This document shows, one piece after another, positions 1 through 64,000 of a stretch of 64,000 nt of DNA. This DNA comes from Desulfobacterales bacterium. GTDB taxonomy: Bacteria > Desulfobacterota > Desulfobacteria > Desulfobacterales > UBA5616. Each line of letters starts with the position of its first letter. The first letter of the stretch is position 1. The notes beneath the pieces are model-generated. The model ran no database searches. It had not been told where the DNA came from and saw nothing but the letters and a program-made list of their open reading frames with translations. Made by a program: the position numbers and the translations under genes. Location of the stretch: NCBI GenBank assembly GCA_046483495.1, contig JAWODC010000001.1, positions 64,001-128,000 of the forward strand, read 5' to 3'.

Positions 1-294
1 GATGGACCCGACGGCCCCGATTACACCTGCGTTATTGACCATACAATCAAGCCGCCCGAATTCACTGACGGCAAAGTCCACAGCAGCCGACACATCCGTT
101 TCCCGTGTCACATCCGTTTGAACAAATCGCGCCCGTCCGCCGAGTTCCGACGCCAATGCCACACCGGCATCTGTTTGGATATCGGCAATAACGACCGATG
201 CCCCTTCTTCTGCAAACAATTTCGCAGTCCCGGCGCCAATTCCACATGAGCCGCCGGTGATAACGGCGCTTTTACCCTCTAACCTGTTCCCCAT
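1..294 (-). CDS. Short-chain dehydrogenase/reductase (SDR), N-terminal part, runs off the left window edge
   Basis: Not in the ORF track. Manual translation from ATG at 294 gives MGNRLEGKSAVITGGSCGIGAGTAKLFAEEGASVVIADI...FGRLDCMVNNAG, with the TGxxxGIG and NNAG motifs; AAAGGA RBS upstream. Confidence 0.9.
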   Translation of the reverse strand, partial: MGNRLEGKSAVITGGSCGIGAGTAKLFAEEGASVVIADIQTDAGVALASELGGRARFVQTDVTRETDVSAAVDFAVSEFGRLDCMVNNAGVIGAVGSI

Positions 295-404
295 TTCGAA
301 TTCCTTTTCTGTTCAGTTAGATGTGATAAAAGAATAAGGTCCGTCCTTGATCCGTGAACCGCGCGGCACTTTTTCTCCTTGTGTCACATGCCGCCGGAGA
401 TGGA

Positions 405-1430
405 TCACGGAGCGATGATTACCTTGCATTGATCGACAGGTTTCTTCAGCGCTTCAAACATTTCCGGGAGTTCATCGAGAGACACCGTGTGGGTGATCAT
501 CGATTCCGGCGTGATCCGTCCCTGTTCAGCCATGTCCAGGGCGAGGCGAAAATCGCGCCATTCATAGCCGACACTGAAACGGATCTCCAGGTTTTTAAAA
601 ACCGCCATACCGGGATGAAACCGGTCCGCAGCGTTGCACACACCGGCCACCACAATCCGGCCGCCCGAGGGGGCCAATTCGATACATTCCTGAATCATTC
701 CAGGGACGCCGACGGCTTCGACGATCAGGTCCGGCGCCGCTCCCGTTTTTTTGGCAAATGCCGCGCCCACATCTTTTTCCTCGTTGATGTCAATGACATC
801 GTCTGCCCCCATTTTCAGTGCAAGCCGCATTCTCTCGAAGGAACGCTCGCTGACGAGAACCCGACCCGCACCGCAAAACCTGCTCCAATTTACTGCCGTA
901 AGCCCGATCGGTCCGGCACCCACAACAAGGATATTTTGCCCGGGCGCCACATCAGCCCGTCTGATTGCATAGAGACCGACGGAAAACGGTTCGATACATG
1001 CGGCCGCCTCCCAGGAAACCGTGTCGGGGATTTTAAACGAGACCTTTTTATCGACCAGCACGTATTCGGCATAAGCCCCCTGGGCATTCCTGTATCCCAG
1101 ACCGATGCTCTTGGCCCGTGAGCAGGCTTTTTCGTTTCCTGTCAAACAGGCGTTGCATGTACCGCACACCAGGATCGGGAACACCACAACCCGGTCCCCC
1201 GGGCGCCATTCCGGTTCGGCCCCGGGCCCCACCTCGACGACTTCACCTGAAAATTCATGGCCCAGAACGGTTCCCGGTTTTGCCAGGCCGAGCTGAACCC
1301 AGTGAAGATCAGTCCCGCATATTCCGCATGCTTTCACTTTCAAAAGGAGTTGATTTTCTCCGGGTCTCGGAACTGCCTGTTCACTGAAGACCAGGCGTTC
1401 ACCAGGCCCCTGCATGATCACGGTTTTCAT
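405..1430 (-). CDS. Zinc-dependent alcohol dehydrogenase (MDR family)
   Basis: CGICGTD, GHEFSG, structural-Zn CGTCNAC..C and GAGPIG motifs. Start placed at MKTVIM (AGAGG RBS); the ORF track extends to 1466. Confidence 0.9.
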   Translation of the reverse strand: MKTVIMQGPGERLVFSEQAVPRPGENQLLLKVKACGICGTDLHWVQLGLAKPGTVLGHEFSGEVVEVGPGAEPEWRPGDRVVVFPILVCGTCNACLTGNEKACSRAKSIGLGYRNAQGAYAEYVLVDKKVSFKIPDTVSWEAAACIEPFSVGLYAIRRADVAPGQNILVVGAGPIGLTAVNWSRFCGAGRVLVSERSFERMRLALKMGADDVIDINEEKDVGAAFAKKTGAAPDLIVEAVGVPGMIQECIELAPSGGRIVVAGVCNAADRFHPGMAVFKNLEIRFSVGYEWRDFRLALDMAEQGRITPESMITHTVSLDELPEMFEALKKPVDQCKVIIAP

Positions 1431-1462
1431 TTTTTTCCTCTTTTCCGAACCGATGGCGGTCG

Positions 1463-2083
1463 TCATTTTTCGGCATCAACACTTTTCGCGGTCGGGTGCG
1501 GCGGTGAAACGATCACCTTTCGAACGGGAAGATCTTTCGCCATTTTTTTCGGCGAAAATATAATCGATGGAATCACCTTTTCGGAACAAACGAACCCTTC
1601 GGCCTGCCTGCAATCCCCGTACTTTTTTTGCAGTTCGTCTAACGGTCCGGCATCGAGGGCTTTCATGATGCAGGCGTCCACACAGATCGGCTTTTTGTTT
1701 TCCGACAGCCTGTCGATGCAAAAATCACATTTCTGCATTTTCGCCTCTTCCCGGAATTCAAATTGCGGCGCCTGGTAGGGGCATGCCATTTTGCATTGTT
1801 TGCAGCCGATGCAGGTTGCCCCATCCACCACAACAACCCCGTCTTCTTCTCTCTTTTTCACGGCGTCAACAGGGCAGACAGCCGTGCAGGCAGGATTTTC
1901 GCAATGGTAGCAGGAGCCAAACACATGATGGACAGACACATCGGGGCAAGTACCCTTCTCGATGCTGATCATACGAATAAAGCTGACCGGGCCGGCGGGA
2001 AGATCGTGCCAGTCTTTGCAGGCTACGATACATGTGCGGCAGTTGATGCACAATTGCTGATTGAAATAGAATCCCATCTGCAT
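1463..2083 (-). CDS. 4Fe-4S dicluster electron-transfer subunit (DmsB-like)
   Basis: MQMGFYFNQQLCINCRTCIVACKDWH, CYHCENPACTAVCP, CIGCKQCKMACPY, KCDFC..C; start refined to ATG 2083. Confidence 0.9.
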   Translation of the reverse strand: MQMGFYFNQQLCINCRTCIVACKDWHDLPAGPVSFIRMISIEKGTCPDVSVHHVFGSCYHCENPACTAVCPVDAVKKREEDGVVVVDGATCIGCKQCKMACPYQAPQFEFREEAKMQKCDFCIDRLSENKKPICVDACIMKALDAGPLDELQKKYGDCRQAEGFVCSEKVIPSIIFSPKKMAKDLPVRKVIVSPPHPTAKSVDAEK

Positions 2084-2093
2084 ACATCTTCCC

Positions 2094-4355
2094 TCAATCG
2101 TTTGCCTTCTCGACTTGCACCCATGCGGTGTTCGTGCAAAAAGCACCCCCCGGCGAGGGTTCATCAGCGATCAACACATTGGGGCAGCCGCCGTGGTCTA
2201 TACCGTTCTCATCAGGATCGTACCAGGCGCCTTCCGGGATATCGACTACCCCCGGCATTATTTTCTCTGTAACCGCCGCCGGAAGGACGGTTTTTCCCCT
2301 GTGGTTGAAAACCAGCACTGCATCCCCGTCCTCGATTCCCCTCGATTTCGCATCGACACCGTTCATAAATACAGACTGCCGTTCCAGTTCTCTCATCCAT
2401 GGAATATTGTCAAATCGGCTATGGGTTCGCCGCCAGTAGTGGGTGGTAATCAGCTGGAGTGGAAAATCTTCACTGCCGCTCTCCCGGCACGCTATGTACT
2501 TTGGAATCGGCGGAACTTTTGAATTGTTCATATCCGCAAGTACCTGGGAAAATATCTCGATTTTTCCGGAAGCTGTCGGAAATTTATGGTGTTCGGGGTC
2601 CTCGATCTGATGTTGAAATGCAATTACCGATTGGGGCGCAACCCGTTGAATGCCGTTTTTTTTAAATGTTTCATACTCTTTTATCTCTTCGATTCTTTCA
2701 ATCGAGCTTTTTAGCCATTCTTCTTCTGTTTTCTCACTAAAATTGGATATCCCCATTTTGGCTGCCAGTTCAGTGGCTATGTCAAACATGGATTTCGATT
2801 CGCCGACGGATTCAATGGCCTTTTCTCGATGGCCGTAAAACGGCAAAAAGGGGCATACGGTCAAATCGTTTCGTTCCAATATCGTATTCTGCGGAAGAAC
2901 AATATCTGCGAACTTGGCAGTAGGCGTCATAAATTGTTCATGCACTACAATGAAATCGAGTTTTTTCATTGCAGCGGCAATTTTATTGGTATTTCCGTAT
3001 TGATTCAGCCAGTTTATGGTTACCAGATAAAGCAGCTTGTAGTCTTCTGGATAACCGCCGCTTCGCCCTTTCAGAACAGCATCTGCAACCCGCACACGGT
3101 TTAAAAACGCGGTGGTTTGCCCGCCGGTATAAAAATGGCCGGGTGCCGGGATGCTGAAGTTTCCTTTTCTCGCCTCTCGATGATAGTAAATGGAATCTTT
3201 TCTCAATGGAGATGCGAGATCAACGGGGTTGTATACGCCCTTTTTCAGGAAACGGTGCACCCCTTCCATAATGACCAGCCTGACTGCGGGGTCCTGGACC
3301 TGCATGGGGCCGCACCCCGCGCTTCCGCCCTCGATACCGATATTGCCCGTCATACCTGCCAATGTTGCCGCGGCACGGTTGAATTGCTCCCCAAAGGCGC
3401 CTCGTGCCGGTGCAAAACCATCCATGAGCGCCGCGGGCCTGCAAGCGGCATATTCCTTGGCCAAATCGGCTATAACAGCCCCTTCTACACCGCATATTCG
3501 CTCCGCCCATGCGGGTGTTTTCGGAATGCCGTCGTTTTTTCCGAGCAGGTATGCCTTGTATTCATTGAACCCGACGGTATATCTGTCCAGAAACGCCTGG
3601 TCCTGAATGCCTTCTTTCAGAATGACGTAGGCCATCGCAATCAGCATGGCCGCATCGGTTCCCGGCCGTATCGGTATCCATCGATCGGCAAGAAGCCTCG
3701 CTGTCTCTGTGTAACGGGGATCGACACATACCGCCCGTACGCCCTTCTCTTTCAGCTGTCTGAAAATGGAAGGCATGTGGCCCCCGTACATTCGAGTCAC
3801 TACCGGGTTCCAGCCCCAAAAAATGATGAATCGAGAGGCCAGAAGATTGTCCCGGCTGTTTGCCGTTACCCCATTGGCAACGCCGTAGGTGGCGTTTGCC
3901 GCAAAATTCGTTCCTTCATCTGAAACAGTGCCGAGCACTCCGGTGTATCCGCCTGCATTTGCAAGCACCCTCTCGATCAATCCCGCATAATGCAGGTGGC
4001 CAAGATCTCCCGAAGAACAAAGAAAAATCCTTGACCCGGCACCATATTCCGCCCGTACGCGGTTCAATTCCGATGCAACTGTTTCAAGGGCCTCATCCCA
4101 GCAAATACGTTTGAACGCTCCTTTCCCACGTTCACCTGTCCGTTTGAGGGGGTGTTTGAGGCGTCCCGGATCGTATACAAGCTGTCGGTAAGCGCGCCCC
4201 TTCAAACATGCCCTGAACTGCGGCTCCGGGCCGTCATCGGTTTCAACCCGGACAATCTTCCCGCCCTGGACATGAAGCTTGAGCACGCACGCGTTTGTGC
4301 AGTGGTCGTGGCATACCGAATAAACGGTCTTTACAGAATCACCCGGCGTTTCCAT
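2094..4355 (-). CDS. Molybdopterin oxidoreductase, DMSO-reductase family (DmsA-like catalytic subunit, no Tat signal)
   Basis: N-terminal CxxxCxxxC..C (CHDHCTNAC...CLKG), FWGWNP, PIRPGTD, ADIVLP and C-terminal molydop-binding domain (RRTHSRF, GVVDIPEGAW). Confidence 0.88.
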   Translation of the reverse strand: METPGDSVKTVYSVCHDHCTNACVLKLHVQGGKIVRVETDDGPEPQFRACLKGRAYRQLVYDPGRLKHPLKRTGERGKGAFKRICWDEALETVASELNRVRAEYGAGSRIFLCSSGDLGHLHYAGLIERVLANAGGYTGVLGTVSDEGTNFAANATYGVANGVTANSRDNLLASRFIIFWGWNPVVTRMYGGHMPSIFRQLKEKGVRAVCVDPRYTETARLLADRWIPIRPGTDAAMLIAMAYVILKEGIQDQAFLDRYTVGFNEYKAYLLGKNDGIPKTPAWAERICGVEGAVIADLAKEYAACRPAALMDGFAPARGAFGEQFNRAAATLAGMTGNIGIEGGSAGCGPMQVQDPAVRLVIMEGVHRFLKKGVYNPVDLASPLRKDSIYYHREARKGNFSIPAPGHFYTGGQTTAFLNRVRVADAVLKGRSGGYPEDYKLLYLVTINWLNQYGNTNKIAAAMKKLDFIVVHEQFMTPTAKFADIVLPQNTILERNDLTVCPFLPFYGHREKAIESVGESKSMFDIATELAAKMGISNFSEKTEEEWLKSSIERIEEIKEYETFKKNGIQRVAPQSVIAFQHQIEDPEHHKFPTASGKIEIFSQVLADMNNSKVPPIPKYIACRESGSEDFPLQLITTHYWRRTHSRFDNIPWMRELERQSVFMNGVDAKSRGIEDGDAVLVFNHRGKTVLPAAVTEKIMPGVVDIPEGAWYDPDENGIDHGGCPNVLIADEPSPGGAFCTNTAWVQVEKAND

Positions 4356-4372
4356 TTTTTATTACCGATCGT

Positions 4373-4849
4373 TTAAGCGACAGGAGAAATACACGTCCGC
4401 ACAGGCAAATACTCCAGGAGTTCAATGACATTCCCGTCAGGATCCCGCCCGTATACAGCCCTCAGGCCCCCAAGTGAATCCTTGGATGGCGGTGTGTGAA
4501 AACGCATGCCGGCATTTTTCAGGCGGTTGAATTCACTGTCAAGGTCATCGACAACAAGGCATATGTGAGTAAAACCGCAATCGCAAACCCGCCTGGAGGA
4601 AAATATCCTCGGTTTTGGGGATCTGAATTCGAAAAATTCGATGATCATTCCCCCCTTTCTCAGCATCAGCACTTTTCCCGCAGAACGTTTAAGTCCGGTT
4701 ACGCCGTCCACCCGATCCCCTGTTGCCGTGTGGGGCCGCCATTCGGCCATTTCCATTTCTACATCAAATCCAAGGGCATCCCGATAAAAGGCGCTTAATC
4801 GCTCGATATCAGGGGTAGAAATCGCTACATGGTGTATTCTGCGAATCAC
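4373..4849 (-). CDS. VOC/glyoxalase family protein (methylmalonyl-CoA-epimerase-like fold)
   Basis: HHVAI...FYRDALG, EFFE, THICL, YGRDPDGNVIELLE; GTG start at 4849 with GAAAGGA RBS. Confidence 0.85.
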   Translation of the reverse strand: MIRRIHHVAISTPDIERLSAFYRDALGFDVEMEMAEWRPHTATGDRVDGVTGLKRSAGKVLMLRKGGMIIEFFEFRSPKPRIFSSRRVCDCGFTHICLVVDDLDSEFNRLKNAGMRFHTPPSKDSLGGLRAVYGRDPDGNVIELLEYLPVRTCISPVA

Positions 4850-4883
4850 ACCCGGGTTCCTTTCTTTTCCGATACCGGAAAAA

Positions 4884-5705
4884 TCAGATATAGAGCAGAC
4901 CGCCATCCACATAAATCGTGGACCCATTTATATTTCTGGCATCTTCCGAACACAGAAAAAGTATGGTATTGGTGACATCCGACATCGTGATCGGCTCGCC
5001 GAGAGCGCTTTGCTTTTTATTGATATACGCATACAGCTGGTCCTCGGGGGTGCCGTTCTTTCCCGAAGTCGCCCTGAGAGCGCCCCTGGTCAGTGATGTC
5101 ATAACCAGGCCGGGGCCCACACAGTTGACGTTTATTTTGTATTTGCCGACCTCCTTGGCCATGGATACCGTCAATGACTCGATGCCTGCCTTTGCAGCCC
5201 CGTAGGGTGCATTTCCGGCCTGACCTTTGGCGCCAATGGAACTGGTATTTACGATTTTGCCGTATTTTTGTTTTATCATGACCGGAAGGGTGTATTTAGA
5301 GCAAAGAAAGGTGCCTTTTAGCATCACATCGACAATCAGGTCCCAGATACCTTCTTTTACCTCCCAGACGGGAACAGCGACGGAAGCGACACCGGCGTTG
5401 TTTATCAGTATGTCTATCCTTCCAAATTTTTCTACAACCCGATTTATCATTTTTTCTACGTCATCTTCCCTGGACACGTCACATTCAATACCGACGGCGT
5501 CACTTCCCAGACTGCGGATTTCCGCCAACACGCTTTCCATGTCGTCCGTGGTCGCCATATCGTATTTCAGCTCTCGTTGCGGCTTGCATATGTCTGCAAT
5601 TGCAACGTTAGCCCCCTCCCGGGCAAACCCGAGTGCGTGCGATTTCCCCAGACCGTTGGCACCACCCGTAATCAGCGCCACCTTGTTTACAAATCGATCA
5701 GCCAT
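4884..5705 (-). CDS. SDR oxidoreductase with a mycofactocin-coupled/carveol-dehydrogenase-like insertion
   Basis: TGGANGLG, NNAG, YGAAK; SHA..F.. followed by the DICKPQRELKYDMATTDD insertion. Confidence 0.85.
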   Translation of the reverse strand: MADRFVNKVALITGGANGLGKSHALGFAREGANVAIADICKPQRELKYDMATTDDMESVLAEIRSLGSDAVGIECDVSREDDVEKMINRVVEKFGRIDILINNAGVASVAVPVWEVKEGIWDLIVDVMLKGTFLCSKYTLPVMIKQKYGKIVNTSSIGAKGQAGNAPYGAAKAGIESLTVSMAKEVGKYKINVNCVGPGLVMTSLTRGALRATSGKNGTPEDQLYAYINKKQSALGEPITMSDVTNTILFLCSEDARNINGSTIYVDGGLLYI

Positions 5706-5850
5706 GAAATGCCACCTTTCCGCGAAAGGACGCTTGCCGTTTATGTGTTAAAAACCGTTTCGCCTGGACAACCGCCATCGGATCTCCTCGCTTTCATGCT
5801 GACGGAATCCGGACGTAGAACCGGAGCACGAATGCGACGCGTTGGAAATG

Positions 5851-6657
5851 CTAACCGACATCCTTGAATTCGGGTTTGCGTTTTTCAAAGTTGGCCTGAA
5901 TGGCTTCAACCTGGTTCGAAGAACCGATGAGGGGCATTATGAGATCCGTCTCCAGCAGTAGCCCGTGCTTTTCGGACCCATGCCATGCTTCATTCAGCAG
6001 TTTTTTTGCAGATCTCACCGCGTGAGGATTTTTATCGGCGATCTCCTCGGCCAACGAAAACGCTTCTGCAAGGGGGTCGTCACATACGCGAGTGACGAGT
6101 CCAAGCCGCGCTGCTTCTTCAGCTGGCAGGATCTTTCCCGTGAACAAGAGTTCTTTGGCAATATCCAAACGGACAAGATCCCGAAGCGTCTGGGACCCGG
6201 ACATATCAGGGATCAACCCCCACTTTATTTCCATTACGGAAAATTTCGCGTCCGGAGAGGCATAGCGGATATCGGCCCCCAATGCTATCTGGCATCCGCC
6301 ACCGAACGCAACCCCATGAACGGCGGCGATAACAGGAACGGGCAATTGTTTCCAACCATGAGCGGAATATTGGCCGAGATTTGCAATGTTGCCGTCCGGT
6401 CGTCTGCTTAAATCATCATTTTCCTGGATGCCCCCGCTTTCCATTTGCTGGAAATACTCGAAATCGAGCCCGGCGCAGAATCCCTTCCCCTCCCCGGACA
6501 AAACTACCGCCCTGACCTGCCTGTTCAACGACAGGTTACGGGCAGCCTCGCCGATAGCCGAAAACATCGCCGGATTCAAGGAATTGTACTTTTCCGGCCG
6601 GTTAAAACTGACATGCGCAATATGATTCTCAATGGTTGTCTTAACAAGTTCCGACAT
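5851..6657 (-). CDS. Enoyl-CoA hydratase/isomerase (crotonase superfamily)
   Basis: NRPEKYN, FCAGLD, AVHGVAFGGGCQIALGAD, MEIKWGLIPDM; start refined to MSELV (6657). Confidence 0.9.
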   Translation of the reverse strand: MSELVKTTIENHIAHVSFNRPEKYNSLNPAMFSAIGEAARNLSLNRQVRAVVLSGEGKGFCAGLDFEYFQQMESGGIQENDDLSRRPDGNIANLGQYSAHGWKQLPVPVIAAVHGVAFGGGCQIALGADIRYASPDAKFSVMEIKWGLIPDMSGSQTLRDLVRLDIAKELLFTGKILPAEEAARLGLVTRVCDDPLAEAFSLAEEIADKNPHAVRSAKKLLNEAWHGSEKHGLLLETDLIMPLIGSSNQVEAIQANFEKRKPEFKDVG

Positions 6658-6688
6658 TATTTTATCCCCCAAAAGTTTAGCTATGTTT

Positions 6689-8644
6689 TTACAGTAAACG
6701 TCCCGTTTCCCTGCCCTCGTCAATTGCGAAAAGCGCCCTTCGAGGCCGTTTGGCATCGCCGATAACATACACTTCCTTGACAGTATTTCCGACAGAGGCA
6801 GACAATGTCTCCACGGACTTTGCCCCCATGGCAAGCACCACCTGATCGATTCTATCGATATCTATTTTTTCTCCATTCCGATCAATAACCACCCGATTGC
6901 TGTGTATTTCCTTTATGGATACACCGGTGAACAGTCGAATATCTTTGTCATAAAGCCGTTGCATCAAAAGTTGCCGGGGCTGTATAGCCATATCTTCGGC
7001 CAAATTATCCGTCATTTCCACAATGGTGACATTTCTCCGCCGAACAGGATATTTTTCCGATGGATGCGAAATAAAATCAGCTGTTTCGCACCCTACCGCC
7101 CCACCTCCGATAATCAAGATATCGTTGGCGTTAACAGCGGATTTGCCTTTAAGCACGTCCCATGCCGTTGTTACACAACCATTTTCAATTCCCGGTATAT
7201 CAGCCGGGACAAAAGGCTCGGCGCCGGTGGCGATAATAACAGCGTCAGGTGCAACATTCCTGACGAGCGATTCATCGACAAAGGCGTTCAACTCCACCGA
7301 AACCCCCTGTTTCTCGATCTGCCCGCGAAGATACTGAATCATTAGGCTGAACTCCTGTTTAAATGGGGGCACACACGCAATATTGATCTGACCGCCTAGC
7401 TTATTATCTTTTTCAAAGAGCAGCACCTCGTGTCCTCGGAGCGATGCAACACGTGCGGCCTCCAATCCCGCCGGTCCTCCTCCAATAATCATGACTTTCT
7501 TCTTTTTTACGGCAGGACCAACAGAGGCCTCTTTCTCCCTGCACCTGGATGGATTCATCGTGCAACTGACGATTCCACGTTCCGGATGACCCATGAAACA
7601 TCCTTCATTATCCCCGATGCAGGGTACAATGTCATCAATTTGACCTGCCGCGGCTTTCCCGGGCAAATCGGGATCAGCAATAAGAGCGCGGCCCATTGAA
7701 ACCATGTCCGCCTTTTTTGAGCGTATCACAAATTCAGCCACCTGGGGCGTATTGATCCGGCCCACGGAAATAATCGGTATCTCCACCACTTTTTTTACGG
7801 CCTCGGAAAGATCTGCATTCATCGCCTGCGGTGAACCTGCCGGAGGAACGACCGCCCAGAATGCTTCAGGAACAGCGCCGCTCGATATTTCGAGGGCATC
7901 TGCGCCGGCGTCTTCAATGATTGGTGCTATAAACTGTGTTTCCTGTATGGTTCTTCCACAAATCACACGGTCGTCACCGGATATCCTTATGATAATGGGA
8001 AAATCATCTCCGGCCCGCTTTTTCGAGGCCTTTATAATATCGGTAAGCAAACGAGTCCGTTGATGCAAAGACCCGCCGTATTCATCCGTTCGTTTATTAA
8101 AAATAGAGGATAAAAAGGCCCCGATCATTGAATACGAATGCGCGGCATGAATCTCTACGGCATCTAATCCTGCCGCCCTTGCACGCTTGACGGCTTCGGC
8201 ATAGTCGTCAATAATGCCCTTGATTTCGTCGCACGAAAGCTCATGTGGTGTTTCCCGAATGTCACGAGCCCAGACTGGTGATGGGCCCACGGCTATACCG
8301 CCAAATTTTCGCCCGCTGTTGGGTCCGGGATCCAGAATTTGTGTTGCCAGTTTGGCACCGTGAACATGAACCCTTTTCGCAAGATCTTCCCATTCCTGTA
8401 TAAAGCAATCGTCATACAAACCCAGTGTATTGGGATAAAACTTTCGAACAGCATTGACAGTAGCAGCTTCTACGATAATAAGGCCCGCGCCCCCCTTCGC
8501 TCGTGCTTCATAGTAATCTTTGGCCCTTTCTGTCAAAAAACCGTCTTTATCCGCAGTAAACGTATGCATGGGCGGCATGACGATTCGGTTTTTAAGTTCA
8601 ACCCTTCCCAATTTAATAGGGCTAAACAGATGCTTGAATTCCAT
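6689..8644 (-). CDS. NADH:flavin oxidoreductase (OYE domain plus FAD/NAD domain), BaiH/2,4-dienoyl-CoA-reductase-like
   Basis: LKNRIVMPPM, HAAHSY, NKRTDEYGGS, GRALIADP, GGGPAGLEAA, GGGAVGCE. Confidence 0.9.
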   Translation of the reverse strand: MEFKHLFSPIKLGRVELKNRIVMPPMHTFTADKDGFLTERAKDYYEARAKGGAGLIIVEAATVNAVRKFYPNTLGLYDDCFIQEWEDLAKRVHVHGAKLATQILDPGPNSGRKFGGIAVGPSPVWARDIRETPHELSCDEIKGIIDDYAEAVKRARAAGLDAVEIHAAHSYSMIGAFLSSIFNKRTDEYGGSLHQRTRLLTDIIKASKKRAGDDFPIIIRISGDDRVICGRTIQETQFIAPIIEDAGADALEISSGAVPEAFWAVVPPAGSPQAMNADLSEAVKKVVEIPIISVGRINTPQVAEFVIRSKKADMVSMGRALIADPDLPGKAAAGQIDDIVPCIGDNEGCFMGHPERGIVSCTMNPSRCREKEASVGPAVKKKKVMIIGGGPAGLEAARVASLRGHEVLLFEKDNKLGGQINIACVPPFKQEFSLMIQYLRGQIEKQGVSVELNAFVDESLVRNVAPDAVIIATGAEPFVPADIPGIENGCVTTAWDVLKGKSAVNANDILIIGGGAVGCETADFISHPSEKYPVRRRNVTIVEMTDNLAEDMAIQPRQLLMQRLYDKDIRLFTGVSIKEIHSNRVVIDRNGEKIDIDRIDQVVLAMGAKSVETLSASVGNTVKEVYVIGDAKRPRRALFAIDEGRETGRLL

Positions 8645-8727
8645 GAGGTATTCTCCGGATTTATGGTTGGTTTACAAGCCTGAACGTTTTAGAAGGATCT
8701 TTGGACGGGTACTGCTTCTCATCTTGA

Positions 8728-9060
8728 TTATTTCAAGACATTTACCCGATATTCGGAGATAAATTCGTCGTCCATTTTCATCAAACCTAATGCATTAAAT
8801 AGAATCCCTCCGATTTCAACATCATATCTCATGGCATTACCATTAAATAGAACGTTTTTTGGGATTAAAGCGCCCTGTGAAGAAAAGACGTTTTTAAAAA
8901 ATTTTTTTATCTTTTCTCGTCCGTTCAGGCTGATAGGTTCCTGGTTCATTTTAACCGGCCCTTCATCAAAGAAGTGAGCATTTTCCGAAAAAAGAGATGC
9001 CATTTTTTCGGCATCTCCTTCCCGCAAACATCGAAGATAATTTTCAAGCATTTTCATCAT
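8728..9060 (-). CDS. NTF2/SnoaL-like small protein
   Basis: Y...L..GD...MASLFSENAHFFD, GREKIKKFF and the C-terminal I..YRV pattern typical of the SnoaL/KSI fold; start refined to 9060. Confidence 0.7.
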   Translation of the reverse strand: MMKMLENYLRCLREGDAEKMASLFSENAHFFDEGPVKMNQEPISLNGREKIKKFFKNVFSSQGALIPKNVLFNGNAMRYDVEIGGILFNALGLMKMDDEFISEYRVNVLK

Positions 9061-9253
9061 GTAAGCCTTTCCAGTAAGATTAATTGTAAAATCGAACCTG
9101 CGGCCATATAGCGCCGCCCCTTGCCGGAAATACACAGCATTTGTAATTTAGACTGCCGCTTTTTTACTACTATAGATTGGCGCATCCATGGCCTTCGGAG
9201 ACATATCGCTCTTATCTGTTCTTCGCCGTGATGCCCACTCGACAAAAGGGGCA

Positions 9254-11170
9254 TTAGGTTGAAACTCGAAGGTGCCCTTTCTTCTCCAGATCATCGGCGA
9301 TGGACTTCAACCCCAGCTGTTCCATGGTCTTTCTAGTCGGCACACCCGAAGTCTTGTCCCATCCGACAATATCGTAATAATCATCCAGCATCCTATTAAA
9401 TTGCTTTTTATCCAGACACTCGCCTTTGTATGGCCCGCTGGGGACCGGCTCGTTCATAACCCGCCCGTGAAGCGTATCATCCTTTCGGGTAATTCCTTCA
9501 CGAACCAGATAGGCCCGTTCGATGATATTGATCCTGGAGGCGACTTCCTTTATTTTTTCTTCATCGAAATTTACTCCCGTCACTGCAGTTAACAGCTCCC
9601 CCATTTCCTTGAACCGGATAGGATTATTGAACCAATCGGTGGCAAATTTACAGACCCCGATGGTGTCCGCCATGGTGCAAATAGCGGAAAACAATGCTAC
9701 AGTCGTTCCCTTGCCCTCGTAAGAAAGTGGATCCGCCGCTTTTTCTGAACCATATAGAGCTTTTGATATCTCCGGCTTCATCTTACCAAATTCGATACCG
9801 GGCCATCCGCGTTGAGGATCGGCCCCGCGACTCGATACAGCGTCGGAAAGAGCGCATCCCTTCAGACTTCTTACATCAACCTGGTCGAGATCGCCGCCTT
9901 TTGCATGGGAGATGTAATTTTCAGCCCCTTTGCCAATCTTTTCTGCGGCTAACGCGGACCCATCCGCCAGGATATCACCAAGCCCCTCCCGGCAAATGGT
10001 TTTCATCAGCAGCTGGATTTGGCTTTCATAATTGCCCCATTCGAGTTCCAGTCCATCCGTATCCCCTTTATCGATTAGCCCACGCTGGTACCATTCAAAT
10101 GCCGCGGCCAATGTAACCCCTGATGTGTCGCCGCATATCCCGTATTCGTTGCAGATGTTGTTAATTTTCAGCAGTGCAGTCTCATCCGTATTTCCGCAGG
10201 CCGGGCCGTGGGCACTCATTATGCAAAATTCCGTGCCATGCCCCTTTTCCCCCATGAACGGCCCTTTTTTGATTTTGAATTCATGCTTGCAATGTATCGG
10301 ACATCCAAAGCAAGCTCTGGTTCCGGTAACATGTTTCATTAAATTTTGCGGAGAGTAGTTTTCAATGTAACTGATCCCCCCAATCAATTGGCCATTATTG
10401 GCCATGGACCGTCCGCCTGCATCGTAATTTCCCAAATATCCCATCGTTCCAACTTTGGAGAAAAATTTGTACCCCCGTCCTTGCTTCGTCTTATACAAAA
10501 TTTCTTTTGCCAGTGCTGCATATCGAGCCGGGTTTGCAGCGTAAAACCCACGGGTTCCTCTGACGGCAACAGCTTTCAATCGCTTTGACCCCATGACGGT
10601 GCCCATGCCTGTTTTTCCACACGCGTTTCCATGATCCGTCATGATCGAGGCAAACCGAACCAGATTTTCTCCGGCAGGGCCGATCGCCGCGATACGAATG
10701 CGGGGATCCTTTAGTTCGCCTCTTATGATCGTATAGGTTTCTGAAACCACTTTGCCCCAGAGATGATTTGCATCCCTGATTTCCACGGTGCCGTCATCAA
10801 TCCAGATATAAACCGGCGTGTCTGAAACACCCTCAACGACAAGGTGGTCGTAACCGGCCCATTTCAGTTCGGGACCGAAATGCCCTCCCGCATTTGAATC
10901 TCCAAGGATGCCGGTCAGAGGGGACTTGGCGCTGACGTGTATTCTGCCCGACGTGATCAAACCGGTTCCCGTCAAAGGAGAATTTCCAAAAATTATTTTA
11001 TTTTCATCACCGAGGGGATCAATTCCCGGTTTGGTGCCATCATATAACAGGAAAGAATTCGCCCCCCTTCCGCCGATAAAATGTTCTCTCAGCCGAAGCG
11101 GGTTTTCTTCGATGGTAATTTTTTTTTGACTCAGGTCGAGCCTTAAAATGTTTCCGGTCCATCCGTACAT
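9254..11170 (-). CDS. Aldehyde:ferredoxin oxidoreductase (AOR)-family tungstoenzyme with an atypical active site
   Basis: MYGWTGNILRLDLS, KSPLTG..GDSNAGG, IGPAGEN, GSKRLKAV, CFGCPIHC, DTIGVC, YY..GWD..GVP. Confidence 0.9.
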   Translation of the reverse strand: MYGWTGNILRLDLSQKKITIEENPLRLREHFIGGRGANSFLLYDGTKPGIDPLGDENKIIFGNSPLTGTGLITSGRIHVSAKSPLTGILGDSNAGGHFGPELKWAGYDHLVVEGVSDTPVYIWIDDGTVEIRDANHLWGKVVSETYTIIRGELKDPRIRIAAIGPAGENLVRFASIMTDHGNACGKTGMGTVMGSKRLKAVAVRGTRGFYAANPARYAALAKEILYKTKQGRGYKFFSKVGTMGYLGNYDAGGRSMANNGQLIGGISYIENYSPQNLMKHVTGTRACFGCPIHCKHEFKIKKGPFMGEKGHGTEFCIMSAHGPACGNTDETALLKINNICNEYGICGDTSGVTLAAAFEWYQRGLIDKGDTDGLELEWGNYESQIQLLMKTICREGLGDILADGSALAAEKIGKGAENYISHAKGGDLDQVDVRSLKGCALSDAVSSRGADPQRGWPGIEFGKMKPEISKALYGSEKAADPLSYEGKGTTVALFSAICTMADTIGVCKFATDWFNNPIRFKEMGELLTAVTGVNFDEEKIKEVASRINIIERAYLVREGITRKDDTLHGRVMNEPVPSGPYKGECLDKKQFNRMLDDYYDIVGWDKTSGVPTRKTMEQLGLKSIADDLEKKGHLRVST

Positions 11171-11194
11171 AAAACCATTCTCCTCCTATGGCAA

Positions 11195-11656
11195 TCAGCC
11201 TTGTCGGTTCTTTTCGGACGCCTTCAATGCGGTCATGGCTTTTGTATCCACGTATTGCAGTGCTCCGGTTGGGCACCATTTCGCACATTCCGGATCTCCG
11301 CCGCAGAGATCGCATTTTATTACAGCATCCGTTTCGGGGTCGATCCGGATCGCGTTGAACGGGCATGCACCAACGCACTCGTAGCAACCGATGCATCCTT
11401 CAGGAACCATGAAAACGATTCCGCTCTCCTTGCTTCTGCGGATAGGCTTTTTCCCTTCAACCGGACAGGCTTTTTCGCAGGGCGGTGATACGCAATGCCG
11501 GCATATCATCGGGTACACGGTATCTTTATGATTCTGATAAATCCAGATCCTTGCTTTGGCAGGGTTAAACATGCCCGTTTTCATTAGAGAGCATGCCATC
11601 TCGCACATTCTACAGTTTACACACAGATCGGGTTTTGAGATGAGTTTATTGGCCAT
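11195..11656 (-). CDS. 4Fe-4S dicluster protein (AOR small subunit)
   Basis: CVNCRMCEMAC, CRHC..PPCEKACP, CIGCYECVGACP, KCDLCGGDPECAKWCP; directly upstream of the AOR gene. Confidence 0.9.
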   Translation of the reverse strand: MANKLISKPDLCVNCRMCEMACSLMKTGMFNPAKARIWIYQNHKDTVYPMICRHCVSPPCEKACPVEGKKPIRRSKESGIVFMVPEGCIGCYECVGACPFNAIRIDPETDAVIKCDLCGGDPECAKWCPTGALQYVDTKAMTALKASEKNRQG

Positions 11657-11686
11657 TTCAACTCCTTTAAGAGCGCGGGGCCTCTT

Positions 11687-13039
11687 TTACTCGCCAGACA
11701 TAATCGCATCCGCGGCCATTCGGGCGCATTTGCCGATGGCCGACATGCTGATACCTCTTGCTTCCTGCGACGTGCCGGAAACGATAAATAAGTTTGGAAA
11801 ACCCGGAACCTTCATAGAAGGCCTCTTCTGACCGACAAAACCGGGAGATTGGGCAATACCGTATATGCCCGCATGGGCAATGCGCCAATGATTGGCATCC
11901 TTCAATTTAGGATAAAGCTGAATGGATTCCCTTTCCAGCATGGCAATGGTATCCCTTATCTCCCGCCTTACCTTGGCGCTTTTCCGGTTTAGCAAATCGG
12001 GCATTTCATCGTAGTGGCCTTGATAAGAGACATGAAATTGGTACTCTCCGCTTTTGCCACCATAGCCCGGCATGGGGAAAAAGATGCCGGAGAATCCCGA
12101 TTCCGGCAGGTTGGGGGCCAATCGGAATGTTCCAAGATCAAAAAGAGGTTCATCCAAGGCATAAATAATACTCCATGCCTGGCTGATTTTAGCTCCGATC
12201 CATTTCACCCAGTCCACCCACCAATTCGGAAATTGCGATTCATCCAGAACGGAAAAGATATCCCACATGGGAACTGTAATAATTACATGATCGGATTTCA
12301 GCGTTTCTACCGGCATAACCTGGCTGTGGAACAGCCGATCACCGGTTTCAATGTTGACACCGATCACTTTCCCATTTTTTATTTCAACCGATTCAACCGG
12401 AGAATTGAGTCTTACTTCACCGCCATTTTTCTCGATGCAGTTCCTGAGCGGTTTAAGTATGCTTAGCATTCCACCTTTGATCACACCGGCAATATCTCTT
12501 AGTTTTCTTCCGGTATCCAGGATGTCGCGCAAAACGTAAATCATCTCACCTGCGGAATAGGTTTCGAACCTGTTTCCTACGCTGGTAGAGCACCCTAAAT
12601 AGAAAAAAAGCAGCCGGATACCGGGATCGTTTGAAATGCCGGCCACCCAATCATTTAACGGCACGTCATTCAGACTTGATATTTCATCACTCGAAAGTTT
12701 CATAATATTGCCTAAAACTTCCCTGAACATGTCCTGAGAGAATAGAGATCTTGAGCTTTGCCATTTTCCATCGATATAAATTTCGCTGTCCGGCAGGGGA
12801 AGGATTTCCGGATAAGGAATGTCGAGGTCCGAAAAAATGGATTCAAGATGACCGGATTGGGATGGGATATGAGCGCCATCGTCAAGCACATGGCCTTCGT
12901 ACAGTATACTTTTGGCACGACCGCCGATATCATGATCCTTCTCGAGCACCAGCACTCTTTTCCCTTTTTGAGCAAGCAAAGCACCCGAACATAAACCGCC
13001 ATACCCCGCGCCAACGATAATGACATCCCATTTACTCAT
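11687..13039 (-). CDS. FAD-dependent oxidoreductase, phytoene-desaturase-like family
   Basis: DVIIVGAGYGGL..LEK...IGGR, LDDGAH, KGGM, NLFIV; substrate unknown. Confidence 0.75.
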   Translation of the reverse strand: MSKWDVIIVGAGYGGLCSGALLAQKGKRVLVLEKDHDIGGRAKSILYEGHVLDDGAHIPSQSGHLESIFSDLDIPYPEILPLPDSEIYIDGKWQSSRSLFSQDMFREVLGNIMKLSSDEISSLNDVPLNDWVAGISNDPGIRLLFFYLGCSTSVGNRFETYSAGEMIYVLRDILDTGRKLRDIAGVIKGGMLSILKPLRNCIEKNGGEVRLNSPVESVEIKNGKVIGVNIETGDRLFHSQVMPVETLKSDHVIITVPMWDIFSVLDESQFPNWWVDWVKWIGAKISQAWSIIYALDEPLFDLGTFRLAPNLPESGFSGIFFPMPGYGGKSGEYQFHVSYQGHYDEMPDLLNRKSAKVRREIRDTIAMLERESIQLYPKLKDANHWRIAHAGIYGIAQSPGFVGQKRPSMKVPGFPNLFIVSGTSQEARGISMSAIGKCARMAADAIMSGE

Positions 13040-13106
13040 TTGTTGCTCTCCTTTTCTTGAGTTAATTATTTCAATTGAAATAAATTGCCGCGGCGGGAGA
13101 AAGTGC

Positions 13107-15029
13107 CTAAAGCATATCGACCCATTCGGTGGCGGCTTGGTACGCCTCTTCGATCGCTTCTTTTATTCTCCGGGGTTTCCGACTGTCACCTATAATGGTA
13201 TAGGGTATATGCATTTTCTTGATATCCTCCACGCCCACGGGATCGGCATCATATCCAATGGCGATAACCAACGCATCGGCCGAAAGGGACTTGTCTCCCT
13301 CCGGGGTTCGAATAACAACCTTAGAATTTGCCACCTTGACAACTTCGGCCGACGTAAAAATATGCACACCCGCTCTTTGCAGTCTTTTGAGCAATATCCA
13401 TCTCAGACTGGCGCCCATATCCTGCAGCGGTTTGGGCAAAATCTCGACGATGGATGCATTAGCACCTTTCCCGCACAAATATTCTGCCGTCTCGCCCCCG
13501 ACAATGCCCCCCCCGATTATAATTACATCACCTCCGGGAGTTTTTCTTCCAGACAAGACGTCAGCCGCTGTATAGCATGAAATCTCGTTCCTCCCTTCCA
13601 CGGCAAAGGTTTTCGCCTTTCCGCCTGTGGCAATGATTATGCCATCGAACTCTTTGAAGTTATGTACGTCATCATTCATTCTGACGCGGATCCCAAGTCG
13701 TTTTACTTCGTGCTCTAGAAAGGATACAAGATTTTTAATTTCCGTCTTAAAAGGCGGAACCGAGGCAATATTCAACTTGCCGCCCAATGCCCCCGCTTTT
13801 TCGCTAAGGACGACGATGTGCCCCCTGTGCGCCAGGATTCTGGCCGCCTCCATGCCCGCCGGTCCGCCTCCCAAAACCAGAACTTTTTTAGGCACATTTG
13901 CCGAAACTATATCTTCCTTTCCCAAATCCGGATTTATGGAACACTCGATTTGTGAACGGGCAAATGCGCTGTCAAAACAGTGGCAGCAGCAAATGCAGTA
14001 CCGAATCGAGGAATAATCCCTCCGGCAGGCTTTTGTGGGCCATTCCGGATCGGCGATTAGAGCTCTGCCAAGGGTTATCATGTCGAGCCGACCTTCTGCC
14101 ACTGCCGCTTCCGCAAATTCCGGGCGTGTTATTCTCATGGCACAGGATACCGGAATCGCCAGGTCTTTTTTTATTGCGGCCGCATATGGGATATTTACAC
14201 CATGGGGTACTGATGGGCCAATCTGGTGCTCCGGTGCATCATGCCACCCGGATGTAACATTGATCATATTAACGCCCCATCGTTCAGCCCGGACAGCAAC
14301 CTCGCGCTGGTCATCCGCATCAAGTCCGCCGGGGACTTTGTCTTCTGATGAAATACGTAAAATGATGGGATATGTATCGCCTACTTTTCCCCTGACGGCA
14401 TGGATAACTTCTTTGACAAACGTGAGTCTTTTTTCAAAGTCGCCGCCGTATCGATCGGTTCTGGTGTTCGTCAAAGGGGATAAAAACTGGCTGATCAGGT
14501 AACCGGTTGCGCCTAAAAGTTCAATTCCTTGAAATCCGGCTTTTTTTGCTCGCAGGGCAGCTTCTGAAAAGCATTCGACAATCTCTTCTACTTCATCGGT
14601 TGACAGTTCGCGGGGTTTTTCTTTTGTATACCTGGAAGCAATCGCAGACGGTGCAACCGGATCCATCCCGGTGACCGATTTCAAAGCGTACCGTCCTGCA
14701 TGATTCAACTGGAGAAACGGTACAGATCCACCCGATTTAATCGTATCGGCGATTTCCTTGAGTTGGGGCAGCCAACCGTCATGGTCGACGCCGAGTTGGA
14801 ATGCATCTTGCCGCCCTGCCGGATGGACATGACAAGCACCAACAATTATTGCCCCAACACCCCCTTGAGCTCGTTTGAGGTAGAATCGCTTCCATTTTTC
14901 ACTTGCCTTGACCCCCTGAATCGGAAAGTTCAGTATAAGAGCGGGCATAAGGACCCTGTTTTTTATCTCCACGTCACCAATTCGAATCGGTGAAAACAAG
15001 TTGATGTTTTCAGCATTTTTTTCCGTCAT
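13107..15029 (-). CDS. 2,4-dienoyl-CoA reductase (FadH)-like flavo-Fe-S oxidoreductase
   Basis: QLNHAGRY, GATGYLISQFLSP, NTRTDRYGG, GWHD, Fe-S CICCCHC..C, GGGPAGMEAA. Confidence 0.88.
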   Translation of the reverse strand: MTEKNAENINLFSPIRIGDVEIKNRVLMPALILNFPIQGVKASEKWKRFYLKRAQGGVGAIIVGACHVHPAGRQDAFQLGVDHDGWLPQLKEIADTIKSGGSVPFLQLNHAGRYALKSVTGMDPVAPSAIASRYTKEKPRELSTDEVEEIVECFSEAALRAKKAGFQGIELLGATGYLISQFLSPLTNTRTDRYGGDFEKRLTFVKEVIHAVRGKVGDTYPIILRISSEDKVPGGLDADDQREVAVRAERWGVNMINVTSGWHDAPEHQIGPSVPHGVNIPYAAAIKKDLAIPVSCAMRITRPEFAEAAVAEGRLDMITLGRALIADPEWPTKACRRDYSSIRYCICCCHCFDSAFARSQIECSINPDLGKEDIVSANVPKKVLVLGGGPAGMEAARILAHRGHIVVLSEKAGALGGKLNIASVPPFKTEIKNLVSFLEHEVKRLGIRVRMNDDVHNFKEFDGIIIATGGKAKTFAVEGRNEISCYTAADVLSGRKTPGGDVIIIGGGIVGGETAEYLCGKGANASIVEILPKPLQDMGASLRWILLKRLQRAGVHIFTSAEVVKVANSKVVIRTPEGDKSLSADALVIAIGYDADPVGVEDIKKMHIPYTIIGDSRKPRRIKEAIEEAYQAATEWVDML

Positions 15030-15260
15030 TGCCGCGCTCCCTATTGAGTCTGATCATTAGGGGATTGATGACCGTACGTAAAGTATTTCGTGATATCAAT
15101 TTCCGACCTAATAATCAGGGAAATCTTTTTATAGCTTGTTATCCAATTTTTTTTTCCATTATTTTTCAGCTACTTATTTATTAGGCGGATTTAGATTGGA
15201 TAGTTTTCTTTTTTTAATTGAACTGTATTTCGCCCTTTAAATTTATTTAATAAAATATCT

Positions 15261-15276
15261 ACTGACCGGTTGTCAA
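15261..15276 (-). promoter_or_regulatory. Putative TetR operator (ACTGACCGGTTGTC) overlapping a TTGACA -35 box of the long leftward operon
   Basis: Minus strand reads TTGACA-ACCGGTCAGT-AGATATTTTATTAA; matches the palindrome seen at other island promoters. Confidence 0.6.
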
Positions 15277-15422
15277 GTTTTTTAGTGCATCCATATAAAA
15301 TCCAAACACACATAACGATGCAAACAGCCATCCCTTCTGAATTTTCTGCATAAAAAGAAAATAATGAGATGAAAAGGTTATTTGAAATTTTTTATGACGC
15401 AAGCTCAACTTGTTAATATTAA

Positions 15423-16001
15423 CTACGATGAGAAGAGACGCCCTTCCAAAATTTTGTAAAATTGGTCGGCTATCTGATCGATGCTGTATTTGCCTTCTTC
15501 TGAGTACCAGATGCTGACCCAGTTGCACATCCCAAGTATCCCGTTTGTAACTACTGAAATATCCAAATCTTCGCCGAAGGATTCGTTCTCGGCTTTTATC
15601 TGTTGGATGATTTCCTTTACCAAATGTCCATAAATCCGGCGGCTTCGATTATATACAATTCTATTTTCATTACCCAGGTACCTGGATTCTCTTAAAAATA
15701 TATTCATACTCCGTTTATTTTTCGCCCAATGGTTCAGCTGGAACCTGAGAAATTTCTTTAATTTTTCATGACCTGAAAGTTCATCATCTTTGACGATAAG
15801 GAGCAAATGATGGGTCCATGCTTCCACATCCATCTTCACTATCGTAGCGAGTATTTCCTCCTTGCTTTTAAAATGATGAAGAACTCCGCTTTTGGTGATC
15901 CCCGATTTTTCCGCTATCATCTTAATAGAAGTGCCGTGGTATCCAAACTCGTCCATTAGTCCGATCGAAGCTTTCAATATTTTATCGTAATTATTTTTCA
16001 T
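15423..16001 (-). CDS. TetR/AcrR family transcriptional regulator
   Basis: GYHGTSIKMIAEKSGITKSGVLHHFKSKEEIL HTH; C-terminal ILGMCNW..WY of KstR2/PaaR-like TetRs. Confidence 0.92.
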   Translation of the reverse strand: MKNNYDKILKASIGLMDEFGYHGTSIKMIAEKSGITKSGVLHHFKSKEEILATIVKMDVEAWTHHLLLIVKDDELSGHEKLKKFLRFQLNHWAKNKRSMNIFLRESRYLGNENRIVYNRSRRIYGHLVKEIIQQIKAENESFGEDLDISVVTNGILGMCNWVSIWYSEEGKYSIDQIADQFYKILEGRLFSS

Positions 16002-16091
16002 TCGTTTCCATTTGCCAGTTCGATTTTATTGCACGGGTAAACCCTACGGTTTTAGATTGCCTTCTTCTGCTGTCCATTCATATTAATTTTT

Positions 16092-16107
16092 CCTGACCGA
16101 TTGTCAA
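16092..16107 (-). promoter_or_regulatory. Putative TetR autoregulatory operator (CCTGACCGATTGTC) overlapping a TTGACA -35 box
   Basis: Minus strand TTGACA-ATCGGTCAGG; nearly identical to the 15261 element. Confidence 0.55.
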
Positions 16108-16314
16108 GTTGAAAAATATCTATAACTTATTGTTTTCGTCCATTGAAATCCGAAAGATTGCTTAGGGTCGAGCCCAACAACATTTTACCGCAGGAAAATA
16201 CCATATGGTTTGAGAATATAAATCTCCATGTAAAAGCTGAAACGGGATATGCCCATTTTCGGAACGGGCGCCAAGGATCCGATCGAAGGCATATGAAGAT
16301 GGCAAAAACAATAA

Positions 16315-17457
16315 TTATATTTTTCCGATAATTGAACGGGCGATAAGCCTCCGTTGGATCTGTGTTGTACCCCCACCAATGGAAAACACCCTCGCATCCC
16401 TGAAATACCGTTCCACCGGAAATTCAGCCGTATATCCATATCCCCCAAATATCTGAATGGCGTTGCTTGTGTGGCGATTTACCATCTCCGAGGCAAACGC
16501 CTTTGCCATAGAAGCCTTCTCCACAAGATATTCGCCTTTTTCCATGTGATCCAAAAGGTCTTCGCACATGCATCGTGTTGCATAGATGTCAGTGGCCATA
16601 TCCGCCAACATTTCCTGAATACCCTGGAATGTGGCAATCGGCACTCCGAACTGTTTGCGCTGCCTGGCATAATCCCTTGCTGATTCCATTGCCGCCTCGG
16701 CGATGCCGGCGCAAGCAACGGCTACGGCAACCCGCTCAAAAGAAAAAAACCGGGTCGTTTCAACTAAACTCTTATTTCTTGTACCTAAAAGATTTTCTTT
16801 GGGCACCCGGCAATTTTCAAAAACGATTTCACAGGTAGGTGAGCATCTGTTTCCCAGCTTTTTCATTGGCTTTTCTGCTGAAAATCCAGGGGCTTTCGTT
16901 TCCACAATAAGGGTGCTTATGCCTCTGGGTTTAGCATCCGGTTCGGTTACGGTAACAACACATATAATATCGGCTATAGATCCATTTGTAATGAAGGTTT
17001 TTCGTCCATCAAGGATAAAATCATCGCCGTCCTCACGTGCCGATGTCAGGATGCCGGCAACATTGGAGCCGGCATCCGGTTCGGTAATGGCGATGGCCCC
17101 GATCGCATTCCCCTCTGAAAGTTCGGGCAAATACTTTTCCTTCTGCTCTTTGGTGCCAAACATGTCGATCCAATGCTGACAGAAAATATGCCCAAAAGCC
17201 GAGGTATAGAGACCGGCACATGCCTTTGCCAACTCCTCTGCTATAATCGCGGTCCCGAAAAAGTCATGCCCGCCGCCACCGTATTCTTCAGGCAGTATCA
17301 AACTTAAATACCCTAATTTCATAAGATCTTTAAAGATGACTTCGGGGAAAATGCCATCTCGGTCTATTTCATCGACAATGGGTTCAAGTTCTTTTTTTAA
17401 AAAAGATCTTATTTCTTTGCGAATTAATTTATGGGATTCTGTTTTTTCATAATTCAT
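16315..17457 (-). CDS. Acyl-CoA dehydrogenase
   Basis: PEEYGGGG, AITEPDAGS, GRKTFITNG, RKQFGVPI, QIFGGYGY, IGGGTTQIQR. Confidence 0.93.
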   Translation of the reverse strand: MNYEKTESHKLIRKEIRSFLKKELEPIVDEIDRDGIFPEVIFKDLMKLGYLSLILPEEYGGGGHDFFGTAIIAEELAKACAGLYTSAFGHIFCQHWIDMFGTKEQKEKYLPELSEGNAIGAIAITEPDAGSNVAGILTSAREDGDDFILDGRKTFITNGSIADIICVVTVTEPDAKPRGISTLIVETKAPGFSAEKPMKKLGNRCSPTCEIVFENCRVPKENLLGTRNKSLVETTRFFSFERVAVAVACAGIAEAAMESARDYARQRKQFGVPIATFQGIQEMLADMATDIYATRCMCEDLLDHMEKGEYLVEKASMAKAFASEMVNRHTSNAIQIFGGYGYTAEFPVERYFRDARVFSIGGGTTQIQRRLIARSIIGKI

Positions 17458-17612
17458 TTAAGGTCCTCGATTCCGATTTAGATTTCTTGCCGAACTAAAA
17501 TTTGCGGTTTTTGATAAAAGCTCAGGGACCCGGGGCACCTGCAATTAGATCGGATATCCGTGCCGATTATTATTTTCGCCTTTTAGATGGGCTGCGATTC
17601 TCGATTTTAAGT

Positions 17613-17628
17613 AACCAACCGGTTGGTT
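17613..17628. promoter_or_regulatory. Perfect 16-bp palindrome AACCAACCGGTTGGTT, putative TetR operator
   Basis: Lies in the divergent intergenic region between the ACAD and the hydrolase; TTGACA on the minus strand at 17662-17667. Confidence 0.7.
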
Positions 17629-17869
17629 GATACATTTAGTCTTCTAACAAAGTTTATAAATTGTCAAGCTTTTTGTCTTCGTCATTTAAACGAACTGCCG
17701 TTGGTTTACTTTTCCTTAATCTGCAATTCCTTTCGCTTTTCTCATTCGAAAAGCTCATGTCGCCGCTTATTAAGCCTATTACAAAATAAAGTATGAGCGA
17801 AAAGTTTGCAATTATTCTTCTTAAATTGACAAAGTTATCTTTCATGTCTATTGATATTTTTTCTTTTAT

Positions 17870-18640
17870 ATGTTTTTTATGAGGCACCTATTAAGAAATT
17901 TGGTGATAATTTTGGCACTTGCAACTATCGATAATGCAACCATCGCCTATGACAGTCTGGGTAAAGGTCAGGCTATCGTTCTAATCCATGGATTTGCCGA
18001 AAACAGGCTCAGAAACTGGAAAATTACAGGCTGGTACGATTTTTTCACAGGCAACAACCGAAGAGTTGTCGCCCCCGACCTCAGAGGGCACGGAGAAAGC
18101 CAGAAGTTTTTAAGGCCAAGCGCATATACGGTTGACCTTTTATCCCTCGATATTGTGGGGCTTTTGGATCACCTTGAAATCGCAGAAGCCGATTTGATGG
18201 GGTTTTCAATGGGGGCATGGCTATCTGTTTACATCCTGGCCCATTATCCGATGCGTTTCCGATCGGTAATTTTATGCGGCATTGGAGAAAACTTGCTAAA
18301 ACGAGGTAGACTGGCCCGCCCGGCTCCCGCTTTAAAGGAGACATATGAGATGTCAGAAAGCGGATCCAATACCCGATATTTCACAAGAGATCTCAGGGCT
18401 CTGGCTGCCTTCTCACGTGGCTTTTCATCAATGGGGATGCCACCTCTGGAACAATTATCCGCCCCGGTTCTCGTAATCGGTGGAGAATCGGACAATGTCG
18501 TGGGCAGCCCCATGTGTTTCGTCCGCAAAATTCAGAATGCCACGGTCAAAATTATTTCCGGAACAGATCACACCTCTCTTTTGGCGGAGGAAACGCTGAA
18601 AAAATCCGTGCTTGATTTTCTAAACTTATATTCCCGCTGA
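17870..18640 (+). CDS. Alpha/beta hydrolase
   Basis: IHGF, DLRGHG, GFSMG nucleophile elbow, GESD and DH triad residues; true start may be TTG 17912. Confidence 0.88.
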   Translation: MFFMRHLLRNLVIILALATIDNATIAYDSLGKGQAIVLIHGFAENRLRNWKITGWYDFFTGNNRRVVAPDLRGHGESQKFLRPSAYTVDLLSLDIVGLLDHLEIAEADLMGFSMGAWLSVYILAHYPMRFRSVILCGIGENLLKRGRLARPAPALKETYEMSESGSNTRYFTRDLRALAAFSRGFSSMGMPPLEQLSAPVLVIGGESDNVVGSPMCFVRKIQNATVKIISGTDHTSLLAEETLKKSVLDFLNLYSR

Positions 18641-18744
18641 TTTTTCATCCGATTGATGATATTTCGGCTGCACCTCCCAAATCCAACCAATTTAACTTGA
18701 CAAATCAGCTTTCTTTTGACAGAACGGATCGCAAAGGAAATTAG

Positions 18745-18758
18745 ACCAACCGGTCGGT
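18745..18758. promoter_or_regulatory. Putative TetR operator ACCAACCGGTCGGT
   Basis: Near-perfect palindrome downstream of TTGACA boxes (18697, 18716) and upstream of the 18835 ORF. Confidence 0.7.
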
Positions 18759-18834
18759 ATGCATTCCAAGGGGGCTGAATTTCAACAAAAGCACACCATA
18801 TTGTTCTTGATAATTCGGCTAGGGAGAATTGTCT

Positions 18835-19317
18835 ATGAAGCTTTTTCAATCTACATGTGAAGATTTATTCACTAACGAATCCGAAAATTATTCGACACCA
18901 TCATGTGATGGAAGACTCACGGATGATCTTGTGCTGAAAAAAAAGGACTATTACATATATTATGCCGTAAACGGAGAATTCTCCTTTTATAAGGTTAAAA
19001 TCCTGCAAGTTTCTTCAGCGATTACATCCGATTCCTTACTGGCTGTTCCTGAAGTCTGGGACATCAGAAAATGTGATTTGACAAAAATAACTGAAAAAGA
19101 AATTTTAAAAATGTCTTTCGCCCTTACTGAAAAATTTCAATTTTTACCGGGTGAAAAAATGATAGCTTTAATAATCAACAATATATTTCAAGAAAAATTA
19201 GTGGGATTGTTGAAATGGTATATTGATGATGACATTATCAAAGTTAAGGTTTTCGCTGACTTCGAGGATGCTGACGATTGGCTTAAACGAAAGAATAAAG
19301 TCCATATATTGCCTTGA
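18835..19317 (+). CDS. Hypothetical protein, possibly STAS/SpoIIAA-like
   Basis: GGGAG RBS; WDIR..., IALII and C-terminal KVFADFEDADDWL resemble SpoIIAA-like proteins. Confidence 0.55.
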   Translation: MKLFQSTCEDLFTNESENYSTPSCDGRLTDDLVLKKKDYYIYYAVNGEFSFYKVKILQVSSAITSDSLLAVPEVWDIRKCDLTKITEKEILKMSFALTEKFQFLPGEKMIALIINNIFQEKLVGLLKWYIDDDIIKVKVFADFEDADDWLKRKNKVHILP

Positions 19318-19389
19318 CATCGTTATATGTCTTATCGTCGGCCTTCGAAAGAAAAACAGTCTGCCAAGCACCTTTCCGATCACCGTTTA

Positions 19390-19403
19390 AACGACCGGAC
19401 AGT
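19390..19403. promoter_or_regulatory. Degenerate operator copy AACGACCGGACAGT
   Basis: 11 of 14 positions match ACCGACCGGTCGGT; lies 46 bp upstream of the CoA ligase. Confidence 0.35.
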
Positions 19404-19449
19404 TTTTTCTTTTAACTGAACCTCCAACGTTCCATTAGGGCGAACTATT

Positions 19450-20982
19450 ATGACTATTCATCAACGCAGGTATAAGCAGTTGGTTTTGGGGCAAGTTCTA
19501 TCCAGATGGGCGAGAAAGACGCCGAACAATGAAGCAATGGTTTTTAGGCATATTCGCTACACCTTCTTGGAATTCGATGACAGGGTAAACCGCCTGGCCA
19601 ACGGGCTGGCCGAGTTGGGTGTTCACAAGGGTGACCGGGTGGCGATTCTATTTACAAATTGCAACGAGTTGCTTGAAAGCTTTTATGCCGTTGCCAAGCT
19701 CGGGGGGATCTGTGTCCCGCTGAATTTCAGAATGACCGTCCCCGAATATGTATTTCAGCTTGAGCAGACAAGAGCAAAAGCAATTATATTTTTAAGCAAT
19801 TTCAGCAATTCCGTACAAAACGCCTGCCATGGCTTGACACATTTAAAGCACCGTATCTGTGTGGGTGAAAACGACACTAAAGGCGACCTGTCTTTTGAAT
19901 CGATTATTGAATCTAGCCCATCGGAAGAGCCCGAAGTAGATATTGATGATGATGACGTATTGATGATCATGTACACTTCCGGGACAACCGGCAATCCCAA
20001 GGGAGTGGTGATTACTCATAAGAATCTGATAATGGCTGCTATAAATTACCTGTATCACGGCGTCTCCGAAGGCAGTAAATTAATTGCGTTGCCCTTATTT
20101 CATATCGCCGGTTTTGTTGCCGTACTTGGAGCCACTTATTTTGGAAACAAGGTTATTCTTTTAGACAGCCCTGATCCTGAGCTGATCATGAAAATGATTC
20201 AGCTTGAAAAAATAGAAAATGTCGGACTCGTACCGGTTTTATGGAACCTTATCGTAAACCACCCTAAATTTTCTTCATACGACCTTTCCTCTGTCAGATA
20301 CGGGGGCACCGGGGCAGCCCCGACGCCCCTTTCATTGAAATTAAAGATTATTGATTCTTTTCCAAATATGGTCTTGTACGAAGCATTCGGTCAAACGGAA
20401 ACCTGCGCAATCGGGGGGTTTGCCGATACGGGTGATCTTATCAAACGGCCGGATTCCGCAGGTCGAATTGCATTCTACATCGAAGCCAGAATAGTAGATG
20501 AAGATGACAATGAGGTTCCACCTGGTGAAATCGGCGAAATTGTCTACCGGGGCCCGACATTAATGCGCGAGTATTTTGAAAATCCAGACGCCACGTCCAA
20601 CGCCTTCAAGAACGGATGGTTTCACAGCGGGGACCTTGTAAAACAGGATGAAGACGGTTATCTCTATGTCGTAGACAGGAAAAAAGATATCATTATCAGC
20701 GGCGGTGAGAATATCAGCGCTTGGGAAGTCGAGAACACTTTAAGCGCCCATCCCGATATCATGGAGGCTGCTGTAATCGGTGTTCCGGATGAAAAATGGG
20801 GTGAGAGCGTAAAAGCGTATGTAGTCCTTCGTCCCGGAGCAAAGATATTGGAAGATGACGTCATCTCATTTTGTAAAGGAAAAATCGCGGGATATAAAAA
20901 ACCCAGATATGTCGAATTTATAACAGAACTTCCACGCAATCCGGCGGGTAAAGTGAAAAAGTTCGTTCTTAAAGAGAGATAA
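19450..20982 (+). CDS. Acyl-CoA synthetase (AMP-forming, long-chain-fatty-acid-CoA-ligase-like)
   Basis: YTSGTTGNPKG, FGQTE, GWFHSGD, DRKKDIIISGGENI, LPRNPAGKV. Confidence 0.93.
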   Translation: MTIHQRRYKQLVLGQVLSRWARKTPNNEAMVFRHIRYTFLEFDDRVNRLANGLAELGVHKGDRVAILFTNCNELLESFYAVAKLGGICVPLNFRMTVPEYVFQLEQTRAKAIIFLSNFSNSVQNACHGLTHLKHRICVGENDTKGDLSFESIIESSPSEEPEVDIDDDDVLMIMYTSGTTGNPKGVVITHKNLIMAAINYLYHGVSEGSKLIALPLFHIAGFVAVLGATYFGNKVILLDSPDPELIMKMIQLEKIENVGLVPVLWNLIVNHPKFSSYDLSSVRYGGTGAAPTPLSLKLKIIDSFPNMVLYEAFGQTETCAIGGFADTGDLIKRPDSAGRIAFYIEARIVDEDDNEVPPGEIGEIVYRGPTLMREYFENPDATSNAFKNGWFHSGDLVKQDEDGYLYVVDRKKDIIISGGENISAWEVENTLSAHPDIMEAAVIGVPDEKWGESVKAYVVLRPGAKILEDDVISFCKGKIAGYKKPRYVEFITELPRNPAGKVKKFVLKER

Positions 20983-21139
20983 ATGTTGATTCGATTTATC
21001 TAATAAATTGAGCTGGTATGTCGAACACTTAAATTTCAGCCGGAAGCCTATGCCAATACAATTTAGCCGACTTGAATGCATATAGCGTGAATGCATCGGG
21101 CAAGAAATCCAATTTAAGAAATAAATAAAGACATAAACC

Positions 21140-21907
21140 ATGACGATCAACAAAGTGATTGACAGTTTTGAGAGTGCTGTAAAAGACGTATTCGACGGCG
21201 CCATCATCCTTATCGGCGGCTTTGGAAATCCGGGGGGGTGCCCGACATGGCTTATAAAAGCCCTCGGCAAACAGGGGGCAAAGAGCTTGACTGTAGTCGG
21301 AAATACACCGGGTTTTGGAAGGAAAATGATCGATGTGATGCGGAAATACGGTGATGTTGCCATGTTTCCTCACTGGTTTGAGGATGGCGGCTTGTTGGTA
21401 AGCAATGGTCAGGTCAAACATGCCATCTGCTCGTTTCCTGTCTCACCTTCCCCACTGGTAAAAACCGCATTTGAAGAAGCCTTGGGCGACGGCCGCATCA
21501 CTGTAGATTTATGCCCCCAAGGCACCTTGGCTGAACGTGTCCGCGCAGCTAAGATGGGAATCCCTGCTTTCTATTCCCCCATAGGACCTGGAACAATTAT
21601 CGAAAAAGGTAAAGAATTACGGGAGTTCGGAGGAAGCCCCCACGTTTTGGAGCATGCAATTAAGGGAGATTTTTCCCTGATTCGAGCATATAAAGCAGAT
21701 CGTCTTGGAAATCTTATATTCAGGGGCACATCAAGATCCCTGAACTCAACGTTTGCCGGAGCCTCGAAGATCACCATTGCAGAAGTCGATGAAGTCGTGG
21801 ATAATGGGAAACTGGACCCGGAAAGGATCGTAACTCCCGGCATATGGGTTGACCGAATTGTCGTAAGGCCTGAGCCGGGCCGGACCCGAAAGGTGCAAAA
21901 ATGGTAG
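21140..21907 (+). CDS. Class I CoA-transferase subunit A (3-oxoacid-CoA-transferase-like)
   Basis: IGGFG..GCP, PQGTLAERVRAA..GIPAF, ADRLGNL, TPGIWVD. Confidence 0.9.
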   Translation: MTINKVIDSFESAVKDVFDGAIILIGGFGNPGGCPTWLIKALGKQGAKSLTVVGNTPGFGRKMIDVMRKYGDVAMFPHWFEDGGLLVSNGQVKHAICSFPVSPSPLVKTAFEEALGDGRITVDLCPQGTLAERVRAAKMGIPAFYSPIGPGTIIEKGKELREFGGSPHVLEHAIKGDFSLIRAYKADRLGNLIFRGTSRSLNSTFAGASKITIAEVDEVVDNGKLDPERIVTPGIWVDRIVVRPEPGRTRKVQKW

Positions 21908-22569
21908 TTAAGCAAAGGCTGGATCGCGAAACCATAGCTCTCAGAGCAGCCAAAGAATTCCGGGATGGAAACGTCGTAAATTTAGGTGTCGGAATACCAA
22001 CCATGGCATCCAATTTTTTCCAACCGGATAAAGAGATTCTTTTTCATACGGAAAATGGGTGCCTGGGATTCGGGCCTATCGCCAATCCTGAACAGGCAGA
22101 TCTCGATTTGATAAATGCAAGCACCCAGGCCGTTACCGCATTGCCGGGCATGTCATTCTTCGATCATGCCGATTCATTCGGCATGATACGATGCGGAAGA
22201 ATCGATGTATGCGTGCTGGGAGGGCTGCAGGTGTCTGAAAGAGGAGACCTGGCCAACTGGATTACATCGGAAAGGAGTGTCGGAAACATCGGGGGCGGGA
22301 TGGACCTGGCATTTTGTGCCAAAAAACTAATTATCACGATGGAGCACATGACAAAGAACGGACAGCCAAAAATAGTAAGGGAATGCTCATACCCTCTAAC
22401 TGCAGCCCGTTGCGTTGACCTGATTATTACCGACATTGCTGTCGTAAAAGTAACGGATGCAGGTCTTGTTCTTAAAGAAGCGGCCTTCGGATGGACGGCG
22501 GATGACATCCAGAATCTGACCGAACCAATTTTTACGGTTTCCCCTGATTTCAAAGAAATGGAACTGTAG
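21901..22569 (+). CDS. Class I CoA-transferase subunit B
   Basis: VNLGVGIPT, catalytic TENG, LGGLQVS..GDLANW, GGGMDL. Confidence 0.92.
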   Translation: MVVKQRLDRETIALRAAKEFRDGNVVNLGVGIPTMASNFFQPDKEILFHTENGCLGFGPIANPEQADLDLINASTQAVTALPGMSFFDHADSFGMIRCGRIDVCVLGGLQVSERGDLANWITSERSVGNIGGGMDLAFCAKKLIITMEHMTKNGQPKIVRECSYPLTAARCVDLIITDIAVVKVTDAGLVLKEAAFGWTADDIQNLTEPIFTVSPDFKEMEL

Positions 22570-22701
22570 TTGATTTTTTCCAGAATTAAGAAAATCCACC
22601 TTGTTTCCATTAAATTTATTCGCAACCATGATAGTTTCATCATTGTCGTGTCTTGCTTAATATCGCCGATTGTTTTTCAAAAGCAGAGCAGTAGTTTTCT
22701 A

Positions 22702-24630
22702 TCAAACCAGGCAGCCGATTTCAAAACCTTCGGATATGGCTTGGGCAATCAGACCCGTGGATTTGCAGGATCCGATTATATAAATCTCCCATCCTGAATC
22801 AGAATATTCTTTCGGAATCTTATTCTCCTTCATGCCCGCGGCCAATACCACGGTGTCTGCATCCAGCGATATCTTGTTTTTTTCCTTATCCAGTATGGTT
22901 ACAGCATCGTCGCCGATTGCAAAAACCCTGCTCAATGTCATGATTTTCATTTTGTTTTTCATTCTTGAAAGGTTGCCCCAGCGCGATGTTATACCGGCAT
23001 CTTCCAAAACTGAATTCATCATCTCTACAACCGTTACGATATTACCCGAATCCGCTAAAAATTCGGCTGTTTCCATACCGACGAGACCGCCTCCGACCAC
23101 GATTACCTTTCCATGTGCCGACGTCTTTCCCGTCAGGATATCTATGGCGGTAACCACGTGTTTTTTATCCACACCAGGAATGTCGGGTATCAATTGTGAA
23201 GATCCTTGAGCCAATATCACCGTATCCGGCGACAGTGGCCTGATCCTATCGACCGTCATTTCCTTTTTTAAATAAATTTTGACACCCAACTGTTTCAAAA
23301 CGCTTTCATAATAAGGCACGATATTCTTCAGTTCATTCTTATGCGGTGGAATACATGCGATGTTTACCATCCCCCCCAGTGAAACGGATTTTTCATAAAC
23401 CGACACGTCATGCCCTCTCAATGCAGCCACACGTGCCGCCTCCATACCCGCAGGGCCGGCACCTACCACGACGACCTTTTTTGTTTTAGAGGCGTTTTTG
23501 ATTAAATTTTCGCCCTCGCGACCCAGTTCCGCGTTTAACGCACAGACTACACCCTTCTTTTCTGTGCCACGAAATTCAATCATCATTCGGTCAAAGCAGT
23601 GGCAGCAGGCAATACATTTTCTAATAGATTCAGATCTTCCTGTCTTTGCCTTTAGAACGAACTCCGGGTCACACAATAACGGCCTGCCCAAACCGATAAG
23701 ATCGGCGTCCCCCCTTTCAATGATTTCCGCCGCCAGATACGGGTCATTTATTCTTCCTACAGCGGCGACGGGAACATCAACCGTTTTCTTTATTTCCCTT
23801 GCCAGATAAGAAAAAGCACCCCTGGATACGAACATCGGCAACATGGGACGAGACGATTCATGCCAACCCGCCCAGATGTGAAGGCGGTCGGCACCCGCTT
23901 TGATCAGCATAGGCGCAATAGTCTTTGAGTCATCAAGGGTTTTTCCGCCTTTCATGCCGTCTTCGGCATCAAATTTGACACATATATTAAAATCTGGACC
24001 GGTCAAGCATCGTGTTTCTTTTAAAATGTCGGTAATAAACCTTGACCTTTTCTGAATATTTCCGCCGTATTTATCCTCTCGCCTGTTTGTAAGGGGCGAA
24101 AGGAACTGGCTGATAAGGTACCCGGAGCATCCACAAAATTCTACACCGTCAAATCCCGCTTTTTGTGCACGACATGCCGCAGTGGCAAATGCTTCGACGA
24201 GTTCGTCGACCTCATCCGTCGTAAGCTCGCGGGGAATTTCTCCCGTGTATTTTGAAACAACGGCGGATGGCGCCACGGACTGATGGCCGAGTATTCTTGA
24301 AAAGGCATAACGCCCTACATGATTCAACTGGCCGACTACTTTAGAGCCGGCTTTCTGTACCGCCTTCACAAGCGGAGCCAATGTCTTTATGTCGTCATCG
24401 ATTTCGAGACGTGGTTCATGCGCTATTCCGGCGCGCCCGCTTCTATGGACACTTATTTCCGCGGTTGTTATAAGTCCGACATCCCCTTTGGCCCTGGCAA
24501 CAAGATAATCTTGAAGTCGGTCCATCCCGTACCCGGTACCCATCGGTGCCATAAAGAACCGGTTTTTCAGCGTTAGGTTTTTCATTTCCAGAGGTTCGAA
24601 AAGAACTTGGAGATTTTCTTTCTTATTCAT
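22702..24630 (-). CDS. 2,4-dienoyl-CoA reductase (FadH)-like flavo-Fe-S oxidoreductase
   Basis: QLNHVGRY, GCSGYLISQFLSP, GWHES, CIACCHC..C, GAGPAGMEAA; paralog of 13107-15029. Confidence 0.88.
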   Translation of the reverse strand: MNKKENLQVLFEPLEMKNLTLKNRFFMAPMGTGYGMDRLQDYLVARAKGDVGLITTAEISVHRSGRAGIAHEPRLEIDDDIKTLAPLVKAVQKAGSKVVGQLNHVGRYAFSRILGHQSVAPSAVVSKYTGEIPRELTTDEVDELVEAFATAACRAQKAGFDGVEFCGCSGYLISQFLSPLTNRREDKYGGNIQKRSRFITDILKETRCLTGPDFNICVKFDAEDGMKGGKTLDDSKTIAPMLIKAGADRLHIWAGWHESSRPMLPMFVSRGAFSYLAREIKKTVDVPVAAVGRINDPYLAAEIIERGDADLIGLGRPLLCDPEFVLKAKTGRSESIRKCIACCHCFDRMMIEFRGTEKKGVVCALNAELGREGENLIKNASKTKKVVVVGAGPAGMEAARVAALRGHDVSVYEKSVSLGGMVNIACIPPHKNELKNIVPYYESVLKQLGVKIYLKKEMTVDRIRPLSPDTVILAQGSSQLIPDIPGVDKKHVVTAIDILTGKTSAHGKVIVVGGGLVGMETAEFLADSGNIVTVVEMMNSVLEDAGITSRWGNLSRMKNKMKIMTLSRVFAIGDDAVTILDKEKNKISLDADTVVLAAGMKENKIPKEYSDSGWEIYIIGSCKSTGLIAQAISEGFEIGCLV

Positions 24631-24650
24631 CTTTCTGCCCTTTTACGTAT

Positions 24651-26183
24651 TCACAATTTTTTGCCGCCATTTTTTTTTAAATGTCTTTTTAATATCTTCC
24701 CAAGCGCATTTCTCGGGAAAAATGACGGTTCAACGACTTCGATCGTTTCAATAGCTTTGTATTTTGCCAACTTTCGATTAGCCTCTTGTCTGATATCTTC
24801 TTTATCATCAGCTGCTTCATTTTTCAAAACAACAAACGCCTTCGGTATCTCACCCAGGCGATCATGAGGTATTCCGATTATGGCGGTTTCCACCACACGT
24901 GAATCCTCCAGGAGTATGCGTTCAAGTTCGGCCGGATACACATTGAACCCACCCCGGATTATCATGTCTTTTTTTCGATCGATGATATGCAAATTCCCGG
25001 CCCCGTCAATATATCCCATGTCACCGGTATCCAGCCATCCATTTCTTATTGCCGCCTGGGTTTCAGATGGGTTGTTCCAGTAATACATCATGGCCCGTTC
25101 GGTACCAATCTCAATTGCTCCCACCTCTTCGGAGTCAATTTCTTTTTCTCCATCTTTGGTGAGCCTTAACCTAATGTAAGGCAGTGGTTTGCCGACAGAA
25201 GTGCCCACAGCCGGCGTTTTGGGGTTTTCACATGCAGCGATTAGAGAAATTTCAGTCAATCCATAACAATGAATGATCCTGAAGTTATAGACCTCTTCAA
25301 ACCGGCTTCGCAACGAAGGGCCAAGGGGAGATCCTGCACAAATGCCGAAGCGAACGGAGGACAAATCAGACGCCGAACCAGAATCGTATATCATTTGATA
25401 AATGGTCGGCACACCCGCAAAAAACGTTGCTTTTTCTTTCTCCAGATTTTTGAGGAAAACCCTGATATCGAATTTTTCGAGAATAACGAGTTTTCCACCC
25501 ACAAGCAACGAAAGCCCCACATGAATTAAGTAAGCAACAAGCTGAAAAAAAGGAAGGGCTGCAAGAAATACATCTTCACTGTTGAAACCGAGGTAATCCC
25601 TTATCCCGGAAAGGTGTCTTACTATGTTTTCATGCGAGTGGACCGCCCCTTTGGGAAATCCGGTAGTTCCCGAGGTATAAGCAATAACAGCAATATCTTC
25701 TGAATGAACATTTATATCCAGAGGTGGAATATCATCGAGGCAAATTTTTTCAAAAGAAAGAATGGCCGCGAAGGAATTTCTCTCATATGACAAAGCGTAG
25801 AATTGAGATGTTAGGTTCAAAGGTGCGCCGTCGTATAAAACGGAATCCAAATACGTTCGATTTGCCAACAGCACCTTTATTCCTGCATCCTTCAGAATAT
25901 AATTCACCTCGCTTTTGGTAAACATTACATTTATACTCACCGATATTAAACCCAGCTTCATTGCGGCGTAAAAGCATACGATAAATTCGGGGCAATTATG
26001 CATCAATATTCCAATTCGATCGCCCTTGTTTAATCCAATTTTTTGAAACCAGGCGGCAGCGCATTCGATTCTTCTCAGCAATTCCGAATAGCTGATATGA
26101 ACTCCATTGTAACTTATGGCGGTCTTATCGGGATAACACTCGGCAGATTCTTTTACCGTAGTATATAAATGTCTGTTTTTCAT
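24651..26183 (-). CDS. Acyl-CoA synthetase (AMP-forming)
   Basis: YTSGTTGFPKG, YGLTE, GWLDTGD, DRKKDMIIRGGFNVYP, PRNALGKI. Confidence 0.92.
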   Translation of the reverse strand: MKNRHLYTTVKESAECYPDKTAISYNGVHISYSELLRRIECAAAWFQKIGLNKGDRIGILMHNCPEFIVCFYAAMKLGLISVSINVMFTKSEVNYILKDAGIKVLLANRTYLDSVLYDGAPLNLTSQFYALSYERNSFAAILSFEKICLDDIPPLDINVHSEDIAVIAYTSGTTGFPKGAVHSHENIVRHLSGIRDYLGFNSEDVFLAALPFFQLVAYLIHVGLSLLVGGKLVILEKFDIRVFLKNLEKEKATFFAGVPTIYQMIYDSGSASDLSSVRFGICAGSPLGPSLRSRFEEVYNFRIIHCYGLTEISLIAACENPKTPAVGTSVGKPLPYIRLRLTKDGEKEIDSEEVGAIEIGTERAMMYYWNNPSETQAAIRNGWLDTGDMGYIDGAGNLHIIDRKKDMIIRGGFNVYPAELERILLEDSRVVETAIIGIPHDRLGEIPKAFVVLKNEAADDKEDIRQEANRKLAKYKAIETIEVVEPSFFPRNALGKILKRHLKKNGGKKL

Positions 26184-26205
26184 CCTTGTTGTACCATTAA
26201 TTTGA

Positions 26206-26239
26206 AACCGGTATCCGAAACCATTTCGAAATACCGGTT
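26206..26239. other. Intergenic inverted repeat / stem-loop inside the operon
   Basis: AACCGGTAT-ccgaaaccatttcgaa-ATACCGGTT; no U-tract follows. Confidence 0.5.
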
Positions 26240-26273
26240 CTGTCTAAAAAATCGTTCACATTCAAATCGGCCT

Positions 26274-27065
26274 TTATTTCACGTTTTTAGTATCTCCCTT
26301 AAGAAATCTTTCAAAGGCCCCTTGCATAAACTTGGTCGCAAAAATTGCCGGCATGAACCTCTCGGCCTCTTGATAACCTTCAATTGCCTTACGGTTTAAT
26401 ATCTGTTTAATATATGTCTTGGAAACGGCACTTTTGGAACCAATTTTCTTTGCCAACTCCTCGCATTTGGGCATCAATTCATCATCTTCATAAACGTCGA
26501 TTACCATGCCTAACTTCTTGGCCTCTTCCGCGGGCACTTCCGAGGCGGACATGCAAAGATAGGCCACTACGTTTTTTCCATATTTTTCCAATCCGCGGGT
26601 AACCGCCCAGGCGGGAAGCGCGCCGTGATTTATCTCCTTCAGTGCAAATTTGGCGCTTTTGGAAGCAAAAACCATATCACAGCAGCCGGATATCTCCAAA
26701 CCAAAACCAAAGGCCGCGCCGTTAACGGCCGCTATAACCGGCGTTTCAGACAGTTCGATAGCCTTAAAAGGGATAAAACAGAGCTTTATGAAATCAAATC
26801 CCGCCTCTATTTTACCCACGCTTGCGAACTGCTCGACATCCGCTCCGGCGGAAAATACCGGAAAAGGCGTTCCCTTTTTGGGATGAGTGAACGTTTGACC
26901 AGTCAGTATAATACAGCCGACATTTTTATCATTGTCCAATTCGTTCACAGCAGTCCCGATTTCGCGAAACAGCTGGTCGTTGGCAGCATTGAATTTATCT
27001 GGACGATTGATGGTGATAATTGCGTAATTTTCTTTTTTTTCTACTTTGACGACTTCATATTCCAT
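26274..27065 (-). CDS. Enoyl-CoA hydratase/isomerase family protein
   Basis: NRPDKFNA, FSAGAD, AVNGAAFGFGLE, KEINHG. Confidence 0.88.
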   Translation of the reverse strand: MEYEVVKVEKKENYAIITINRPDKFNAANDQLFREIGTAVNELDNDKNVGCIILTGQTFTHPKKGTPFPVFSAGADVEQFASVGKIEAGFDFIKLCFIPFKAIELSETPVIAAVNGAAFGFGLEISGCCDMVFASKSAKFALKEINHGALPAWAVTRGLEKYGKNVVAYLCMSASEVPAEEAKKLGMVIDVYEDDELMPKCEELAKKIGSKSAVSKTYIKQILNRKAIEGYQEAERFMPAIFATKFMQGAFERFLKGDTKNVK

Positions 27066-27099
27066 TTTTCTTCGCTACTCCTTTTTCAGGTAAATGTTT

Positions 27100-28899
27100 T
27101 TAAACGGCGTCCCATTCTTTTTGAATGATGGCGGGAAGCTTTTGAGCCCTTTCTTTTCCGCTCATAAAATCAAGAAAGCGTATGCCCTGGGGATCTAAAG
27201 CCTTAATCAGTTCAACCTGCTGTAATGTCGGAGCGTCCGTCTCGGGACAATTGGCCGGAATTTCAACCCCGAACCCCGTGTTGTCAATTACATCCTTTTC
27301 GTTTACACCTTTATGAAGAGATCTTACAATCCACCTGCCGCGTTCAACCATTTCCATTACGCAAAGGTTTGTAATTACCATTACCGGTCCGGGTTTCAAG
27401 CCTTGGGCCTTCCGCTCTTCATCGGTAAAGTAGTACCGCGTACCTGTAATGTAATTGACCTTCGGAACAAAAACCTGCTTTGAATGTACAGCAAAATAGG
27501 CTACTGATTTTCTATGAAGTCCGAAAACAACCGGTGCTCCTGCCCCGCCGGGAAGTCTCAGCCCCCTGGGATTCCATTCCCCTGTCGGGTTCCCATCGGC
27601 GTCCCTGACCGGAAGGGCCAACCATGATATATTGATATCTCCATTAACGTCCATCTGGGCACTTGAAACCGCCTCGACATCTCCTTCGCCCCGATTGTGA
27701 AGCGCTTCAATACATTCCGTCATAGACCACAAGCCGGAACTGAATGCGGTGCATGCCATTTCAGATGTGTGAAATCCAAGTTTGAAAGGCAAAGGGTCTA
27801 CACCACTGTACCCGACTATAAAGGCATTCGGGGCATGGGTCAGTTTTGCCAGCATATAAGCCGCGTATGCCAATGGCGTAAAAGATCCCAGGACTATGGC
27901 ATCCTCATCCTCGATAACGGCGGCAATTGCGGCAAGCATCTGGTCCGCGGCATCGAATTGCTGGGCTTTTTCGATATCCAGTGATTCCGGGAAATCAATC
28001 CGATGAATCGTTTTTGAAAGCCTTTTCAGATTATCCTTCGCTTCCTGCCCACCGACCATTCCCCAGTATTCATCTTCTGAAGCGCCTATCATTTTGAGTG
28101 CGTATTCCTTGGCCGTCCTTGGATTCAATCCCTGCAGATCCTTCAGCATCTGAACCAAATGCTGGGGATAGTACGGTACACAACTACAGGGGCTAGCGCC
28201 CATTGGGCAATGAATCACAAGATCGATCTCATTTCGAAAAAGCTTCGTCGCGGATTTGTCCGCTCGTATCTCTTCTTCCGAAATAATTTCCTCGACTGTA
28301 GCGATCACCTTTTTAGCGGCCTTTGCCATGTCGATATCGGATCCGGATGTACCGAAGATCTGAACATTTCCGGATCGGTCCGAACGCTGCGCATGAATAA
28401 CAGCCACATCCGGCGAAATGGCCTCGATCGCCGTCAGTTCCTTTCCGGTGAATGGACATTTTACGGTTTTATACAGGTGCGGCGCCTCCTTGATGATGTC
28501 AGATCCCGTCGGTCCTTTAAATGCGGCAAAAGGCAGGCCAAGGCCGGCTGCTTCAAGTCCCTTGATCATGCTGCATCCCTCGATTTCGGTCAGCTTGATC
28601 AATCCTTTTTCCGCAACTCTGCGAAAGTTCGGCGGCAGGCCAAATGCTTCGAGACTTAAAAAACTGAAAATCAAATGATCAACGGCATCAGCGCCTATAA
28701 GCCATTCCATTTCCCATCCGCCGGTTATTGACATAACGGTGAGCCCATCGATTTTCTGTCTGATAATTTCACGAATAACGGCCATGGGTTTATTGCAGCT
28801 CCAGCCTCCACCGATGCCGACAAATGAACCGGGAGTAATAATTTTTCCGATATCCGATAATTCACCAATTTTTGATTTTAACTCAATTTTAGAGCTCAT
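27100..28899 (-). CDS. Fused CoA-transferase-like protein (GctAB/IpdAB-type alpha+beta)
   Basis: Alpha half GIGG....KPMA, GLEAAGLGLPF, CPFTG, PDVAVIHAQ.SD..GN; beta half LAKLTHAP, AQMD.NG.IN, RLPGGAG, VITNL. Start 28899 (AGGAGG spacing) or 28908. Confidence 0.8.
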   Translation of the reverse strand: MSSKIELKSKIGELSDIGKIITPGSFVGIGGGWSCNKPMAVIREIIRQKIDGLTVMSITGGWEMEWLIGADAVDHLIFSFLSLEAFGLPPNFRRVAEKGLIKLTEIEGCSMIKGLEAAGLGLPFAAFKGPTGSDIIKEAPHLYKTVKCPFTGKELTAIEAISPDVAVIHAQRSDRSGNVQIFGTSGSDIDMAKAAKKVIATVEEIISEEEIRADKSATKLFRNEIDLVIHCPMGASPCSCVPYYPQHLVQMLKDLQGLNPRTAKEYALKMIGASEDEYWGMVGGQEAKDNLKRLSKTIHRIDFPESLDIEKAQQFDAADQMLAAIAAVIEDEDAIVLGSFTPLAYAAYMLAKLTHAPNAFIVGYSGVDPLPFKLGFHTSEMACTAFSSGLWSMTECIEALHNRGEGDVEAVSSAQMDVNGDINISWLALPVRDADGNPTGEWNPRGLRLPGGAGAPVVFGLHRKSVAYFAVHSKQVFVPKVNYITGTRYYFTDEERKAQGLKPGPVMVITNLCVMEMVERGRWIVRSLHKGVNEKDVIDNTGFGVEIPANCPETDAPTLQQVELIKALDPQGIRFLDFMSGKERAQKLPAIIQKEWDAV

Positions 28900-28950
28900 G
28901 GGATTCATCCTCCTGTTCTGCTAATCATTCTGCGATTTGGCTCTTCCATC

Positions 28951-30267
28951 TTATTCAATCCAATATTCCTCTTTAGGAAGATTCTGCTTGTCATAGCGCT
29001 TTACCAGATATCCAAAGAATCTTTCTACAGCCGCCATGTTGACGTTTATACCGTTTTCTCTGAGAGCGGCGACGATGTGATCGAGCCTCGGCGGACACCC
29101 TGGAATTTCAACTACTTCATTTAATCTTTTGTCATCCTTGTATGTATCAATTGGGCACTTCCCAAGCAAAAAGGTCTTTTTTGCAGTGCCGGACGGTGTT
29201 GCCCCCTTTGCCAACAATTCGATATCGTCGAAGGGCTTCCCTTCGTTTGCAGATAAAATCAACAACATGGTTGGTGGGAAAATATAGGTGCAACCTGTAC
29301 AGACCCCTATAGGAAAAGGCAAATCAAATCCTTCCAGGTTTTGTTTTATAAATGAGATGGGTTTTCTGCCGTCCTCACTGTAGGGTGTATCGATTTTTAT
29401 TTGGTGAACATGTTCTTCAAGCTTCAGGCCTTTGATCTGTATATCTTTGACATCCGTACTGCGGCCATGTATTTTGGAAAACTTCCTCAAGTGAAGTACA
29501 TCCGTAACGGGAACTCCCAGAAGACTGCTTCCAACCACATCAACCGAATACATGTCTTTGCCTGCTATGACAAGGTCTGCCCGATGAGCTGTCCCGGTAA
29601 ACATCGGCCCCGCCTCCAGCATGTAGGTTCCATCGATAATAGTGAGATTCGGGTAAAATCGTTCGGCTAAATGGAGGATGTATTCATCTACTGGGTGATC
29701 GGGGTTGTGGCAGGACTGCTTGCTTTTAACGCTCAGACTGCCTTTTAAATTTTTAAATCCAAGCGTCACGCGTGTCCCTTCATGCGTCTTTAAGGCAGGC
29801 AGATTGATGAGGTAATCGCATTCAAACATTGGTTGGGCAATTTTTAGTGTATGCGGACCCAGGGAAAGCTTTTGGTGCTTTTCAGTGTTGAAGTCCACCA
29901 GTTTTACACCATACTTTTTTTCAAAAGCATGATAATTGAGCCCGTCAAAAAGGTTTTGGGTTGTGGACCCGAAATCCTTGTTCTGTGCACATCCGTCACC
30001 AACCGTAATGTTTTTTACTCCTCTGTCCTTCAACAGCTTTACCACTTCCTCAACTACACTGCTCGTTGTAATGACTCCGTAAGGGGCATATGGAAATTTG
30101 TCCAACCATACAACCAGATTCGGCTTGACCAAAACCGACATGTTGGGGTCCAAATCGTTAAATCCATCGCATAACTCGAGCGCCTCTCGTACCCCCTGTT
30201 TGTTCTCTCCTAAAGAGCAGAGGGCAACAGGTGCATCTCTGTCCTGATTATGAATACCAGGCTTCAT
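28951..30267 (-). CDS. DUF362 domain Fe-S protein
   Basis: VLVKPN, LPALKTH, LGFKNLKG, IIDG, D..SVD plus C-terminal CTGC, GKC and GCPP; start refined to 30267. Confidence 0.8.
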   Translation of the reverse strand: MKPGIHNQDRDAPVALCSLGENKQGVREALELCDGFNDLDPNMSVLVKPNLVVWLDKFPYAPYGVITTSSVVEEVVKLLKDRGVKNITVGDGCAQNKDFGSTTQNLFDGLNYHAFEKKYGVKLVDFNTEKHQKLSLGPHTLKIAQPMFECDYLINLPALKTHEGTRVTLGFKNLKGSLSVKSKQSCHNPDHPVDEYILHLAERFYPNLTIIDGTYMLEAGPMFTGTAHRADLVIAGKDMYSVDVVGSSLLGVPVTDVLHLRKFSKIHGRSTDVKDIQIKGLKLEEHVHQIKIDTPYSEDGRKPISFIKQNLEGFDLPFPIGVCTGCTYIFPPTMLLILSANEGKPFDDIELLAKGATPSGTAKKTFLLGKCPIDTYKDDKRLNEVVEIPGCPPRLDHIVAALRENGINVNMAAVERFFGYLVKRYDKQNLPKEEYWIE

Positions 30268-30410
30268 AGTAATCCTCCTTTTCATATAATTACTGATTTG
30301 AAATCAGTCGCATTACCGAATACACCCACCCCATGCCAAGCTCATGAGTATTTGAGAAAATTTAGGATGATATAAAGATTAATATTTGCTGCACGACCGA
30401 TGAAAGGTAT

Positions 30411-31211
30411 TTATTTGCCGCGGAATTCCGGCTTTCTCTTCTCAAGAAAGGCCGTTGTGCCTTCTTTCGCATCATGTGTTTCGAAGGACTGGCAGAATTG
30501 GTTCAACTCCTTGTCGATTCCTTGATAAAGATCATGATCGTTTACCAGATTAACGCATTGTTTGGCCCATCTCACCATTAAACCACTCTTGGAGATGATC
30601 TTTTCGGCTAATCCGTAAACCTTTTGATCAAGTTCTTCCGGTTTAACAACCTCATTTACAAGTCCCAGTTCGAGGGCCTTTTGCGCGTTTATCGGGCCTC
30701 CGGTGAGAATCATTTCCATTGCTTTGCCTTTGCCAACAATTCTTGGAAGTCTCTGGCTTGCACCACTTCCGGTTATGATGCCCAGGTTGATTTCCGGCTG
30801 AGAAAAAGTAGCTCTTTCCGTACAAATCCTCATATCGCAGCCCAGAGCAATTTCGCTCCCCATACCCCATGCCATACCGTCAACCGCGGCTATTACGGGT
30901 TGATTAAGATTTTCAAGTAGCGTGGGACTGAAATGGTCCTTCAGCAGTTCTTTGACCTTTTGCCATCCACTTTCCCTTGCAATGTTACTCCATTTTTTCA
31001 GCATTTTAATATCTGCTCCCGCCATGAAATTGTCACCGCTTCCTTTTATTACGACCACTCGCAAAGAGTCATCACCTGCAATTTCGGAAAGGAGCTCCTT
31101 CAAGTCCGAAGACATGATTTCACTGTAAGCATTGAATACTTCGGGTCTGTTTAAAATAATAGTACCGATACCCTCCATTTTCTTGTAAAGAATGGTTCGA
31201 AATTCCATCAT
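30411..31211 (-). CDS. Enoyl-CoA hydratase
   Basis: NRPEVFNA, FMAGAD, GMGSEIALGCD, QPEINLG, FLEKRKPEF. Confidence 0.92.
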   Translation of the reverse strand: MMEFRTILYKKMEGIGTIILNRPEVFNAYSEIMSSDLKELLSEIAGDDSLRVVVIKGSGDNFMAGADIKMLKKWSNIARESGWQKVKELLKDHFSPTLLENLNQPVIAAVDGMAWGMGSEIALGCDMRICTERATFSQPEINLGIITGSGASQRLPRIVGKGKAMEMILTGGPINAQKALELGLVNEVVKPEELDQKVYGLAEKIISKSGLMVRWAKQCVNLVNDHDLYQGIDKELNQFCQSFETHDAKEGTTAFLEKRKPEFRGK

Positions 31212-31298
31212 CCGTTCTCCTTAAATCATTTCTATAATAATATCTTTCAATCATCCAATAAGGGCAAGGTTCTTTTTCATGTAAAATTTTGGTCACAT

Positions 31299-31706
31299 TT
31301 ACTGGAGGGCGACTTTTCCGATATTTTGCTTTATGTATTCAGCAACCTTTTCCCCCGGCAATCCGGGGGGAAAAACTTTGTGTATGCCTTTGCTTTCAAG
31401 TTCGCGGAAATCGCCGAGTGGAATAACGCCACCCATTATAAGCATGACATCCGTTTTTCCATATTTCTTCAACATCGGGACCAGATCTTCAGCTAATAGT
31501 AAATGGCCGCTGGTCATAATACTCAATCCAATAACATTTACATCTTCTTGAATCGCGGCATTAACAATATCGTCTGCTGTTCCAAACCTAAAGTATATGA
31601 CCTCCATTCCAGCGTCCCTGAGTTCTCTGGCAATAAGTTTCGTTCCTCTCCCGTGCACGTCAATTTTCTTTTTTGCCAAAAGTACCTTTATTTTCGGATC
31701 AACCAT
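31299..31706 (-). CDS. Cobalamin-binding small subunit of an acyl-CoA mutase
   Basis: DVHGRG (DxHxxG), LRDAGMEVIY, IGLS..GH, GGVIP, VFPPG; start refined to 31706. Confidence 0.92.
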   Translation of the reverse strand: MVDPKIKVLLAKKKIDVHGRGTKLIARELRDAGMEVIYFRFGTADDIVNAAIQEDVNVIGLSIMTSGHLLLAEDLVPMLKKYGKTDVMLIMGGVIPLGDFRELESKGIHKVFPPGLPGEKVAEYIKQNIGKVALQ

Positions 31707-31781
31707 ATTGTTTTCCTCATCTTGATTTCGGGTTGGGTTATTAGCACTTTTAGTGTCAAGCAACTAACTTTCTTTGATAAT

Positions 31782-33446
31782 TTAGCCGCATACGTACCAA
31801 CCAAAGGCTTCTCGCATGGGCACCATCATTTCTCCATTAGTCGCTCCTTTCCTTGCAGCTTCGACAAGGGCGGGCATTAGATCCGATTTTCCTTCTTTAA
31901 ACTCGTAACAGGTTTTTTTCAAATATTCAAGTGCCTTATCAACTTCCTGCTGGCTTCTTTTAGCCTTAAAGGCTTTTAGTTTCTCAATGGCTTTCCTTTC
32001 GATGTCCAAATCAACCTTGAATTGTTTATAGTCCATTTCTTCATCGGTCGTATACATATTAACGCCAACCACCGGCCAATCTCCTCTTTTGACGGCTTGC
32101 TTTCTTTTGTAAGACATATCGTCAATCGCTCTTTTAATCCAGCCGGCTTCCAGTCCCTTTAAATACCCGCCTTTGGATTCTAAATCGTCGTATATTTCCC
32201 AGGCTTCTTTTTCCATTGCATCTGTCAAAGACTCAACATAATATGACCCACCTAGTGGGTCTGCTACATTTCTAAGGCCGCTTTCCCACATCATAATCTG
32301 TTGCGTACGAATAGCCGTGCGATGTGAGATTTCGGTGGGGATGCTTATCGCCTCATCAAATGAGCAAGAATGGATGGACTGAACCCCCCCCATAATCGCC
32401 GCCATAACCTGCATTGTAATTCGAGCAGTATTATTAAGCGGCTGCTGCGCAGTGAGTACATTCCCGCTGGTGTGTATATGAACCCTGGCAAATCTGCTTT
32501 GCGGCTTTTCGCATCCTGCATTTTTTGTTATTTTTGCCCACATTCTTCTGTGAGCACGCAGTTTTGCAACTTCTTCGAAAAAGTCATTCTGAATACCTAC
32601 CTGAAAGCCAAGGCGACCAATAAAGCTGTCAGGGGAAAGGCCCGCCTTTTTTCCCGCTTCAATGACCGATTTTCCCCAGGAAAGTCCATAAGCAAGTTCT
32701 TGGAGCGGCGTAGCCCCTGCTTCCGACAGACCATACATGAATATGTTTGTCGTGTTCCAGGCAGGAATATTTTTTGTGCAAAATTTAATCAAATCTCCCA
32801 TTAAGGCATACCCCCATCCGGGTTCCCAGGACGGAATATCCTGTACCGCGACGCGCGGATACCAATTCATTGAATTGCCATGCAAATTGCTGATCGGTTC
32901 ACCTCGTCGTTCGGCGGCTGCACACGCAAGCGCCAGTGCAGGCAGGCAATTGTCTCCGGTTATGAAGGAAAAATTTGTTGTATTGAGATCCCAACCTCTC
33001 ATGATTTCATCGTAATCTTCTACAGAAGACAAAACACACCCACACTGTCCCACATTACCGCGAGCCTCAGGATGATCCGAATCGATGCCGTACATACAAG
33101 GGATGTCAAAAACTATGTTAAAAACCTTGTGACCGAAATATCCTTCCATGCCATCGGCCACCATTTTCTCCATTTTGGCCCTTGTTTCTTCACACGTTCC
33201 ATATCCGAAAACCATCTGCTGCATCCAGGGCGTCAATGCATATCCATCGGGGTAGAGCCCTCTCGTATATGGATATACCCCGGGCATTTCATATAAACTC
33301 AGGTTTTCAGTATCTTCCGGCGTGTAAACCGTTTTAATTTCTATTCCGGATAAATTCTTCCTTGGTTGTATTTTATCAACATACCTCGCCCTCAATTTTT
33401 CCCATGTTTCTTTTACTTCTTTATAACCCATATCGTCTTTATTCAT
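31782..33446 (-). CDS. B12-dependent acyl-CoA mutase large subunit (methylmalonyl-CoA mutase family), divergent specificity residues
   Basis: SGIEIKTVYTP, PGVYPYTRG, FD.P...G.DSD, EAGAT..QELAY, FFEEVAKLRA.RRMWA, LTAQQPLNN, ADPLGGSYYVE, VVGVN. Confidence 0.92.
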   Translation of the reverse strand: MNKDDMGYKEVKETWEKLRARYVDKIQPRKNLSGIEIKTVYTPEDTENLSLYEMPGVYPYTRGLYPDGYALTPWMQQMVFGYGTCEETRAKMEKMVADGMEGYFGHKVFNIVFDIPCMYGIDSDHPEARGNVGQCGCVLSSVEDYDEIMRGWDLNTTNFSFITGDNCLPALALACAAAERRGEPISNLHGNSMNWYPRVAVQDIPSWEPGWGYALMGDLIKFCTKNIPAWNTTNIFMYGLSEAGATPLQELAYGLSWGKSVIEAGKKAGLSPDSFIGRLGFQVGIQNDFFEEVAKLRAHRRMWAKITKNAGCEKPQSRFARVHIHTSGNVLTAQQPLNNTARITMQVMAAIMGGVQSIHSCSFDEAISIPTEISHRTAIRTQQIMMWESGLRNVADPLGGSYYVESLTDAMEKEAWEIYDDLESKGGYLKGLEAGWIKRAIDDMSYKRKQAVKRGDWPVVGVNMYTTDEEMDYKQFKVDLDIERKAIEKLKAFKAKRSQQEVDKALEYLKKTCYEFKEGKSDLMPALVEAARKGATNGEMMVPMREAFGWYVCG

Positions 33447-33668
33447 CAAATTACCTCCAGCTTTAAATAAGTTGCTGATGCTGAATTTATTTTTAAATGG
33501 GAAACACCCATGCTTCTTTCATTGCCTTGAAATGATACAATATAACTAATTTATCATGAGGGTTCTATATGTGTATTTTATTCAGGCCTTATTCCAAAGT
33601 TTTGCTTGAAAATAGTTTGGAACGAATATGAGGCCAAATTCAGCAGATTAACCTGGGATATTTGTGTG

Positions 33669-33711
33669 ACCGACCGGTTGGTATAATTGCTGATATTTTC
33701 TAACTTGTCAA
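33669..33711 (-). promoter_or_regulatory. Promoter of the mutase operon with operator ACCGACCGGTTGGT (33669-33682)
   Basis: Minus strand TTGACA (33706-33711), 17 bp, AATTAT, immediately followed by the palindrome. Confidence 0.65.
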
Positions 33712-34015
33712 CTCTAATTCGATTTTTTTTCATCATTTATATCGCAAAAAAATCATTACGCAAGATTTTGCATTTGAATGGTTTGGCAACAATGCGAACA
33801 AGGCCCAAACTTTGGATGGGATGATAACGGATAACATTCATAACGAAAATGAATCGGACACCGCTTTTTGAATATTTGGTATTCGCCGTTGTAATGGGTT
33901 GGGCCATTTTATGCTGGTTTTTGGGCCAATCATATTATATTTTAGATGAAATCAGGTCAAACTTTTTGATAATTTACCTATTTTATAGGTTCAATATCTC
34001 ATTTCGGGATTTTCA

Positions 34016-34029
34016 ATCGACTGGTCGAT
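34016..34029. promoter_or_regulatory. Operator-like palindrome ATCGACTGGTCGAT
   Basis: Same A.CGA-n4-TCG.T architecture; lies between the mutase operon and the second TetR. Confidence 0.45.
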
Positions 34030-34364
34030 CAGCATGTTTGATTTTTTTTCATTTTATCCGTTGAATTTCTTTAAAAATTATACTAATAATTCTTTTTTTA
34101 AAATTCATTGATTTTGTTTTCTGCGGCAAACAGTTCGGTTGCCGCTATAACAAGGCAATTTGCAGGCAATTTCCCAGCAGATAGGGTGTAAGTTCTCAAA
34201 GAAATATATGGGTTTCGTCTACAAGCAGATTTTCTCCCAAAAAAATTTTGTATTGCAGGTGCCCTGTCTGATCTTGGTTAATAATAATCAAAATCCAAAA
34301 TCAATCATCCAACTGTATTGTGGCCGACCGGATAAACGATACGTTTACTTAAAAAGGAGGTGAA

Positions 34365-34931
34365 ATGGCTTCAAGTTATGATAGAATAATTAAAGCGACC
34401 ATTGAGCTTATGAATAAAAAAGGTTACCATGGAACCTCAATACAAATGATCGCAGATAAAGCGAAAATTTCTAAGAGCACAATTATTCATCATTTTAACA
34501 ACAAAGAGGGAATACTTCTTGCGATCTTGGGTAAACATGTGCCTGATGCCGGAAAGCGACTTAAGGAAATAGTGGATAATAATGGAATGAAAGGAAGAGA
34601 TAAGCTAAAATTGTTTATGCAAAGTCATCTCGGCCAAATTGATAATTATGGGGATATCATGAATTTAAATCTGAGAGAAACGAGGTATTTTTCTTCTAAA
34701 AATAAAAAAATTTATAAAGAAATTCAACATGAATACGAGGACTTACTTAGAAAAATTGTGCTTCAAATTCAAAAGGAAGAAAAGCATCTGCTGCATGGTT
34801 TGGATCCTAAAATCATTACACTGGCGCTGTTGGGCATGTTAAATTCTATTCCACAATGGTATAAAAAAAAGGGCAAATTAGGTATCGATGAAATTGCCGA
34901 TCAGATATATCGAATGGTGACGTTCACATAA
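34365..34931 (+). CDS. TetR/AcrR family regulator, paralog of 15423-16001
   Basis: YDRIIKA, GYHGTSIQMIADKAKISKSTIIHHFNNKEGIL, LRETRY, LLGMLN..WY; AGGAGG RBS. Confidence 0.92.
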   Translation: MASSYDRIIKATIELMNKKGYHGTSIQMIADKAKISKSTIIHHFNNKEGILLAILGKHVPDAGKRLKEIVDNNGMKGRDKLKLFMQSHLGQIDNYGDIMNLNLRETRYFSSKNKKIYKEIQHEYEDLLRKIVLQIQKEEKHLLHGLDPKIITLALLGMLNSIPQWYKKKGKLGIDEIADQIYRMVTFT

Positions 34932-35310
34932 GAGGGTATTGCCGCGAAATATGCGACCAGAGGTTCGCTTGATTTTCGCCGTTCATTCCGCCTGATGGGT
35001 TGTGCGGGGATGGACAAAACCTAAAAAAAAATGACCCTTGCCGAACTCGTTTTCCAAAAAAGATCCAAACCCTGGAAAAGAAAGAAAACCTGTCAAACCA
35101 CTAAACCAGGATTCAATTACCCCTCCAAACAAATGCAGGGCAGACACCTTATAAAACCCAGGTGAAATTTTGCATTCAAACCTAATGGATATCATGGATA
35201 GATCACATCATGAACCATTCAGGCAAATGCGCTATTTGACGCATTATTATTATTGACCTTTTCAGGTTTTTCTATAATCTCTATATAATTAATTCGACAA
35301 GGAGCGAATT

Positions 35311-36426
35311 TTGAAGAAAACATCTTTTCTTATTTGCATTTCTTTGAGCTTGCTGGTTCTCTCGGTTCTCTCGTGCCTGAAAAAAGATGCCGATGAAACA
35401 TCGGTTCACCTTCCGTCGGTAGAACCCCTTCCGCCTGAAGTGGTCGTCTCTTCGGTAAAGCGGGGACCGATATATAAGACGTATACATCCATTGGAACCG
35501 TTACGCCCAAAGATTCCTCACGTATTTTTCCAAAAGTGGGTGGTCGCATATCGAAGGTATGTGTCGAAGAGGGCCATATCGTAAACAAGGGGGATCTGCT
35601 CATGCAGATCGACGCCTTCGATTACACGCGGGCCGTCGAAAATGCAACCGCCCTCAAAAATCAGGCGGCATCCAATCTTGAAAAAGCGAAGCGGGATTTT
35701 TCCCGAATTGAAAAACTTTACGCCGACAAGGCCGTACCGAAAAAAAACCTGCAGGATATGAAAACCGCCTTGGATTTGGCGGTCTATGCCTACGATCAGG
35801 CGGCCGTTTCATTGAAAAAAGCCGTTGATGATTTCGGAGAATGCGGCGTCAGGGCCCCGATTTCAGGCATGGTGACAGCCAAGTTGGTGAACCCGGGAGA
35901 ATTGATCGGCCCCCAAACGATGGCATTTAAAATCATGCAGATGGAGACGGTCGAGGTTGAAGTCGATCTGCCCGAAGAAGCTTTTGGCAATCTGTCGCTC
36001 GGCAACAAAGGATTTATCTCGTTTGACGCCGTTCCGGATAAATCCGTGACGGGAACGATCACCAAGATTCATCCCACAATCGATCCCGTCAGTCGAACCG
36101 TTAAAATCACCCTTTCCATAGACAATCCAAACCTGCTTATCCGGTCCGGCATGACGGCCCGCACCCGAATCGTACAGACGGCCGAGCAGGATGCGCTGTA
36201 TGCGGCCAGGGCGGCATTGATCCCGGTTGAAGACCGTTACATCGCATATCGGGTGCAGTCCGGACGGGTGGAAAGAATACTTTTGGATGTGGGCATTATC
36301 GGAGATGATGTATTCGAAATCAAAAACGGCGCCGTCGAAAACGATCTTTTCGTAGTCAGGGGGGTTACCGGACTGCGCAACGGCATGAAAGTCAAAATCG
36401 TTCACCAGGATACGGTCGAAAGATAA
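35311..36426 (+). CDS. RND efflux periplasmic adaptor (MFP), lipoprotein
   Basis: Lipobox VLSC, GGRI..V.VEEG..V.KGDLL, RAPISG.V, IDPVSRT, GMTA. Confidence 0.92.
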   Translation: MKKTSFLICISLSLLVLSVLSCLKKDADETSVHLPSVEPLPPEVVVSSVKRGPIYKTYTSIGTVTPKDSSRIFPKVGGRISKVCVEEGHIVNKGDLLMQIDAFDYTRAVENATALKNQAASNLEKAKRDFSRIEKLYADKAVPKKNLQDMKTALDLAVYAYDQAAVSLKKAVDDFGECGVRAPISGMVTAKLVNPGELIGPQTMAFKIMQMETVEVEVDLPEEAFGNLSLGNKGFISFDAVPDKSVTGTITKIHPTIDPVSRTVKITLSIDNPNLLIRSGMTARTRIVQTAEQDALYAARAALIPVEDRYIAYRVQSGRVERILLDVGIIGDDVFEIKNGAVENDLFVVRGVTGLRNGMKVKIVHQDTVER

Positions 36427-36439
36427 CGAGAACACCATC

Positions 36440-39400
36440 ATGTCAATCGCCCAATTTTCAGTAAGCCGGCGCACCACTGTGACGATGTTCATTCTGATCA
36501 TCACGCTGTTCGGATTGCTCTCTTTTTCCAACCTCGGCCTGGATATGCTGCCGGAACTCGAGTTTCCTTTTGTCTCCGTCGTCACCGGATACGAGGGAGT
36601 GGCGTCCGAAGAAATCGAGACGCTGCTGACCAAACCCATCGAGGAATCCGTGGGAATGGTAAAAGGCATCAAAAATATCACCTCGAGATCCTCGGAAGGC
36701 ATATCCAGTGTCTATATCGAGTTCGAGTGGGGGACGGACCTGGATGTCGCGGCCCAGGACGTTCGGGATTCATTGAGCTGGGTTGTCGATTACCTTCCGG
36801 ATGACTCGGATACACCGATGGTGCTGAAGTTCAACTCGTCAAGTATGCCCATCATGGAATACGGCGTGACGGGCATCGACGATACCATTCGGCTTCGGGA
36901 GTACCTGGACAAAACGGTGAAGCCCAGACTGGAGCGTCTGGACGGAATCGCCGCTGCATTCATCTTCGGCGGCAAAGAGCGTGAAATCCAGGTCCTGGCC
37001 GATCCAAACAAATTGAAAGCCACCGGGCTTTCTTTAAATGATCTCTCCCTTGCCGTTCAGTCCGGAAACCTGAACGTCTCCGGCGGACATATCCAAACCT
37101 TTCAGAAAGAATACCTCGTTCGAACGCAGGGCTACTTTGAAAGCGCCCGCCAGATTGAAAACACCGTCGTTTCAATTACAGACCAAAACAAACCGGTTTA
37201 CATAAAGGATGTCGCCATTGTTCACGACACCTTCAAGGAGAAGAAAGGATTCGAGAACACCAATCGCAATCCCGCCGTGTTGATCGACGTTTTCAAGCAG
37301 AGCGGTTTCAATACACTGGAAGCGGTGAACAATGTAAAGGCGGAACTCAAAAAGATGGAAAAAGATATTCCGTCCGAGTTGGAGTTTCGCCTGACATTCG
37401 ACCAGGGTAATTTCATCGAGCGTTCGATATCTTCAACAGGGGAAACAGCCCTTTGGGGCGGGCTTATCGCCTTAATCGTCGTTTTTATTTTCCTTCGCGC
37501 CGTCCGGCCTACAATAGCCATTGCCATCGCCATACCGCTCTCGGTTATCGCTACATTTATCGGCATGGAGGCACTCGACTATACCTTCAATATCATGACG
37601 CTGGGAGGCATCGCTTTAGGCGTGGGGCTGCTAGTGGATAATGCGGTTGTGGTGATTGAAAACACATTTCGACACCTCGAAAGCGGCAAGCCTCGGAATG
37701 AAGCCGCCGTCATCGGGACACATGAAGTCGGGCTTGCCATTACCGCCAGCACGTTTACCACCATGGCCGTTTTCCTGCCGCTAAGCCTCTCCCAGAGCAT
37801 TGCCGGCAAACTGGCCAGACCACTGTCCTTAACCGTCTGCATTTCTCTTTTGGCATCTTTGCTTGTCGCCGTCACCATCATTCCGGCCATCGCAGCGACC
37901 ATTTTCAAGCAGGAGAAAACAGATTACGGAAAAGCACGGCGAAGCGGGTGGGTTGGCGCCATTCAAAAGGGGTATACGGCCGTATTGAGACGCGTGTTGA
38001 AATTAAGATGGCCGGTATTATTCTCGGCGCTGGCCGTCCTTGTCGTCAGTGTATTCATGACGCCGCTTTTGGGAACGGAATTTATGCCAAGGGAAGACGT
38101 TCCCATCGGCAGGCTCAACATTACCCTGCCCGAAGGCAGCGTGCTGGAAGAAACGAAGCATATCTCCGATCAAATAGCAAGGATGTTCATGTCGAAGGAG
38201 GAGATCGAAACCTGTCTGAGCTTCGGCGGCATTACGGCCGGCGCCAAATTCCAGGCGGCCATGGGGGACAGACTGGATGCGGTCAACAACGCCACCATCT
38301 TTGCCAGATTCAAGGAAAGAGAAGATCGAAATCGCTCCACGGACGACGTCCTGAACGAGATACGGGAACAACTCCCCGACCTGGAAGGTGTCGATTATAA
38401 CTTTGTCGACATGGCGGGGTTCTTCTTCGGAACCGGAGACTCCCCCATCGAGATCAATCTTTACGGCCCCGATCTGGAGATACTCGACGATCTCAGTGTT
38501 GAATTGATGGACAGGCTTTCGCCAATAGAGGGACTCGAAGACATTGAAAGGTCCCTTAAAAAACGCCAACCGGAGTTTCACGTAATCGTGGACAGAGAAA
38601 AAGCGTCGAAAATGGGATTGAGCGTTCATCAGATTGCCGTGACAGTGGAAACGGCGGTTTTGGGCCGGGTGATCAGCAGATACCATGACGGGGGTGATGA
38701 GTATGATATCCGCGTCCGCCTGCAGGCACCCTACCGAAAAAGTTTTGAAAACCTTTTTGGATTGACCATCCAGTCACCCCTGGGGTTTACCGTACCCCTT
38801 TACCAGGTCACATCTCTTCAGCAGGAATTCGGTCCGTCAGCCATCAACCGTAAAAACCAGGATCGCGTAGTGACCATCACCGGCACCAATTTCAACAGGG
38901 ACCTCGGCGGCATCGTAGGGGAGATTCAATCCGTTTTAGGCTCTCTGACACTACCCGAACGGTTCTCATACGAAATCGCCGGAACATTCGAAGACATGCA
39001 GACGTCGTTCGAAGAATTGACCAAAGCTTTCATTGTGGCGGTAATCCTGATTTATATGATCATGGCGGCGCAATTCGAGTCTCTGACCCAGCCTTTGATC
39101 GTCATGTTTACCATGCCGCTTGCATACAGCGGAGTGGTGTTCGGGCTCTTATTGACAGGCAAAACATTGTCCGTGCCGGCATTTATGGGGCTGATCATTT
39201 TGATGGGCATTGTGGTGAATAACGGCATTGTCATGATCGATTATATCAACCGGTTGCGAAAAAACGGCATGGAAAAGTTCGACGCCATCGTCGAGGGGGC
39301 GTCCGTCCGCATCCGTCCGATTTTGATCACTTCTGTAACCACGATCTGCGGTGTGTTGCCAATGGCGTTTTCCGGTGGAGACGGATCGGCCATGCGCTCG

Positions 39401-39532
39401 CCGCTGGCGGTTGCCGTCGCCTTCGGGCTTGCCGTCGCCATGCTGCTCACCCTGTTCGTCGTGCCCTCCGCCTATTATATCGTCGACTCGATGTCGGCCA
39501 AATTCAGGAGCAAAACCGCCGATACCCTATGA
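36440..39532 (+). CDS. RND efflux permease (AcrB/AcrD/AcrF family)
   Basis: 1030 aa; GLLVDNAVVVIEN, ASTFTTMAVFLP, GIVVNNGIVMID, RIRPILITS. Confidence 0.95.
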   Translation: MSIAQFSVSRRTTVTMFILIITLFGLLSFSNLGLDMLPELEFPFVSVVTGYEGVASEEIETLLTKPIEESVGMVKGIKNITSRSSEGISSVYIEFEWGTDLDVAAQDVRDSLSWVVDYLPDDSDTPMVLKFNSSSMPIMEYGVTGIDDTIRLREYLDKTVKPRLERLDGIAAAFIFGGKEREIQVLADPNKLKATGLSLNDLSLAVQSGNLNVSGGHIQTFQKEYLVRTQGYFESARQIENTVVSITDQNKPVYIKDVAIVHDTFKEKKGFENTNRNPAVLIDVFKQSGFNTLEAVNNVKAELKKMEKDIPSELEFRLTFDQGNFIERSISSTGETALWGGLIALIVVFIFLRAVRPTIAIAIAIPLSVIATFIGMEALDYTFNIMTLGGIALGVGLLVDNAVVVIENTFRHLESGKPRNEAAVIGTHEVGLAITASTFTTMAVFLPLSLSQSIAGKLARPLSLTVCISLLASLLVAVTIIPAIAATIFKQEKTDYGKARRSGWVGAIQKGYTAVLRRVLKLRWPVLFSALAVLVVSVFMTPLLGTEFMPREDVPIGRLNITLPEGSVLEETKHISDQIARMFMSKEEIETCLSFGGITAGAKFQAAMGDRLDAVNNATIFARFKEREDRNRSTDDVLNEIREQLPDLEGVDYNFVDMAGFFFGTGDSPIEINLYGPDLEILDDLSVELMDRLSPIEGLEDIERSLKKRQPEFHVIVDREKASKMGLSVHQIAVTVETAVLGRVISRYHDGGDEYDIRVRLQAPYRKSFENLFGLTIQSPLGFTVPLYQVTSLQQEFGPSAINRKNQDRVVTITGTNFNRDLGGIVGEIQSVLGSLTLPERFSYEIAGTFEDMQTSFEELTKAFIVAVILIYMIMAAQFESLTQPLIVMFTMPLAYSGVVFGLLLTGKTLSVPAFMGLIILMGIVVNNGIVMIDYINRLRKNGMEKFDAIVEGASVRIRPILITSVTTICGVLPMAFSGGDGSAMRSPLAVAVAFGLAVAMLLTLFVVPSAYYIVDSMSAKFRSKTADTL

Positions 39533-39560
39533 AAGGGAATTTGACCGGGAAAATCCTGCG

Positions 39561-39648
39561 GTAAGGGCGGGTTTGAAACCAACCCCATTTAATCATTCCG
39601 TACGGGCGAAATATGTTTCTGTACAGGCGAAAAATTTTTCGCCCCTAC
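39561..39648. repeat. Cluster of GTA(G)-headed REP-like palindromes
   Basis: GTAAGGGCGGGTTTGAAACCAACCCC (39561), GTACGGGCGAAATATGTTTC (39600), GTACAGGCGAAAAATTTTTCGCCCCTAC (39621-39648), between convergent genes. Confidence 0.6.
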
Positions 39649-39693
39649 ACCACGGGGTGCATCCACCGCCTCTGCGGGTTAGGGACATGAACC

Positions 39694-39739
39694 AAAAAAA
39701 AGGGTCTCCTCAACCCGTTGCCCGGTCGAGAAAACCCTT
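39694..39739 (-). terminator. Rho-independent terminator of the 39790-40227 gene
   Basis: Minus strand AAGGGTTTTCTCGACCGG-GCAA-CGGGTTGAGGAGACCCTT followed by a T run. Confidence 0.8.
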
Positions 39740-39789
39740 ATGCGGTTTTCGTCACGAATCTCACACTACATGTAAAGAGCAGCTTTTGT

Positions 39790-40227
39790 TTACTCCACGA
39801 CAAGTGTTCCGGTTGCCGAAACCTCGCCGTCCTTGCTGACAACCTTGTATTCATACCGGCCCGCATCGGTGAACTGAAGGCTTGAGGTGGAGGCAAACGG
39901 CACCCAGCTGGTCACGAAACACCAGCGTTCCTTGTCCAGATCAAAATCCACGTTATAGGCGGTGACACTCTTACAATGCTTGCCGTCGGCGAATTCGATC
40001 TTGACATCCTGTTTCTTGACGCCGCTTAACCACACGACGATCGTATCTTTCTTGATATAAGCGGTTTCAGGATCGATAAAGATGCCCGCCAGTTCATCCT
40101 GGCCCACCCCATGAAGCTTTATTAATTTTGCGTCTTGGGCCACGGCCACGCCATGGGTGCCCAGCACCATCCCAAATGCTATAACCAACGCGAATCCTAC
40201 GAGAAAAAATCTGCCTGACTTCATCAT
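39790..40227 (-). CDS. Secreted protein with a cupredoxin-like beta-sandwich pattern
   Basis: Signal peptide ending AVA-Q; IDPETAYIKKDTIVVW, FTDAGRYEYKV, GTLVVE; GGAGG RBS. Confidence 0.65.
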   Translation of the reverse strand: MMKSGRFFLVGFALVIAFGMVLGTHGVAVAQDAKLIKLHGVGQDELAGIFIDPETAYIKKDTIVVWLSGVKKQDVKIEFADGKHCKSVTAYNVDFDLDKERWCFVTSWVPFASTSSLQFTDAGRYEYKVVSKDGEVSATGTLVVE

Positions 40228-40467
40228 GATTACCTCCTGTGGTTTTCAGGTTTTGTCGACGATGCCGCTACTACACCATTAAAACGCACTCATTCGAAGC
40301 TTCCAAATATTCATATGGAGAAAAGACCGCGTTCATTTCGCGCCAACCGCAGCATCTTTGCTCCAATTCCCTTAATGATAAACCCGAAATTGACGAAGTC
40401 AACAAATTTGAAGTGTTTTTTTCGATTCAGCCTCGGCTTAATACATGATTCTGTGCCGTTTCACATG

Positions 40468-41505
40468 TCATGATTCCGATTTGCCCACCGCTTTTCCATT
40501 GACAATCTGATCCAGATACTCGGACATGCCGTAACCGATTCGGTCGTCGCATCGGTATTCGGTCATTCCCTCGGTGATTCGAGTCAACAACCTTTCTCCA
40601 TCGGGTGACTTCCGCCGGTTGCGGAGGGGGATCAGGGACAAGACACGCCCCTCGACGTCGTATTCCCGTTCATCGGTTTTAGCCCAAACGGTGAAGTCGG
40701 TTTGGTAATCATTTTCGTCCCAGTTTGTCGATAATCGCGCATCGGTGATGTTGATATACGTGTCATTTTTCAGCACCATTCCGCCGACACGCCGGCTTCC
40801 GTCAGCCTGGGTGATAATCGACACCATCATGGCAAAATCTTCTCCGAAATTCATGGGCAACCACCGGTACCAATAAATATTCTGCCAGTATCGCGGCCCC
40901 CACGAGTGGTCCCGCAGTCCCAGTCCATCGATTTCATGCCGCTGATCCCCCACCTGGAAAAATCCCTTGCCGCGGATATGCTGCTCGTAATGTCCACGGG
41001 CAAAGGCTTCCTCCGCTTTTTGTTGGATCGGAGTGCCGTCTTCGTTGACCGGCTCTCCGCCGAACATGGGTGACACGCCTGTATAATCGATCTCCACTCG
41101 GCACGGAACCATGGGGTTTTGCGTGAACGCTTTTTTGGGATCCGCCATGTCAAAGGGGTTTTTCAAAAGGCAGACCTTCCCGTCATAAACCACTTTAAGC
41201 CTTTTAAACGGCTCGATTATCTCGAAGGTCATACCGCCGGCATTGAATGCCTTATTATCCGAGATTTCCGGTCGCGCATACATAAAACCGATACTTTTGT
41301 CGGGCAAATAGATGCAGCACGACATTTCGGCATACCCCTCATTGGGCCGGTTTCCCAGTCGGAACCATCCCCCAAGCGGCTTTTCAGAGGATGGATTAAA
41401 CACATTGAAGTACATGCTTTCGTTAAAATTCACCGACGCTTCAAGCGGGTGCATATATTCATCCTCGGGTTCCAATCGAATTTTTACGGCTTTACCAGAA
41501 GCCAT
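40468..41505 (-). CDS. Conserved hypothetical protein (NESMYF...RDHSWGPR family, possibly tocopherol-cyclase/CrtC-like beta fold)
   Basis: 345 aa ORF with AGGAGG RBS; FNESMYF, HYEQ, GLRDHSWGPRYW, GYGMSEY. Confidence 0.7.
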   Translation of the reverse strand: MASGKAVKIRLEPEDEYMHPLEASVNFNESMYFNVFNPSSEKPLGGWFRLGNRPNEGYAEMSCCIYLPDKSIGFMYARPEISDNKAFNAGGMTFEIIEPFKRLKVVYDGKVCLLKNPFDMADPKKAFTQNPMVPCRVEIDYTGVSPMFGGEPVNEDGTPIQQKAEEAFARGHYEQHIRGKGFFQVGDQRHEIDGLGLRDHSWGPRYWQNIYWYRWLPMNFGEDFAMMVSIITQADGSRRVGGMVLKNDTYINITDARLSTNWDENDYQTDFTVWAKTDEREYDVEGRVLSLIPLRNRRKSPDGERLLTRITEGMTEYRCDDRIGYGMSEYLDQIVNGKAVGKSES

Positions 41506-41527
41506 GTTTCACCTCCTAAAGATGTGT

Positions 41528-42220
41528 CTACGCCGCCTCCGGACAGATCACCACCGATTCGATAAACCGGGTGACAAAATCCGCGTAGGCGTCAACCGAT
41601 ACATTTCTTCCGCGATATTTCCAGCGCTTCAAATACCAATCCTGAAGAACGGCCTTGATCAGGCTTGCCGTCAATACCGCATCATTTTCCAGAAACACGT
41701 TCTTGTGTTGTCCCTCGATAAGAATGTCGGAAAATATTTTTTCACTCGAAAGCTCCGATGCCATCGCCTTTTCCTGCTTGACGCGGGACATGTTTTTCGT
41801 TTCCATATAGGCAAAATAAAACCAGGGCTGCATGGATTCGCTTAAGTAAAGATGCAGCTTTATAGCGGTAACCAGTTTGCTTTTCGGATCCATATCCGAT
41901 TCCAATTCGGCTTCGAATATCCTTGCCATGATATTGCTGTGCTGGCGCTGGAGCATTTCGATCAATTCTTCTTTGCTTGAAAAGTAGGCATACAGGGCCC
42001 CCATACTCAAACCGCTTTCCCGGCTCAAATTGCGCATGCTCATCGCCTGGAAACCTTTTTTATTGCTGATCTTCAACGTCGCCTCAAAGATTTTTTCCAG
42101 GTTCTTTACAATCGTGTTTTCTTTCTTGACCCGAATGCGCTCGCGATTCTGTTCAAGAATTTCGAGGTACAGGTCGTCTTTGTAGCATGTGAATATTTTT
42201 CTGAATTCGGTGTAGTCCAT
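41528..42220 (-). CDS. TetR/AcrR family regulator
   Basis: KGFQAMSMRNLSRESGLSMGALYAYFSSKEEL HTH. Confidence 0.9.
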   Translation of the reverse strand: MDYTEFRKIFTCYKDDLYLEILEQNRERIRVKKENTIVKNLEKIFEATLKISNKKGFQAMSMRNLSRESGLSMGALYAYFSSKEELIEMLQRQHSNIMARIFEAELESDMDPKSKLVTAIKLHLYLSESMQPWFYFAYMETKNMSRVKQEKAMASELSSEKIFSDILIEGQHKNVFLENDAVLTASLIKAVLQDWYLKRWKYRGRNVSVDAYADFVTRFIESVVICPEAA

Positions 42221-42383
42221 AGTGTTCCAGTCGGCGGCCGTTCTCGCAGGGCCCGGCCCACCTCACAGGCTTTATCGATGTGATCACCTTTCAAACATTC
42301 CGGATGGACACCGATCGATGCCCATACGGAATTGGGGTCGATTGCGGTATTTGCTCTTTACATACATAAAAGCCGGTTACCGC

Positions 42384-43574
42384 TTACCGGTAGTTCCTCA
42401 AAATCCTTCGTGCAACTGCGGCCTTATGCGCCTCATCGGGACCGTCATAAATTCGTGAGGCCCGCTCATGCCGATACCAGTGCGAGAGAATCGTATCATC
42501 CGTCACTCCTAAAGCCCCATGAACCTGTATGGCCCGATCCACCACTTTCATCATCATGTTGGCCACATAGTACTTGATGAAAGCGATTTCCTTCCGTGCG
42601 TCCTTTACACCGACATTTTGGATCATCCATGCTGCATGGAGCACCATCAGCTTTGCCGCATGCACGTCGGCGGCGCATTCGGCGATCCACCCCTGGATAA
42701 TCTGCTTGTCGGCAAGCACCTGTCCGGGAGCTATAGTACGTTCAACCGCACGTCTGCACATCATGTCCAAGGCGCGGCCGGAAATACCGATCCATCGCAT
42801 GCAATGATGGATTCGACCCGGACCCAACCGCTTCTGGGCCAGAATGAATCCGTGTCCTTCCGGCCCCAACAGATTTGCCTGAGGAACCCTGCAATTCTGG
42901 TAAAGGATTTCCGCATGAGTGCCGTATCCCCGGCCCACATGGCCCATGACCGAAACATTTCTCACGAGGTTAAATCCAGGGGTGTCCGTTGGAACGATGA
43001 TCATGCTTGCACATTTATGGGGCTCCGCATCGGGATTGGTTACCGCCATCACAATGGCGAATGCCGAACCGTCAGCCGCCGAAGTAAACCACTTGTGGCC
43101 GTTGATGACATAATCGTCGCCGTCCTTTACCGCGGTGGTGTCCATCATGACGGGGTTGGATCCGGGCAGATCCACTTCCGTCATTGAAAAACAGCTGCGG
43201 ATTTCCCCTGCTACCAGGGGAACCAGCCACTTTTCCTTCTGCTCCGGGGTGGCGAATTCATGAAGAATTTCGATATTGCCGGCATCCGGGGCCTGGCAGC
43301 CGAAGACATACAATCCAAGCGGCGTTTTGGCGATAATTTCGAATACCAGCGCGCTTTCCATCAGTTCGAGCCCCATGCCGCCGACATCCTTGGGATGGAG
43401 CGGCGCCCATAATTCCATGTCCTTCACCATTTGCTGCTTTTGCTTCAGGACCTCCTCCAAACTCTCCGTACCATCTTTGAGGTACTGAGGCTCCAAGGGA
43501 ATCAGTTCCTTTTGAACGAATTCCTCCATCATGTCCAGCATGGTTTGTGTCTTTTCCGATATTTTAAAATCCAT
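42384..43574 (-). CDS. Acyl-CoA dehydrogenase (ACAD10/11-like subfamily)
   Basis: FGCQAPDAGNIE, CFSMTE..GSNP, RLGPGRIHHCMR, QVHGALG, IYDGPDE. Confidence 0.93.
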   Translation of the reverse strand: MDFKISEKTQTMLDMMEEFVQKELIPLEPQYLKDGTESLEEVLKQKQQMVKDMELWAPLHPKDVGGMGLELMESALVFEIIAKTPLGLYVFGCQAPDAGNIEILHEFATPEQKEKWLVPLVAGEIRSCFSMTEVDLPGSNPVMMDTTAVKDGDDYVINGHKWFTSAADGSAFAIVMAVTNPDAEPHKCASMIIVPTDTPGFNLVRNVSVMGHVGRGYGTHAEILYQNCRVPQANLLGPEGHGFILAQKRLGPGRIHHCMRWIGISGRALDMMCRRAVERTIAPGQVLADKQIIQGWIAECAADVHAAKLMVLHAAWMIQNVGVKDARKEIAFIKYYVANMMMKVVDRAIQVHGALGVTDDTILSHWYRHERASRIYDGPDEAHKAAVARRILRNYR

Positions 43575-43618
43575 AAAACCCCCTTTTTACACGTTGCGTC
43601 CAGATAGCTGGACATGTG

Positions 43619-44326
43619 TTAAACCCATGTCAACAGCGTATGATCATGGGTTTGCCTTAAATGCACTACCGAATTTTCCAGTTTCATTTCCAACGTATTC
43701 CCATTGACGTGACAGACGGTGATGGAAGCATTGTAAGACTGCAGCGCCCATTGAACGGCGGCCTCATCCGTCAGTCCGTAAATGTGCTGCATGATGACCG
43801 CCAAAACCCCGCCTGAAGTGACCACGGCCGTTTTTTTGAATGTACGGCTTTCGTCGACGATTTTCCTGACCGTCGACAGTACCCGGGATCGAAATGGGCA
43901 AAACGTTTCAAACGCCTCACCGCCGCCGGTCTGTCGGGTGATCGCCAAAAGCGATTTCGCCAATAGGCTTTGAAACAGTTCCGGACGTGCGGCAAGCGAT
44001 TTCAGCTCACCGGCAAATTCAGGAACGCACCGGATGACGGCTTCCTTGTGTGTGTTCAAAAATCGGATCATATCGAACTCATCCAATCCGGAGTTCTTTG
44101 AATACGGCGTCTGAATGTCATCCGCATCGAACCGGTTCAGCATGATATCCACCGTTTCGACCTGCCGCCGGTTGGTTCCGCTGTAGATTTTGGCAAAGTA
44201 GGCCTCCATGTCGATAAGGTATTCGGCCAGAACATTCACCTGCCGTATGCCCAATTCGGAAAGCCTGTCGTAATCCGGAGTGCCGAAGGAGGCTTGCCCA
44301 TGCCGTATAAAGTAAATGTCCGTCAT
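43619..44326 (-). CDS. Histidine phosphatase family protein
   Basis: IYFIRHGQASFG..YDRLS.LG, VTSGG, NASIT; start refined to 44326. Confidence 0.85.
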   Translation of the reverse strand: MTDIYFIRHGQASFGTPDYDRLSELGIRQVNVLAEYLIDMEAYFAKIYSGTNRRQVETVDIMLNRFDADDIQTPYSKNSGLDEFDMIRFLNTHKEAVIRCVPEFAGELKSLAARPELFQSLLAKSLLAITRQTGGGEAFETFCPFRSRVLSTVRKIVDESRTFKKTAVVTSGGVLAVIMQHIYGLTDEAAVQWALQSYNASITVCHVNGNTLEMKLENSVVHLRQTHDHTLLTWV

Positions 44327-44402
44327 TAAAAAAACAGTGAATGAGAAGCCCTGGATGAAGGTGAACGTGAATATGTGCGAATAGACACGAAAGACTAATA
44401 CT

Positions 44403-44488
44403 TTTTTACAGTCATTCAGTATCCTTGTCAATAGAAATAGAACGATCGCTCGTTTTTTCTTGACAACGCGACATCACTGAACTAGGAT
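44403..44488. promoter_or_regulatory. Back-to-back sigma70 promoters with an intervening palindrome AACGATCGCTCGTT (44441-44454)
   Basis: Plus strand TTGACA (44460)-17 bp-TAGGAT for the etf genes; minus strand TTGACA (44431-44426)-17 bp-TAAAAA for the phosphatase/ACAD/TetR genes. Confidence 0.6.
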
Positions 44489-44568
44489 GTTTGCATGATT
44501 GTAAATTCGGTGCACCCCTTGCATTCAAACCTTCATCCAAAAACATTTTGCCGGGCTTACGGGAAACG

Positions 44569-45345
44569 ATGAACATTTTGGTTTGCGTCAAACAGGTTAT
44601 CAATCTCGAATCGGACATTCGAATCGATTCGAACGGCACATGGATTCAAATGGGACCGGCGACGGATTTTGCCTTTAACCGCTTCGATGAATTTGCCGTC
44701 GAAGAGGCCATAGAGATCAAGGAAGCGTTTCCCGGAACCACCATAGATATTCTGTCTGTCGGACCCGAGCGCGCAGCAACGGTTATTAAACGGCTTCAAG
44801 GCATGGGAGCGGATCACGGCATCCATATCCTCACCGGGCAAGAGGGGTATATCAGTCCCTTTGTCATCGCCGGTTGGATTGCTCAGGTATGCCGGAAAAA
44901 AGAATATGACCTGATTCTTGCCGGCGTCATGTCCGAAGATGAAATGCAAGGCCAGGTCGGACCGACGATTGCCGCCATTTTGGACCGACCGTGCGCCACC
45001 TCCGTGGTTCATCAGTCCATTTCTTCCGACGTGGCGTGTGTCGCTGTTGAACGGGAGATTGAAAACGGCTTAAAAGATACGCTCGAACTGACCCTTCCGG
45101 CCGTTTTGACCATTCAATCCGGAATAAACGAACCCCGCTATCCTACACTGACGCACATGCTCCGCGCAAAAAAAGAAAAAATCGAGGTAATTGACGCAGA
45201 GAGTCTGGAATCCGTGGAAACCAGGCAACGAGTCAAGGAACTTGCGTATCCAAAAAAATTGAGATCCGGAACGGTGCTCAAGGGGGACCCCAAAGAAAAA
45301 GCCGTGAAGCTCGTTTCGATTCTTCATCAACGATCCATTATCTAA
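44569..45345 (+). CDS. etfB: Electron transfer flavoprotein beta subunit
   Basis: MNILVCVKQV, NRFDEFAVEEA, MGADHG, NEPRYP. Confidence 0.93.
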   Translation: MNILVCVKQVINLESDIRIDSNGTWIQMGPATDFAFNRFDEFAVEEAIEIKEAFPGTTIDILSVGPERAATVIKRLQGMGADHGIHILTGQEGYISPFVIAGWIAQVCRKKEYDLILAGVMSEDEMQGQVGPTIAAILDRPCATSVVHQSISSDVACVAVEREIENGLKDTLELTLPAVLTIQSGINEPRYPTLTHMLRAKKEKIEVIDAESLESVETRQRVKELAYPKKLRSGTVLKGDPKEKAVKLVSILHQRSII

Positions 45346-45359
45346 AACGTGATGCTTCC

Positions 45360-46352
45360 ATGATAAACAATGTCATATATGTATTAGCCGAACACATCGA
45401 GGGTGGAATCCGGCCGGTGACCTATGAAATCATCGCCTTCGCCAAAGCGCTTCAAGCCGGCATAGACGCCGACGTTACCGTCCTCCTTTTGGGAAACGGC
45501 ATAGACGGAATGGCTGCTGAAATCGCTGAAAATACGGGCATCGATGTACAGGGGTTTCAGCACGAATCACTTGCCGGGTATAATCAGGAATTGTATGCCT
45601 CGGTCCTCGCTTCGTTTTTCGCTGACAACCCGTTTGTCTATGTTTGCATGCCGCATTCCACACAAGGCATGGATCTAGCACCTGTTCTGGCCGTAAAAAC
45701 CGGGGCCGCCTGCATTACCGGTGTGGAAGGCATGGAGTTCTCAACCGGTGCAATGGGCTTTTACCGGTCGGTTTTCAACGGCAAGGCCTCGGCTTTCATG
45801 GTCGCCGAAACGACATCCACCGTCTTAACCGTTCAGGGCGGCATCGCAAAACCGGCTGTTCGACAATCGGAAGCGTCGGGAAACGTACACATCTCAACTG
45901 TTCACATTCCACCGCATCAAACCCGATCCACCGGAATTGTGAGGGCTCGAACGGACAGCCGATCGATTGCCGAGGCCGATATCATCATTTCAGCCGGCAG
46001 GGGCATCGGAAAACAGGAAAACCTGGATCTCGTTCGAATGCTGGCCGAACAGTTCTCGAAATCGGCGGTCGGGGGTTCACGCCCTCTTTGCGACCTCGGT
46101 TGGCTGGAATACCAGTGCCAGATCGGCATTACCGGACAAAGCGTTTCTCCGGAGCTTTATGTCGCCTGCGGTATATCCGGAGCAGTTCAGCACTTGTCCG
46201 GAATTCGTGGTGCGGGATTCATCGTCGCCATCAATACGGACCCAAAGGCGGCAATTTTCAATATGGCGGATGTCTGTATCGTGGAAGATGCAACCTCATT
46301 CATTCCCGTTCTCATCGAAGCACTGAAAAGCAGCGCCGCATTATCCGGATAA
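45360..46352 (+). CDS. etfA: Electron transfer flavoprotein alpha subunit
   Basis: ADIIISAGRG, VGGSRP, QIGITG, GISGAVQH, AINTDP.A.IF. Confidence 0.93.
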   Translation: MINNVIYVLAEHIEGGIRPVTYEIIAFAKALQAGIDADVTVLLLGNGIDGMAAEIAENTGIDVQGFQHESLAGYNQELYASVLASFFADNPFVYVCMPHSTQGMDLAPVLAVKTGAACITGVEGMEFSTGAMGFYRSVFNGKASAFMVAETTSTVLTVQGGIAKPAVRQSEASGNVHISTVHIPPHQTRSTGIVRARTDSRSIAEADIIISAGRGIGKQENLDLVRMLAEQFSKSAVGGSRPLCDLGWLEYQCQIGITGQSVSPELYVACGISGAVQHLSGIRGAGFIVAINTDPKAAIFNMADVCIVEDATSFIPVLIEALKSSAALSG

Positions 46353-46356
46353 ATGA

Positions 46357-47133
46357 TCAAGAAACCGCTTCCCGGGCATTCAATGCCGCTCCCAGGGCAT
46401 TGATGATCTGGGGATGTTCGGGCCTGACCAGTTCAATCCCCAAAACACGTTCGGTCCGTTTCACCAGCCCGATATCGAGTGCGCCTCCCCCCACCATGGC
46501 GCATGGGGGCTGAAGCGTTACCCGGTCCGTCAACGTGGAGAGCTTTCTCGCCAAAGCCTCATGGACACCGGCTAAAATATCTTCTTTCGAGGTGCCTTCC
46601 GCAACCCTCGATATGGCCTCGGACTCGCCGAAAACGGCGCAGCTCGTGGTAAAACTCACCGGGTTTTCGGAATCCAGGGATAAGCGTCCCGCATCCTCGA
46701 GCCGAATCTGGAGAACCCGTGCAATCACTTGCAGGAACCGTCCGCTGCCGGCGGCGCACTTTTCACTCACCACGAAGTTGATAATTTTTCCTTTATCATT
46801 GATCCGAAGAACCTTGCTCGCCTGTCCACCCACTTCAATGATGGTCCTGACACCATTGAACAGGTGATGAACACCGGCGGCGCAGCAGGTCAGGTCACCC
46901 AATCGTTGATGGGCGAACCCGGCCCGGGAAGCACCCGAGCCGGTCGCCGTTATGGATGTGATATCACCGGCCGATAAACCGCAGGCTGTCAGAATTTCGG
47001 AAAATATCGAATCGGCCGCCTCCTTGAAATTCGACCCGGATGAAATTTTTTTAAAAGCCGCCAATTCCCCATCTTTCAGGAGAACCATTTTTGTCGATAC
47101 GGAACCCACATCGATGCCGCCATACCACGTCAT
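46357..47133 (-). CDS. CoA-substrate-specific enzyme activase (ASKHA ATPase, HgdC/BcrD/BzdP-like)
   Basis: GIDVGSVSTK, EVGGQASK, KCAAGSGRF, CAVFGESE, ALGAAL; GGAGG RBS. Confidence 0.88.
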   Translation of the reverse strand: MTWYGGIDVGSVSTKMVLLKDGELAAFKKISSGSNFKEAADSIFSEILTACGLSAGDITSITATGSGASRAGFAHQRLGDLTCCAAGVHHLFNGVRTIIEVGGQASKVLRINDKGKIINFVVSEKCAAGSGRFLQVIARVLQIRLEDAGRLSLDSENPVSFTTSCAVFGESEAISRVAEGTSKEDILAGVHEALARKLSTLTDRVTLQPPCAMVGGGALDIGLVKRTERVLGIELVRPEHPQIINALGAALNAREAVS

Positions 47134-47154
47134 AAAACCTCCGAAATACAATGG

Positions 47155-48006
47155 CTACCGCTGGTCGAAAAAACTGGCGGTCTTCAGAATTCTTTCTTTC
47201 TTCTCAAGGTTTTTACCTTTTTTCAATGCCGCAAAGTACCGTTCCCTGCCAAGCAAAGCCGCCCCTAAAGCACCTGTAATCAAGGGTTCTTCGCAAACGA
47301 ACACCGGTTTTCCGAGATGATTTTCCAGAGCTTTGATCATTCCCTTGTTTTTGGCTACCCCGCCGGTGAACACCACGTCTCCTTCGATTTTGAGCTTGGA
47401 TGCCATTCGAAAAGCGCGCCCGGCAATGGCATCATGCAGTCCTGCGACGATGTCCTCCACCGGCACACCGTCGGAAAGATGAGAAATCACCTCCTGTTCG
47501 GCGAAAATCGTGCAGATGCTGCTGATTTTCACCTGGTTTTCGGCGCGAAGGGACAAATCTCCCATGTCTTCCAGGTTGACCCCTAACGTCTCGGCAATCA
47601 CTTCCAGAAAGCGTCCGGTGCCGGCGGCGCATTTATCATTCATGACGAAATCCGCCACCTTTCCATTCACGATTTTTATCCCTTTGGCATCCTGACCGCC
47701 GATGTCGATCACCGTGCCCACCGTCGGAAAAAGGTGAAAGACGCCGCGGGCATGACAAGAAATTTCGGTTATCTGTTTATCGGCAAACGGTACGTTGATT
47801 CTGCCGTATCCCGTGGCAACCACAAAAGAAACCCTTTCAAAGTCGATCCCGGCCTGATCCAGGGCCTCTTCCATCACGATATTGGCCAGATGTCGGTGTT
47901 CGGGTCCTGTAGGGCCGATAACCTGTGCTCGTATGTCATTGTTCAGAATAATGGCCTTGGTCATCGTAGAGCCGATATCGATGCCTGCAAAATACAAATC
48001 CTCCAA
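47155..48006 (-). CDS. CoA-substrate-specific enzyme activase (ASKHA ATPase, HgdC/BcrA/BzdQ-like)
   Basis: GIDIGSTMTK, ATGYGR, TEISCHARG, DIGGQD, MNDKCAAGTG, CTIFAE, TGGVAKN. Confidence 0.92.
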   Translation of the reverse strand: MEDLYFAGIDIGSTMTKAIILNNDIRAQVIGPTGPEHRHLANIVMEEALDQAGIDFERVSFVVATGYGRINVPFADKQITEISCHARGVFHLFPTVGTVIDIGGQDAKGIKIVNGKVADFVMNDKCAAGTGRFLEVIAETLGVNLEDMGDLSLRAENQVKISSICTIFAEQEVISHLSDGVPVEDIVAGLHDAIAGRAFRMASKLKIEGDVVFTGGVAKNKGMIKALENHLGKPVFVCEEPLITGALGAALLGRERYFAALKKGKNLEKKERILKTASFFDQR

Positions 48007-48081
48007 AGGACTACCCCCTGCTCCGATATATATTTGCCCGCTTCAGCGGCGGAACCAACATGCCGTCTGCCTGTCTTGCCC

Positions 48082-49239
48082 CTAGGTCAACAACTCTAAA
48101 AAGGCCTGCACCCTGTTTTTCAGCTGGGCTTCGGCAACCATGGAATATTCATGCTCCAAGTACATGGCGGGCAGATTCATTTTTTCAAAATATGTTTTCA
48201 AGCCGGGCACTTCATAGCCGTGGGTATCACAATATTTCACGGATTGAAGCAATACACCGTCCACCTTCCAATCCCGGGCAAAGGTTTTTAAATATCCAAA
48301 ACGCTGCTCCAGTTCCTCTTCGAAGGTATCGGCCGATTCCCTGAAGGTACGCGGGCAAGTGATGTCCTCCAGGTAACGCTTTACAAGACCGTCCAGCGGA
48401 TCGTCGGTAACCGGAACATCGGCCCAGTAATGGCGACTGCCCACACACATGTCGTCCATAACGATGTTCGCGTCCAGGCTTTCAATCATTTCGATAAGGT
48501 TTACTTCGGTCAACGGGCTTCCCCACAGCATCAGCCGTGCGTCTTTTGCCTCGGGGCCGTCTTCTCTCGTTTTGGCTTCCGCGATAATATCCTCGAGCAT
48601 CTGCGATCCCTCTTCGATCGGCAGACACATCAGGGCGATCATAATTTTCAACGTTTCCGAACCCGAAATCAACGGCGGGTCCTCTTTTCTCAAATCATAC
48701 AACGACCGCACCAGGGCCCGCTGGCGGTTGTGCACTTCGATTTCCTGCCGCAGACGATCCTCATCCAGTTTTCTACCCGTAAACTTTTCCAACGCCTGCT
48801 TGAAGGTGATCAGCTTGTCTTTGAATTGGGAGAATGAATTCGGGCGGATCACATGAGGCATATCGATATGGTGATGAAACGGCAGATCGATTTCATGCTC
48901 CCATATGCGGCAAAACTTTTCTTCACAGTCACAGGTATGGGCCGCCGTGAAGCCGTCCAAAAAATCATATAATCCTTTTTGCGCCAAATCCAGGCTCGAC
49001 CGGATAATGGGGCAGACAATCGTGGGAATATTGGCATCCGCCTTGGTGATGGGCTCATGCATGCTCCCCTGGACTCTGAAAGGCACGAAATCCATGGCGG
49101 TAATCATCTCGAGCGGGGGATAGGAACAATAATAGCCCATTATTTTTTTGCCTTCATTTTTCAGGGCTTTCACCCGCAATCCGCGGTCATCGTATATCTC
49201 TTCAGCTTTGTTCAAGCCTTTTGGTTGTGTATAGGTCAT
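48082..49239 (-). CDS. 2-hydroxyacyl-CoA dehydratase / benzoyl-CoA reductase subunit (HgdB/BcrC/BzdN-like)
   Basis: GYYCSYPPLE, CPIIRS, HTCDC, DDMCVGSR, KYCDTH, NRVQAFLE. Confidence 0.88.
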   Translation of the reverse strand: MTYTQPKGLNKAEEIYDDRGLRVKALKNEGKKIMGYYCSYPPLEMITAMDFVPFRVQGSMHEPITKADANIPTIVCPIIRSSLDLAQKGLYDFLDGFTAAHTCDCEEKFCRIWEHEIDLPFHHHIDMPHVIRPNSFSQFKDKLITFKQALEKFTGRKLDEDRLRQEIEVHNRQRALVRSLYDLRKEDPPLISGSETLKIMIALMCLPIEEGSQMLEDIIAEAKTREDGPEAKDARLMLWGSPLTEVNLIEMIESLDANIVMDDMCVGSRHYWADVPVTDDPLDGLVKRYLEDITCPRTFRESADTFEEELEQRFGYLKTFARDWKVDGVLLQSVKYCDTHGYEVPGLKTYFEKMNLPAMYLEHEYSMVAEAQLKNRVQAFLELLT

Positions 49240-49263
49240 GCGTCAACTCCTTTTCAATTTTCT

Positions 49264-50601
49264 CTACCAGTCCAACCCTTTTTGTTTTCTCTGCTCCCGA
49301 TAATGGTCCATCGAATCTTCGAAGGCCTGGGCGTTTTCAAGCACCTCGTCCGGATCGAAAACCGAAAAATCCACGATATCGCCTTCCATGTTCATGCTTG
49401 GAATGTCCAATTCCCTCTTCAGCACGTTTGAGGCATGGGTCAACCAAAACGTGGCGGTTCTGCAGGAAAGAAGTGAATGCGTGATAAATCCATCGATTCG
49501 GTATTCTCTCGCCCAATTATAATATGCCTGAACCGGAACGATAAGGGGATAATTCTTCTGTTGCGCCTTGTGCAAATGGCCAACGCCCACCCAATAGGTC
49601 CACCGGGTCAGCCGTTCCAAAACATTATCGGTGGGTTCCATCGCCATGGGTTCGGGAGGATGGTATCCCTGGCTTTCGATGACAAAGTTCCATCCTCTAT
49701 CGGCCAGTTCCTCGAAGAAACTCAAACTGTGCCAGGGCGGCAGTTCGGCAAACATCAGTCGGTATTTTTCAGGGGTGACCGCACCGATGCCCTTGTCCAC
49801 CCGCTCCTTTACTTCATCGTAAACTTGCCGGTACAAGTCCAGCGCTTCTTTTTCGGCCGTCATGTAGTAGCCGGGTACCATCAGCGTCCAGAAATCCCTG
49901 GAATGCATGGGACAGGGATCGGCTTTCCGCATTTCATTGATTTCCCACCAGATTTGGAAAACCTTCTCCTGATTGTCCACATAGGCTTCCAGAAGGTCCA
50001 TATCTATTTTTTTGCCCAGGAGATTTTCCAGAAATTCGATAAAGCGCTCGAGTTCTCTTACTTTGTGCTGAATATTCTCCTGATGAACACCGGGTTTTAC
50101 ATCTTCACTGGTATCATACACCGGCGTATCGATGGTCCAAACAGGCACGTCGTAATATTGCCTGACTGCCTGAAACCACTTAAAGCGGGTGTCGCAGCCG
50201 ATTCCGGAACCGAGCATGAAGGTCGGCGGCGCCATTCCCCCCAACGGTGCGTCGGATGGAATCTTCCCCAGTCGTTTCATTTCTGCAACATATCCGATAT
50301 GGTTTCGGGAGTATCCGCACAAATGGGTGGGAAAACCTTCGCCGTCGCATATGGCCTGATATTTTTGCGCCATTCCGGTGGATGCGCATACTGTGCCGTA
50401 ATTTTCAGGATAAACGGGGGTCACCCCCATGGCCCGCATGACCATATCGCCTTCCCACCAATTCACCATGCTCCATGCCAAGGGACGTCCTTCAGCAGCC
50501 GCGGTAACCCCTTCACTGTACATTTTATTCACCATCGGGCGAACGATATTTCTGGAGTTTAACCGGTTAATCACCTTCTTTTTCTTCTTTTCATCCCCCA
50601 T
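49264..50601 (-). CDS. 2-hydroxyacyl-CoA dehydratase / benzoyl-CoA reductase subunit (HgdA/BcrB/BzdO-like)
   Basis: YPENY, HLCGY, CDTRFKWF, IDG...H...SCR, EGDIVD; start refined to 50601. Confidence 0.85.
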   Translation of the reverse strand: MGDEKKKKKVINRLNSRNIVRPMVNKMYSEGVTAAAEGRPLAWSMVNWWEGDMVMRAMGVTPVYPENYGTVCASTGMAQKYQAICDGEGFPTHLCGYSRNHIGYVAEMKRLGKIPSDAPLGGMAPPTFMLGSGIGCDTRFKWFQAVRQYYDVPVWTIDTPVYDTSEDVKPGVHQENIQHKVRELERFIEFLENLLGKKIDMDLLEAYVDNQEKVFQIWWEINEMRKADPCPMHSRDFWTLMVPGYYMTAEKEALDLYRQVYDEVKERVDKGIGAVTPEKYRLMFAELPPWHSLSFFEELADRGWNFVIESQGYHPPEPMAMEPTDNVLERLTRWTYWVGVGHLHKAQQKNYPLIVPVQAYYNWAREYRIDGFITHSLLSCRTATFWLTHASNVLKRELDIPSMNMEGDIVDFSVFDPDEVLENAQAFEDSMDHYREQRKQKGLDW

Positions 50602-51031
50602 TTTACGCTTCCTTTCTTCGGAAAAATATAATTTTGCCAATAATTTCTTGCGCTCATGCAAATTTATTTAGATCAATTTATTCCTGGCCTGTCAAGCATC
50701 TTCTCATGGGAACCCACGCCGGAAGTGTACCCTGCGCCGTGATGCGGGCAATTTTTTAAACCCGATCATAACCGCTTATTGCTGCATTATTTTCTATTTA
50801 CTAATGCTGTTCGATATGCTTTAATTTTGCAAAATTTCCAAGCGGCTCATATGCCCTCTGATCTTCTCACGAAAACGGCCGCGTTCGGCTTCCGGGTCTC
50901 CGTAATCCACCGCCGTGGGGTTGTATGAAGGTGAGGGGGTCGCGTCTACGTTTATGTCTTCGTGCGATCCTTATTCATCGCTCGTCTAACATTTTAATTC
51001 GTTATCGTCTTATATCAGCGGGAGGTCTTTC

Positions 51032-52360
51032 ATGAAGAAGTCTCTAGTATCCATTGTAAGGTACGAAAAACCGTATGAATCCGTTCGAAAAGCCGTGGAT
51101 TTGGCAAAAGGTCTGGATCATCTGCCAAACAAGGCAAAAGTTTTCATTAAACCAAATATCGTCTTTTGGACCATGGCGACAAAATTCCCTAAGTGGGGCG
51201 TCATCACCACGTCGAGAGTGATCGAAGATGTCGTTGTGCTGTTAAAAGAGCGCGGCATCGACGACATCACTATCGGTGAAGGAATGGTTCTTGGAAAAGC
51301 CAAAGACAAGGAAACCCCGGCCCATGCCTTTGAAACGCTCGGATACAATGTCTTGAAGAAAAAGTACGGCGTTAAAGCCATGAATGTATTCGAGGGGGAA
51401 ATGGAAAAAGTGGATCTCGGCGGCGGCGTGGAACTCACGTTTGCAGCGGAAATCCTCCACAGCGATTTCGTTGTCGACATCCCGGCCATGAAAACCCACA
51501 ACCAGACGGTTGTCAGCCTGGGCATCAAAAATCTTAAAGGCATGATCGACCTGGAATCACGAAAAATATGCCACAATGCCGACCCCAACAAGGATTTGAA
51601 TTACCACGTTGCCCGACTCGCGGATAAGATGCCGCCCATGCTGACCATTTTGGACGGCATTTACACGCTCGAAAAGGGTCCGTCCTTTGACGGCCGAATG
51701 CATCGCAGCAACTTACTGGTGGCCTCATCGGACGTGCTGTCGGCGGACATGGTCGGTGCGAAAATCCTGGGTTACGACCCCTCGGAAGTTCCCCACCTGG
51801 TCTTTGCCGCCGAAAACCGCAACCGTCCCCATGATTTATCGGATGTCGACACCGTCGGCGAAAACATCGAAGCGGTTCAGTCATTTCACAAAAGCGATTT
51901 TGAGTATGTCGATGATGAAAAAGGCTGCATGCCGTCAGCACTGACCAAAAACGGCATCGAAGGACTGTTTTACCGAAAATTCGACCTGTCCATGTGCACC
52001 TATTGCTCCGGCTTCAACGGAATGCTGCTGACCGCCATTCGAAGCGCATGGAAAGGAGAACCCTGGGACAAAGTCGAGGTCCTCACCGGCAAGCAGATGA
52101 AGCCGACTCCCGGCATGAACAAAACCATTCTGGTGGGAAAATGCATGTATGATGCCAACAAAAACAACCCCGATATCAAAGAAATGATCGCGATCAAAGG
52201 CTGTCCGCCGCAGCCCAAAAGCGCCATAAAGGCCCTTCATGAGGCCGGCATCGACGTCGATCCGACCTTCTTCGATAATTTGGATCTGGGTCCGGGCCTC
52301 TTTTTAAGCCGTTACGAGGGAAAAGCCGAATTCGATGAATCGTTTTTTCAAATCCAATAA
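51032..52360 (+). CDS. DUF362 domain Fe-S protein, paralog of 28951-30267
   Basis: VFIKPN, GVITTSRVIE, PAMKTH, LGIKNLKG, CTYC, GKC, GCPP. Confidence 0.8.
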   Translation: MKKSLVSIVRYEKPYESVRKAVDLAKGLDHLPNKAKVFIKPNIVFWTMATKFPKWGVITTSRVIEDVVVLLKERGIDDITIGEGMVLGKAKDKETPAHAFETLGYNVLKKKYGVKAMNVFEGEMEKVDLGGGVELTFAAEILHSDFVVDIPAMKTHNQTVVSLGIKNLKGMIDLESRKICHNADPNKDLNYHVARLADKMPPMLTILDGIYTLEKGPSFDGRMHRSNLLVASSDVLSADMVGAKILGYDPSEVPHLVFAAENRNRPHDLSDVDTVGENIEAVQSFHKSDFEYVDDEKGCMPSALTKNGIEGLFYRKFDLSMCTYCSGFNGMLLTAIRSAWKGEPWDKVEVLTGKQMKPTPGMNKTILVGKCMYDANKNNPDIKEMIAIKGCPPQPKSAIKALHEAGIDVDPTFFDNLDLGPGLFLSRYEGKAEFDESFFQIQ

Positions 52361-52391
52361 ACAGACCGGATGCCGAGAAAATTCCGTTTAT

Positions 52392-52423
52392 GTGAAGCCC
52401 CGGAAGGGGCTTTACGTTTTTTT
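52392..52423 (+). terminator. Rho-independent terminator
   Basis: GTGAAGCCCC-GGAA-GGGGCTTTAC followed by GTTTTTTT. Confidence 0.75.
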
Positions 52424-52473
52424 GGCACCCTTCGCCCTGCTGTTCAACGGCGATGAATCCAGGGGATACCATC

Positions 52474-53892
52474 GTGTCCAAATCCATCACTGAAGAACTG
52501 AAGCCGCTTTTCCAACCGGAGTCGATTGCGATCATCGGCGCTTCCCAGACAGAAGGCAAATGGGGAAACATGATGGTTACCCGTCCGGTTCAATCCGGTT
52601 ATCGTGGCCGCATCTATCCGATCAACCCGAATGCAAAAACCATTTACGGTCTGAAGGCGTTTCCCGGCATCCTTGAAGTTCCGGAGACTGTCGATTTGGC
52701 GATCTTCACGATTCCGGCGCCGATGGTGCCGAACGCGATGAAAGAGTGCGTCAAAAAAGGCGTCAAGGCGGGGGTCGTGATCTCCGCCGGATTCGCAGAA
52801 ACCGGGAAAACGGGTGAATCGCTTCAGCTGGAAACCGCCGACATCGCAAAATCAGGCGGCATTCGATTTATCGGTCCGAATTGCATGGGATTCTACAGCT
52901 CTTCAGTCCGGTTAAACACGGCTTTTGCCTTTATGCCCGAACCCGGAGGCATCTCATTCGTATCGCAAAGCGGAACGATGGGCGGGTATTTGCTGGAAAA
53001 CGCCAATAATAAAGGCTACGGGTTTCATTCCTTTTTGAGCGTGGGGAACCAGGCGGATCTTTCCATGGCCGATTACATCGACTATTTTGGCGACGATGAA
53101 GCCACTAAAGTCATCGTTTTGTACATCGAGGGACTGAAAGATGCACGGCGTTTCATCGAAAAGGCACGAAAAACGATCAAGAAAAAGCCGATCATCGTAT
53201 ACAAAGCAGGCCGAACCGAGAGCGGTTCCAGGGCCACCATGAGCCACACCGCCTCTATCGCCGGTTCCGATGCGGTTTTCGAATCCGCCTGCCGCCAGGT
53301 CGGCATCATCCGAACATATGATGTTATTCATGCATTCGACCTGGCGGAAGCGCTTTCAAAGCAGCCCCTCCCCCGGGGAAATCGGGTGGCCGTCGTTTCG
53401 GGCGGGGGAGGCCACTGCGTCGTGTCCACCGATGCATGCGGTGTTTACGGGCTCGACGTGCCGGAACTCGATGCGGGAACGAGCCGGCGCATCTCCAAAT
53501 TGCTGCTGCCACACGCCCCGGTGCCCAAAAATCCCATTGACATGGCGGCGGATCCGAGACCGTCCACCCTGGCCAAGATTCTGACCATCCTGGCAGAACA
53601 TCCGGGAATCGATATCATAATGGCATCTGCGCCGTTTTTTCGAAATGTATTTGAACCCAAAGTCCTGCAAAAATTCATGGACACGGTCATCACTTTGTCC
53701 GAAATTCCGCAAAAATACGGCAAACCGCTGCTCGCCATGACGCATCGCAGCCGAATGCAGGGGATTTTCTATGAGATCATGAAGAACAGGGATATCCCCT
53801 TTTATGAATTTCCCGAAGAAGCCGCTCGGGCGGCATACGGCTTGCATCGGTATTCACAAATTCGGTCCGGTTGGCTGAAAGCTGAAAGGTAA
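52474..53892 (+). CDS. ADP-forming acyl-CoA synthetase alpha subunit (CoA-binding protein)
   Basis: IAIIGAS, YPINP, SAGFAE, GPNCMG, SQSG, SHTAS phospho-His, NPIDM; GTG start with AGGGGA RBS (ORF track 52453). Confidence 0.88.
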   Translation: MSKSITEELKPLFQPESIAIIGASQTEGKWGNMMVTRPVQSGYRGRIYPINPNAKTIYGLKAFPGILEVPETVDLAIFTIPAPMVPNAMKECVKKGVKAGVVISAGFAETGKTGESLQLETADIAKSGGIRFIGPNCMGFYSSSVRLNTAFAFMPEPGGISFVSQSGTMGGYLLENANNKGYGFHSFLSVGNQADLSMADYIDYFGDDEATKVIVLYIEGLKDARRFIEKARKTIKKKPIIVYKAGRTESGSRATMSHTASIAGSDAVFESACRQVGIIRTYDVIHAFDLAEALSKQPLPRGNRVAVVSGGGGHCVVSTDACGVYGLDVPELDAGTSRRISKLLLPHAPVPKNPIDMAADPRPSTLAKILTILAEHPGIDIIMASAPFFRNVFEPKVLQKFMDTVITLSEIPQKYGKPLLAMTHRSRMQGIFYEIMKNRDIPFYEFPEEAARAAYGLHRYSQIRSGWLKAER

Positions 53893-53966
53893 AAGCTGAA
53901 AACCGGGTGGATGGTACCGGTTTATTCCGATGATTATACGACAGATTATGCTGCACTCCACCTATT

Positions 53967-55445
53967 CTATATGCCGGCCTTGTCATTGCCGTGTCGTGCG
54001 TAATAATCGGCCACCCTTCGGAGAACGGAGAATGCCTGAAGCCCGCTTTCAAATACCGGTATACCGTGGTCCGTGTAATATTTTCGGGCCGTCAGTTTCC
54101 CTTTTTCCAGCTCCAGGTGATCAGGATCGGAAGCAATATCAGGGATAATGACAACGAGCGGCTTGCCGGTGGTATTGTAAATTTCCTTTGCCGCCGGAAC
54201 AATTTTTCTGTGATACTCGAACATACTTGCATCGATTCCTTGCGTCTTTGCCTGACTGAGAAACGTGCTCAACAGATAAAACAGCAGCTGATACAGGAGC
54301 AGGAAATGAATATTTTCTTTTTCCGCCATCGATCTCATGATCGGAATGATCACTTCGGGCGGCATACCCGGATTTGCCAGATCAGCCGGATTGCCCGCAG
54401 CGCCTCCGGATGGTGGAAGCAGTGACTTCATCATAGTGACGGTTTTTGCGTCCAGCACGGGAATTTCGAACCCGAAAGCCGATGCCGCATCCAGGGCTTC
54501 TACGCACCGTAGTCCGCCGCCTGCCAAAACGCCGGCTCCTTTTCCGAAAAAAGGCCCCAGCAATTGGAAAGCCATCAAACAATCACTTACATCTTTTATG
54601 TCCGCGGCACATACCGCACCTGCCGATTGAATCGCCGCCATCCAGGTGTTTCGGGTTCCGGCCATCGATCCGGTATGCCCCACCGTGCCGCGCCGGCCCT
54701 GTTCGGAAAGCCCCCCCTTATGAATGATCACCGGTTTTTTGGCCGCGCATGACTTCAAGGCGGCAAAGAAGGCGGCGCCGTCTTTTACGCCTTCCAGGTA
54801 GGCGCCCACCACATGAGTATCCTCATCCTGTTCATAATAGCGGAGCAGATCAACCGCATCCACGTCGCACCCATTGCCGTAGCTGACCAGAACAGAAAAC
54901 CGGACGCCTCTGCCCCGGCCTATGTTGACGATGTCGCAGGCGCCGCCGCCGCTCTGTGAGATAAATCCAACCCTTCCGGCTGTCTGTGAAAAATGGACTC
55001 CGGGCAAAAGGGTCAACCCGCCGCCGGGACTGTAAATGCCGAAGCAGTTGGGTCCGATGATCCGCATACCGCTCATTTTGGCGATCCGAATCAATTCGCC
55101 CTCGAGATTCGCCCCTTCTGCGCCTGCTTCCTTAAATCCCGCAGACAGGATTTCGACGCCGCTTACCCCCATCTCCGCACATGCCGCGACTGCCGGAACG
55201 ACAAACCGGTTGGGGGTTGCGATGATCGCCAGATCGAGAGCCTCCCCCACAGAACGGATATCCGGTAATGCTTCCAGGCCCTGAACCCTTTGCTCTTTGG
55301 GGTGGATGGGATAGAGTTTTCCGGCAAAGCCGAATTCCATCAAATTCTTCAGAATTCTGCCGCCGAATTTTGTCGAATCATTTGAAGCGCCGATAACGGC
55401 GACACGACGCGGCTTGAAAATGCGGTCAAGATGATGAATGTCCAT
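53967..55445 (-). CDS. ADP-forming acyl-CoA synthetase alpha subunit-like CoA-binding protein
   Basis: VAVIGAS, SAGFKE, GPNCFG, SQSGG, GHTGS, NPADL; start 55445 or 55472. Confidence 0.85.
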   Translation of the reverse strand: MDIHHLDRIFKPRRVAVIGASNDSTKFGGRILKNLMEFGFAGKLYPIHPKEQRVQGLEALPDIRSVGEALDLAIIATPNRFVVPAVAACAEMGVSGVEILSAGFKEAGAEGANLEGELIRIAKMSGMRIIGPNCFGIYSPGGGLTLLPGVHFSQTAGRVGFISQSGGGACDIVNIGRGRGVRFSVLVSYGNGCDVDAVDLLRYYEQDEDTHVVGAYLEGVKDGAAFFAALKSCAAKKPVIIHKGGLSEQGRRGTVGHTGSMAGTRNTWMAAIQSAGAVCAADIKDVSDCLMAFQLLGPFFGKGAGVLAGGGLRCVEALDAASAFGFEIPVLDAKTVTMMKSLLPPSGGAAGNPADLANPGMPPEVIIPIMRSMAEKENIHFLLLYQLLFYLLSTFLSQAKTQGIDASMFEYHRKIVPAAKEIYNTTGKPLVVIIPDIASDPDHLELEKGKLTARKYYTDHGIPVFESGLQAFSVLRRVADYYARHGNDKAGI

Positions 55446-55478
55446 ATTCAGCTCCGGGTTGGTGTTTGTCAATGACGA

Positions 55479-56537
55479 TCACCGGTTTTCTGCGCACGCT
55501 TGTGTAGTTAGCCATTGAATCTGGTGTTTGATGTTCCGGATATCCGTTTCACCGGGGGCAAATGGAAAATTGCGGATGTTCGGGCCCGGCCTGGAATTGG
55601 CATAGGGCCTGTTGCAAGCGACACTGCCGTCTTTTCCGCTGCAGCCGCTGGTTCTAAAAGGTTCGCCGGATTCGATCATCCGATTCAGCCGGTTACCGTT
55701 TATGCCGAAATCACATATTCGGCCTTCCGGGTCGAACGCGAATCCATCCACGCGGGATGCCGCTTCATCGATTATAAACCTGGCCAATTGAATCCGCCGG
55801 TATTGGTCCATGGATGGCGGGCGGTGATCTGCCATGGCCGAGTCGGCTTCCGGGTAGAATGAAAACAGGTGCGTCCTGCCGCCCATATCACGGGAGCGCT
55901 GTATGGCCCTGCACATTTCCTGTTCCGTCTCCCCCATTCCTACGATAAAATGGGGACCGGCATTGCCGTCGCCGACCAGCGATACGGCCTGTGCAAGACA
56001 ATCCCAGTATCGCTCCCACCGATGGGGTCCGCCGACTCCACTGCCCCGGTAGCGATCGAAAAGATCTTTTGTGGCGAGGTCCACGGCTACTCCGATCTTG
56101 TCGGCGCCGGCCGCCCTGAACGCTTTTACGTCTGATTCGCTGAGGACCGTCGGTGAAACAAGAATGCTGATGGGAATCTTCGTGCGGCTTAATTGCTTGC
56201 AGATGTCGGTGGTATGGGCCACGGCACGCTTCCGGGTCACCATGGAAATGCAGATCCGCTTTACCTGGTTCTTGCGGGCTTCGATCCGGGAGATAATCTC
56301 ATCGAGCGGATAGTTCGGCCAGTCGACACGGATGAAGCTTTTGTCGACATATTCTCCCGACCGGCTTTTGGATAACCCGCAGTAGGCGCATTTTGCGATG
56401 CATCCGTCTTCGTATGTCAACAAGAGATTAATGCAGTATAGTTTTGCATTGCGATAAAACATGCCGGATTTGAATCCAAGTGTCATGGCGGCCGCCAAAC
56501 TCATCCGTGCATATTCAGGACTTTGCTTTTTCGGCAT
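55479..56537 (-). CDS. lipS2: Radical SAM lipoyl synthase subunit LipS2-like
   Basis: CIAKCAYC radical SAM motif and C-terminal TSGC....CNRP; adjacent to the LipS1-like gene and lipoate ligase. Confidence 0.72.
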   Translation of the reverse strand: MPKKQSPEYARMSLAAAMTLGFKSGMFYRNAKLYCINLLLTYEDGCIAKCAYCGLSKSRSGEYVDKSFIRVDWPNYPLDEIISRIEARKNQVKRICISMVTRKRAVAHTTDICKQLSRTKIPISILVSPTVLSESDVKAFRAAGADKIGVAVDLATKDLFDRYRGSGVGGPHRWERYWDCLAQAVSLVGDGNAGPHFIVGMGETEQEMCRAIQRSRDMGGRTHLFSFYPEADSAMADHRPPSMDQYRRIQLARFIIDEAASRVDGFAFDPEGRICDFGINGNRLNRMIESGEPFRTSGCSGKDGSVACNRPYANSRPGPNIRNFPFAPGETDIRNIKHQIQWLTTQACAENR

Positions 56538-56555
56538 CGATTTTCCTTTGCAGTA

Positions 56556-57473
56556 TTACAGGTCATCCGGAACGGAACAGCAGGTCGGCTGAAATCCAAT
56601 CCGACAGCCGGCATTCCCGGCATAAGCAACAGCCTCGTCGGACGGCAGCGCCATTCTGTCTACCCCGGCCTCGATGGCCAGAATCTCCATTTTCCGGTTG
56701 CCGCGCTCCCGGGCGCATCCCAGGCTGATTACGCTTTTGGGCAGAGCCGATCGTGTATAGGCGATAACATCGCCGACCTCCTCGGCGGTTGGCTTTCTGA
56801 ACCGCATGGAAGGTGTTCCCGGAAGTCTCATCAAGGATACGATAATGATCCGGCGAACAGCAAACCGCGAAAGGAGATCGACGGCCTTCTTCTCACCTTT
56901 CAACTTGCCGAAGTGAAGCCCGCATACGATATGAGGCGCCACCTCCAACCCCGCCCGATTAAGGGATTCCAGTGTTTTCACAATTCGTGATACGCCGTAT
57001 GGCGCATGGCAGACCTGTTTTAGTGTGTCATCTTCTCCAACCACGTCGATCAAGACCTGATCGACCCCTGCCGTCTTGAGTTCATGCGCCGTCCGATCAT
57101 CCATCATGCCCCCGTGAATGGAAATATGCAGCCGGGTTTTTTGTTTGATTTCGCGGATAGCGGGCAAAAACCTGCTCCACGGAAGCTCTCCACGGCTATT
57201 GCATCCGCCTGTCAGCAGAACCCCGGGATTTCCCTTCTCATAGAGAGTGGCGCAGCGCCGAATCAACGCTTCATTCGTTGCCGCCGGGAACATGGACTGC
57301 AGCAGTTTGCCGCGGCAATGGTCGCATTGAAGTTCACAACGATTTCCAGTAATGGAAACAGCATCGTATGCCCCGGTCATCCCGGCGTACCGGAACATGC
57401 CCGGAACATAAAATGTGATTTTTTTCAAGGCTTCCATAACCCTTTCGACCGTTGTCGAAGCATCACCGCACAT
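56556..57473 (-). CDS. lipS1: Radical SAM lipoyl synthase subunit LipS1-like
   Basis: SITG..CELQCDHC, APHIVCGL, GCAR and terminal CC motifs. Confidence 0.75.
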   Translation of the reverse strand: MCGDASTTVERVMEALKKITFYVPGMFRYAGMTGAYDAVSITGNRCELQCDHCRGKLLQSMFPAATNEALIRRCATLYEKGNPGVLLTGGCNSRGELPWSRFLPAIREIKQKTRLHISIHGGMMDDRTAHELKTAGVDQVLIDVVGEDDTLKQVCHAPYGVSRIVKTLESLNRAGLEVAPHIVCGLHFGKLKGEKKAVDLLSRFAVRRIIIVSLMRLPGTPSMRFRKPTAEEVGDVIAYTRSALPKSVISLGCARERGNRKMEILAIEAGVDRMALPSDEAVAYAGNAGCRIGFQPTCCSVPDDL

Positions 57474-57544
57474 CGATGATTCGTTTGGACCGATGGATCA
57501 GTCATGCAGACGCAATGTCAAGCGTTTGTTATAAGGATTTCGCC

Positions 57545-58630
57545 TCATGCAGGGCATATTCCACCCAATGCTTCGAAAATCGAATCCAGGGGTTGAATAA
57601 ATTCGCTGCACGTCATGCCGGGTATATGGATCAACCCGTTCTCAAAGTATTTTTCGATCGTACCCCGAATACGATGATGATCCAGGGGGGCCCCTTTGAT
57701 TTCGGCCATGAGGTCGTAAACCCCCCGTGAGGGAAATGACAACATGTCCCCGGTAATCAGGAAATCCTTTACCTGAACATTATTCCTGTGGATCGTCAGT
57801 GTAAATCGTACCATCCCTGAATCGAATTTTTTGAGGGCGCTTAGCGTTTTCGGCGCTCGAGATGTTGACTTTATCAGGTGAATCCATGCTTCCGATTGAA
57901 AAAACGGCAGCCTTGTACCCATCATCGCTTCTTCTTTTTCCGTCAGCGGCATGGATTCGAGATGGATATCGAATGTTTTTTCAAATGCCTTGACAAGTTC
58001 TGCTTTCACAAGGGAAATCGGGGGAATGCTACCAAGCTCGGCGGTCATGCTGGTAACCCGTTGTCGAATGGAGTCGATTTCCCGTACACTGAGTTTTTCG
58101 ACGGGAATATTCAGGCAGCCGAGCATTTCACTGATATCGCCGTCCATTAAAATCGTTCCATGGAACAGCAGTGCACCATACAGCTCGGTACCGCCGGTGC
58201 CGGATATCTTCCGCCCGTTGACTTCAATGTCGTTCCTGGGCCTGAATTCAGCCCTTACCCCAAGCTTGGCCAATGCCCGAATGACAGGTTCGCACAGGCG
58301 TTGAAAAAGCTTTTCCGTTATGAAATCGACATTCAGGAAGGTCTTGTCGCAGATGATTTCCCATCCAAGCTGGCGTTCATCGAGAAAAACAGCCCCCCCG
58401 CCGGTGATGCGTCGATTGACCTGAATGCCCATTTTCCGGCAATAATCCGAACGGATTTCTTCTTCCGCAGCCTGATGATGCCCCAACAGTACAGCGGGAG
58501 GAGAGAACTGTAAAAATCGGACGGTATTCAGGGTTTTGCCGTCGCCTTTAAGCGCCAGTAAAACATCGTCCAATGCCATGTGCTCAGCCGCTGTCATGGG
58601 CGGCAGGTCGAGAAGTCGGAACGTGTCCAT
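57545..58630 (-). CDS. Lipoate-protein ligase (LplA/sLpl(AB)-type)
   Basis: MALDD.LL, RRITGGGAVF, PRNDI..GRKISGTG, HGT, C-terminal ITGD domain. Confidence 0.9.
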   Translation of the reverse strand: MDTFRLLDLPPMTAAEHMALDDVLLALKGDGKTLNTVRFLQFSPPAVLLGHHQAAEEEIRSDYCRKMGIQVNRRITGGGAVFLDERQLGWEIICDKTFLNVDFITEKLFQRLCEPVIRALAKLGVRAEFRPRNDIEVNGRKISGTGGTELYGALLFHGTILMDGDISEMLGCLNIPVEKLSVREIDSIRQRVTSMTAELGSIPPISLVKAELVKAFEKTFDIHLESMPLTEKEEAMMGTRLPFFQSEAWIHLIKSTSRAPKTLSALKKFDSGMVRFTLTIHRNNVQVKDFLITGDMLSFPSRGVYDLMAEIKGAPLDHHRIRGTIEKYFENGLIHIPGMTCSEFIQPLDSIFEALGGICPA

Positions 58631-58674
58631 ATTAATAATTGCCGGTTTGCGTAATCTTAACGATGATGAAACAC

Positions 58675-58703
58675 ACCATATTATGAAGTTTAAAAACTGT
58701 CAA
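58675..58703 (-). promoter_or_regulatory. Sigma70-type promoter of the lipoate operon
   Basis: Minus strand TTGACA-17 bp-TATGGT, about 45 bp upstream of the ligase start. Confidence 0.6.
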
Positions 58704-58753
58704 ATAGAGGCTTTTTGTTTGAGCCTGGTGCCTCACGCCCGGCCGGCTGTTGA

Positions 58754-60682
58754 TCAGGGCAATGCCGCGGACAAAACGGATGCGACGGTTCTCGACAACC
58801 GGGACGGGTTCTCCACTTTGCCGCCTTCACCGATAACCGCCATATCATACAGCAGCCCGGCATAATCTTTCAAAACCGGATCTTTTCGATTTGCGTCATA
58901 AAGGGCCCTGATTTTTTCCATCACCGGATGTTTGACGTTCAGTTCAAGAATCCGCTTGGACTCCGGCGGCTTCTGGCCGGTGGCCGATAACACTTTTTCC
59001 ATATAGGCGCTCAAATCGTATTGATCACCTGAAAGGCAGGACAAGGAATCCGTAAGGCGTGCGGAAGGACGAACGTCTTTAACCTTTTCTTCCAACTGGG
59101 ATTTGACGAAGGCAAAGAACGGTTTGTACGCTTCTGCATCCATTTCCTCTTTCTCATCGAGGTCCAGTTCTCCCCTTTCCGCACTTTTGAATTTCTTTTT
59201 CTCATACTCGGCCAACGATTCCACAACCCATTCATCCACCGGATCCGTCATCAGAAGGATCTCGTATCCTTTATCCTTCAGCCTTTCGAGCAGCGGGCTG
59301 TTGTTGAGCAGGGAAATGTTTTCTCCGGTAAGATAGAATATTTCCTTCTGGTCCGGCTTCATCCGGGAGACATACTCCGAAAGCGATACCCATTTTCCTT
59401 CAGAGGCCGTGGTCTTGTAGCGCAACAGATCGGCGATTCTCGTCTTGTTTTCCGGGTCCGTATGAATGCCGATTTTGAGAATGGGTCCGAATTCTTCGAA
59501 GAACGCGGTAAATTTTTCTTCCTCGAAATCTTTAATGAGATCGAGTACTTTTTTTACCAGGTTTCGGCGTATATTTCGAATAAGACGGTCCTGTTGGAGA
59601 ATTTCACGGCTGACATTGAGGTTTAAATCCGGAGCGTCCACCACGCCTTTTACGAATCCCAGATACTCCGGAATCAGCTCCCGGCAGTCCTCCATGACAA
59701 AAATACGCTTGCAATAGAGATGGACGCCGTGCCGCTTTTCGGTGCGAAACAGGTCAAACGGCGCTTTAGCGGGTATGTAAAGCAGAGCGTTGTATTCGGT
59801 GGTTCCTTCGAACTTCATGTGCAGCCTGGCGAGCGGCGGATTCCAGTCATGGCTGATGTGGGAATAGAACTCGTTGTACTCGTCGTCCGTAACCTCATGC
59901 TTATCCCGCGCCCAGATCGCTTTCATGGAGTTCAGGGTTTCTTCACGGATAACGGTGCGGGTGGTCTTTCCGATGGCTTTTCCATCCTTATCCTTGATTT
60001 GCTCCTCTTCCGGAATGGGCTCTTCTTTCTCGACGTCCATGACAATAGGATAGGTGACGAAATCCGAATGCTTCTTGATAATCCGCCGAATCACCCACTC
60101 ATCGGTAAAATCGATTCCGTCTTTTTCGGGTTTTTTCAGTTTCAGAATAATGGTCGTTCCCCTTCCGTCCTTTTCGACGGGTTCAATGGAAAAAGTACCG
60201 TCCCCCGAAGACTCCCACTTCACCGCATTGTCCGATCCTGCAGCCCTTGTAATCAGTGTCACCTTTTCCGAAACGATGAACGCACTATAAAACCCTACGC
60301 CGAACTGACCGATCAATTCGGGCGTTACGATGGTTTCGTGGTCCAGCCGCTGCAGCGCTTCAGCGAACTCGGCGGTTCCGCTTTTGGCGATCGTGCCGAT
60401 GTTTTCCAGGACCTCATCGTAGGTCATTCCGATGCCGTTGTCGGAAATTTCCAGAATCCGACCGATGCCGTCCCTTTTGATTTTGATTTTCAGTTCGGTG
60501 TCCTCTTTCATCACTTCCGGATCGGTCTGTGATTTGAACCGGAGACGATCCAGTGCATCGGAAGCGTTGGATATCAACTCTCTCAAAAAGATTTCCTGGT
60601 TCGAATAAAGAGAGTTGATAATCAGGTGCAGCAGCTGCTGCACTTCTGTCTTGAACTCATGGGTTTCTTTACGCGGCGTCAT
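58754..60682 (-). CDS. htpG: Molecular chaperone HtpG (Hsp90)
   Basis: [45 protein letters not shown]. Confidence 0.97.
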
Positions 60683-61078
60683 AGGTACTCCTCGAATCTG
60701 TTTTGGTGTATGTCTTTAAATTACCAGCCCGATTTGTTGAACCGCCGGTTCGATGCTCACGGAAATACTCCTGCGGTTCAAGACGGGCGCTCGCCCTGAT
60801 TTTATATGTGTCATGCGGATTCGTTTTTTTGGCTTTAAAGATATGCTGCGAATGCAGCCCTGACCGTCCGAAAAACGACTGCAACTGAGACCGGCCTATC
60901 CATGCGCCGACGCACCAGGCTGGTTTTCGGCAATATAATGGTGATTAATCTCAATTTGTCAAGTCCTGGAGGGAACGTTGGGGGTCGGTGCCCTGCTTTT
61001 CGCCTTATAAGTGTCAATACAGACCGATTTTAAAACGCATGACAACGAATCAAACGTGAGGCGTCCCAAAACCGCCGG

Positions 61079-62263
61079 CTACGGCATCGATTCCTTTATC
61101 AATTCCGTAATGTCCATCACCTTGAGATCGATTTTGTTGCGTCGCACATAGGTGGTCATCGTCCGAACGCATTGCTGGCAGGATGTCACCACAGCTTCGG
61201 CACCGGTTTTTAAAATTTCTTCGATCTTTTTTCCGGCGATTTCAGCCGCCAATTCGGCATCGATCATTTCCAGGTTCCCGCCGCCGCCGCAGCATCGGCA
61301 GTTCTCCCTGTTATGTTCCATTTCCACCAATTTGACCCCGGGAATGCGACGGATCACCTCCCTGGGTGCATCGAATTCGCGGGCCCCCCTGCCCAAATCA
61401 CAGGGGTCGTGGTATGTGACGGTGATGTCGTTCTTTTTCAGCGGAATCCGGTTTTCTTCGATCAGGTTGTGCAAAAACCGGGTGACATGATAGAGGTTGA
61501 AGTCATTCGGGTAGTATTCGCGCCACATCTGATAGCAGGAGGGGCAGGCGAACACGACGGTTTCAGCCTTTTTGCGCCGAATCGCCGCAACATTGTGTTC
61601 GATGATCCGACTCACTTTGTCTTTCAATCCGGCTCCCAATAGCGGGAAGCCGCAACACCACTCGTCTTCTCCAAGAAGCGTAAAGTCCACACCCGCCGCT
61701 GTAAAAATTTCTGCAAGCGCCATGGGAATTTTCTGGACCATGGGAAAATATGCCGCTACACAGCCGGTAAAGTAGACCACCTCGGCCTCATCCTGAATGT
61801 ATCCATTCTCCGGCGGGTTTTTGGCATCCTCCACCCATTCGGCCCGTTCTTCGTTGTCCTCGTCGAACACGTTATGGCTTTCGAACAGATTGTTCCGTAT
61901 CCGGTCGATTTGACCCGGATAAGCCTTTGAATGGACAAGATCCTGTCGAAGATTCAGCCAGATGTCTTTCAGATGAATGCCGACCGGACAGACCTCCTGG
62001 CAGCTACCGCACAGCGTACATCGGAAAACCGTTTCGCTGTATGGCTTCATTGCATCCGCATCCGGAGTGCTTTTGCCCGCCAGCCGCCGCATCAGTCCGT
62101 AACGTTTCCGATTGATTTTCTTCAATTCATCCAGGCGATAAATGCCGGACAGACGACCGTCCTTTGTCGCCAGCACCGCCGGGCAGACTTCGGCACACAA
62201 GCGACAGTTGGTGCAGGCGCTCATGGCCAGCAAGTCCTTTTTGCTGTATGATGAATTTTTCAT
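61079..62263 (-). CDS. HdrD/GlpC-like Fe-S oxidoreductase (two ferredoxin-type clusters plus two CCG domains)
   Basis: CTNCRLCAEVCP, CTLCGSCQEVCP, FTGC..CCGFP..CPSC, YHDPC..CCGGGG..CQQC; start refined to 62263. Confidence 0.9.
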   Translation of the reverse strand: MKNSSYSKKDLLAMSACTNCRLCAEVCPAVLATKDGRLSGIYRLDELKKINRKRYGLMRRLAGKSTPDADAMKPYSETVFRCTLCGSCQEVCPVGIHLKDIWLNLRQDLVHSKAYPGQIDRIRNNLFESHNVFDEDNEERAEWVEDAKNPPENGYIQDEAEVVYFTGCVAAYFPMVQKIPMALAEIFTAAGVDFTLLGEDEWCCGFPLLGAGLKDKVSRIIEHNVAAIRRKKAETVVFACPSCYQMWREYYPNDFNLYHVTRFLHNLIEENRIPLKKNDITVTYHDPCDLGRGAREFDAPREVIRRIPGVKLVEMEHNRENCRCCGGGGNLEMIDAELAAEIAGKKIEEILKTGAEAVVTSCQQCVRTMTTYVRRNKIDLKVMDITELIKESMP

Positions 62264-62264
62264 T

Positions 62265-62687
62265 TTAATCCTGTTGATACTTCTCGATATCGGCAAGCAT
62301 CCAATGCTCGATATCTGCAGGCGTATGAATCAGATCCTGCACTTCGGACATGTCGTCGGGTTTTATTTTGTACATCCAGCCCTCACCATAGCAGTCCCGA
62401 TTAATCAGTCCCGGATCGGTTTCCAGCTTTTCATTGGATGCCATAAGCTCCCCGTTTACCGGGGCATACACCTTGCCCAACCATTTTCCCGACTCCACCT
62501 GGGCGAACTTTTTTCCTTTTTTCAGGGACTTTCCTTCAGGGGGCAGTTTCACAAATACAATGTCACCGGCCATCTGCTGGGCGAAATCATCCATTCCCAT
62601 GATCAACAGATCCCCTTCGACCTTTACCCAGTAATGATTCTCCTCGTAATAGAGGTCTTCCGGCATCCGATACCCCTGTATTTCCAT
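62265..62687 (-). CDS. GcvH/LbpA-like lipoyl carrier protein
   Basis: DLYY...H.WV, GMDDFAQ, VESGKW lipoyl-lysine motif, APVNG, YGEGW. Confidence 0.9.
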   Translation of the reverse strand: MEIQGYRMPEDLYYEENHYWVKVEGDLLIMGMDDFAQQMAGDIVFVKLPPEGKSLKKGKKFAQVESGKWLGKVYAPVNGELMASNEKLETDPGLINRDCYGEGWMYKIKPDDMSEVQDLIHTPADIEHWMLADIEKYQQD

Positions 62688-62691
62688 CGTT

Positions 62692-63999
62692 TCACTCCTT
62701 TTCTTTTTTAAAGCCGTTTATTATCATCAGTACCGGCGCCGTAATCATGTGCAGCATCCGGCCAAACGGCAGATATGCGATAAAGAGTCCGGTGAACACG
62801 GCATGAACGTACCACATATATCCGTAAATGTCAGCAATTCCCGTCATTCCGGTAAACAGCAGGGCCGTTGCATAGCCCAGAAACGACCATTCGGCGCCGG
62901 CTGGAAATCCGGTCATAGCGATTCGCATCCCCTCGATGATGAATCCGACGATTACTATGGCCGAGAGGATCGAAATGCCGATCCAGTCCTGTCCGGGCAT
63001 ATGTTTGAACCCGGCGGCCGGTCGGCGGCTTTTCGAGACAGCGGCCGAAAAGGCACCGAAAATCACCATAAGGCCGGTAATATCGAACAAAAAAGCGCCG
63101 AACGGATGGTTTTTATCCAGCATGGCCCGCGTTAAATCGGTATTCGGCAGGGTTTTCGACATCACCAGTGCCGCAATTCCCCAGCTGAATCGAATGATAA
63201 AGGGGTAGAAAATCAGCGCGTGAACAGCCCACCGTCCGGGTGATTTGTAAAATAGTTTTCGCTGGCAGAGCACATCCCAGAATAATGCGCCGCAACCGGA
63301 AGCGATCCTGCGGAAAAAAATCGCGGGTATCGCCTTCCGGGTCCTTTCACCGGATTTTCGAGTGCTGTCTTCTTCGTGCCGATGGTACGTCAATCCAGCC
63401 GAAAACACGTAAAAAAAGGAAATCAAACCAAGGGCAAAAACAGCCAGCGAGGCAAGCGTCACCCAATCACCGATCGAAAGTGTTGCGGTATGACAGGGCA
63501 TGCAGATAATGCTTTTGGCGGGCAGCACCATGGCCGAAGCCCCCAGTTCATTGCCCGTATAATGGCATCGCCTGCATGAACCCTCATCAGCGAGCCTCAT
63601 CTCGTGGATGCTGCTTCCAACTCCGGAAGTGTAAGCCTTACGGTAGTGTACGATTCCCGAAACCGGGGCTTTAACGGGCATGACACCGGATAAATGGCAT
63701 GCCCGGCACGATACCCGGACATGGGCGTCATGGAGGGTCTTTTCATCATGATAATCGTGGCACCGCCGGCAATCGGTCAACGGCTGTTCGCCATGACCGT
63801 ATTCAGCGGATTCCGGGTGGCATGCCATACAGGAAAGGTCGGCATGGGCCGTGTCCGTGTACCTCTCTGCATCGATCATCGGAAAGGCCGGATCGAATCG
63901 ATCCCGGTTTGTTTCTGCATGACAGTAAAAACAGAATGCGGCGATGCTTTCGTTGCGTCCCGTCCCGGCGGGCGGCAGTTCATGACAAACCACACAGGA
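62692..63999 (-). CDS. Multiheme cytochrome c fused to a NarI/HdrE-like membrane b-heme domain (5' end beyond the window)
   Basis: Seven CxxCH motifs visible (CVVCH, CFYCH, CMACH, CRRCH, CRACH, CRRCH, CMPCH), then TM helices with RWAVH, GFIIEGMR and WYVH...YLPFGRMLH. Confidence 0.85.
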   Translation of the reverse strand, partial: SCVVCHELPPAGTGRNESIAAFCFYCHAETNRDRFDPAFPMIDAERYTDTAHADLSCMACHPESAEYGHGEQPLTDCRRCHDYHDEKTLHDAHVRVSCRACHLSGVMPVKAPVSGIVHYRKAYTSGVGSSIHEMRLADEGSCRRCHYTGNELGASAMVLPAKSIICMPCHTATLSIGDWVTLASLAVFALGLISFFYVFSAGLTYHRHEEDSTRKSGERTRKAIPAIFFRRIASGCGALFWDVLCQRKLFYKSPGRWAVHALIFYPFIIRFSWGIAALVMSKTLPNTDLTRAMLDKNHPFGAFLFDITGLMVIFGAFSAAVSKSRRPAAGFKHMPGQDWIGISILSAIVIVGFIIEGMRIAMTGFPAGAEWSFLGYATALLFTGMTGIADIYGYMWYVHAVFTGLFIAYLPFGRMLHMITAPVLMIINGFKKEKE

Positions 64000-64000
64000 T

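Follow-up and report, generated by a model that had tools for sequence, protein, structure and literature searches.

Within a 64,000-nucleotide stretch of a Desulfobacterales genome (hereafter the window), we identified one tightly conserved gene core surrounded by looser accessory modules. The core spans ~7 kb (26274–33449) and encodes the large and small subunits of a B12-dependent acyl-CoA mutase, a crotonase (ECH3), a DUF362 protein in a slot that most homologous operons give to an SDR, a fused GctAB-fold protein and a second crotonase (ECH2); a branched-chain-type acyl-CoA dehydrogenase (ACAD) belongs with it (Table 1). The mutase clade and the GctAB-fold clade are unstudied and the catabolic system is undescribed, as proposed in an earlier sequence-only reading that centred it on a radical rearrangement. 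We tentatively favour, at somewhat short of probable, a reading from sequence in which the acyl-CoA is bulky, apolar and probably alicyclic: the mutase would unblock it, and C–C bond cleavage would fall to the GctAB-fold protein; we infer an alicyclic or terpenoid substrate.

Pfam families were assigned to 28 of 29 scanned open reading frames in 1–34931, bearing out the earlier gene inventory: two SDRs, a Zn-ADH, a Mo enzyme with its Fe-S subunit, three OYE/FadH proteins, an aldehyde oxidoreductase (AOR) with ferredoxin and an ACAD among the redox enzymes; a VOC protein, three crotonases, a hydrolase, two ligases, a 3-oxoacid CoA-transferase pair and the fused CoA-transferase-fold protein; and DUF362, the split B12 mutase and two TetR_C_24 regulators. 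A SnoaL-like frame scored 26.6 bits, marginally below the Pfam cut-off of 27, and a phytoene-desaturase-family flavoprotein (11687–13039) had been missing from the inventory. No gene maps one to one onto a characterised pathway, the best solved relatives being 24–33% identical, and the non-canonical residues claimed for three enzymes (mutase, fused protein and ACAD) were confirmed. The extent of the unit had to be revised. Its left limit was wrong, as the same-strand gene run continues ~1.7 kb past base 1, and low GC and a wealth of enzyme genes persist as far as the contig start, 64 kb beyond the window; nor do the 35 kb form a single conserved pathway with a common operator, co-conservation everywhere being confined to the core. 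The catabolic region around the core was probably acquired horizontally. We found no substrate-specific gene: family matches all fell below curated cut-offs, generic families excepted. By Pfam, the window lacks a thiolase and a classical 3-hydroxyacyl-CoA dehydrogenase (3-HAD), as claimed, and contig C29 lacks both, but this absence is only local, both being present elsewhere in the genome. The argument that the lack of a thiolase excludes plain beta-oxidation is weak: within 10 kb of the core, a thiolase occurs in 6/29 genome and 8/20 metagenome loci, and 3-HAD/FadB in 6/29 and 6/20.

Table 1. Features of the region, in window coordinates.
Feature	Position	Strand	Remarks
SDR1 (cut by window edge), Zn-ADH, Mo enzyme + Fe-S subunit, VOC, SDR2, ECH1	1..6834	-	candidate core link
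OYE1, BaiCD-like below cut-off	6689..8644	-	accessory
Flavoprotein (phytoene-desaturase family), ferredoxin, tungsten AOR triad	9254..13039	-	accessory module
OYE2, FadH-type	13107..15029	-	GWHD motif; accessory
Operator motif B, putative	15262..15277	.	overlaps TTGACA box upstream of left arm
TetR1 (TetR_C_24, KstR2-like fold)	15423..16001	-	Pfam; 40% identical to TetR2
Operator motif B, putative	16093..16108	.	upstream of TetR1
ACAD, GGG replaces YEG, helix-G glutamate	16315..17457	-	isovaleryl-CoA-dehydrogenase-like arrangement
Operator motif A, putative	17614..17627	.	between ACAD and hydrolase
Alpha/beta hydrolase, hypothetical, Lig1, canonical 3-oxoacid CoA-transferase A + B	17870..22569	+	under motif A here
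Operator motif A, putative	18745..18758	.	precedes hypothetical gene, Lig1, 3-oxoacid CoA-transferase pair
OYE3, FadH-type dienoyl-CoA reductase-like	22702..24630	-	GWHE motif; end of core transcript here
Acyl-CoA ligase Lig2	24651..26183	-	same strand as core
Crotonase ECH2 (core)	26274..27065	-	conserved insertion
Fused alpha-beta GctAB/AibAB/IpdAB-fold protein (core), candidate C–C cleaving enzyme	27100..28908	-	without known catalytic residues
DUF362 protein	28951..30285	-	PF04015; four conserved C-terminal cysteines
Crotonase ECH3 (core), candidate hydratase	30411..31211	-	PF00378; both catalytic glutamates present (family consensus)
B12-binding small subunit (core)	31299..31763	-	PF02310; DVHGRG cobalamin motif
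B12 acyl-CoA mutase large subunit, uncharacterised clade (core)	31782..33449	-	PF01642
Operator motif A, putative	33669..33682	.	immediately 3' of -10 box, predicted mutase promoter
TetR2 (TetR_C_24)	34365..34931	+	Pfam; divergent from mutase

Conservation of the core

The small mutase subunit adjoins the large one in 34/36 close loci. A GctAB-fold protein lies beside the mutase in all 29 long loci of the mutase clade (at least 14 kb; 28 genomes from Desulfobacterota, Actinomycetota and Pseudomonadota), compared with 0/27 sister-clade loci, and among 20 long loci retrieved with the fused protein, 18 carry a B12 mutase, nine of these from other clades. Across the three phyla, sequence conservation is 65–85% in the mutase clade and 70–84% in the GctAB-fold clade. 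The conserved synteny suggested earlier for mutase, fused protein, DUF362 and FadH held for the mutase and fused protein. The FadH-type OYE3 is poorly co-conserved, with an orthologue in 1/34 core-bearing genomes. Cultured carriers are Thermobifida cellulosilytica, Acrocarpospora macrocephala and Sphaerisporangium viridialbum.

Homologous operons run hydratase, SDR, fused protein, crotonase. Of the 38 loci with both ECH2 and the fused protein, 34 have the two in direct succession, ECH2 second; partners at least 50% identical to ECH3 occur in 16/36 and 20/60 loci, and to the ACAD in 3/36 and 16/60, mostly immediately before the fused protein. The ACAD, one ligase and the OYE/flavoprotein/AOR arm accompany the core in some anaerobes only, and ligases differ between clades. 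Twelve actinobacterial loci have an SDR-type dienoyl-CoA reductase behind the mutase; the reductases here are of the FadH type. A MeaB gene lies beside 19/29 long loci; the cluster here has none, with four elsewhere in this genome. Because several of the genomes sharing accessory modules are related MAGs, the co-occurrence of these modules may reflect a common donor.

Residues of the mutase, the fused protein and DUF362

The mutase combines a TIM-barrel substrate domain with a DxH B12-binding domain, the hallmarks of an AdoCbl-dependent acyl-CoA mutase. Its modelled barrel superimposes on MCM and HcmA with TM 0.86–0.88 at 31–33% identity, HcmA being its best solved relative by sequence, and it forms its own clade (support 100, stem 0.58). 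All 48 close homologues share the signature R87Q, Y89V, Q197M, D199W, R207Q, H244G and Q330H and keep Y243 and E247. Methylmalonyl-CoA mutase was rejected on Tyr89 to Val and Arg207 to Gln, both in 48/48. S-specific HcmAB was also rejected: Val80 and Val113 stand at the Ile90 and Asp117 positions, which we take to be HcmA numbering (alignment with 4r3u), and the latter is Val in 48/48. In methylmalonyl-CoA mutase, Tyr89 and Arg207 hold the substrate carboxylate. Gln at Arg207, Val at HcmA Asp117 and Gly at His244, in 48/48, would point to an apolar, bulky acyl group. Loss of His244 is not special to this enzyme, because other uncharacterised mutases of the genome share it.

The fused protein scored best against GctA (93 bits), a true CoA-transferase, followed by AibA (85) and IpdA (82–83). 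E108, E383, E412 and R451 are conserved in fused and split forms, and Glu110 in fused forms only. We rejected a class I CoA-transferase of the GctAB type, since beta-subunit Glu54 is Tyr367 here (Tyr in 60/60 fused and Phe in 14/14 split forms). AibAB was rejected because AibB Cys56, a presumed catalytic residue whose position is marked by four point-mutated variants, aligns with Gly366/Tyr367, and IpdAB because IpdA Glu105 aligns with Gly111 in comparison with the E105A structure 6coj (Gly in 67/67 and 14/14). Two solved relatives lack GctB Glu54, and by structure title both cleave C–C bonds: the AibAB decarboxylase and IpdAB, which is described as a retro-Claisen enzyme (PMC6678751). The chemistry of the fused protein is extrapolated from these, because IpdA Glu105 and AibB Cys56 are also lost.

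DUF362 takes the slot of the SDR here and in one other genome, most homologous operons having an SDR there. It matched LarA homologues in hhalign at 60% probability (E 8.6e-5), and H168, K178, H193 and the four cysteines are invariant in 14/14 sequences. At that alignment probability of only 60%, K178 and H193 pair with the nickel-pincer cofactor residues Lys184 and His200 of LarA. H168 aligns with His174 of the racemisation pair, and there is no His at the 108 position to complete the pair. The genome encodes larB, larC and larE, but also a LarA. By sequence, DUF362 is a candidate nickel-pincer/Fe-S dehydrogenase or epimerase, and its exchange with an SDR in one operon slot directly suggests what this large, functionally uncharacterised family may do.

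Four of the recurring ACAD families (ACADw, 12, 14 and 19) mostly lack the YEG glutamate, as do enzymes for branched or bulky substrates (PMC8360864); two ACAD families near the core retain the canonical glutamate.

Accessory modules and operators

The flavoprotein–ferredoxin–AOR triad is kept at 64–70% in L127, where it adjoins the core, and in L164, L166 and L168; in G068, OYE1 adjoins the AOR and flavoprotein. Orthologues of the flavoprotein, OYE1 and Lig2 each occur in 8/34 core-bearing genomes, those of Lig2 on the mutase contig in four; Lig2 is the probable entry enzyme in anaerobes. Partners of OYE2 (49–52% identical) lie near the core in L021, L036, L151 and L182. OYE2 and OYE3 have GWH-type motifs, and neither reaches a curated family; we take an active-site Tyr with GWH in an OYE plus FAD/NAD-domain protein to be the motif of FadH-type 2,4-dienoyl-CoA reductases. 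The bile acid bai pathway was rejected on the BaiCD equivalog (531, 457 and 432 bits against a cut-off of 825), and limonene dehydrogenase CtmAB and delta24 desaturase on the covalent flavin motif G-F-L/R-x-N/S-T/L-H-A (PMC11061730), which none of the three flavoproteins on contig C29 has. The broader gene clusters of actinobacteria include KstD/cyclohexanone-dehydrogenase-like flavoproteins, and the left flank here has two.

Genes in 1–6834 have at most one partner each at 45–50% across the loci compared, and several have paralogues elsewhere in the genome (ADH 68%, ECH1 69–70%, four Mo enzymes 43–48%). The ADH, Mo enzyme, SnoaL, hydrolase and 3-oxoacid CoA-transferase pair, the last with the ENG glutamate retained in subunit B, had no partner of at least 45% in any locus compared. 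The block from hydrolase to CoA-transferase is not co-conserved (no partner of at least 50% in 96 loci).

The single palindrome said to be shared by the promoters holds in part: motif A (ACCRACCGGTYGGT) is exact at three sites, the only exact matches in the 4.19-Mb genome, but the left-arm and TetR1 promoters carry a second, related motif B (CTGACCGRTTGTCAAG), whose two sites are likewise its only exact matches. Allowing at most one mismatch, motif A found any match in just 3/2000 shuffles of intergenic DNA; at up to three mismatches, its count of 12 showed no excess over chance (7.5 ± 2.9). These motifs indicate two related putative operators, not one. TetR1 would repress the left arm via motif B, and TetR2 would act at motif A.

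Proposed pathway, alternatives and known systems

In the pathway we propose, the flavoprotein, ADH, AOR and OYE/FadH enzymes would convert a bulky apolar, probably alicyclic or terpenoid-derived, compound to a carboxylate and clear awkward double bonds, and a ligase would form the CoA ester. The mutase would move the thioester carbon 1,2 off a quaternary or blocked alpha-carbon, modelled on pivalyl-CoA to isovaleryl-CoA with a larger skeleton. The product would be desaturated by the ACAD and hydrated by ECH3, and its hydroxyl oxidised by an SDR or, here, DUF362. The GctAB-fold protein would then cleave a C–C bond instead of moving CoA via a glutamyl adduct: a ring would be opened by an IpdAB-like retro-Claisen reaction, or a tertiary alcohol would undergo retro-aldol cleavage; ECH2 may be a second hydrolase or isomerase. 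The final steps would fall to a thiolase and a 3-HAD of the ordinary kind, whose genes are close to the core in some genomes and lie elsewhere in the genome here. A bolder version, which we consider decidedly unlikely, is O2-independent removal of quaternary carbons from terpenoids (resin acids, oxidised gem-dimethyl rings) by a new mutase class without His244, a new GctAB-fold lyase/hydrolase and, in this genome, a nickel-pincer/Fe-S dehydrogenase for the NAD-dependent step; if this is true, the nickel-pincer cofactor would gain its first net redox role. The two clades would bear on how bacteria degrade quaternary and highly branched carbon without O2: they define two enzymes, and their cultured carriers allow a substrate search.

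An unlikely alternative makes the mutase a distant relative of Rcm/Hcm that turns branched C4–C5 hydroxyacyl-CoA into (R)-3- or 4-hydroxyacyl-CoA, with the SDR, or DUF362 as epimerase, and AbfD leading to beta-oxidation and the fused protein loading or recycling CoA. The kinship with HcmA fits this, as does Val at both the Ile90 and Asp117 positions, where changes in HcmA reportedly favour the (R) product. In Desulfococcus biacutus, a 3-hydroxybutyryl-CoA dehydrogenase partners an Rcm-like mutase (PMC7176365). The vicinity of the core includes an AbfD-type dehydratase in 2/29 and 7/20 loci, yet most loci, including all the actinobacterial ones compared, lack it; His244Gly, Gln197Met, Asp199Trp and the rebuilt barrel lining exceed the needs of a C4 substrate, and dienoyl reductases, GGG-type ACADs and the constant non-canonical GctAB-fold partner would go unexplained. 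Also improbable is a dicarboxylate route, in which rearrangement and oxidation of a succinyl- or glutaryl-type CoA ester bearing a substituent would be accompanied by decarboxylation through the GGG-type ACAD, as with IaaF after IaaGH, or through an AibAB-like fused protein. The GGG motif does mark the decarboxylating IaaF, which acts after a B12 mutase (PMC8360864), the fused protein and AibAB have in common the THAP motif and, where IpdA has Glu105, a Gly, and in L018, L105, L108 and L114 the mutase comes after a family III CoA-transferase. However, mutase Arg207 and Arg87 are Gln in 48/48, the helix-G glutamate of the ACAD suffices for ordinary dehydrogenation, AibB Cys56 is missing, and neither a hydantoinase nor any further iaa neighbour is among the recurring families.

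The steroid C/D-ring (HIP) pathway with KstR2, FadD3, IpdAB, EchA20, IpdC and IpdF is very improbable, although the regulators are of the TetR_C_24 type, crotonases and an SDR adjoin a protein of IpdAB fold, and the flank has KstD-like genes. The operator here is, we assume, unlike the KstR2 box; the fused protein is 24–26% identical to IpdA with Gly at Glu105, the ligases score 334 and 324 bits against a FadD3 cut-off of 657 (NF005801), and the pathway as described in passages of PMC6678751 has no mutase step. This pathway thus fails on FadD3 score and Glu105. A separate matter is extent: quite possibly, though short of likely, the left arm (1–15029) and the hydrolase/Lig1/CoA-transferase block serve other substrates, and the ~100-kb region is an accretion of catabolic modules. 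The operator differs, the TetR probably differs, and GC3 is 0.51–0.54 versus 0.46–0.48; flavoprotein, OYE1, OYE3 and Lig2 orthologues occur in 0/18 actinobacterial/proteobacterial core-bearing genomes, and G068 and G072 carry arm and core on separate contigs. Against this, flavoprotein and OYE1 orthologues each occur in 8/16 other core-bearing genomes versus 0/60 and 1/60 relatives without the core, and the flavoprotein–AOR pair lies 5–9 kb from the fused gene in L127.

Compared with HcmAB (4r3u), the pivalyl/isobutyryl-CoA mutase IcmF (4xc6, 5cjw) and MCM (4req), our mutase shares the TIM-barrel fold, Tyr243 and Glu247, and with HcmAB also split subunits and Gln at Arg207. It differs in its 31–33% identity, in Val for Tyr89, Gly for His244, Met for Gln197, Trp for Asp199 and His for Gln330, in its constant pairing with a GctAB-fold protein and in a cluster here without MeaB. 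The fused protein resembles the IpdAB system with EchA20, IpdF and IpdC (6co6, 6co9) in a CoA-transferase fold without the transferase glutamate, crotonase and SDR neighbours and predicted TetR_C_24 control, but is 24–26% identical, lacks Glu105, has alpha and beta fused in most members and is coupled to a B12 mutase. With the 3-methylglutaconyl-CoA decarboxylase AibAB (5mzw) and GctAB (1poi) it shares the fold (alpha part 28–29% identical), and with AibB the THAP motif, but keeps neither Cys56 nor Glu54 and has catabolic neighbours. Among the residues of the LarA nickel-pincer racemases (Pfam clan CL0471; PMC11770544), His174, Lys184 and His200 have aligned counterparts in DUF362 but His108 and Arg75 do not, and a C-terminal cysteine domain replaces LarA_C; cofactor use is putative.

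At the level of pathways, the order hydratase, SDR, fused protein, crotonase mirrors the IpdF/EchA20/IpdAB ring opening and that of MrcF/D/E. The monoterpene island of Castellaniella defragrans (CtmAB, GeoABC, MrcA-H; PMC4109377) is alike in its phytoene-dehydrogenase-family flavoprotein, alcohol/aldehyde oxidation, ligase, dienoyl-CoA reductases, hydratase–dehydrogenase–ring hydrolase logic and island setting; however, its main text has no occurrence of a mutase, the CtmAB flavin motif is absent here, and an AOR replaces the NAD aldehyde dehydrogenase. The anaerobic indoleacetate pathway (IaaGH mutase, IaaF, IaaL; PMC8360864) likewise follows a B12 mutase with a GGG-motif ACAD, but here there is no Arg207 and no iaa neighbour, and the GctAB-fold partner replaces IaaL.

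A conserved core with variable modules

We found that the 35-kb run of genes around the B12 mutase, which the sequence-only reading had treated as one unit, is instead a core plus modules, because its genes differ widely in how often their partners are conserved. Its enzyme inventory was borne out by Pfam.

Among 8000 candidates, 308 relatives of the mutase reached E 1e-120 or better, and the best 120 were all at least 65% identical; the fused GctAB-fold protein had 174 relatives, the best 120 all at least 70% identical. A scan of species genomes with the mutase yielded 80 of 93 matching loci for comparison, 36 at 64-85% identity and 44 at 38-45% (the sister clade). A homologue of the fused protein (at least 37%) lies in all 29 mutase-clade loci of at least 14 kb, which come from 28 genomes (Desulfobacterota, Actinomycetota, Pseudomonadota and unplaced), although many loci are kin, so that the counts overstate independence. 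It was not seen within the length of the seven shorter loci among the 36, and is absent from all 27 long sister-clade loci. Long metagenome loci fetched by the fused protein carried a mutase in 18 of 20 cases, nine of them of the same clade. FastTree, run on 52 of 111 rows, put members from three phyla within one mutase clade. Thus the expected synteny of mutase and fused protein stood, and that of the FadH-type OYE3 did not, its orthologue being found in one of 34 core-bearing genomes. The cassette is uncommon, being carried by 2 of 300 genomes sampled from the class; in the plasmid collection the matches listed reached at most 38% for the mutase and 37% for the fused protein. No function emerged from Atlas searches.

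The usual gene order is MeaB, mutase, small subunit, ECH3, SDR, fused protein and ECH2, often followed by thiolase with 3-HAD or FadB; in Actinomycetota the fused protein is replaced by a split form (~41%), divergent from the mutase, and a dienoyl-CoA-reductase SDR follows the mutase. The reported lack of thiolase and classical 3-HAD is correct locally (no thiolase on contig C29); the genome has 18 above-cut-off thiolase matches off C29 and one classical 3-HAD adjoining a thiolase on C17. As these enzymes are encoded elsewhere in the genome, and often in homologous operons, their absence here says little. Genome-wide there are also nine DUF362 genes, six further large-subunit-like mutase genes and four MeaB matches. 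In seven loci (L105, L108, L114, L019, L126, L131 and L144) the fused gene is clustered with two different B12 mutases, perhaps a sign of a skeleton blocked at two points.

Outside the core, ACAD has partners of at least 50% identity in 3 of 36 and 16 of 60 loci, mostly directly before the fused gene. Lig2 orthologues occur in 8 of the 34 core-bearing genomes, in four of them on the mutase contig. Flavoprotein and OYE1 orthologues were each present in 8 of the 34, all among the 16 not titled Actinomycetota or Pseudomonadota; among 60 relatives lacking the core there were none and one, respectively. Genome G068 carries OYE1, the flavoprotein/ferredoxin/AOR triad and a CODH/ACS block on a single contig. 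Directly behind the fused gene, two loci (L229, L228) carry a pair of SCP-x/Ltp2-type thiolase-like genes and their OB-fold partners, followed by the Lig2 orthologue and by a beta-keto acid cleavage enzyme.

Coordinates of the cluster, its operators and neighbouring features (positions in the window, bases 64001-128000 of contig C29, unless a contig or locus is named)
Feature	Position	Strand	Content
Left arm	1-15029		SDR1, ADH, Mo enzyme, VOC, SDR2, ECH1, OYE1, AOR/ferredoxin/flavoprotein triad, OYE2
ECH1	5851-6834		true start probably near 6657
Motif B	15262, 16093		CTGACCGRTTGTCAAG
TetR1	15423-16001	-	
ACAD	16315-17457		
Motif A	17614, 18745, 33669		ACCRACCGGTYGGT
Middle genes	17870-22569		hydrolase, Lig1, 3-oxoacid CoA-transferase pair
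ORF	18829-19317		162 aa
OYE3	22702-24630		
Lig2	24651-26183		
Core	26274-33449	-	mutase large/small subunits, ECH3, DUF362, fused protein, ECH2
TetR2	34365-34931	+	
DUF7064/DUF7065 protein	40468-41505		
BcrAD/HGD-D genes	46357-52360		two BcrAD-type ATPases, two HGD-D subunits
Left-flank block (L012, L013)	G000:C29:14388-27960		Fmd-like amidohydrolase with partner genes, then CODH/ACS-like block with chelatase-like ATPases
larB of G061	L182:13087-13842		
SCP-x/Ltp2-type genes of G072 (similar in G068, L228)	L229:1409-6330		

Active sites of the core enzymes

Both the mutase and the fused protein do lack canonical catalytic residues, as had been claimed. The roles of the MCM-numbered residues guided our reading of the mutase active site. 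All 48 close homologues are substituted, with Gln87, Val89, Met197, Trp199, Gln207, Gly244 and His330 at the MCM positions, and all retain Tyr243 and Glu247; the position of HcmA Asp117 is Val in the clade. Structure-search matches to the mutase included H244A and Y89F variant structures. The site has no carboxylate or hydroxyl anchor left, and space-freeing residues stand in place of both donors to the thioester oxygen. Since anchors are lost and space is freed, we read the substrate as a bulky apolar acyl group. The mutase could conceivably perform a vinyl or aryl shift, in which His244 is not required.

The fused protein is about equidistant from GctAB, AibAB and IpdAB (24-29% identity; structure model at pLDDT 67.5). 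Tyr or Phe occupies the position of GctB Glu54, Cys is missing at AibB 56 and Gly replaces IpdA Glu105, these being the catalytic positions of the three enzymes. E108, E383, E412 and R451 are conserved across fused and split forms. Judged by alignment, the protein is outside all three groups, and by analogy it may work like a C-C cleaving enzyme.

The exact SDR slot is taken by DUF362 here and in L021 (65%). Among loci of at least 10 kb with the fused gene, 30 had SDR only, 11 DUF362 only, none both and 13 neither. No SDR orthologue was found in this genome or that of L021 (G066, completeness unstated), the best match being at most 43%. This exclusion holds at the level of the individual locus; per genome it fails for the distant DUF362 type, as G068 and G072 have SDR elsewhere. 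In a profile alignment with LarA homologues (60%, E 8.6e-5), H168, K178 and H193 of DUF362 align with LarA His174, Lys184 and His200, whose roles are described in PMC11770544; a counterpart of His108 is missing. Four C-terminal cysteines are invariant (14/14). A single base combined with a hydride acceptor and an Fe-S outlet would make DUF362 a dehydrogenase. A PDB search gave no match at E <0.001, and the NuoB-like link of the C-terminal part comes from a single Pfam match at E 0.05.

The genome encodes larB, larC, larE and a LarA. Control genomes showed no consistent linkage of DUF362 to larC/larE: Bacteroides thetaiotaomicron has DUF362 without them, and two archaea show the reverse. In G061, whose operon has SDR, larB lies ~6 kb past the core locus. 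ECH1, a left-arm crotonase with two paralogues in the genome at 69-70%, has its first catalytic Glu replaced by Gln; it has a Glu-x7-Asp pair, the arrangement of dienoyl-CoA isomerases.

Genomic setting and regulation

The cluster lies in a 4.19-Mb genome (96.7% complete). GC of C29 bases 1-99000 is 41-52%, against 51% for the genome. GC3 has a median of 0.60 and a 5th percentile of 0.51 over the genome, and lies at 0.46-0.54 in the gene blocks of the cluster. At the thresholds applied, a congeneric genome (96% complete) had no match to mutase, fused protein, flavoprotein or OYE1. The region looks acquired. SDR1 and two small genes extend the run leftward, so the left limit previously set at base 1 is a window artefact. 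The flank beyond holds three further OYEs, a second AOR, a second Mo enzyme, two KstD-like flavoproteins, two additional phytoene-desaturase-family proteins, a third TetR_C_24 and a CODH/ACS-like block. The left-flank block there has an orthologue in G068:C14 (42-79%), and three of its genes adjoin the fused gene in L136.

Rightward, relatives (35-37%) of the DUF7064/DUF7065 protein adjoin a Zn-dehydrogenase in the wider actinobacterial clusters and in one proteobacterial cluster (L174, L176, L180, L189). The BcrAD/HGD-D genes, of the 2-hydroxyacyl-CoA dehydratase or class I aroyl-CoA reductase type, diverge from a second DUF362 gene, whose product shares the Lys/His/Cys set; comparable pairs occur near the core in L049, L118 and L124.

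The promoters had been said to share one palindrome. Palindromes are present, as two motifs and not a single operator: motif A has three exact copies genome-wide, all within this cluster, and motif B two, upstream of the left arm and TetR1. The motif A copy before the mutase abuts the -10 box of a predicted TTGACA-17-AATTAT promoter directed at that gene, a repressor position. A sigma-70 scan gave 35 sites against 40 expected, so promoter calls are supported by position only. Which TetR pairs with which motif can be inferred at most. Near homologous clusters (L016-L155, L164-L191; up to one mismatch) motif A gave just three single matches, and the regulon is therefore local. Directly behind one exact motif A site, the 162-aa ORF has no Pfam or NCBIfam match.

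Each core gene is covered in part, at no less than 99% identity, by metatranscriptome contigs from three salt-lake sets (two studies); the contigs carry no expression level, and DNA carry-over is possible. Cover at 17-19.6 kb is thin or nil, which is not readable as silence because the runs had been found via the core.

A tentative route and its relation to known systems

All cluster proteins have known folds, and the mutase and fused protein form two uncharacterised clades; we found no literature on the cassette, the mutase clade or the fixed pairing, most subscription journals lying outside the search. We propose, as something close to an even call though short of it, that the substrate would be activated, moved by a mutase 1,2-shift off a blocked alpha-carbon, desaturated by the branched-type ACAD, hydrated and oxidized, whereupon the fused protein would split a C-C bond and ordinary beta-oxidation would follow. 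Indirect evidence suggests an alicyclic or terpenoid substrate, because GGG-type ACADs and dienoyl-CoA reductases recur and cyclic-ketone dehydrogenase homologues sit within wider clusters.

A route for small hydroxyacyl groups would suit a relative of HcmA and is unlikely, the active site having changed more than a C4 substrate would need; a dicarboxylate route with decarboxylation would likewise suit the AibAB-like fold, and seems rather improbable with no carboxylate anchor and no Cys at AibB 56. Degradation of a steroid C/D ring, the province of the equally distant IpdAB, is very improbable. That the left arm serves another substrate than the core is a substantial, if minority, possibility, and one of extent, separate from the chemistry. 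For ADH, Mo enzyme, SnoaL, hydrolase and the 3-oxoacid CoA-transferase pair, the loci compared offered no partner of at least 45%. The triad of flavoprotein, ferredoxin and AOR is kept, and adjoins the core in L127.

The sister clade shares most of the mutase signature but is partnered by 3-HAD and thiolase and not by the fused protein. Its loci (L052-L095), from Acidimicrobiia, Alphaproteobacteria, Nocardioides and one Thermoplasmatales archaeon, contain 3-HAD, thiolase and TetR_C_24 and lack the fused protein. In steroid ring opening, IpdAB acts with EchA20, IpdF and IpdC, and a mutase is not involved (PMC6678751, in the part consulted). The overall plan resembles that of the monoterpene island (PMC4109377), which lends further indirect support to an alicyclic or terpenoid substrate.

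Follow-up and report, generated by a model that had tools for sequence, protein, structure and literature searches.

A split mutase at the head of an operon

The window, that is, the whole analysed stretch of 64,000 nucleotides from a Desulfobacterales bacterium, carries on its reverse strand the two genes of a split acyl-CoA mutase: a large, catalytic TIM-barrel subunit of 554 amino acids with an altered pocket (31782..33446; PF01642, E = 8e-158; above the TIGR00641 cut-off) and a B12-binding small subunit of 135 amino acids (31299..31706; PF02310; above the TIGR00640 cut-off; DxHxxG at 31644–31661). The features of the AdoCbl-dependent acyl-CoA mutase family were present, in that the MM_CoA_mutase TIM-barrel scored above the curated cut-off and the predicted large-subunit structure (pLDDT 76.5, but below 50 for residues 48–75) had the fold of methylmalonyl-CoA mutase (MCM), with a TM-score of about 0.8 to MCM and 2-hydroxyisobutyryl-CoA mutase (HCM). 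From the Lys...DxHxxG residue set of B12-binding subunits, as given in PMC3205055, the small subunit retained the equivalents of Lys604, Asp608, and His610 (K12, D16, and H18), and G21 was also present; its KxxxDxHxxG base-off motif takes the clade-specific form LAKKKIDVHGRG, with Asp611 replaced by Gly. The scaffold and the DxHxxG subunit were thus intact, as the first-pass annotation of this DNA had described them.

The mutase was also correctly placed there as the first gene of its operon, 916 bp separating it from a divergent TetR (TetR_C_24) regulator (34365..34931, forward strand). Downstream, all on the reverse strand, lie an enoyl-CoA hydratase (ECH5; 30411..31211) with both catalytic Glu residues, whose gene comes after that of the small subunit in both Desulfobacterota and Gammaproteobacteria; a DUF362 Fe-S-like accessory protein (28951..30285) with five relatives at loci of the mutase clade described below; a fused GctA–GctB-like protein (27100..28908), probably an AibAB/IpdAB-type C–C-cleaving or non-covalent CoA enzyme and a near-obligate partner of the mutase; a crotonase (ECH8/40; 26274..27065) with an invariant E-x-N-H-G motif and both catalytic Glu residues, orthologous across three phyla and found in 27 of 39 long loci at ≥55% identity, with four more in extended flanks; an AMP-forming acyl-CoA ligase (24651..26183), the probable activating enzyme; and, as the last gene, a FadH/BaiCD-type Fe-S flavoenzyme of the Old Yellow Enzyme (OYE) family (22702..24630).

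A candidate sigma-70-like promoter overlapping a near-palindrome, possibly a TetR operator, may lie at 33669..33711 on the reverse strand, although neither exceeded chance: sites comparable to its TTGACA-17-AATTAT (33711–33683) were no commoner than in shuffled sequences, and the operator was not established, with three matches against 0.8 expected, equally high counts in 7 of 100 shuffles, and no recurrence upstream of clade loci. No Rfam match to a cobalamin riboswitch was found within the window. The window's LvaC-type gene is 9 kb from the operon, in a region with different GC3.

The lack of meaB remarked on in the first-pass annotation holds for the mutase contig, but it is not a feature of the system: three MeaB homologues occur elsewhere in the genome and 33 of the 39 long clade loci carry the gene, indicating a local loss. 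A CobA/BtuR-type adenosyltransferase was found in the genome and none of the PduO type; the genome also encodes an MCM of canonical type, an IcmF, and an ECM-like protein (L004). Contigs from independent runs were identical over 32472–32713 and 32811–33237, with zero differences, so that motifs within these segments are not assembly errors. Four metatranscriptome assemblies, drawn from two studies, also contained fragments, thinly covered and not confined to the operon; these may reflect DNA carry-over and are not taken as a sign of transcription. An ESM Atlas search returned generic names only.

Active-site residues and relationship to characterised mutases

Residues were compared with those of HcmA (PDB 4r3u) and the P. 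shermanii MCM, together with an alignment of further mutases; for residues other than Tyr89, His244, Lys604, Asp608, and His610, the roles are presumed ones. The replacement motifs IFMYG (32730–32744), GNSMNW (32862–32879), and WMQQMVFGY (33201–33227), and the insertion in GMEGYFGHKVFNIVFD (33105–33152), which comprises six residues, had already been noticed on first reading; they were present as described and near-invariant in 120 homologues. At the MCM positions Tyr89, Gln197, Arg207, and His244, the window mutase carries Val79, Met193, Gln202, and Gly239, respectively, which bears out the earlier remark that the usual downstream Arg is missing; Val79, Gln202, and Gly239 occurred in 119–120 of the 120 homologues. 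Changes not recorded on first reading affect the CoA-contacting (tunnel) positions (Arg82 to Thr72, Arg87 to Gln77, and four Ser/Thr to Asn) and the pocket (Phe287 to Gln282, Gln330 to His325, and Asn366 to Cys361). The equivalents of Tyr243, Glu247, Glu370, Arg283, Arg326, His328, Asn236, and Ser362 were kept.

Mean conservation among the 120 homologues was 99.5% at the 25 substituted positions, compared with 69.4% over all positions, and none of 100,000 random position sets was as conserved. Because the motifs are real and almost invariant, they do not reflect decay, and the identity of the independent contigs likewise rules out an assembly artefact. Several canonical catalytic residues are missing, as might be expected of an inactive paralogue or a non-catalytic scaffold subunit, but given this invariance, the intact Tyr243, Glu247, Glu370, and DxH motif, the dedicated small subunit, the frequent meaB, and an operon with no second large mutase subunit, such a protein is extremely improbable.

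The new invariant pocket residues were largely polar (R198, Q202, D203, Q282, H325, and four Asn), and Arg198 was clade-specific. Side-chain volumes summed over ten acyl-end positions, a crude proxy for pocket size, amounted to 1462 Å3, within the range of known mutases (MCM, 1510; HCM, 1454; IcmF, 1477). Judged from its residues, the pocket shows no clear sign of being larger or more apolar than those of known mutases. The "non-carboxylated, bulky" substrate suggested at first reading therefore fares poorly, all the more so because Arg198 co-occurs with a partner nearest to a glutaconyl-CoA-type decarboxylase, making a carboxylated substrate possible. We infer that Gln282 and/or His325 take over thioester polarisation from the lost His244, which with Gln197 we take to be the thioester-polarising residue pair, and that an Asn-lined barrel re-seats the pantetheine arm.

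The mutase belonged to one tight clade occurring in Desulfobacterota, Gammaproteobacteria, and Actinobacteria. In FastTree trees that covered HCM, PCM, MCM, IcmF, and the ECM-like protein, this clade was monophyletic and lay apart from all of these, and clustering at 50% identity gave a single cluster at 1101 bits, the next being at 548. The alignment and phylogeny, which the first-pass annotation had named among its checks, thus grouped the mutase with no characterised enzyme tested and found its substitutions conserved among orthologs. These sequence comparisons support the earlier proposal of a mutase that is intact and conserved and belongs to none of the characterised classes compared (HCM, PCM, MCM, IcmF, and ECM-like). 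Its substrate is very likely an acyl-CoA, and we are confident, if not certain, that it is an active mutase with a new one.

Of the known systems, HcmAB (PDB 4r3u; M. petroleiphilum plasmid orthologue) also has split subunits and gave the best PDB sequence match (E = 8e-95), with a TM-score of 0.81. HcmA shares the Gln at the Arg207 site and the Asn at the Ser239 site, but it is only 33% identical, lacks the six-residue insertion, and sits on a separate branch; its Ile90, a mark of 2-hydroxyisobutyryl-CoA mutases along with Gln197 and His244, is Val here, and the equivalents of Gln197, His244, Phe287, Gln330, Asn366, Arg82, and Arg87 are replaced. With MCM (P. shermanii MutB, human MMUT, and S. 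meliloti BhbA) the mutase shares the fold, base-off B12 motif, Tyr243/Glu247/Glu370, part of the CoA site, and MeaB dependence, but the diagnostic Tyr89, Arg207, and His244 are absent, its subunits are split, identity to BhbA is 35.5%, and it fell below the NF006944 cut-off. Against the genome's own IcmF and 4xc6, only the Gln at Arg207 was shared, the Phe at Tyr89 and the retained His244 of the IcmF type being absent; against L004, used in place of authentic ECM, the retained Tyr89 and Arg207 and the fused B12 domain of ethylmalonyl-CoA mutases were lacking. Xaut_5043/5044, which we take to be pivalyl-CoA mutase (PCM), likewise has a rewired pocket; its Leu at Tyr89 and Gln at Tyr243 were not found here, nor was a grouping with Xaut_5043. 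PCM (31% identity) and IcmF (27%) both act in branched-acid catabolism, as proposed for the window mutase, but they retain His244 and Phe287 and lie on other branches.

PCM is an example of a heavily changed pocket serving a small substrate, and a convergent pocket for isobutyryl-, pivalyl-, or methylmalonyl-CoA could go unnoticed in trees from which IcmA, RcmA, IaaG, MatB, and authentic ECM are absent. However, canonical MCM, IcmF, and the ECM-like L004 are already encoded in this genome, and the clade is rare and patchy in distribution, with dedicated partner genes, making a known substrate very unlikely. According to PMC8360864 and PMC5719088, the IaaGH benzylmalonyl-CoA and MatB/ActD hexylmalonyl-CoA mutases are also split, with non-standard substrates and dedicated pathways; they differ in gene context, by which, rather than by sequence comparison, they were set apart. 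A literature search, with subscription journals largely outside its scope, found no paper on the clade, which supplementary family trees could include.

Partner genes of the clade and its sister clade

The GctAB-like partner was encoded in 38 of 39 clade loci of at least 15 kb and in 33 of 34 clade genomes, and was specific to the mutase clade relative to its sister clade. Among 201 genomes of the order, mutase and partner occurred only in two, the same two. The partner is fused in Desulfobacterota and Gammaproteobacteria and split in Actinobacteria. Mirror-tree comparison gave a Spearman coefficient of 0.51 over 43 loci (pairs not independent); shallow groups agreed, whereas the Gammaproteobacteria were placed differently in the two trees.

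At the site of GctB Glu54, the catalytic residue of the CoA-transferase beta subunit (PMC5380842), all 21 aligned partner sequences had Tyr or Phe, which is at odds with a class I CoA-transferase. The partner model was nearest to the AibB fold, a glutaconyl-CoA-type decarboxylase, albeit at a pLDDT of 62 and with GctB and IpdB not far behind; AibB Cys56 was absent and a downstream Glu was shared. The site of IpdA Glu105, presumably catalytic and placed by comparing wild-type and mutant PDB chains, was Gly in both the window protein and the profile, which speaks against an IpdAB ring hydrolase. The partner therefore resembles AibAB (3-methylglutaconyl-CoA decarboxylase) and IpdAB in having the GctAB fold without the transferase glutamate, but differs from them in its low identity (about 20–28%) and in the residues Cys56 and Glu105.

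The mutase's neighbours also include CoA ligases, crotonases, acyl-CoA dehydrogenases, thiolases, and hydroxyacyl-CoA dehydrogenases, which gives it a setting of CoA-ester beta-oxidation. Enzymes of 4-hydroxyacyl-CoA metabolism (AbfD or an Lva-type kinase, never both) were found in 20 of 39 clade loci versus none of 43 sister-clade loci. AbfD with all four Fe-S ligands adjoined the mutase in 13 of 92 loci, representing three separate AbfD lineages, and APH kinases did so in 16 of 92. ACAD10/LvaC-type dehydrogenases with the HCMR or HAMR motif, as defined in PMC12440821, occurred in 12 of 92 clade loci versus none of 43 in the sister clade. Nineteen of the 39 long loci, including the window operon, lacked both AbfD and APH within 10 kb, and the clade genomes G004 and G022, for which completeness was not given, yielded neither AbfD nor an LvaC-type gene with the queries used. 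The clade loci are related, so that independent associations number roughly five or six. AbfD, which is also a vinylacetyl-CoA isomerase, was rejected as an obligate partner because just 19 of the 34 clade genomes have it and it often occurs where the mutase is absent (74 of 201 genomes of the order); it was kept as one of a pair of alternative modules acting downstream. Since LvaC types are likewise common in actinobacteria (14 of 18), both may merely cluster with lipid-catabolism genes.

Ring compounds are suggested by the KstD/ChcC-like ring desaturases and the SnoaL proteins of extended actinobacterial clusters. In a sharpened form of the substrate idea from the first reading, the mutase might move the thioester off the quaternary alpha-carbon of a bulky alicyclic or terpenoid acyl-CoA (1-methylcycloalkane-carbonyl type), after which crotonase and SDR would produce a cyclic beta-keto ester whose ring the Gct-like protein would open as IpdAB does. 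A crotonase, SDR, IpdAB-like protein, and thiolase mirror steroid ring C/D cleavage as described in PMC5380842, OYEs accompany the desaturases, and the His244-to-Gly and Tyr89-to-Val changes open local space. This scheme is nonetheless rather unlikely, considering the Gly at IpdA Glu105, a net acyl-end volume no larger than in HCM or IcmF, and its failure to explain the AbfD/Lva recruitment and the sister clade's minimal gene set.

That set consisted of a thiolase (28 of 43 loci) and a hydroxyacyl-CoA dehydrogenase (27 of 43), suggesting that the sister-clade product already carries a 3-oxygen; 13 pocket residues are common to the two clades. A direct 3-hydroxyacyl product would suit an HCM-type reaction, in which a 2-hydroxy-2-methylacyl-CoA, possibly carboxylated (citramalyl type), would become a 3-hydroxyacyl-CoA and then, by dehydration, a glutaconyl-type ester for decarboxylation by the AibAB-like partner. 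The partner's nearness to AibB and the Gln and Asn shared with HcmA are consistent with this, but the mutase lies outside the HCM group with most pocket residues different, and AbfD/Lva would be unexplained; we regard the reaction as distinctly unlikely. Another B12 radical isomerisation of a CoA ester, for example the opening of a cyclopropane ring at which fatty-acid beta-oxidation stalls, or a substrate held otherwise than through CoA, would account for the joint loss of His244 and Gln197, the replaced tunnel residues, and the dienoyl-CoA-reductase-like neighbours. It is very improbable, however: the enzyme retains its equivalents of Arg283, Arg326, His328, and Ser362, the genes around the sister-clade mutase imply an oxygenated product, the literature search found no support, and the loss of His244 is not special, because 73 of 133 family clusters lack it.

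Proposed function and significance

The altered active site and constant partner enzymes suggest that a branched, oxygen-bearing acid is straightened for breakdown. We tentatively propose, at somewhat less than even confidence, that the substrate class is a branched, beta-functionalised acyl-CoA converted catabolically into a linear, gamma-functionalised one. Mutases of this family act by Co–C homolysis, hydrogen abstraction by the adenosyl radical, and a 1,2-shift of the thioester carbonyl. The split AdoCbl-dependent enzyme, loaded by a MeaB encoded elsewhere in the genome, would shift the CoA-thioester carbonyl and interconvert a branched acyl-CoA oxygenated at C3, R-CH(X)-C(R')(CH3)-CO-SCoA, with its linear counterpart bearing X on C4 (X = OH, oxo, or carboxyl), as in the pairs 3-hydroxyisobutyryl/4-hydroxybutyryl, hydroxypivalyl/4-hydroxy-3-methylbutyryl, and methylsuccinyl/glutaryl. 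The product would pass to AbfD (in anaerobes) or an Lva/ACAD10-type kinase and dehydrogenase (in actinobacteria) and to the AibAB-like enzyme, with crotonase, hydroxyacyl-CoA dehydrogenase, and thiolase following. The mutase would remove a beta-oxidation block in a rare, mobile catabolic pathway.

A more elaborate version, which is rather unlikely, would unite the clade and its sister in a superclade of gamma-functionalised acyl-CoA mutases. The clade would convert 3-hydroxy-2-methylacyl-CoA (such as 3-hydroxyisobutyryl- or hydroxypivalyl-CoA) to 4-hydroxyacyl-CoA without His244; the sister would run in reverse from 4-hydroxy- or 4-oxoacyl-CoA (levulinyl type) into thiolysis; and the partner would represent a third chemistry on the CoA-transferase fold.

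To our knowledge, only a handful of acyl-CoA mutase reactions have been described. Genome annotations call the clade enzyme "methylmalonyl-CoA mutase", so metabolic maps that count it as such are probably wrong. The clade is one among dozens of rewired, unstudied clades in the mutase family, in which rewired pockets are common. A 4-hydroxybutyryl/3-hydroxyisobutyryl-CoA mutase has been sought for bio-based methacrylate, and the literature search found no paper under this or related names. Aerobic actinobacteria that are in culture (Thermobifida cellulosilytica, Sphaerisporangium, Microbispora, and Acrocarpospora) carry the same cassette, which puts genetics and metabolomics within reach. If the proposal is true, the reaction on 4-hydroxyacyl or glutaryl-type esters would add a carbon-skeleton rearrangement to those known, and the enzyme would reveal how such catalysis works when His244 is missing.

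Substituted residues and their conservation

The mutase is encoded on the minus strand by genes for a large subunit of 554 amino acids (33446–31782) and a B12-binding subunit of 135 amino acids (31706–31299). The four large-subunit motifs quoted in the first-pass annotation were all found where they had been placed, and alignment to solved structures and reference proteins (from named plasmids and the same genome) showed that Tyr89, Gln197, Arg207, and His244 of P. shermanii MCM are replaced by Val79, Met193, Gln202, and Gly239, and that the insertion comprises six residues. Beyond that annotation, the alignment also revealed Arg82→Thr72 and Arg87→Gln77; four changes to Asn (Ser114→Asn110, Ser162→Asn158, Thr195→Asn191, and Ser239→Asn234); and Thr166→Ile162, Phe287→Gln282, Gln330→His325, and Asn366→Cys361. 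It also showed that an additional arginine, Arg198, aligns with Lys202/Glu203, an assignment ambiguous by one residue. Equivalents of Tyr243, Glu247, Glu370, Asn236, Arg283, Arg326, His328, and Ser362 are retained, and the B12 motif of the small subunit is intact, as first described (Lys604, Asp608, and His610 equivalents). PMC3205055 names Tyr89, His244, Lys604, Asp608, and His610 as catalytic. We infer that Gln282 or His325 stands in for His244. The P. shermanii numbers and the roles of the remaining pocket residues are those that we take to apply.

In the best 120 of 7968 database matches (65–100% identity), the 25 substituted positions matched the query at 99.5%, vs 69.4% over all positions, and none of 100,000 random position sets did as well. 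The motif changes are thus attributable neither to chance nor to decay, and an inactive protein, even with Tyr89 and His244 replaced, is extremely improbable. Contigs from other runs were identical, letter for letter, to parts of the mutase gene. The AlphaFold model of the large subunit (pLDDT 76.5, weak at residues 48–75) resembled MCM and HCM (TM ~0.8). The bulky substrate proposed initially, implying a larger pocket, gained no support from summed side-chain volumes, a crude proxy for pocket size: ten acyl-end positions total 1462 Å3, vs 1510 in MCM, 1454 in HCM, and 1477 in IcmF, and eleven tunnel positions 1268 vs 1177–1224 in the references. These volumes suggest that the tunnel is narrower and more polar.

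Position within the mutase family

GTDB yielded 79 loci, 36 with mutases at 65–85% identity (clade A, from Desulfobacterota, Gammaproteobacteria, and Actinobacteria) and 43 at ~40% (clade B). In a 91-row FastTree (34 near-full-length clade A rows, three fragments being omitted, and 43 clade B rows), each clade had a support of 100. Both fell beside a protein from a Sphingobium plasmid and away from HcmA, Xaut_5021, Xaut_5043, BhbA, IcmF, and an ECM-like protein. The HCM, PCM, and ECM labels are those that we take these references to carry. The window mutase is 27–36% identical to them, and HCM-type chemistry is distinctly unlikely. Turnover of the known substrate of another mutase is still less probable, in comparisons and trees built without IcmA, RcmA, IaaG, MatB, and authentic ECM. 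BhbA is an MCM according to PMC6759758.

Clade A corresponded to a single cluster (1101 bits; next, 548) in a set of 1.84 billion 50% representatives. In a 152-row tree incorporating 133 of 149 further family representatives, clades A and B were sisters (support 97). His244 is missing from 73 of these 133, which limits the surprise of the window pocket; the four-Asn barrel occurred in only one of them, a clade B member. Q77, V79, N110, N158, I162, N191, M193, W195, N234, F236, G239, Q282, and H325 are common to both clades, and D67, T72, M78, G164, C167, R198, Q202, D203, and C361 are confined to clade A.

The sphingobial relative (L086:4940–15820, plasmid of the cultured Sphingobium sp. WTD-1) carries His in place of both Tyr243 and Phe287 and Asn in place of His244, and its operon, with AtuA, biotin carboxylase, and isovaleryl-CoA dehydrogenase, is a candidate isoprenoid or quaternary-carbon pathway. 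HCM- and PCM-type mutases lie on a Xanthobacter plasmid (L089:11451–13139 and 34159–35838), and one clade B mutase adjoins two tandem PCM-like large subunits (L076:14782–18192).

Operon, genome, and the Gct-like partner

Downstream of the mutase, on the same strand, lie crotonase ECH5 (30411–31211), a DUF362 protein, a fused GctA–GctB-like gene (27100–28908), and then crotonase ECH8/40 (26274–27065), an acyl-CoA ligase, and an Old Yellow Enzyme (OYE) flavoenzyme; a TetR gene is divergent. GC3 is 0.42–0.49, vs 0.63–0.65 for two genes to the right. A near-palindrome (33669–33684; also at 18749 and 45763), just 3' of a promoter-like site, presumably resembles TetR/PaaR operators and was not significant. 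The noted absence of meaB holds locally only: the genome (96.7% complete) has three MeaB homologues and a CobA-type adenosyltransferase, and MeaB occurs in 33 of 39 long clade A loci. The genome encodes seven mutases, six besides this one; three of the six (L002:8479–10164, L003:8275–9876, and L005:4478–6355) are likewise split, depart from the canonical pocket, and occupy separate long branches.

With 55 of 80 metagenome loci added (25 sister-type omitted), clade A loci, that of the window among them, numbered 92; 39 were long (at least 15 kb). The long loci contained the Gct-like gene in 38 cases, an SDR in 31 (17 at ≥55% identity), ECH5 in 30, and ECH8/40 in 27; a Gct-like orthologue occurred in 33 of 34 clade A genomes, three as partial matches. 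The Gct-like partner has Tyr or Phe at the GctB Glu54 site and Gly at the IpdA Glu105 site, and its model (weak, pLDDT 62) most closely matches AibB, a decarboxylase subunit; for these reasons, it is probably not a classical transferase. Glu54 is needed by class I transferases and absent in IpdAB, according to PMC5380842. The partner may instead be a decarboxylase, a hydrolase, or a non-covalent transferase. Among 201 genomes of the order, mutase and partner each occurred in the same two, the second also being a collected locus; another genome of this genus, 96% complete, lacked both. The module is rare and likely to be mobile. Genes for beta-keto acid cleavage enzymes recur beside some clade A mutases (L016:8289–9170, L038, L009, and L130).

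Elsewhere in the window, 40468–44431 encodes a DUF7064/7065 protein, TetR, an LvaC/ACAD10-type dehydrogenase (HCMR motif), and a histidine phosphatase; DUF7064 also accompanies the mutase, beside an APH kinase, in loci of Actinobacteria and Gammaproteobacteria. A set of the 2-hydroxyacyl-CoA dehydratase or class I reductase type lies at 46357–50661 and comprises two BadF/BcrAD ATPases with two HGD-D subunits; non-orthologous sets lie near the L034 mutase. Region 6689–17457 encodes two more OYEs, aldehyde:ferredoxin oxidoreductase, a phytoene-desaturase-like flavoprotein, TetR, and acyl-CoA dehydrogenase; the dehydrogenase (16315) and one of the OYEs (13107) have relatives (49–54%) adjoining other clade A mutases, and the pathway may therefore extend there.

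Alternative modules and proposed chemistry

In anaerobes, AbfD handles 4-hydroxyacyl-CoA, the same job as a kinase plus ACAD10/LvaC-type dehydrogenase. AbfD with Fe–S ligands adjoined the mutase in 13 of 92 clade A loci (three AbfD lineages; Desulfobacterota and Gammaproteobacteria) and APH kinases in 16 (all named ones actinobacterial), never together; the loci represent about five or six independent events. One or the other occurred in 20 of the 39 long loci and in none of the 43 clade B loci; the other 19, including the window operon, had neither. Dehydrogenases with ACAD10/LvaC motifs (HCMR, 8; HAMR, 4) were found in 12/92 clade A vs 0/43 clade B loci. When ten loci were lengthened by 20 kb on each side, AbfD or APH12 kinase came within range in four, two of which (L008 and L036) had neither module earlier. 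Against reading these modules as a clue to the substrate stand the 19 long loci without either, the small number of independent events, the presence of AbfD in 74 of the 201 genomes examined from the order and in only 19 of 34 clade A genomes, the commonness of LvaC types in actinobacteria (14/18), and two clade A genomes with neither AbfD nor Lva-type genes. Processing of 4-hydroxyacyl-CoA by the kinase and dehydrogenase is described in PMC12440821 and PMC11342911.

The mutase, whose fold, cofactor motif, conservation, and partners are observed, very probably is active on a new acyl-CoA substrate. It would catalyze a standard AdoCbl radical 1,2-thioester shift, a cycle that follows from the family; other radical chemistry is about as improbable as a borrowed substrate, or slightly more so. 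We infer, tentatively, the substrate class and direction: a branched acyl-CoA with a hydroxyl, oxo, or carboxyl group on C3 would yield a linear C4-functionalised isomer, which would enter beta-oxidation by way of AbfD or Lva enzymes and the AibAB-like partner. Ring substrates are favoured by the KstD/ChcC-like desaturases, SnoaL proteins, and TPP enzyme present in extended actinobacterial clusters; an alicyclic quaternary substrate is unlikely. No paper on clade A was found in the literature searched, most subscription papers and all supplements lying outside its scope; the near-obligate non-transferase partner, Lva/AbfD exchange, sister-clade contrast, and family-wide background are new.

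Clade B loci carry only thiolase (28/43), hydroxyacyl-CoA dehydrogenase (27/43), MeaB (25/43), and TetR (21/43), and this sparse set implies that oxygen is already present on C3 of the product. The cassette of these genes with the mutase (L042–L085) is widespread in marine Alphaproteobacteria, Acidimicrobiia, Nocardia, and Nocardioides, and is the simplest system for tracing the chemistry common to both clades.
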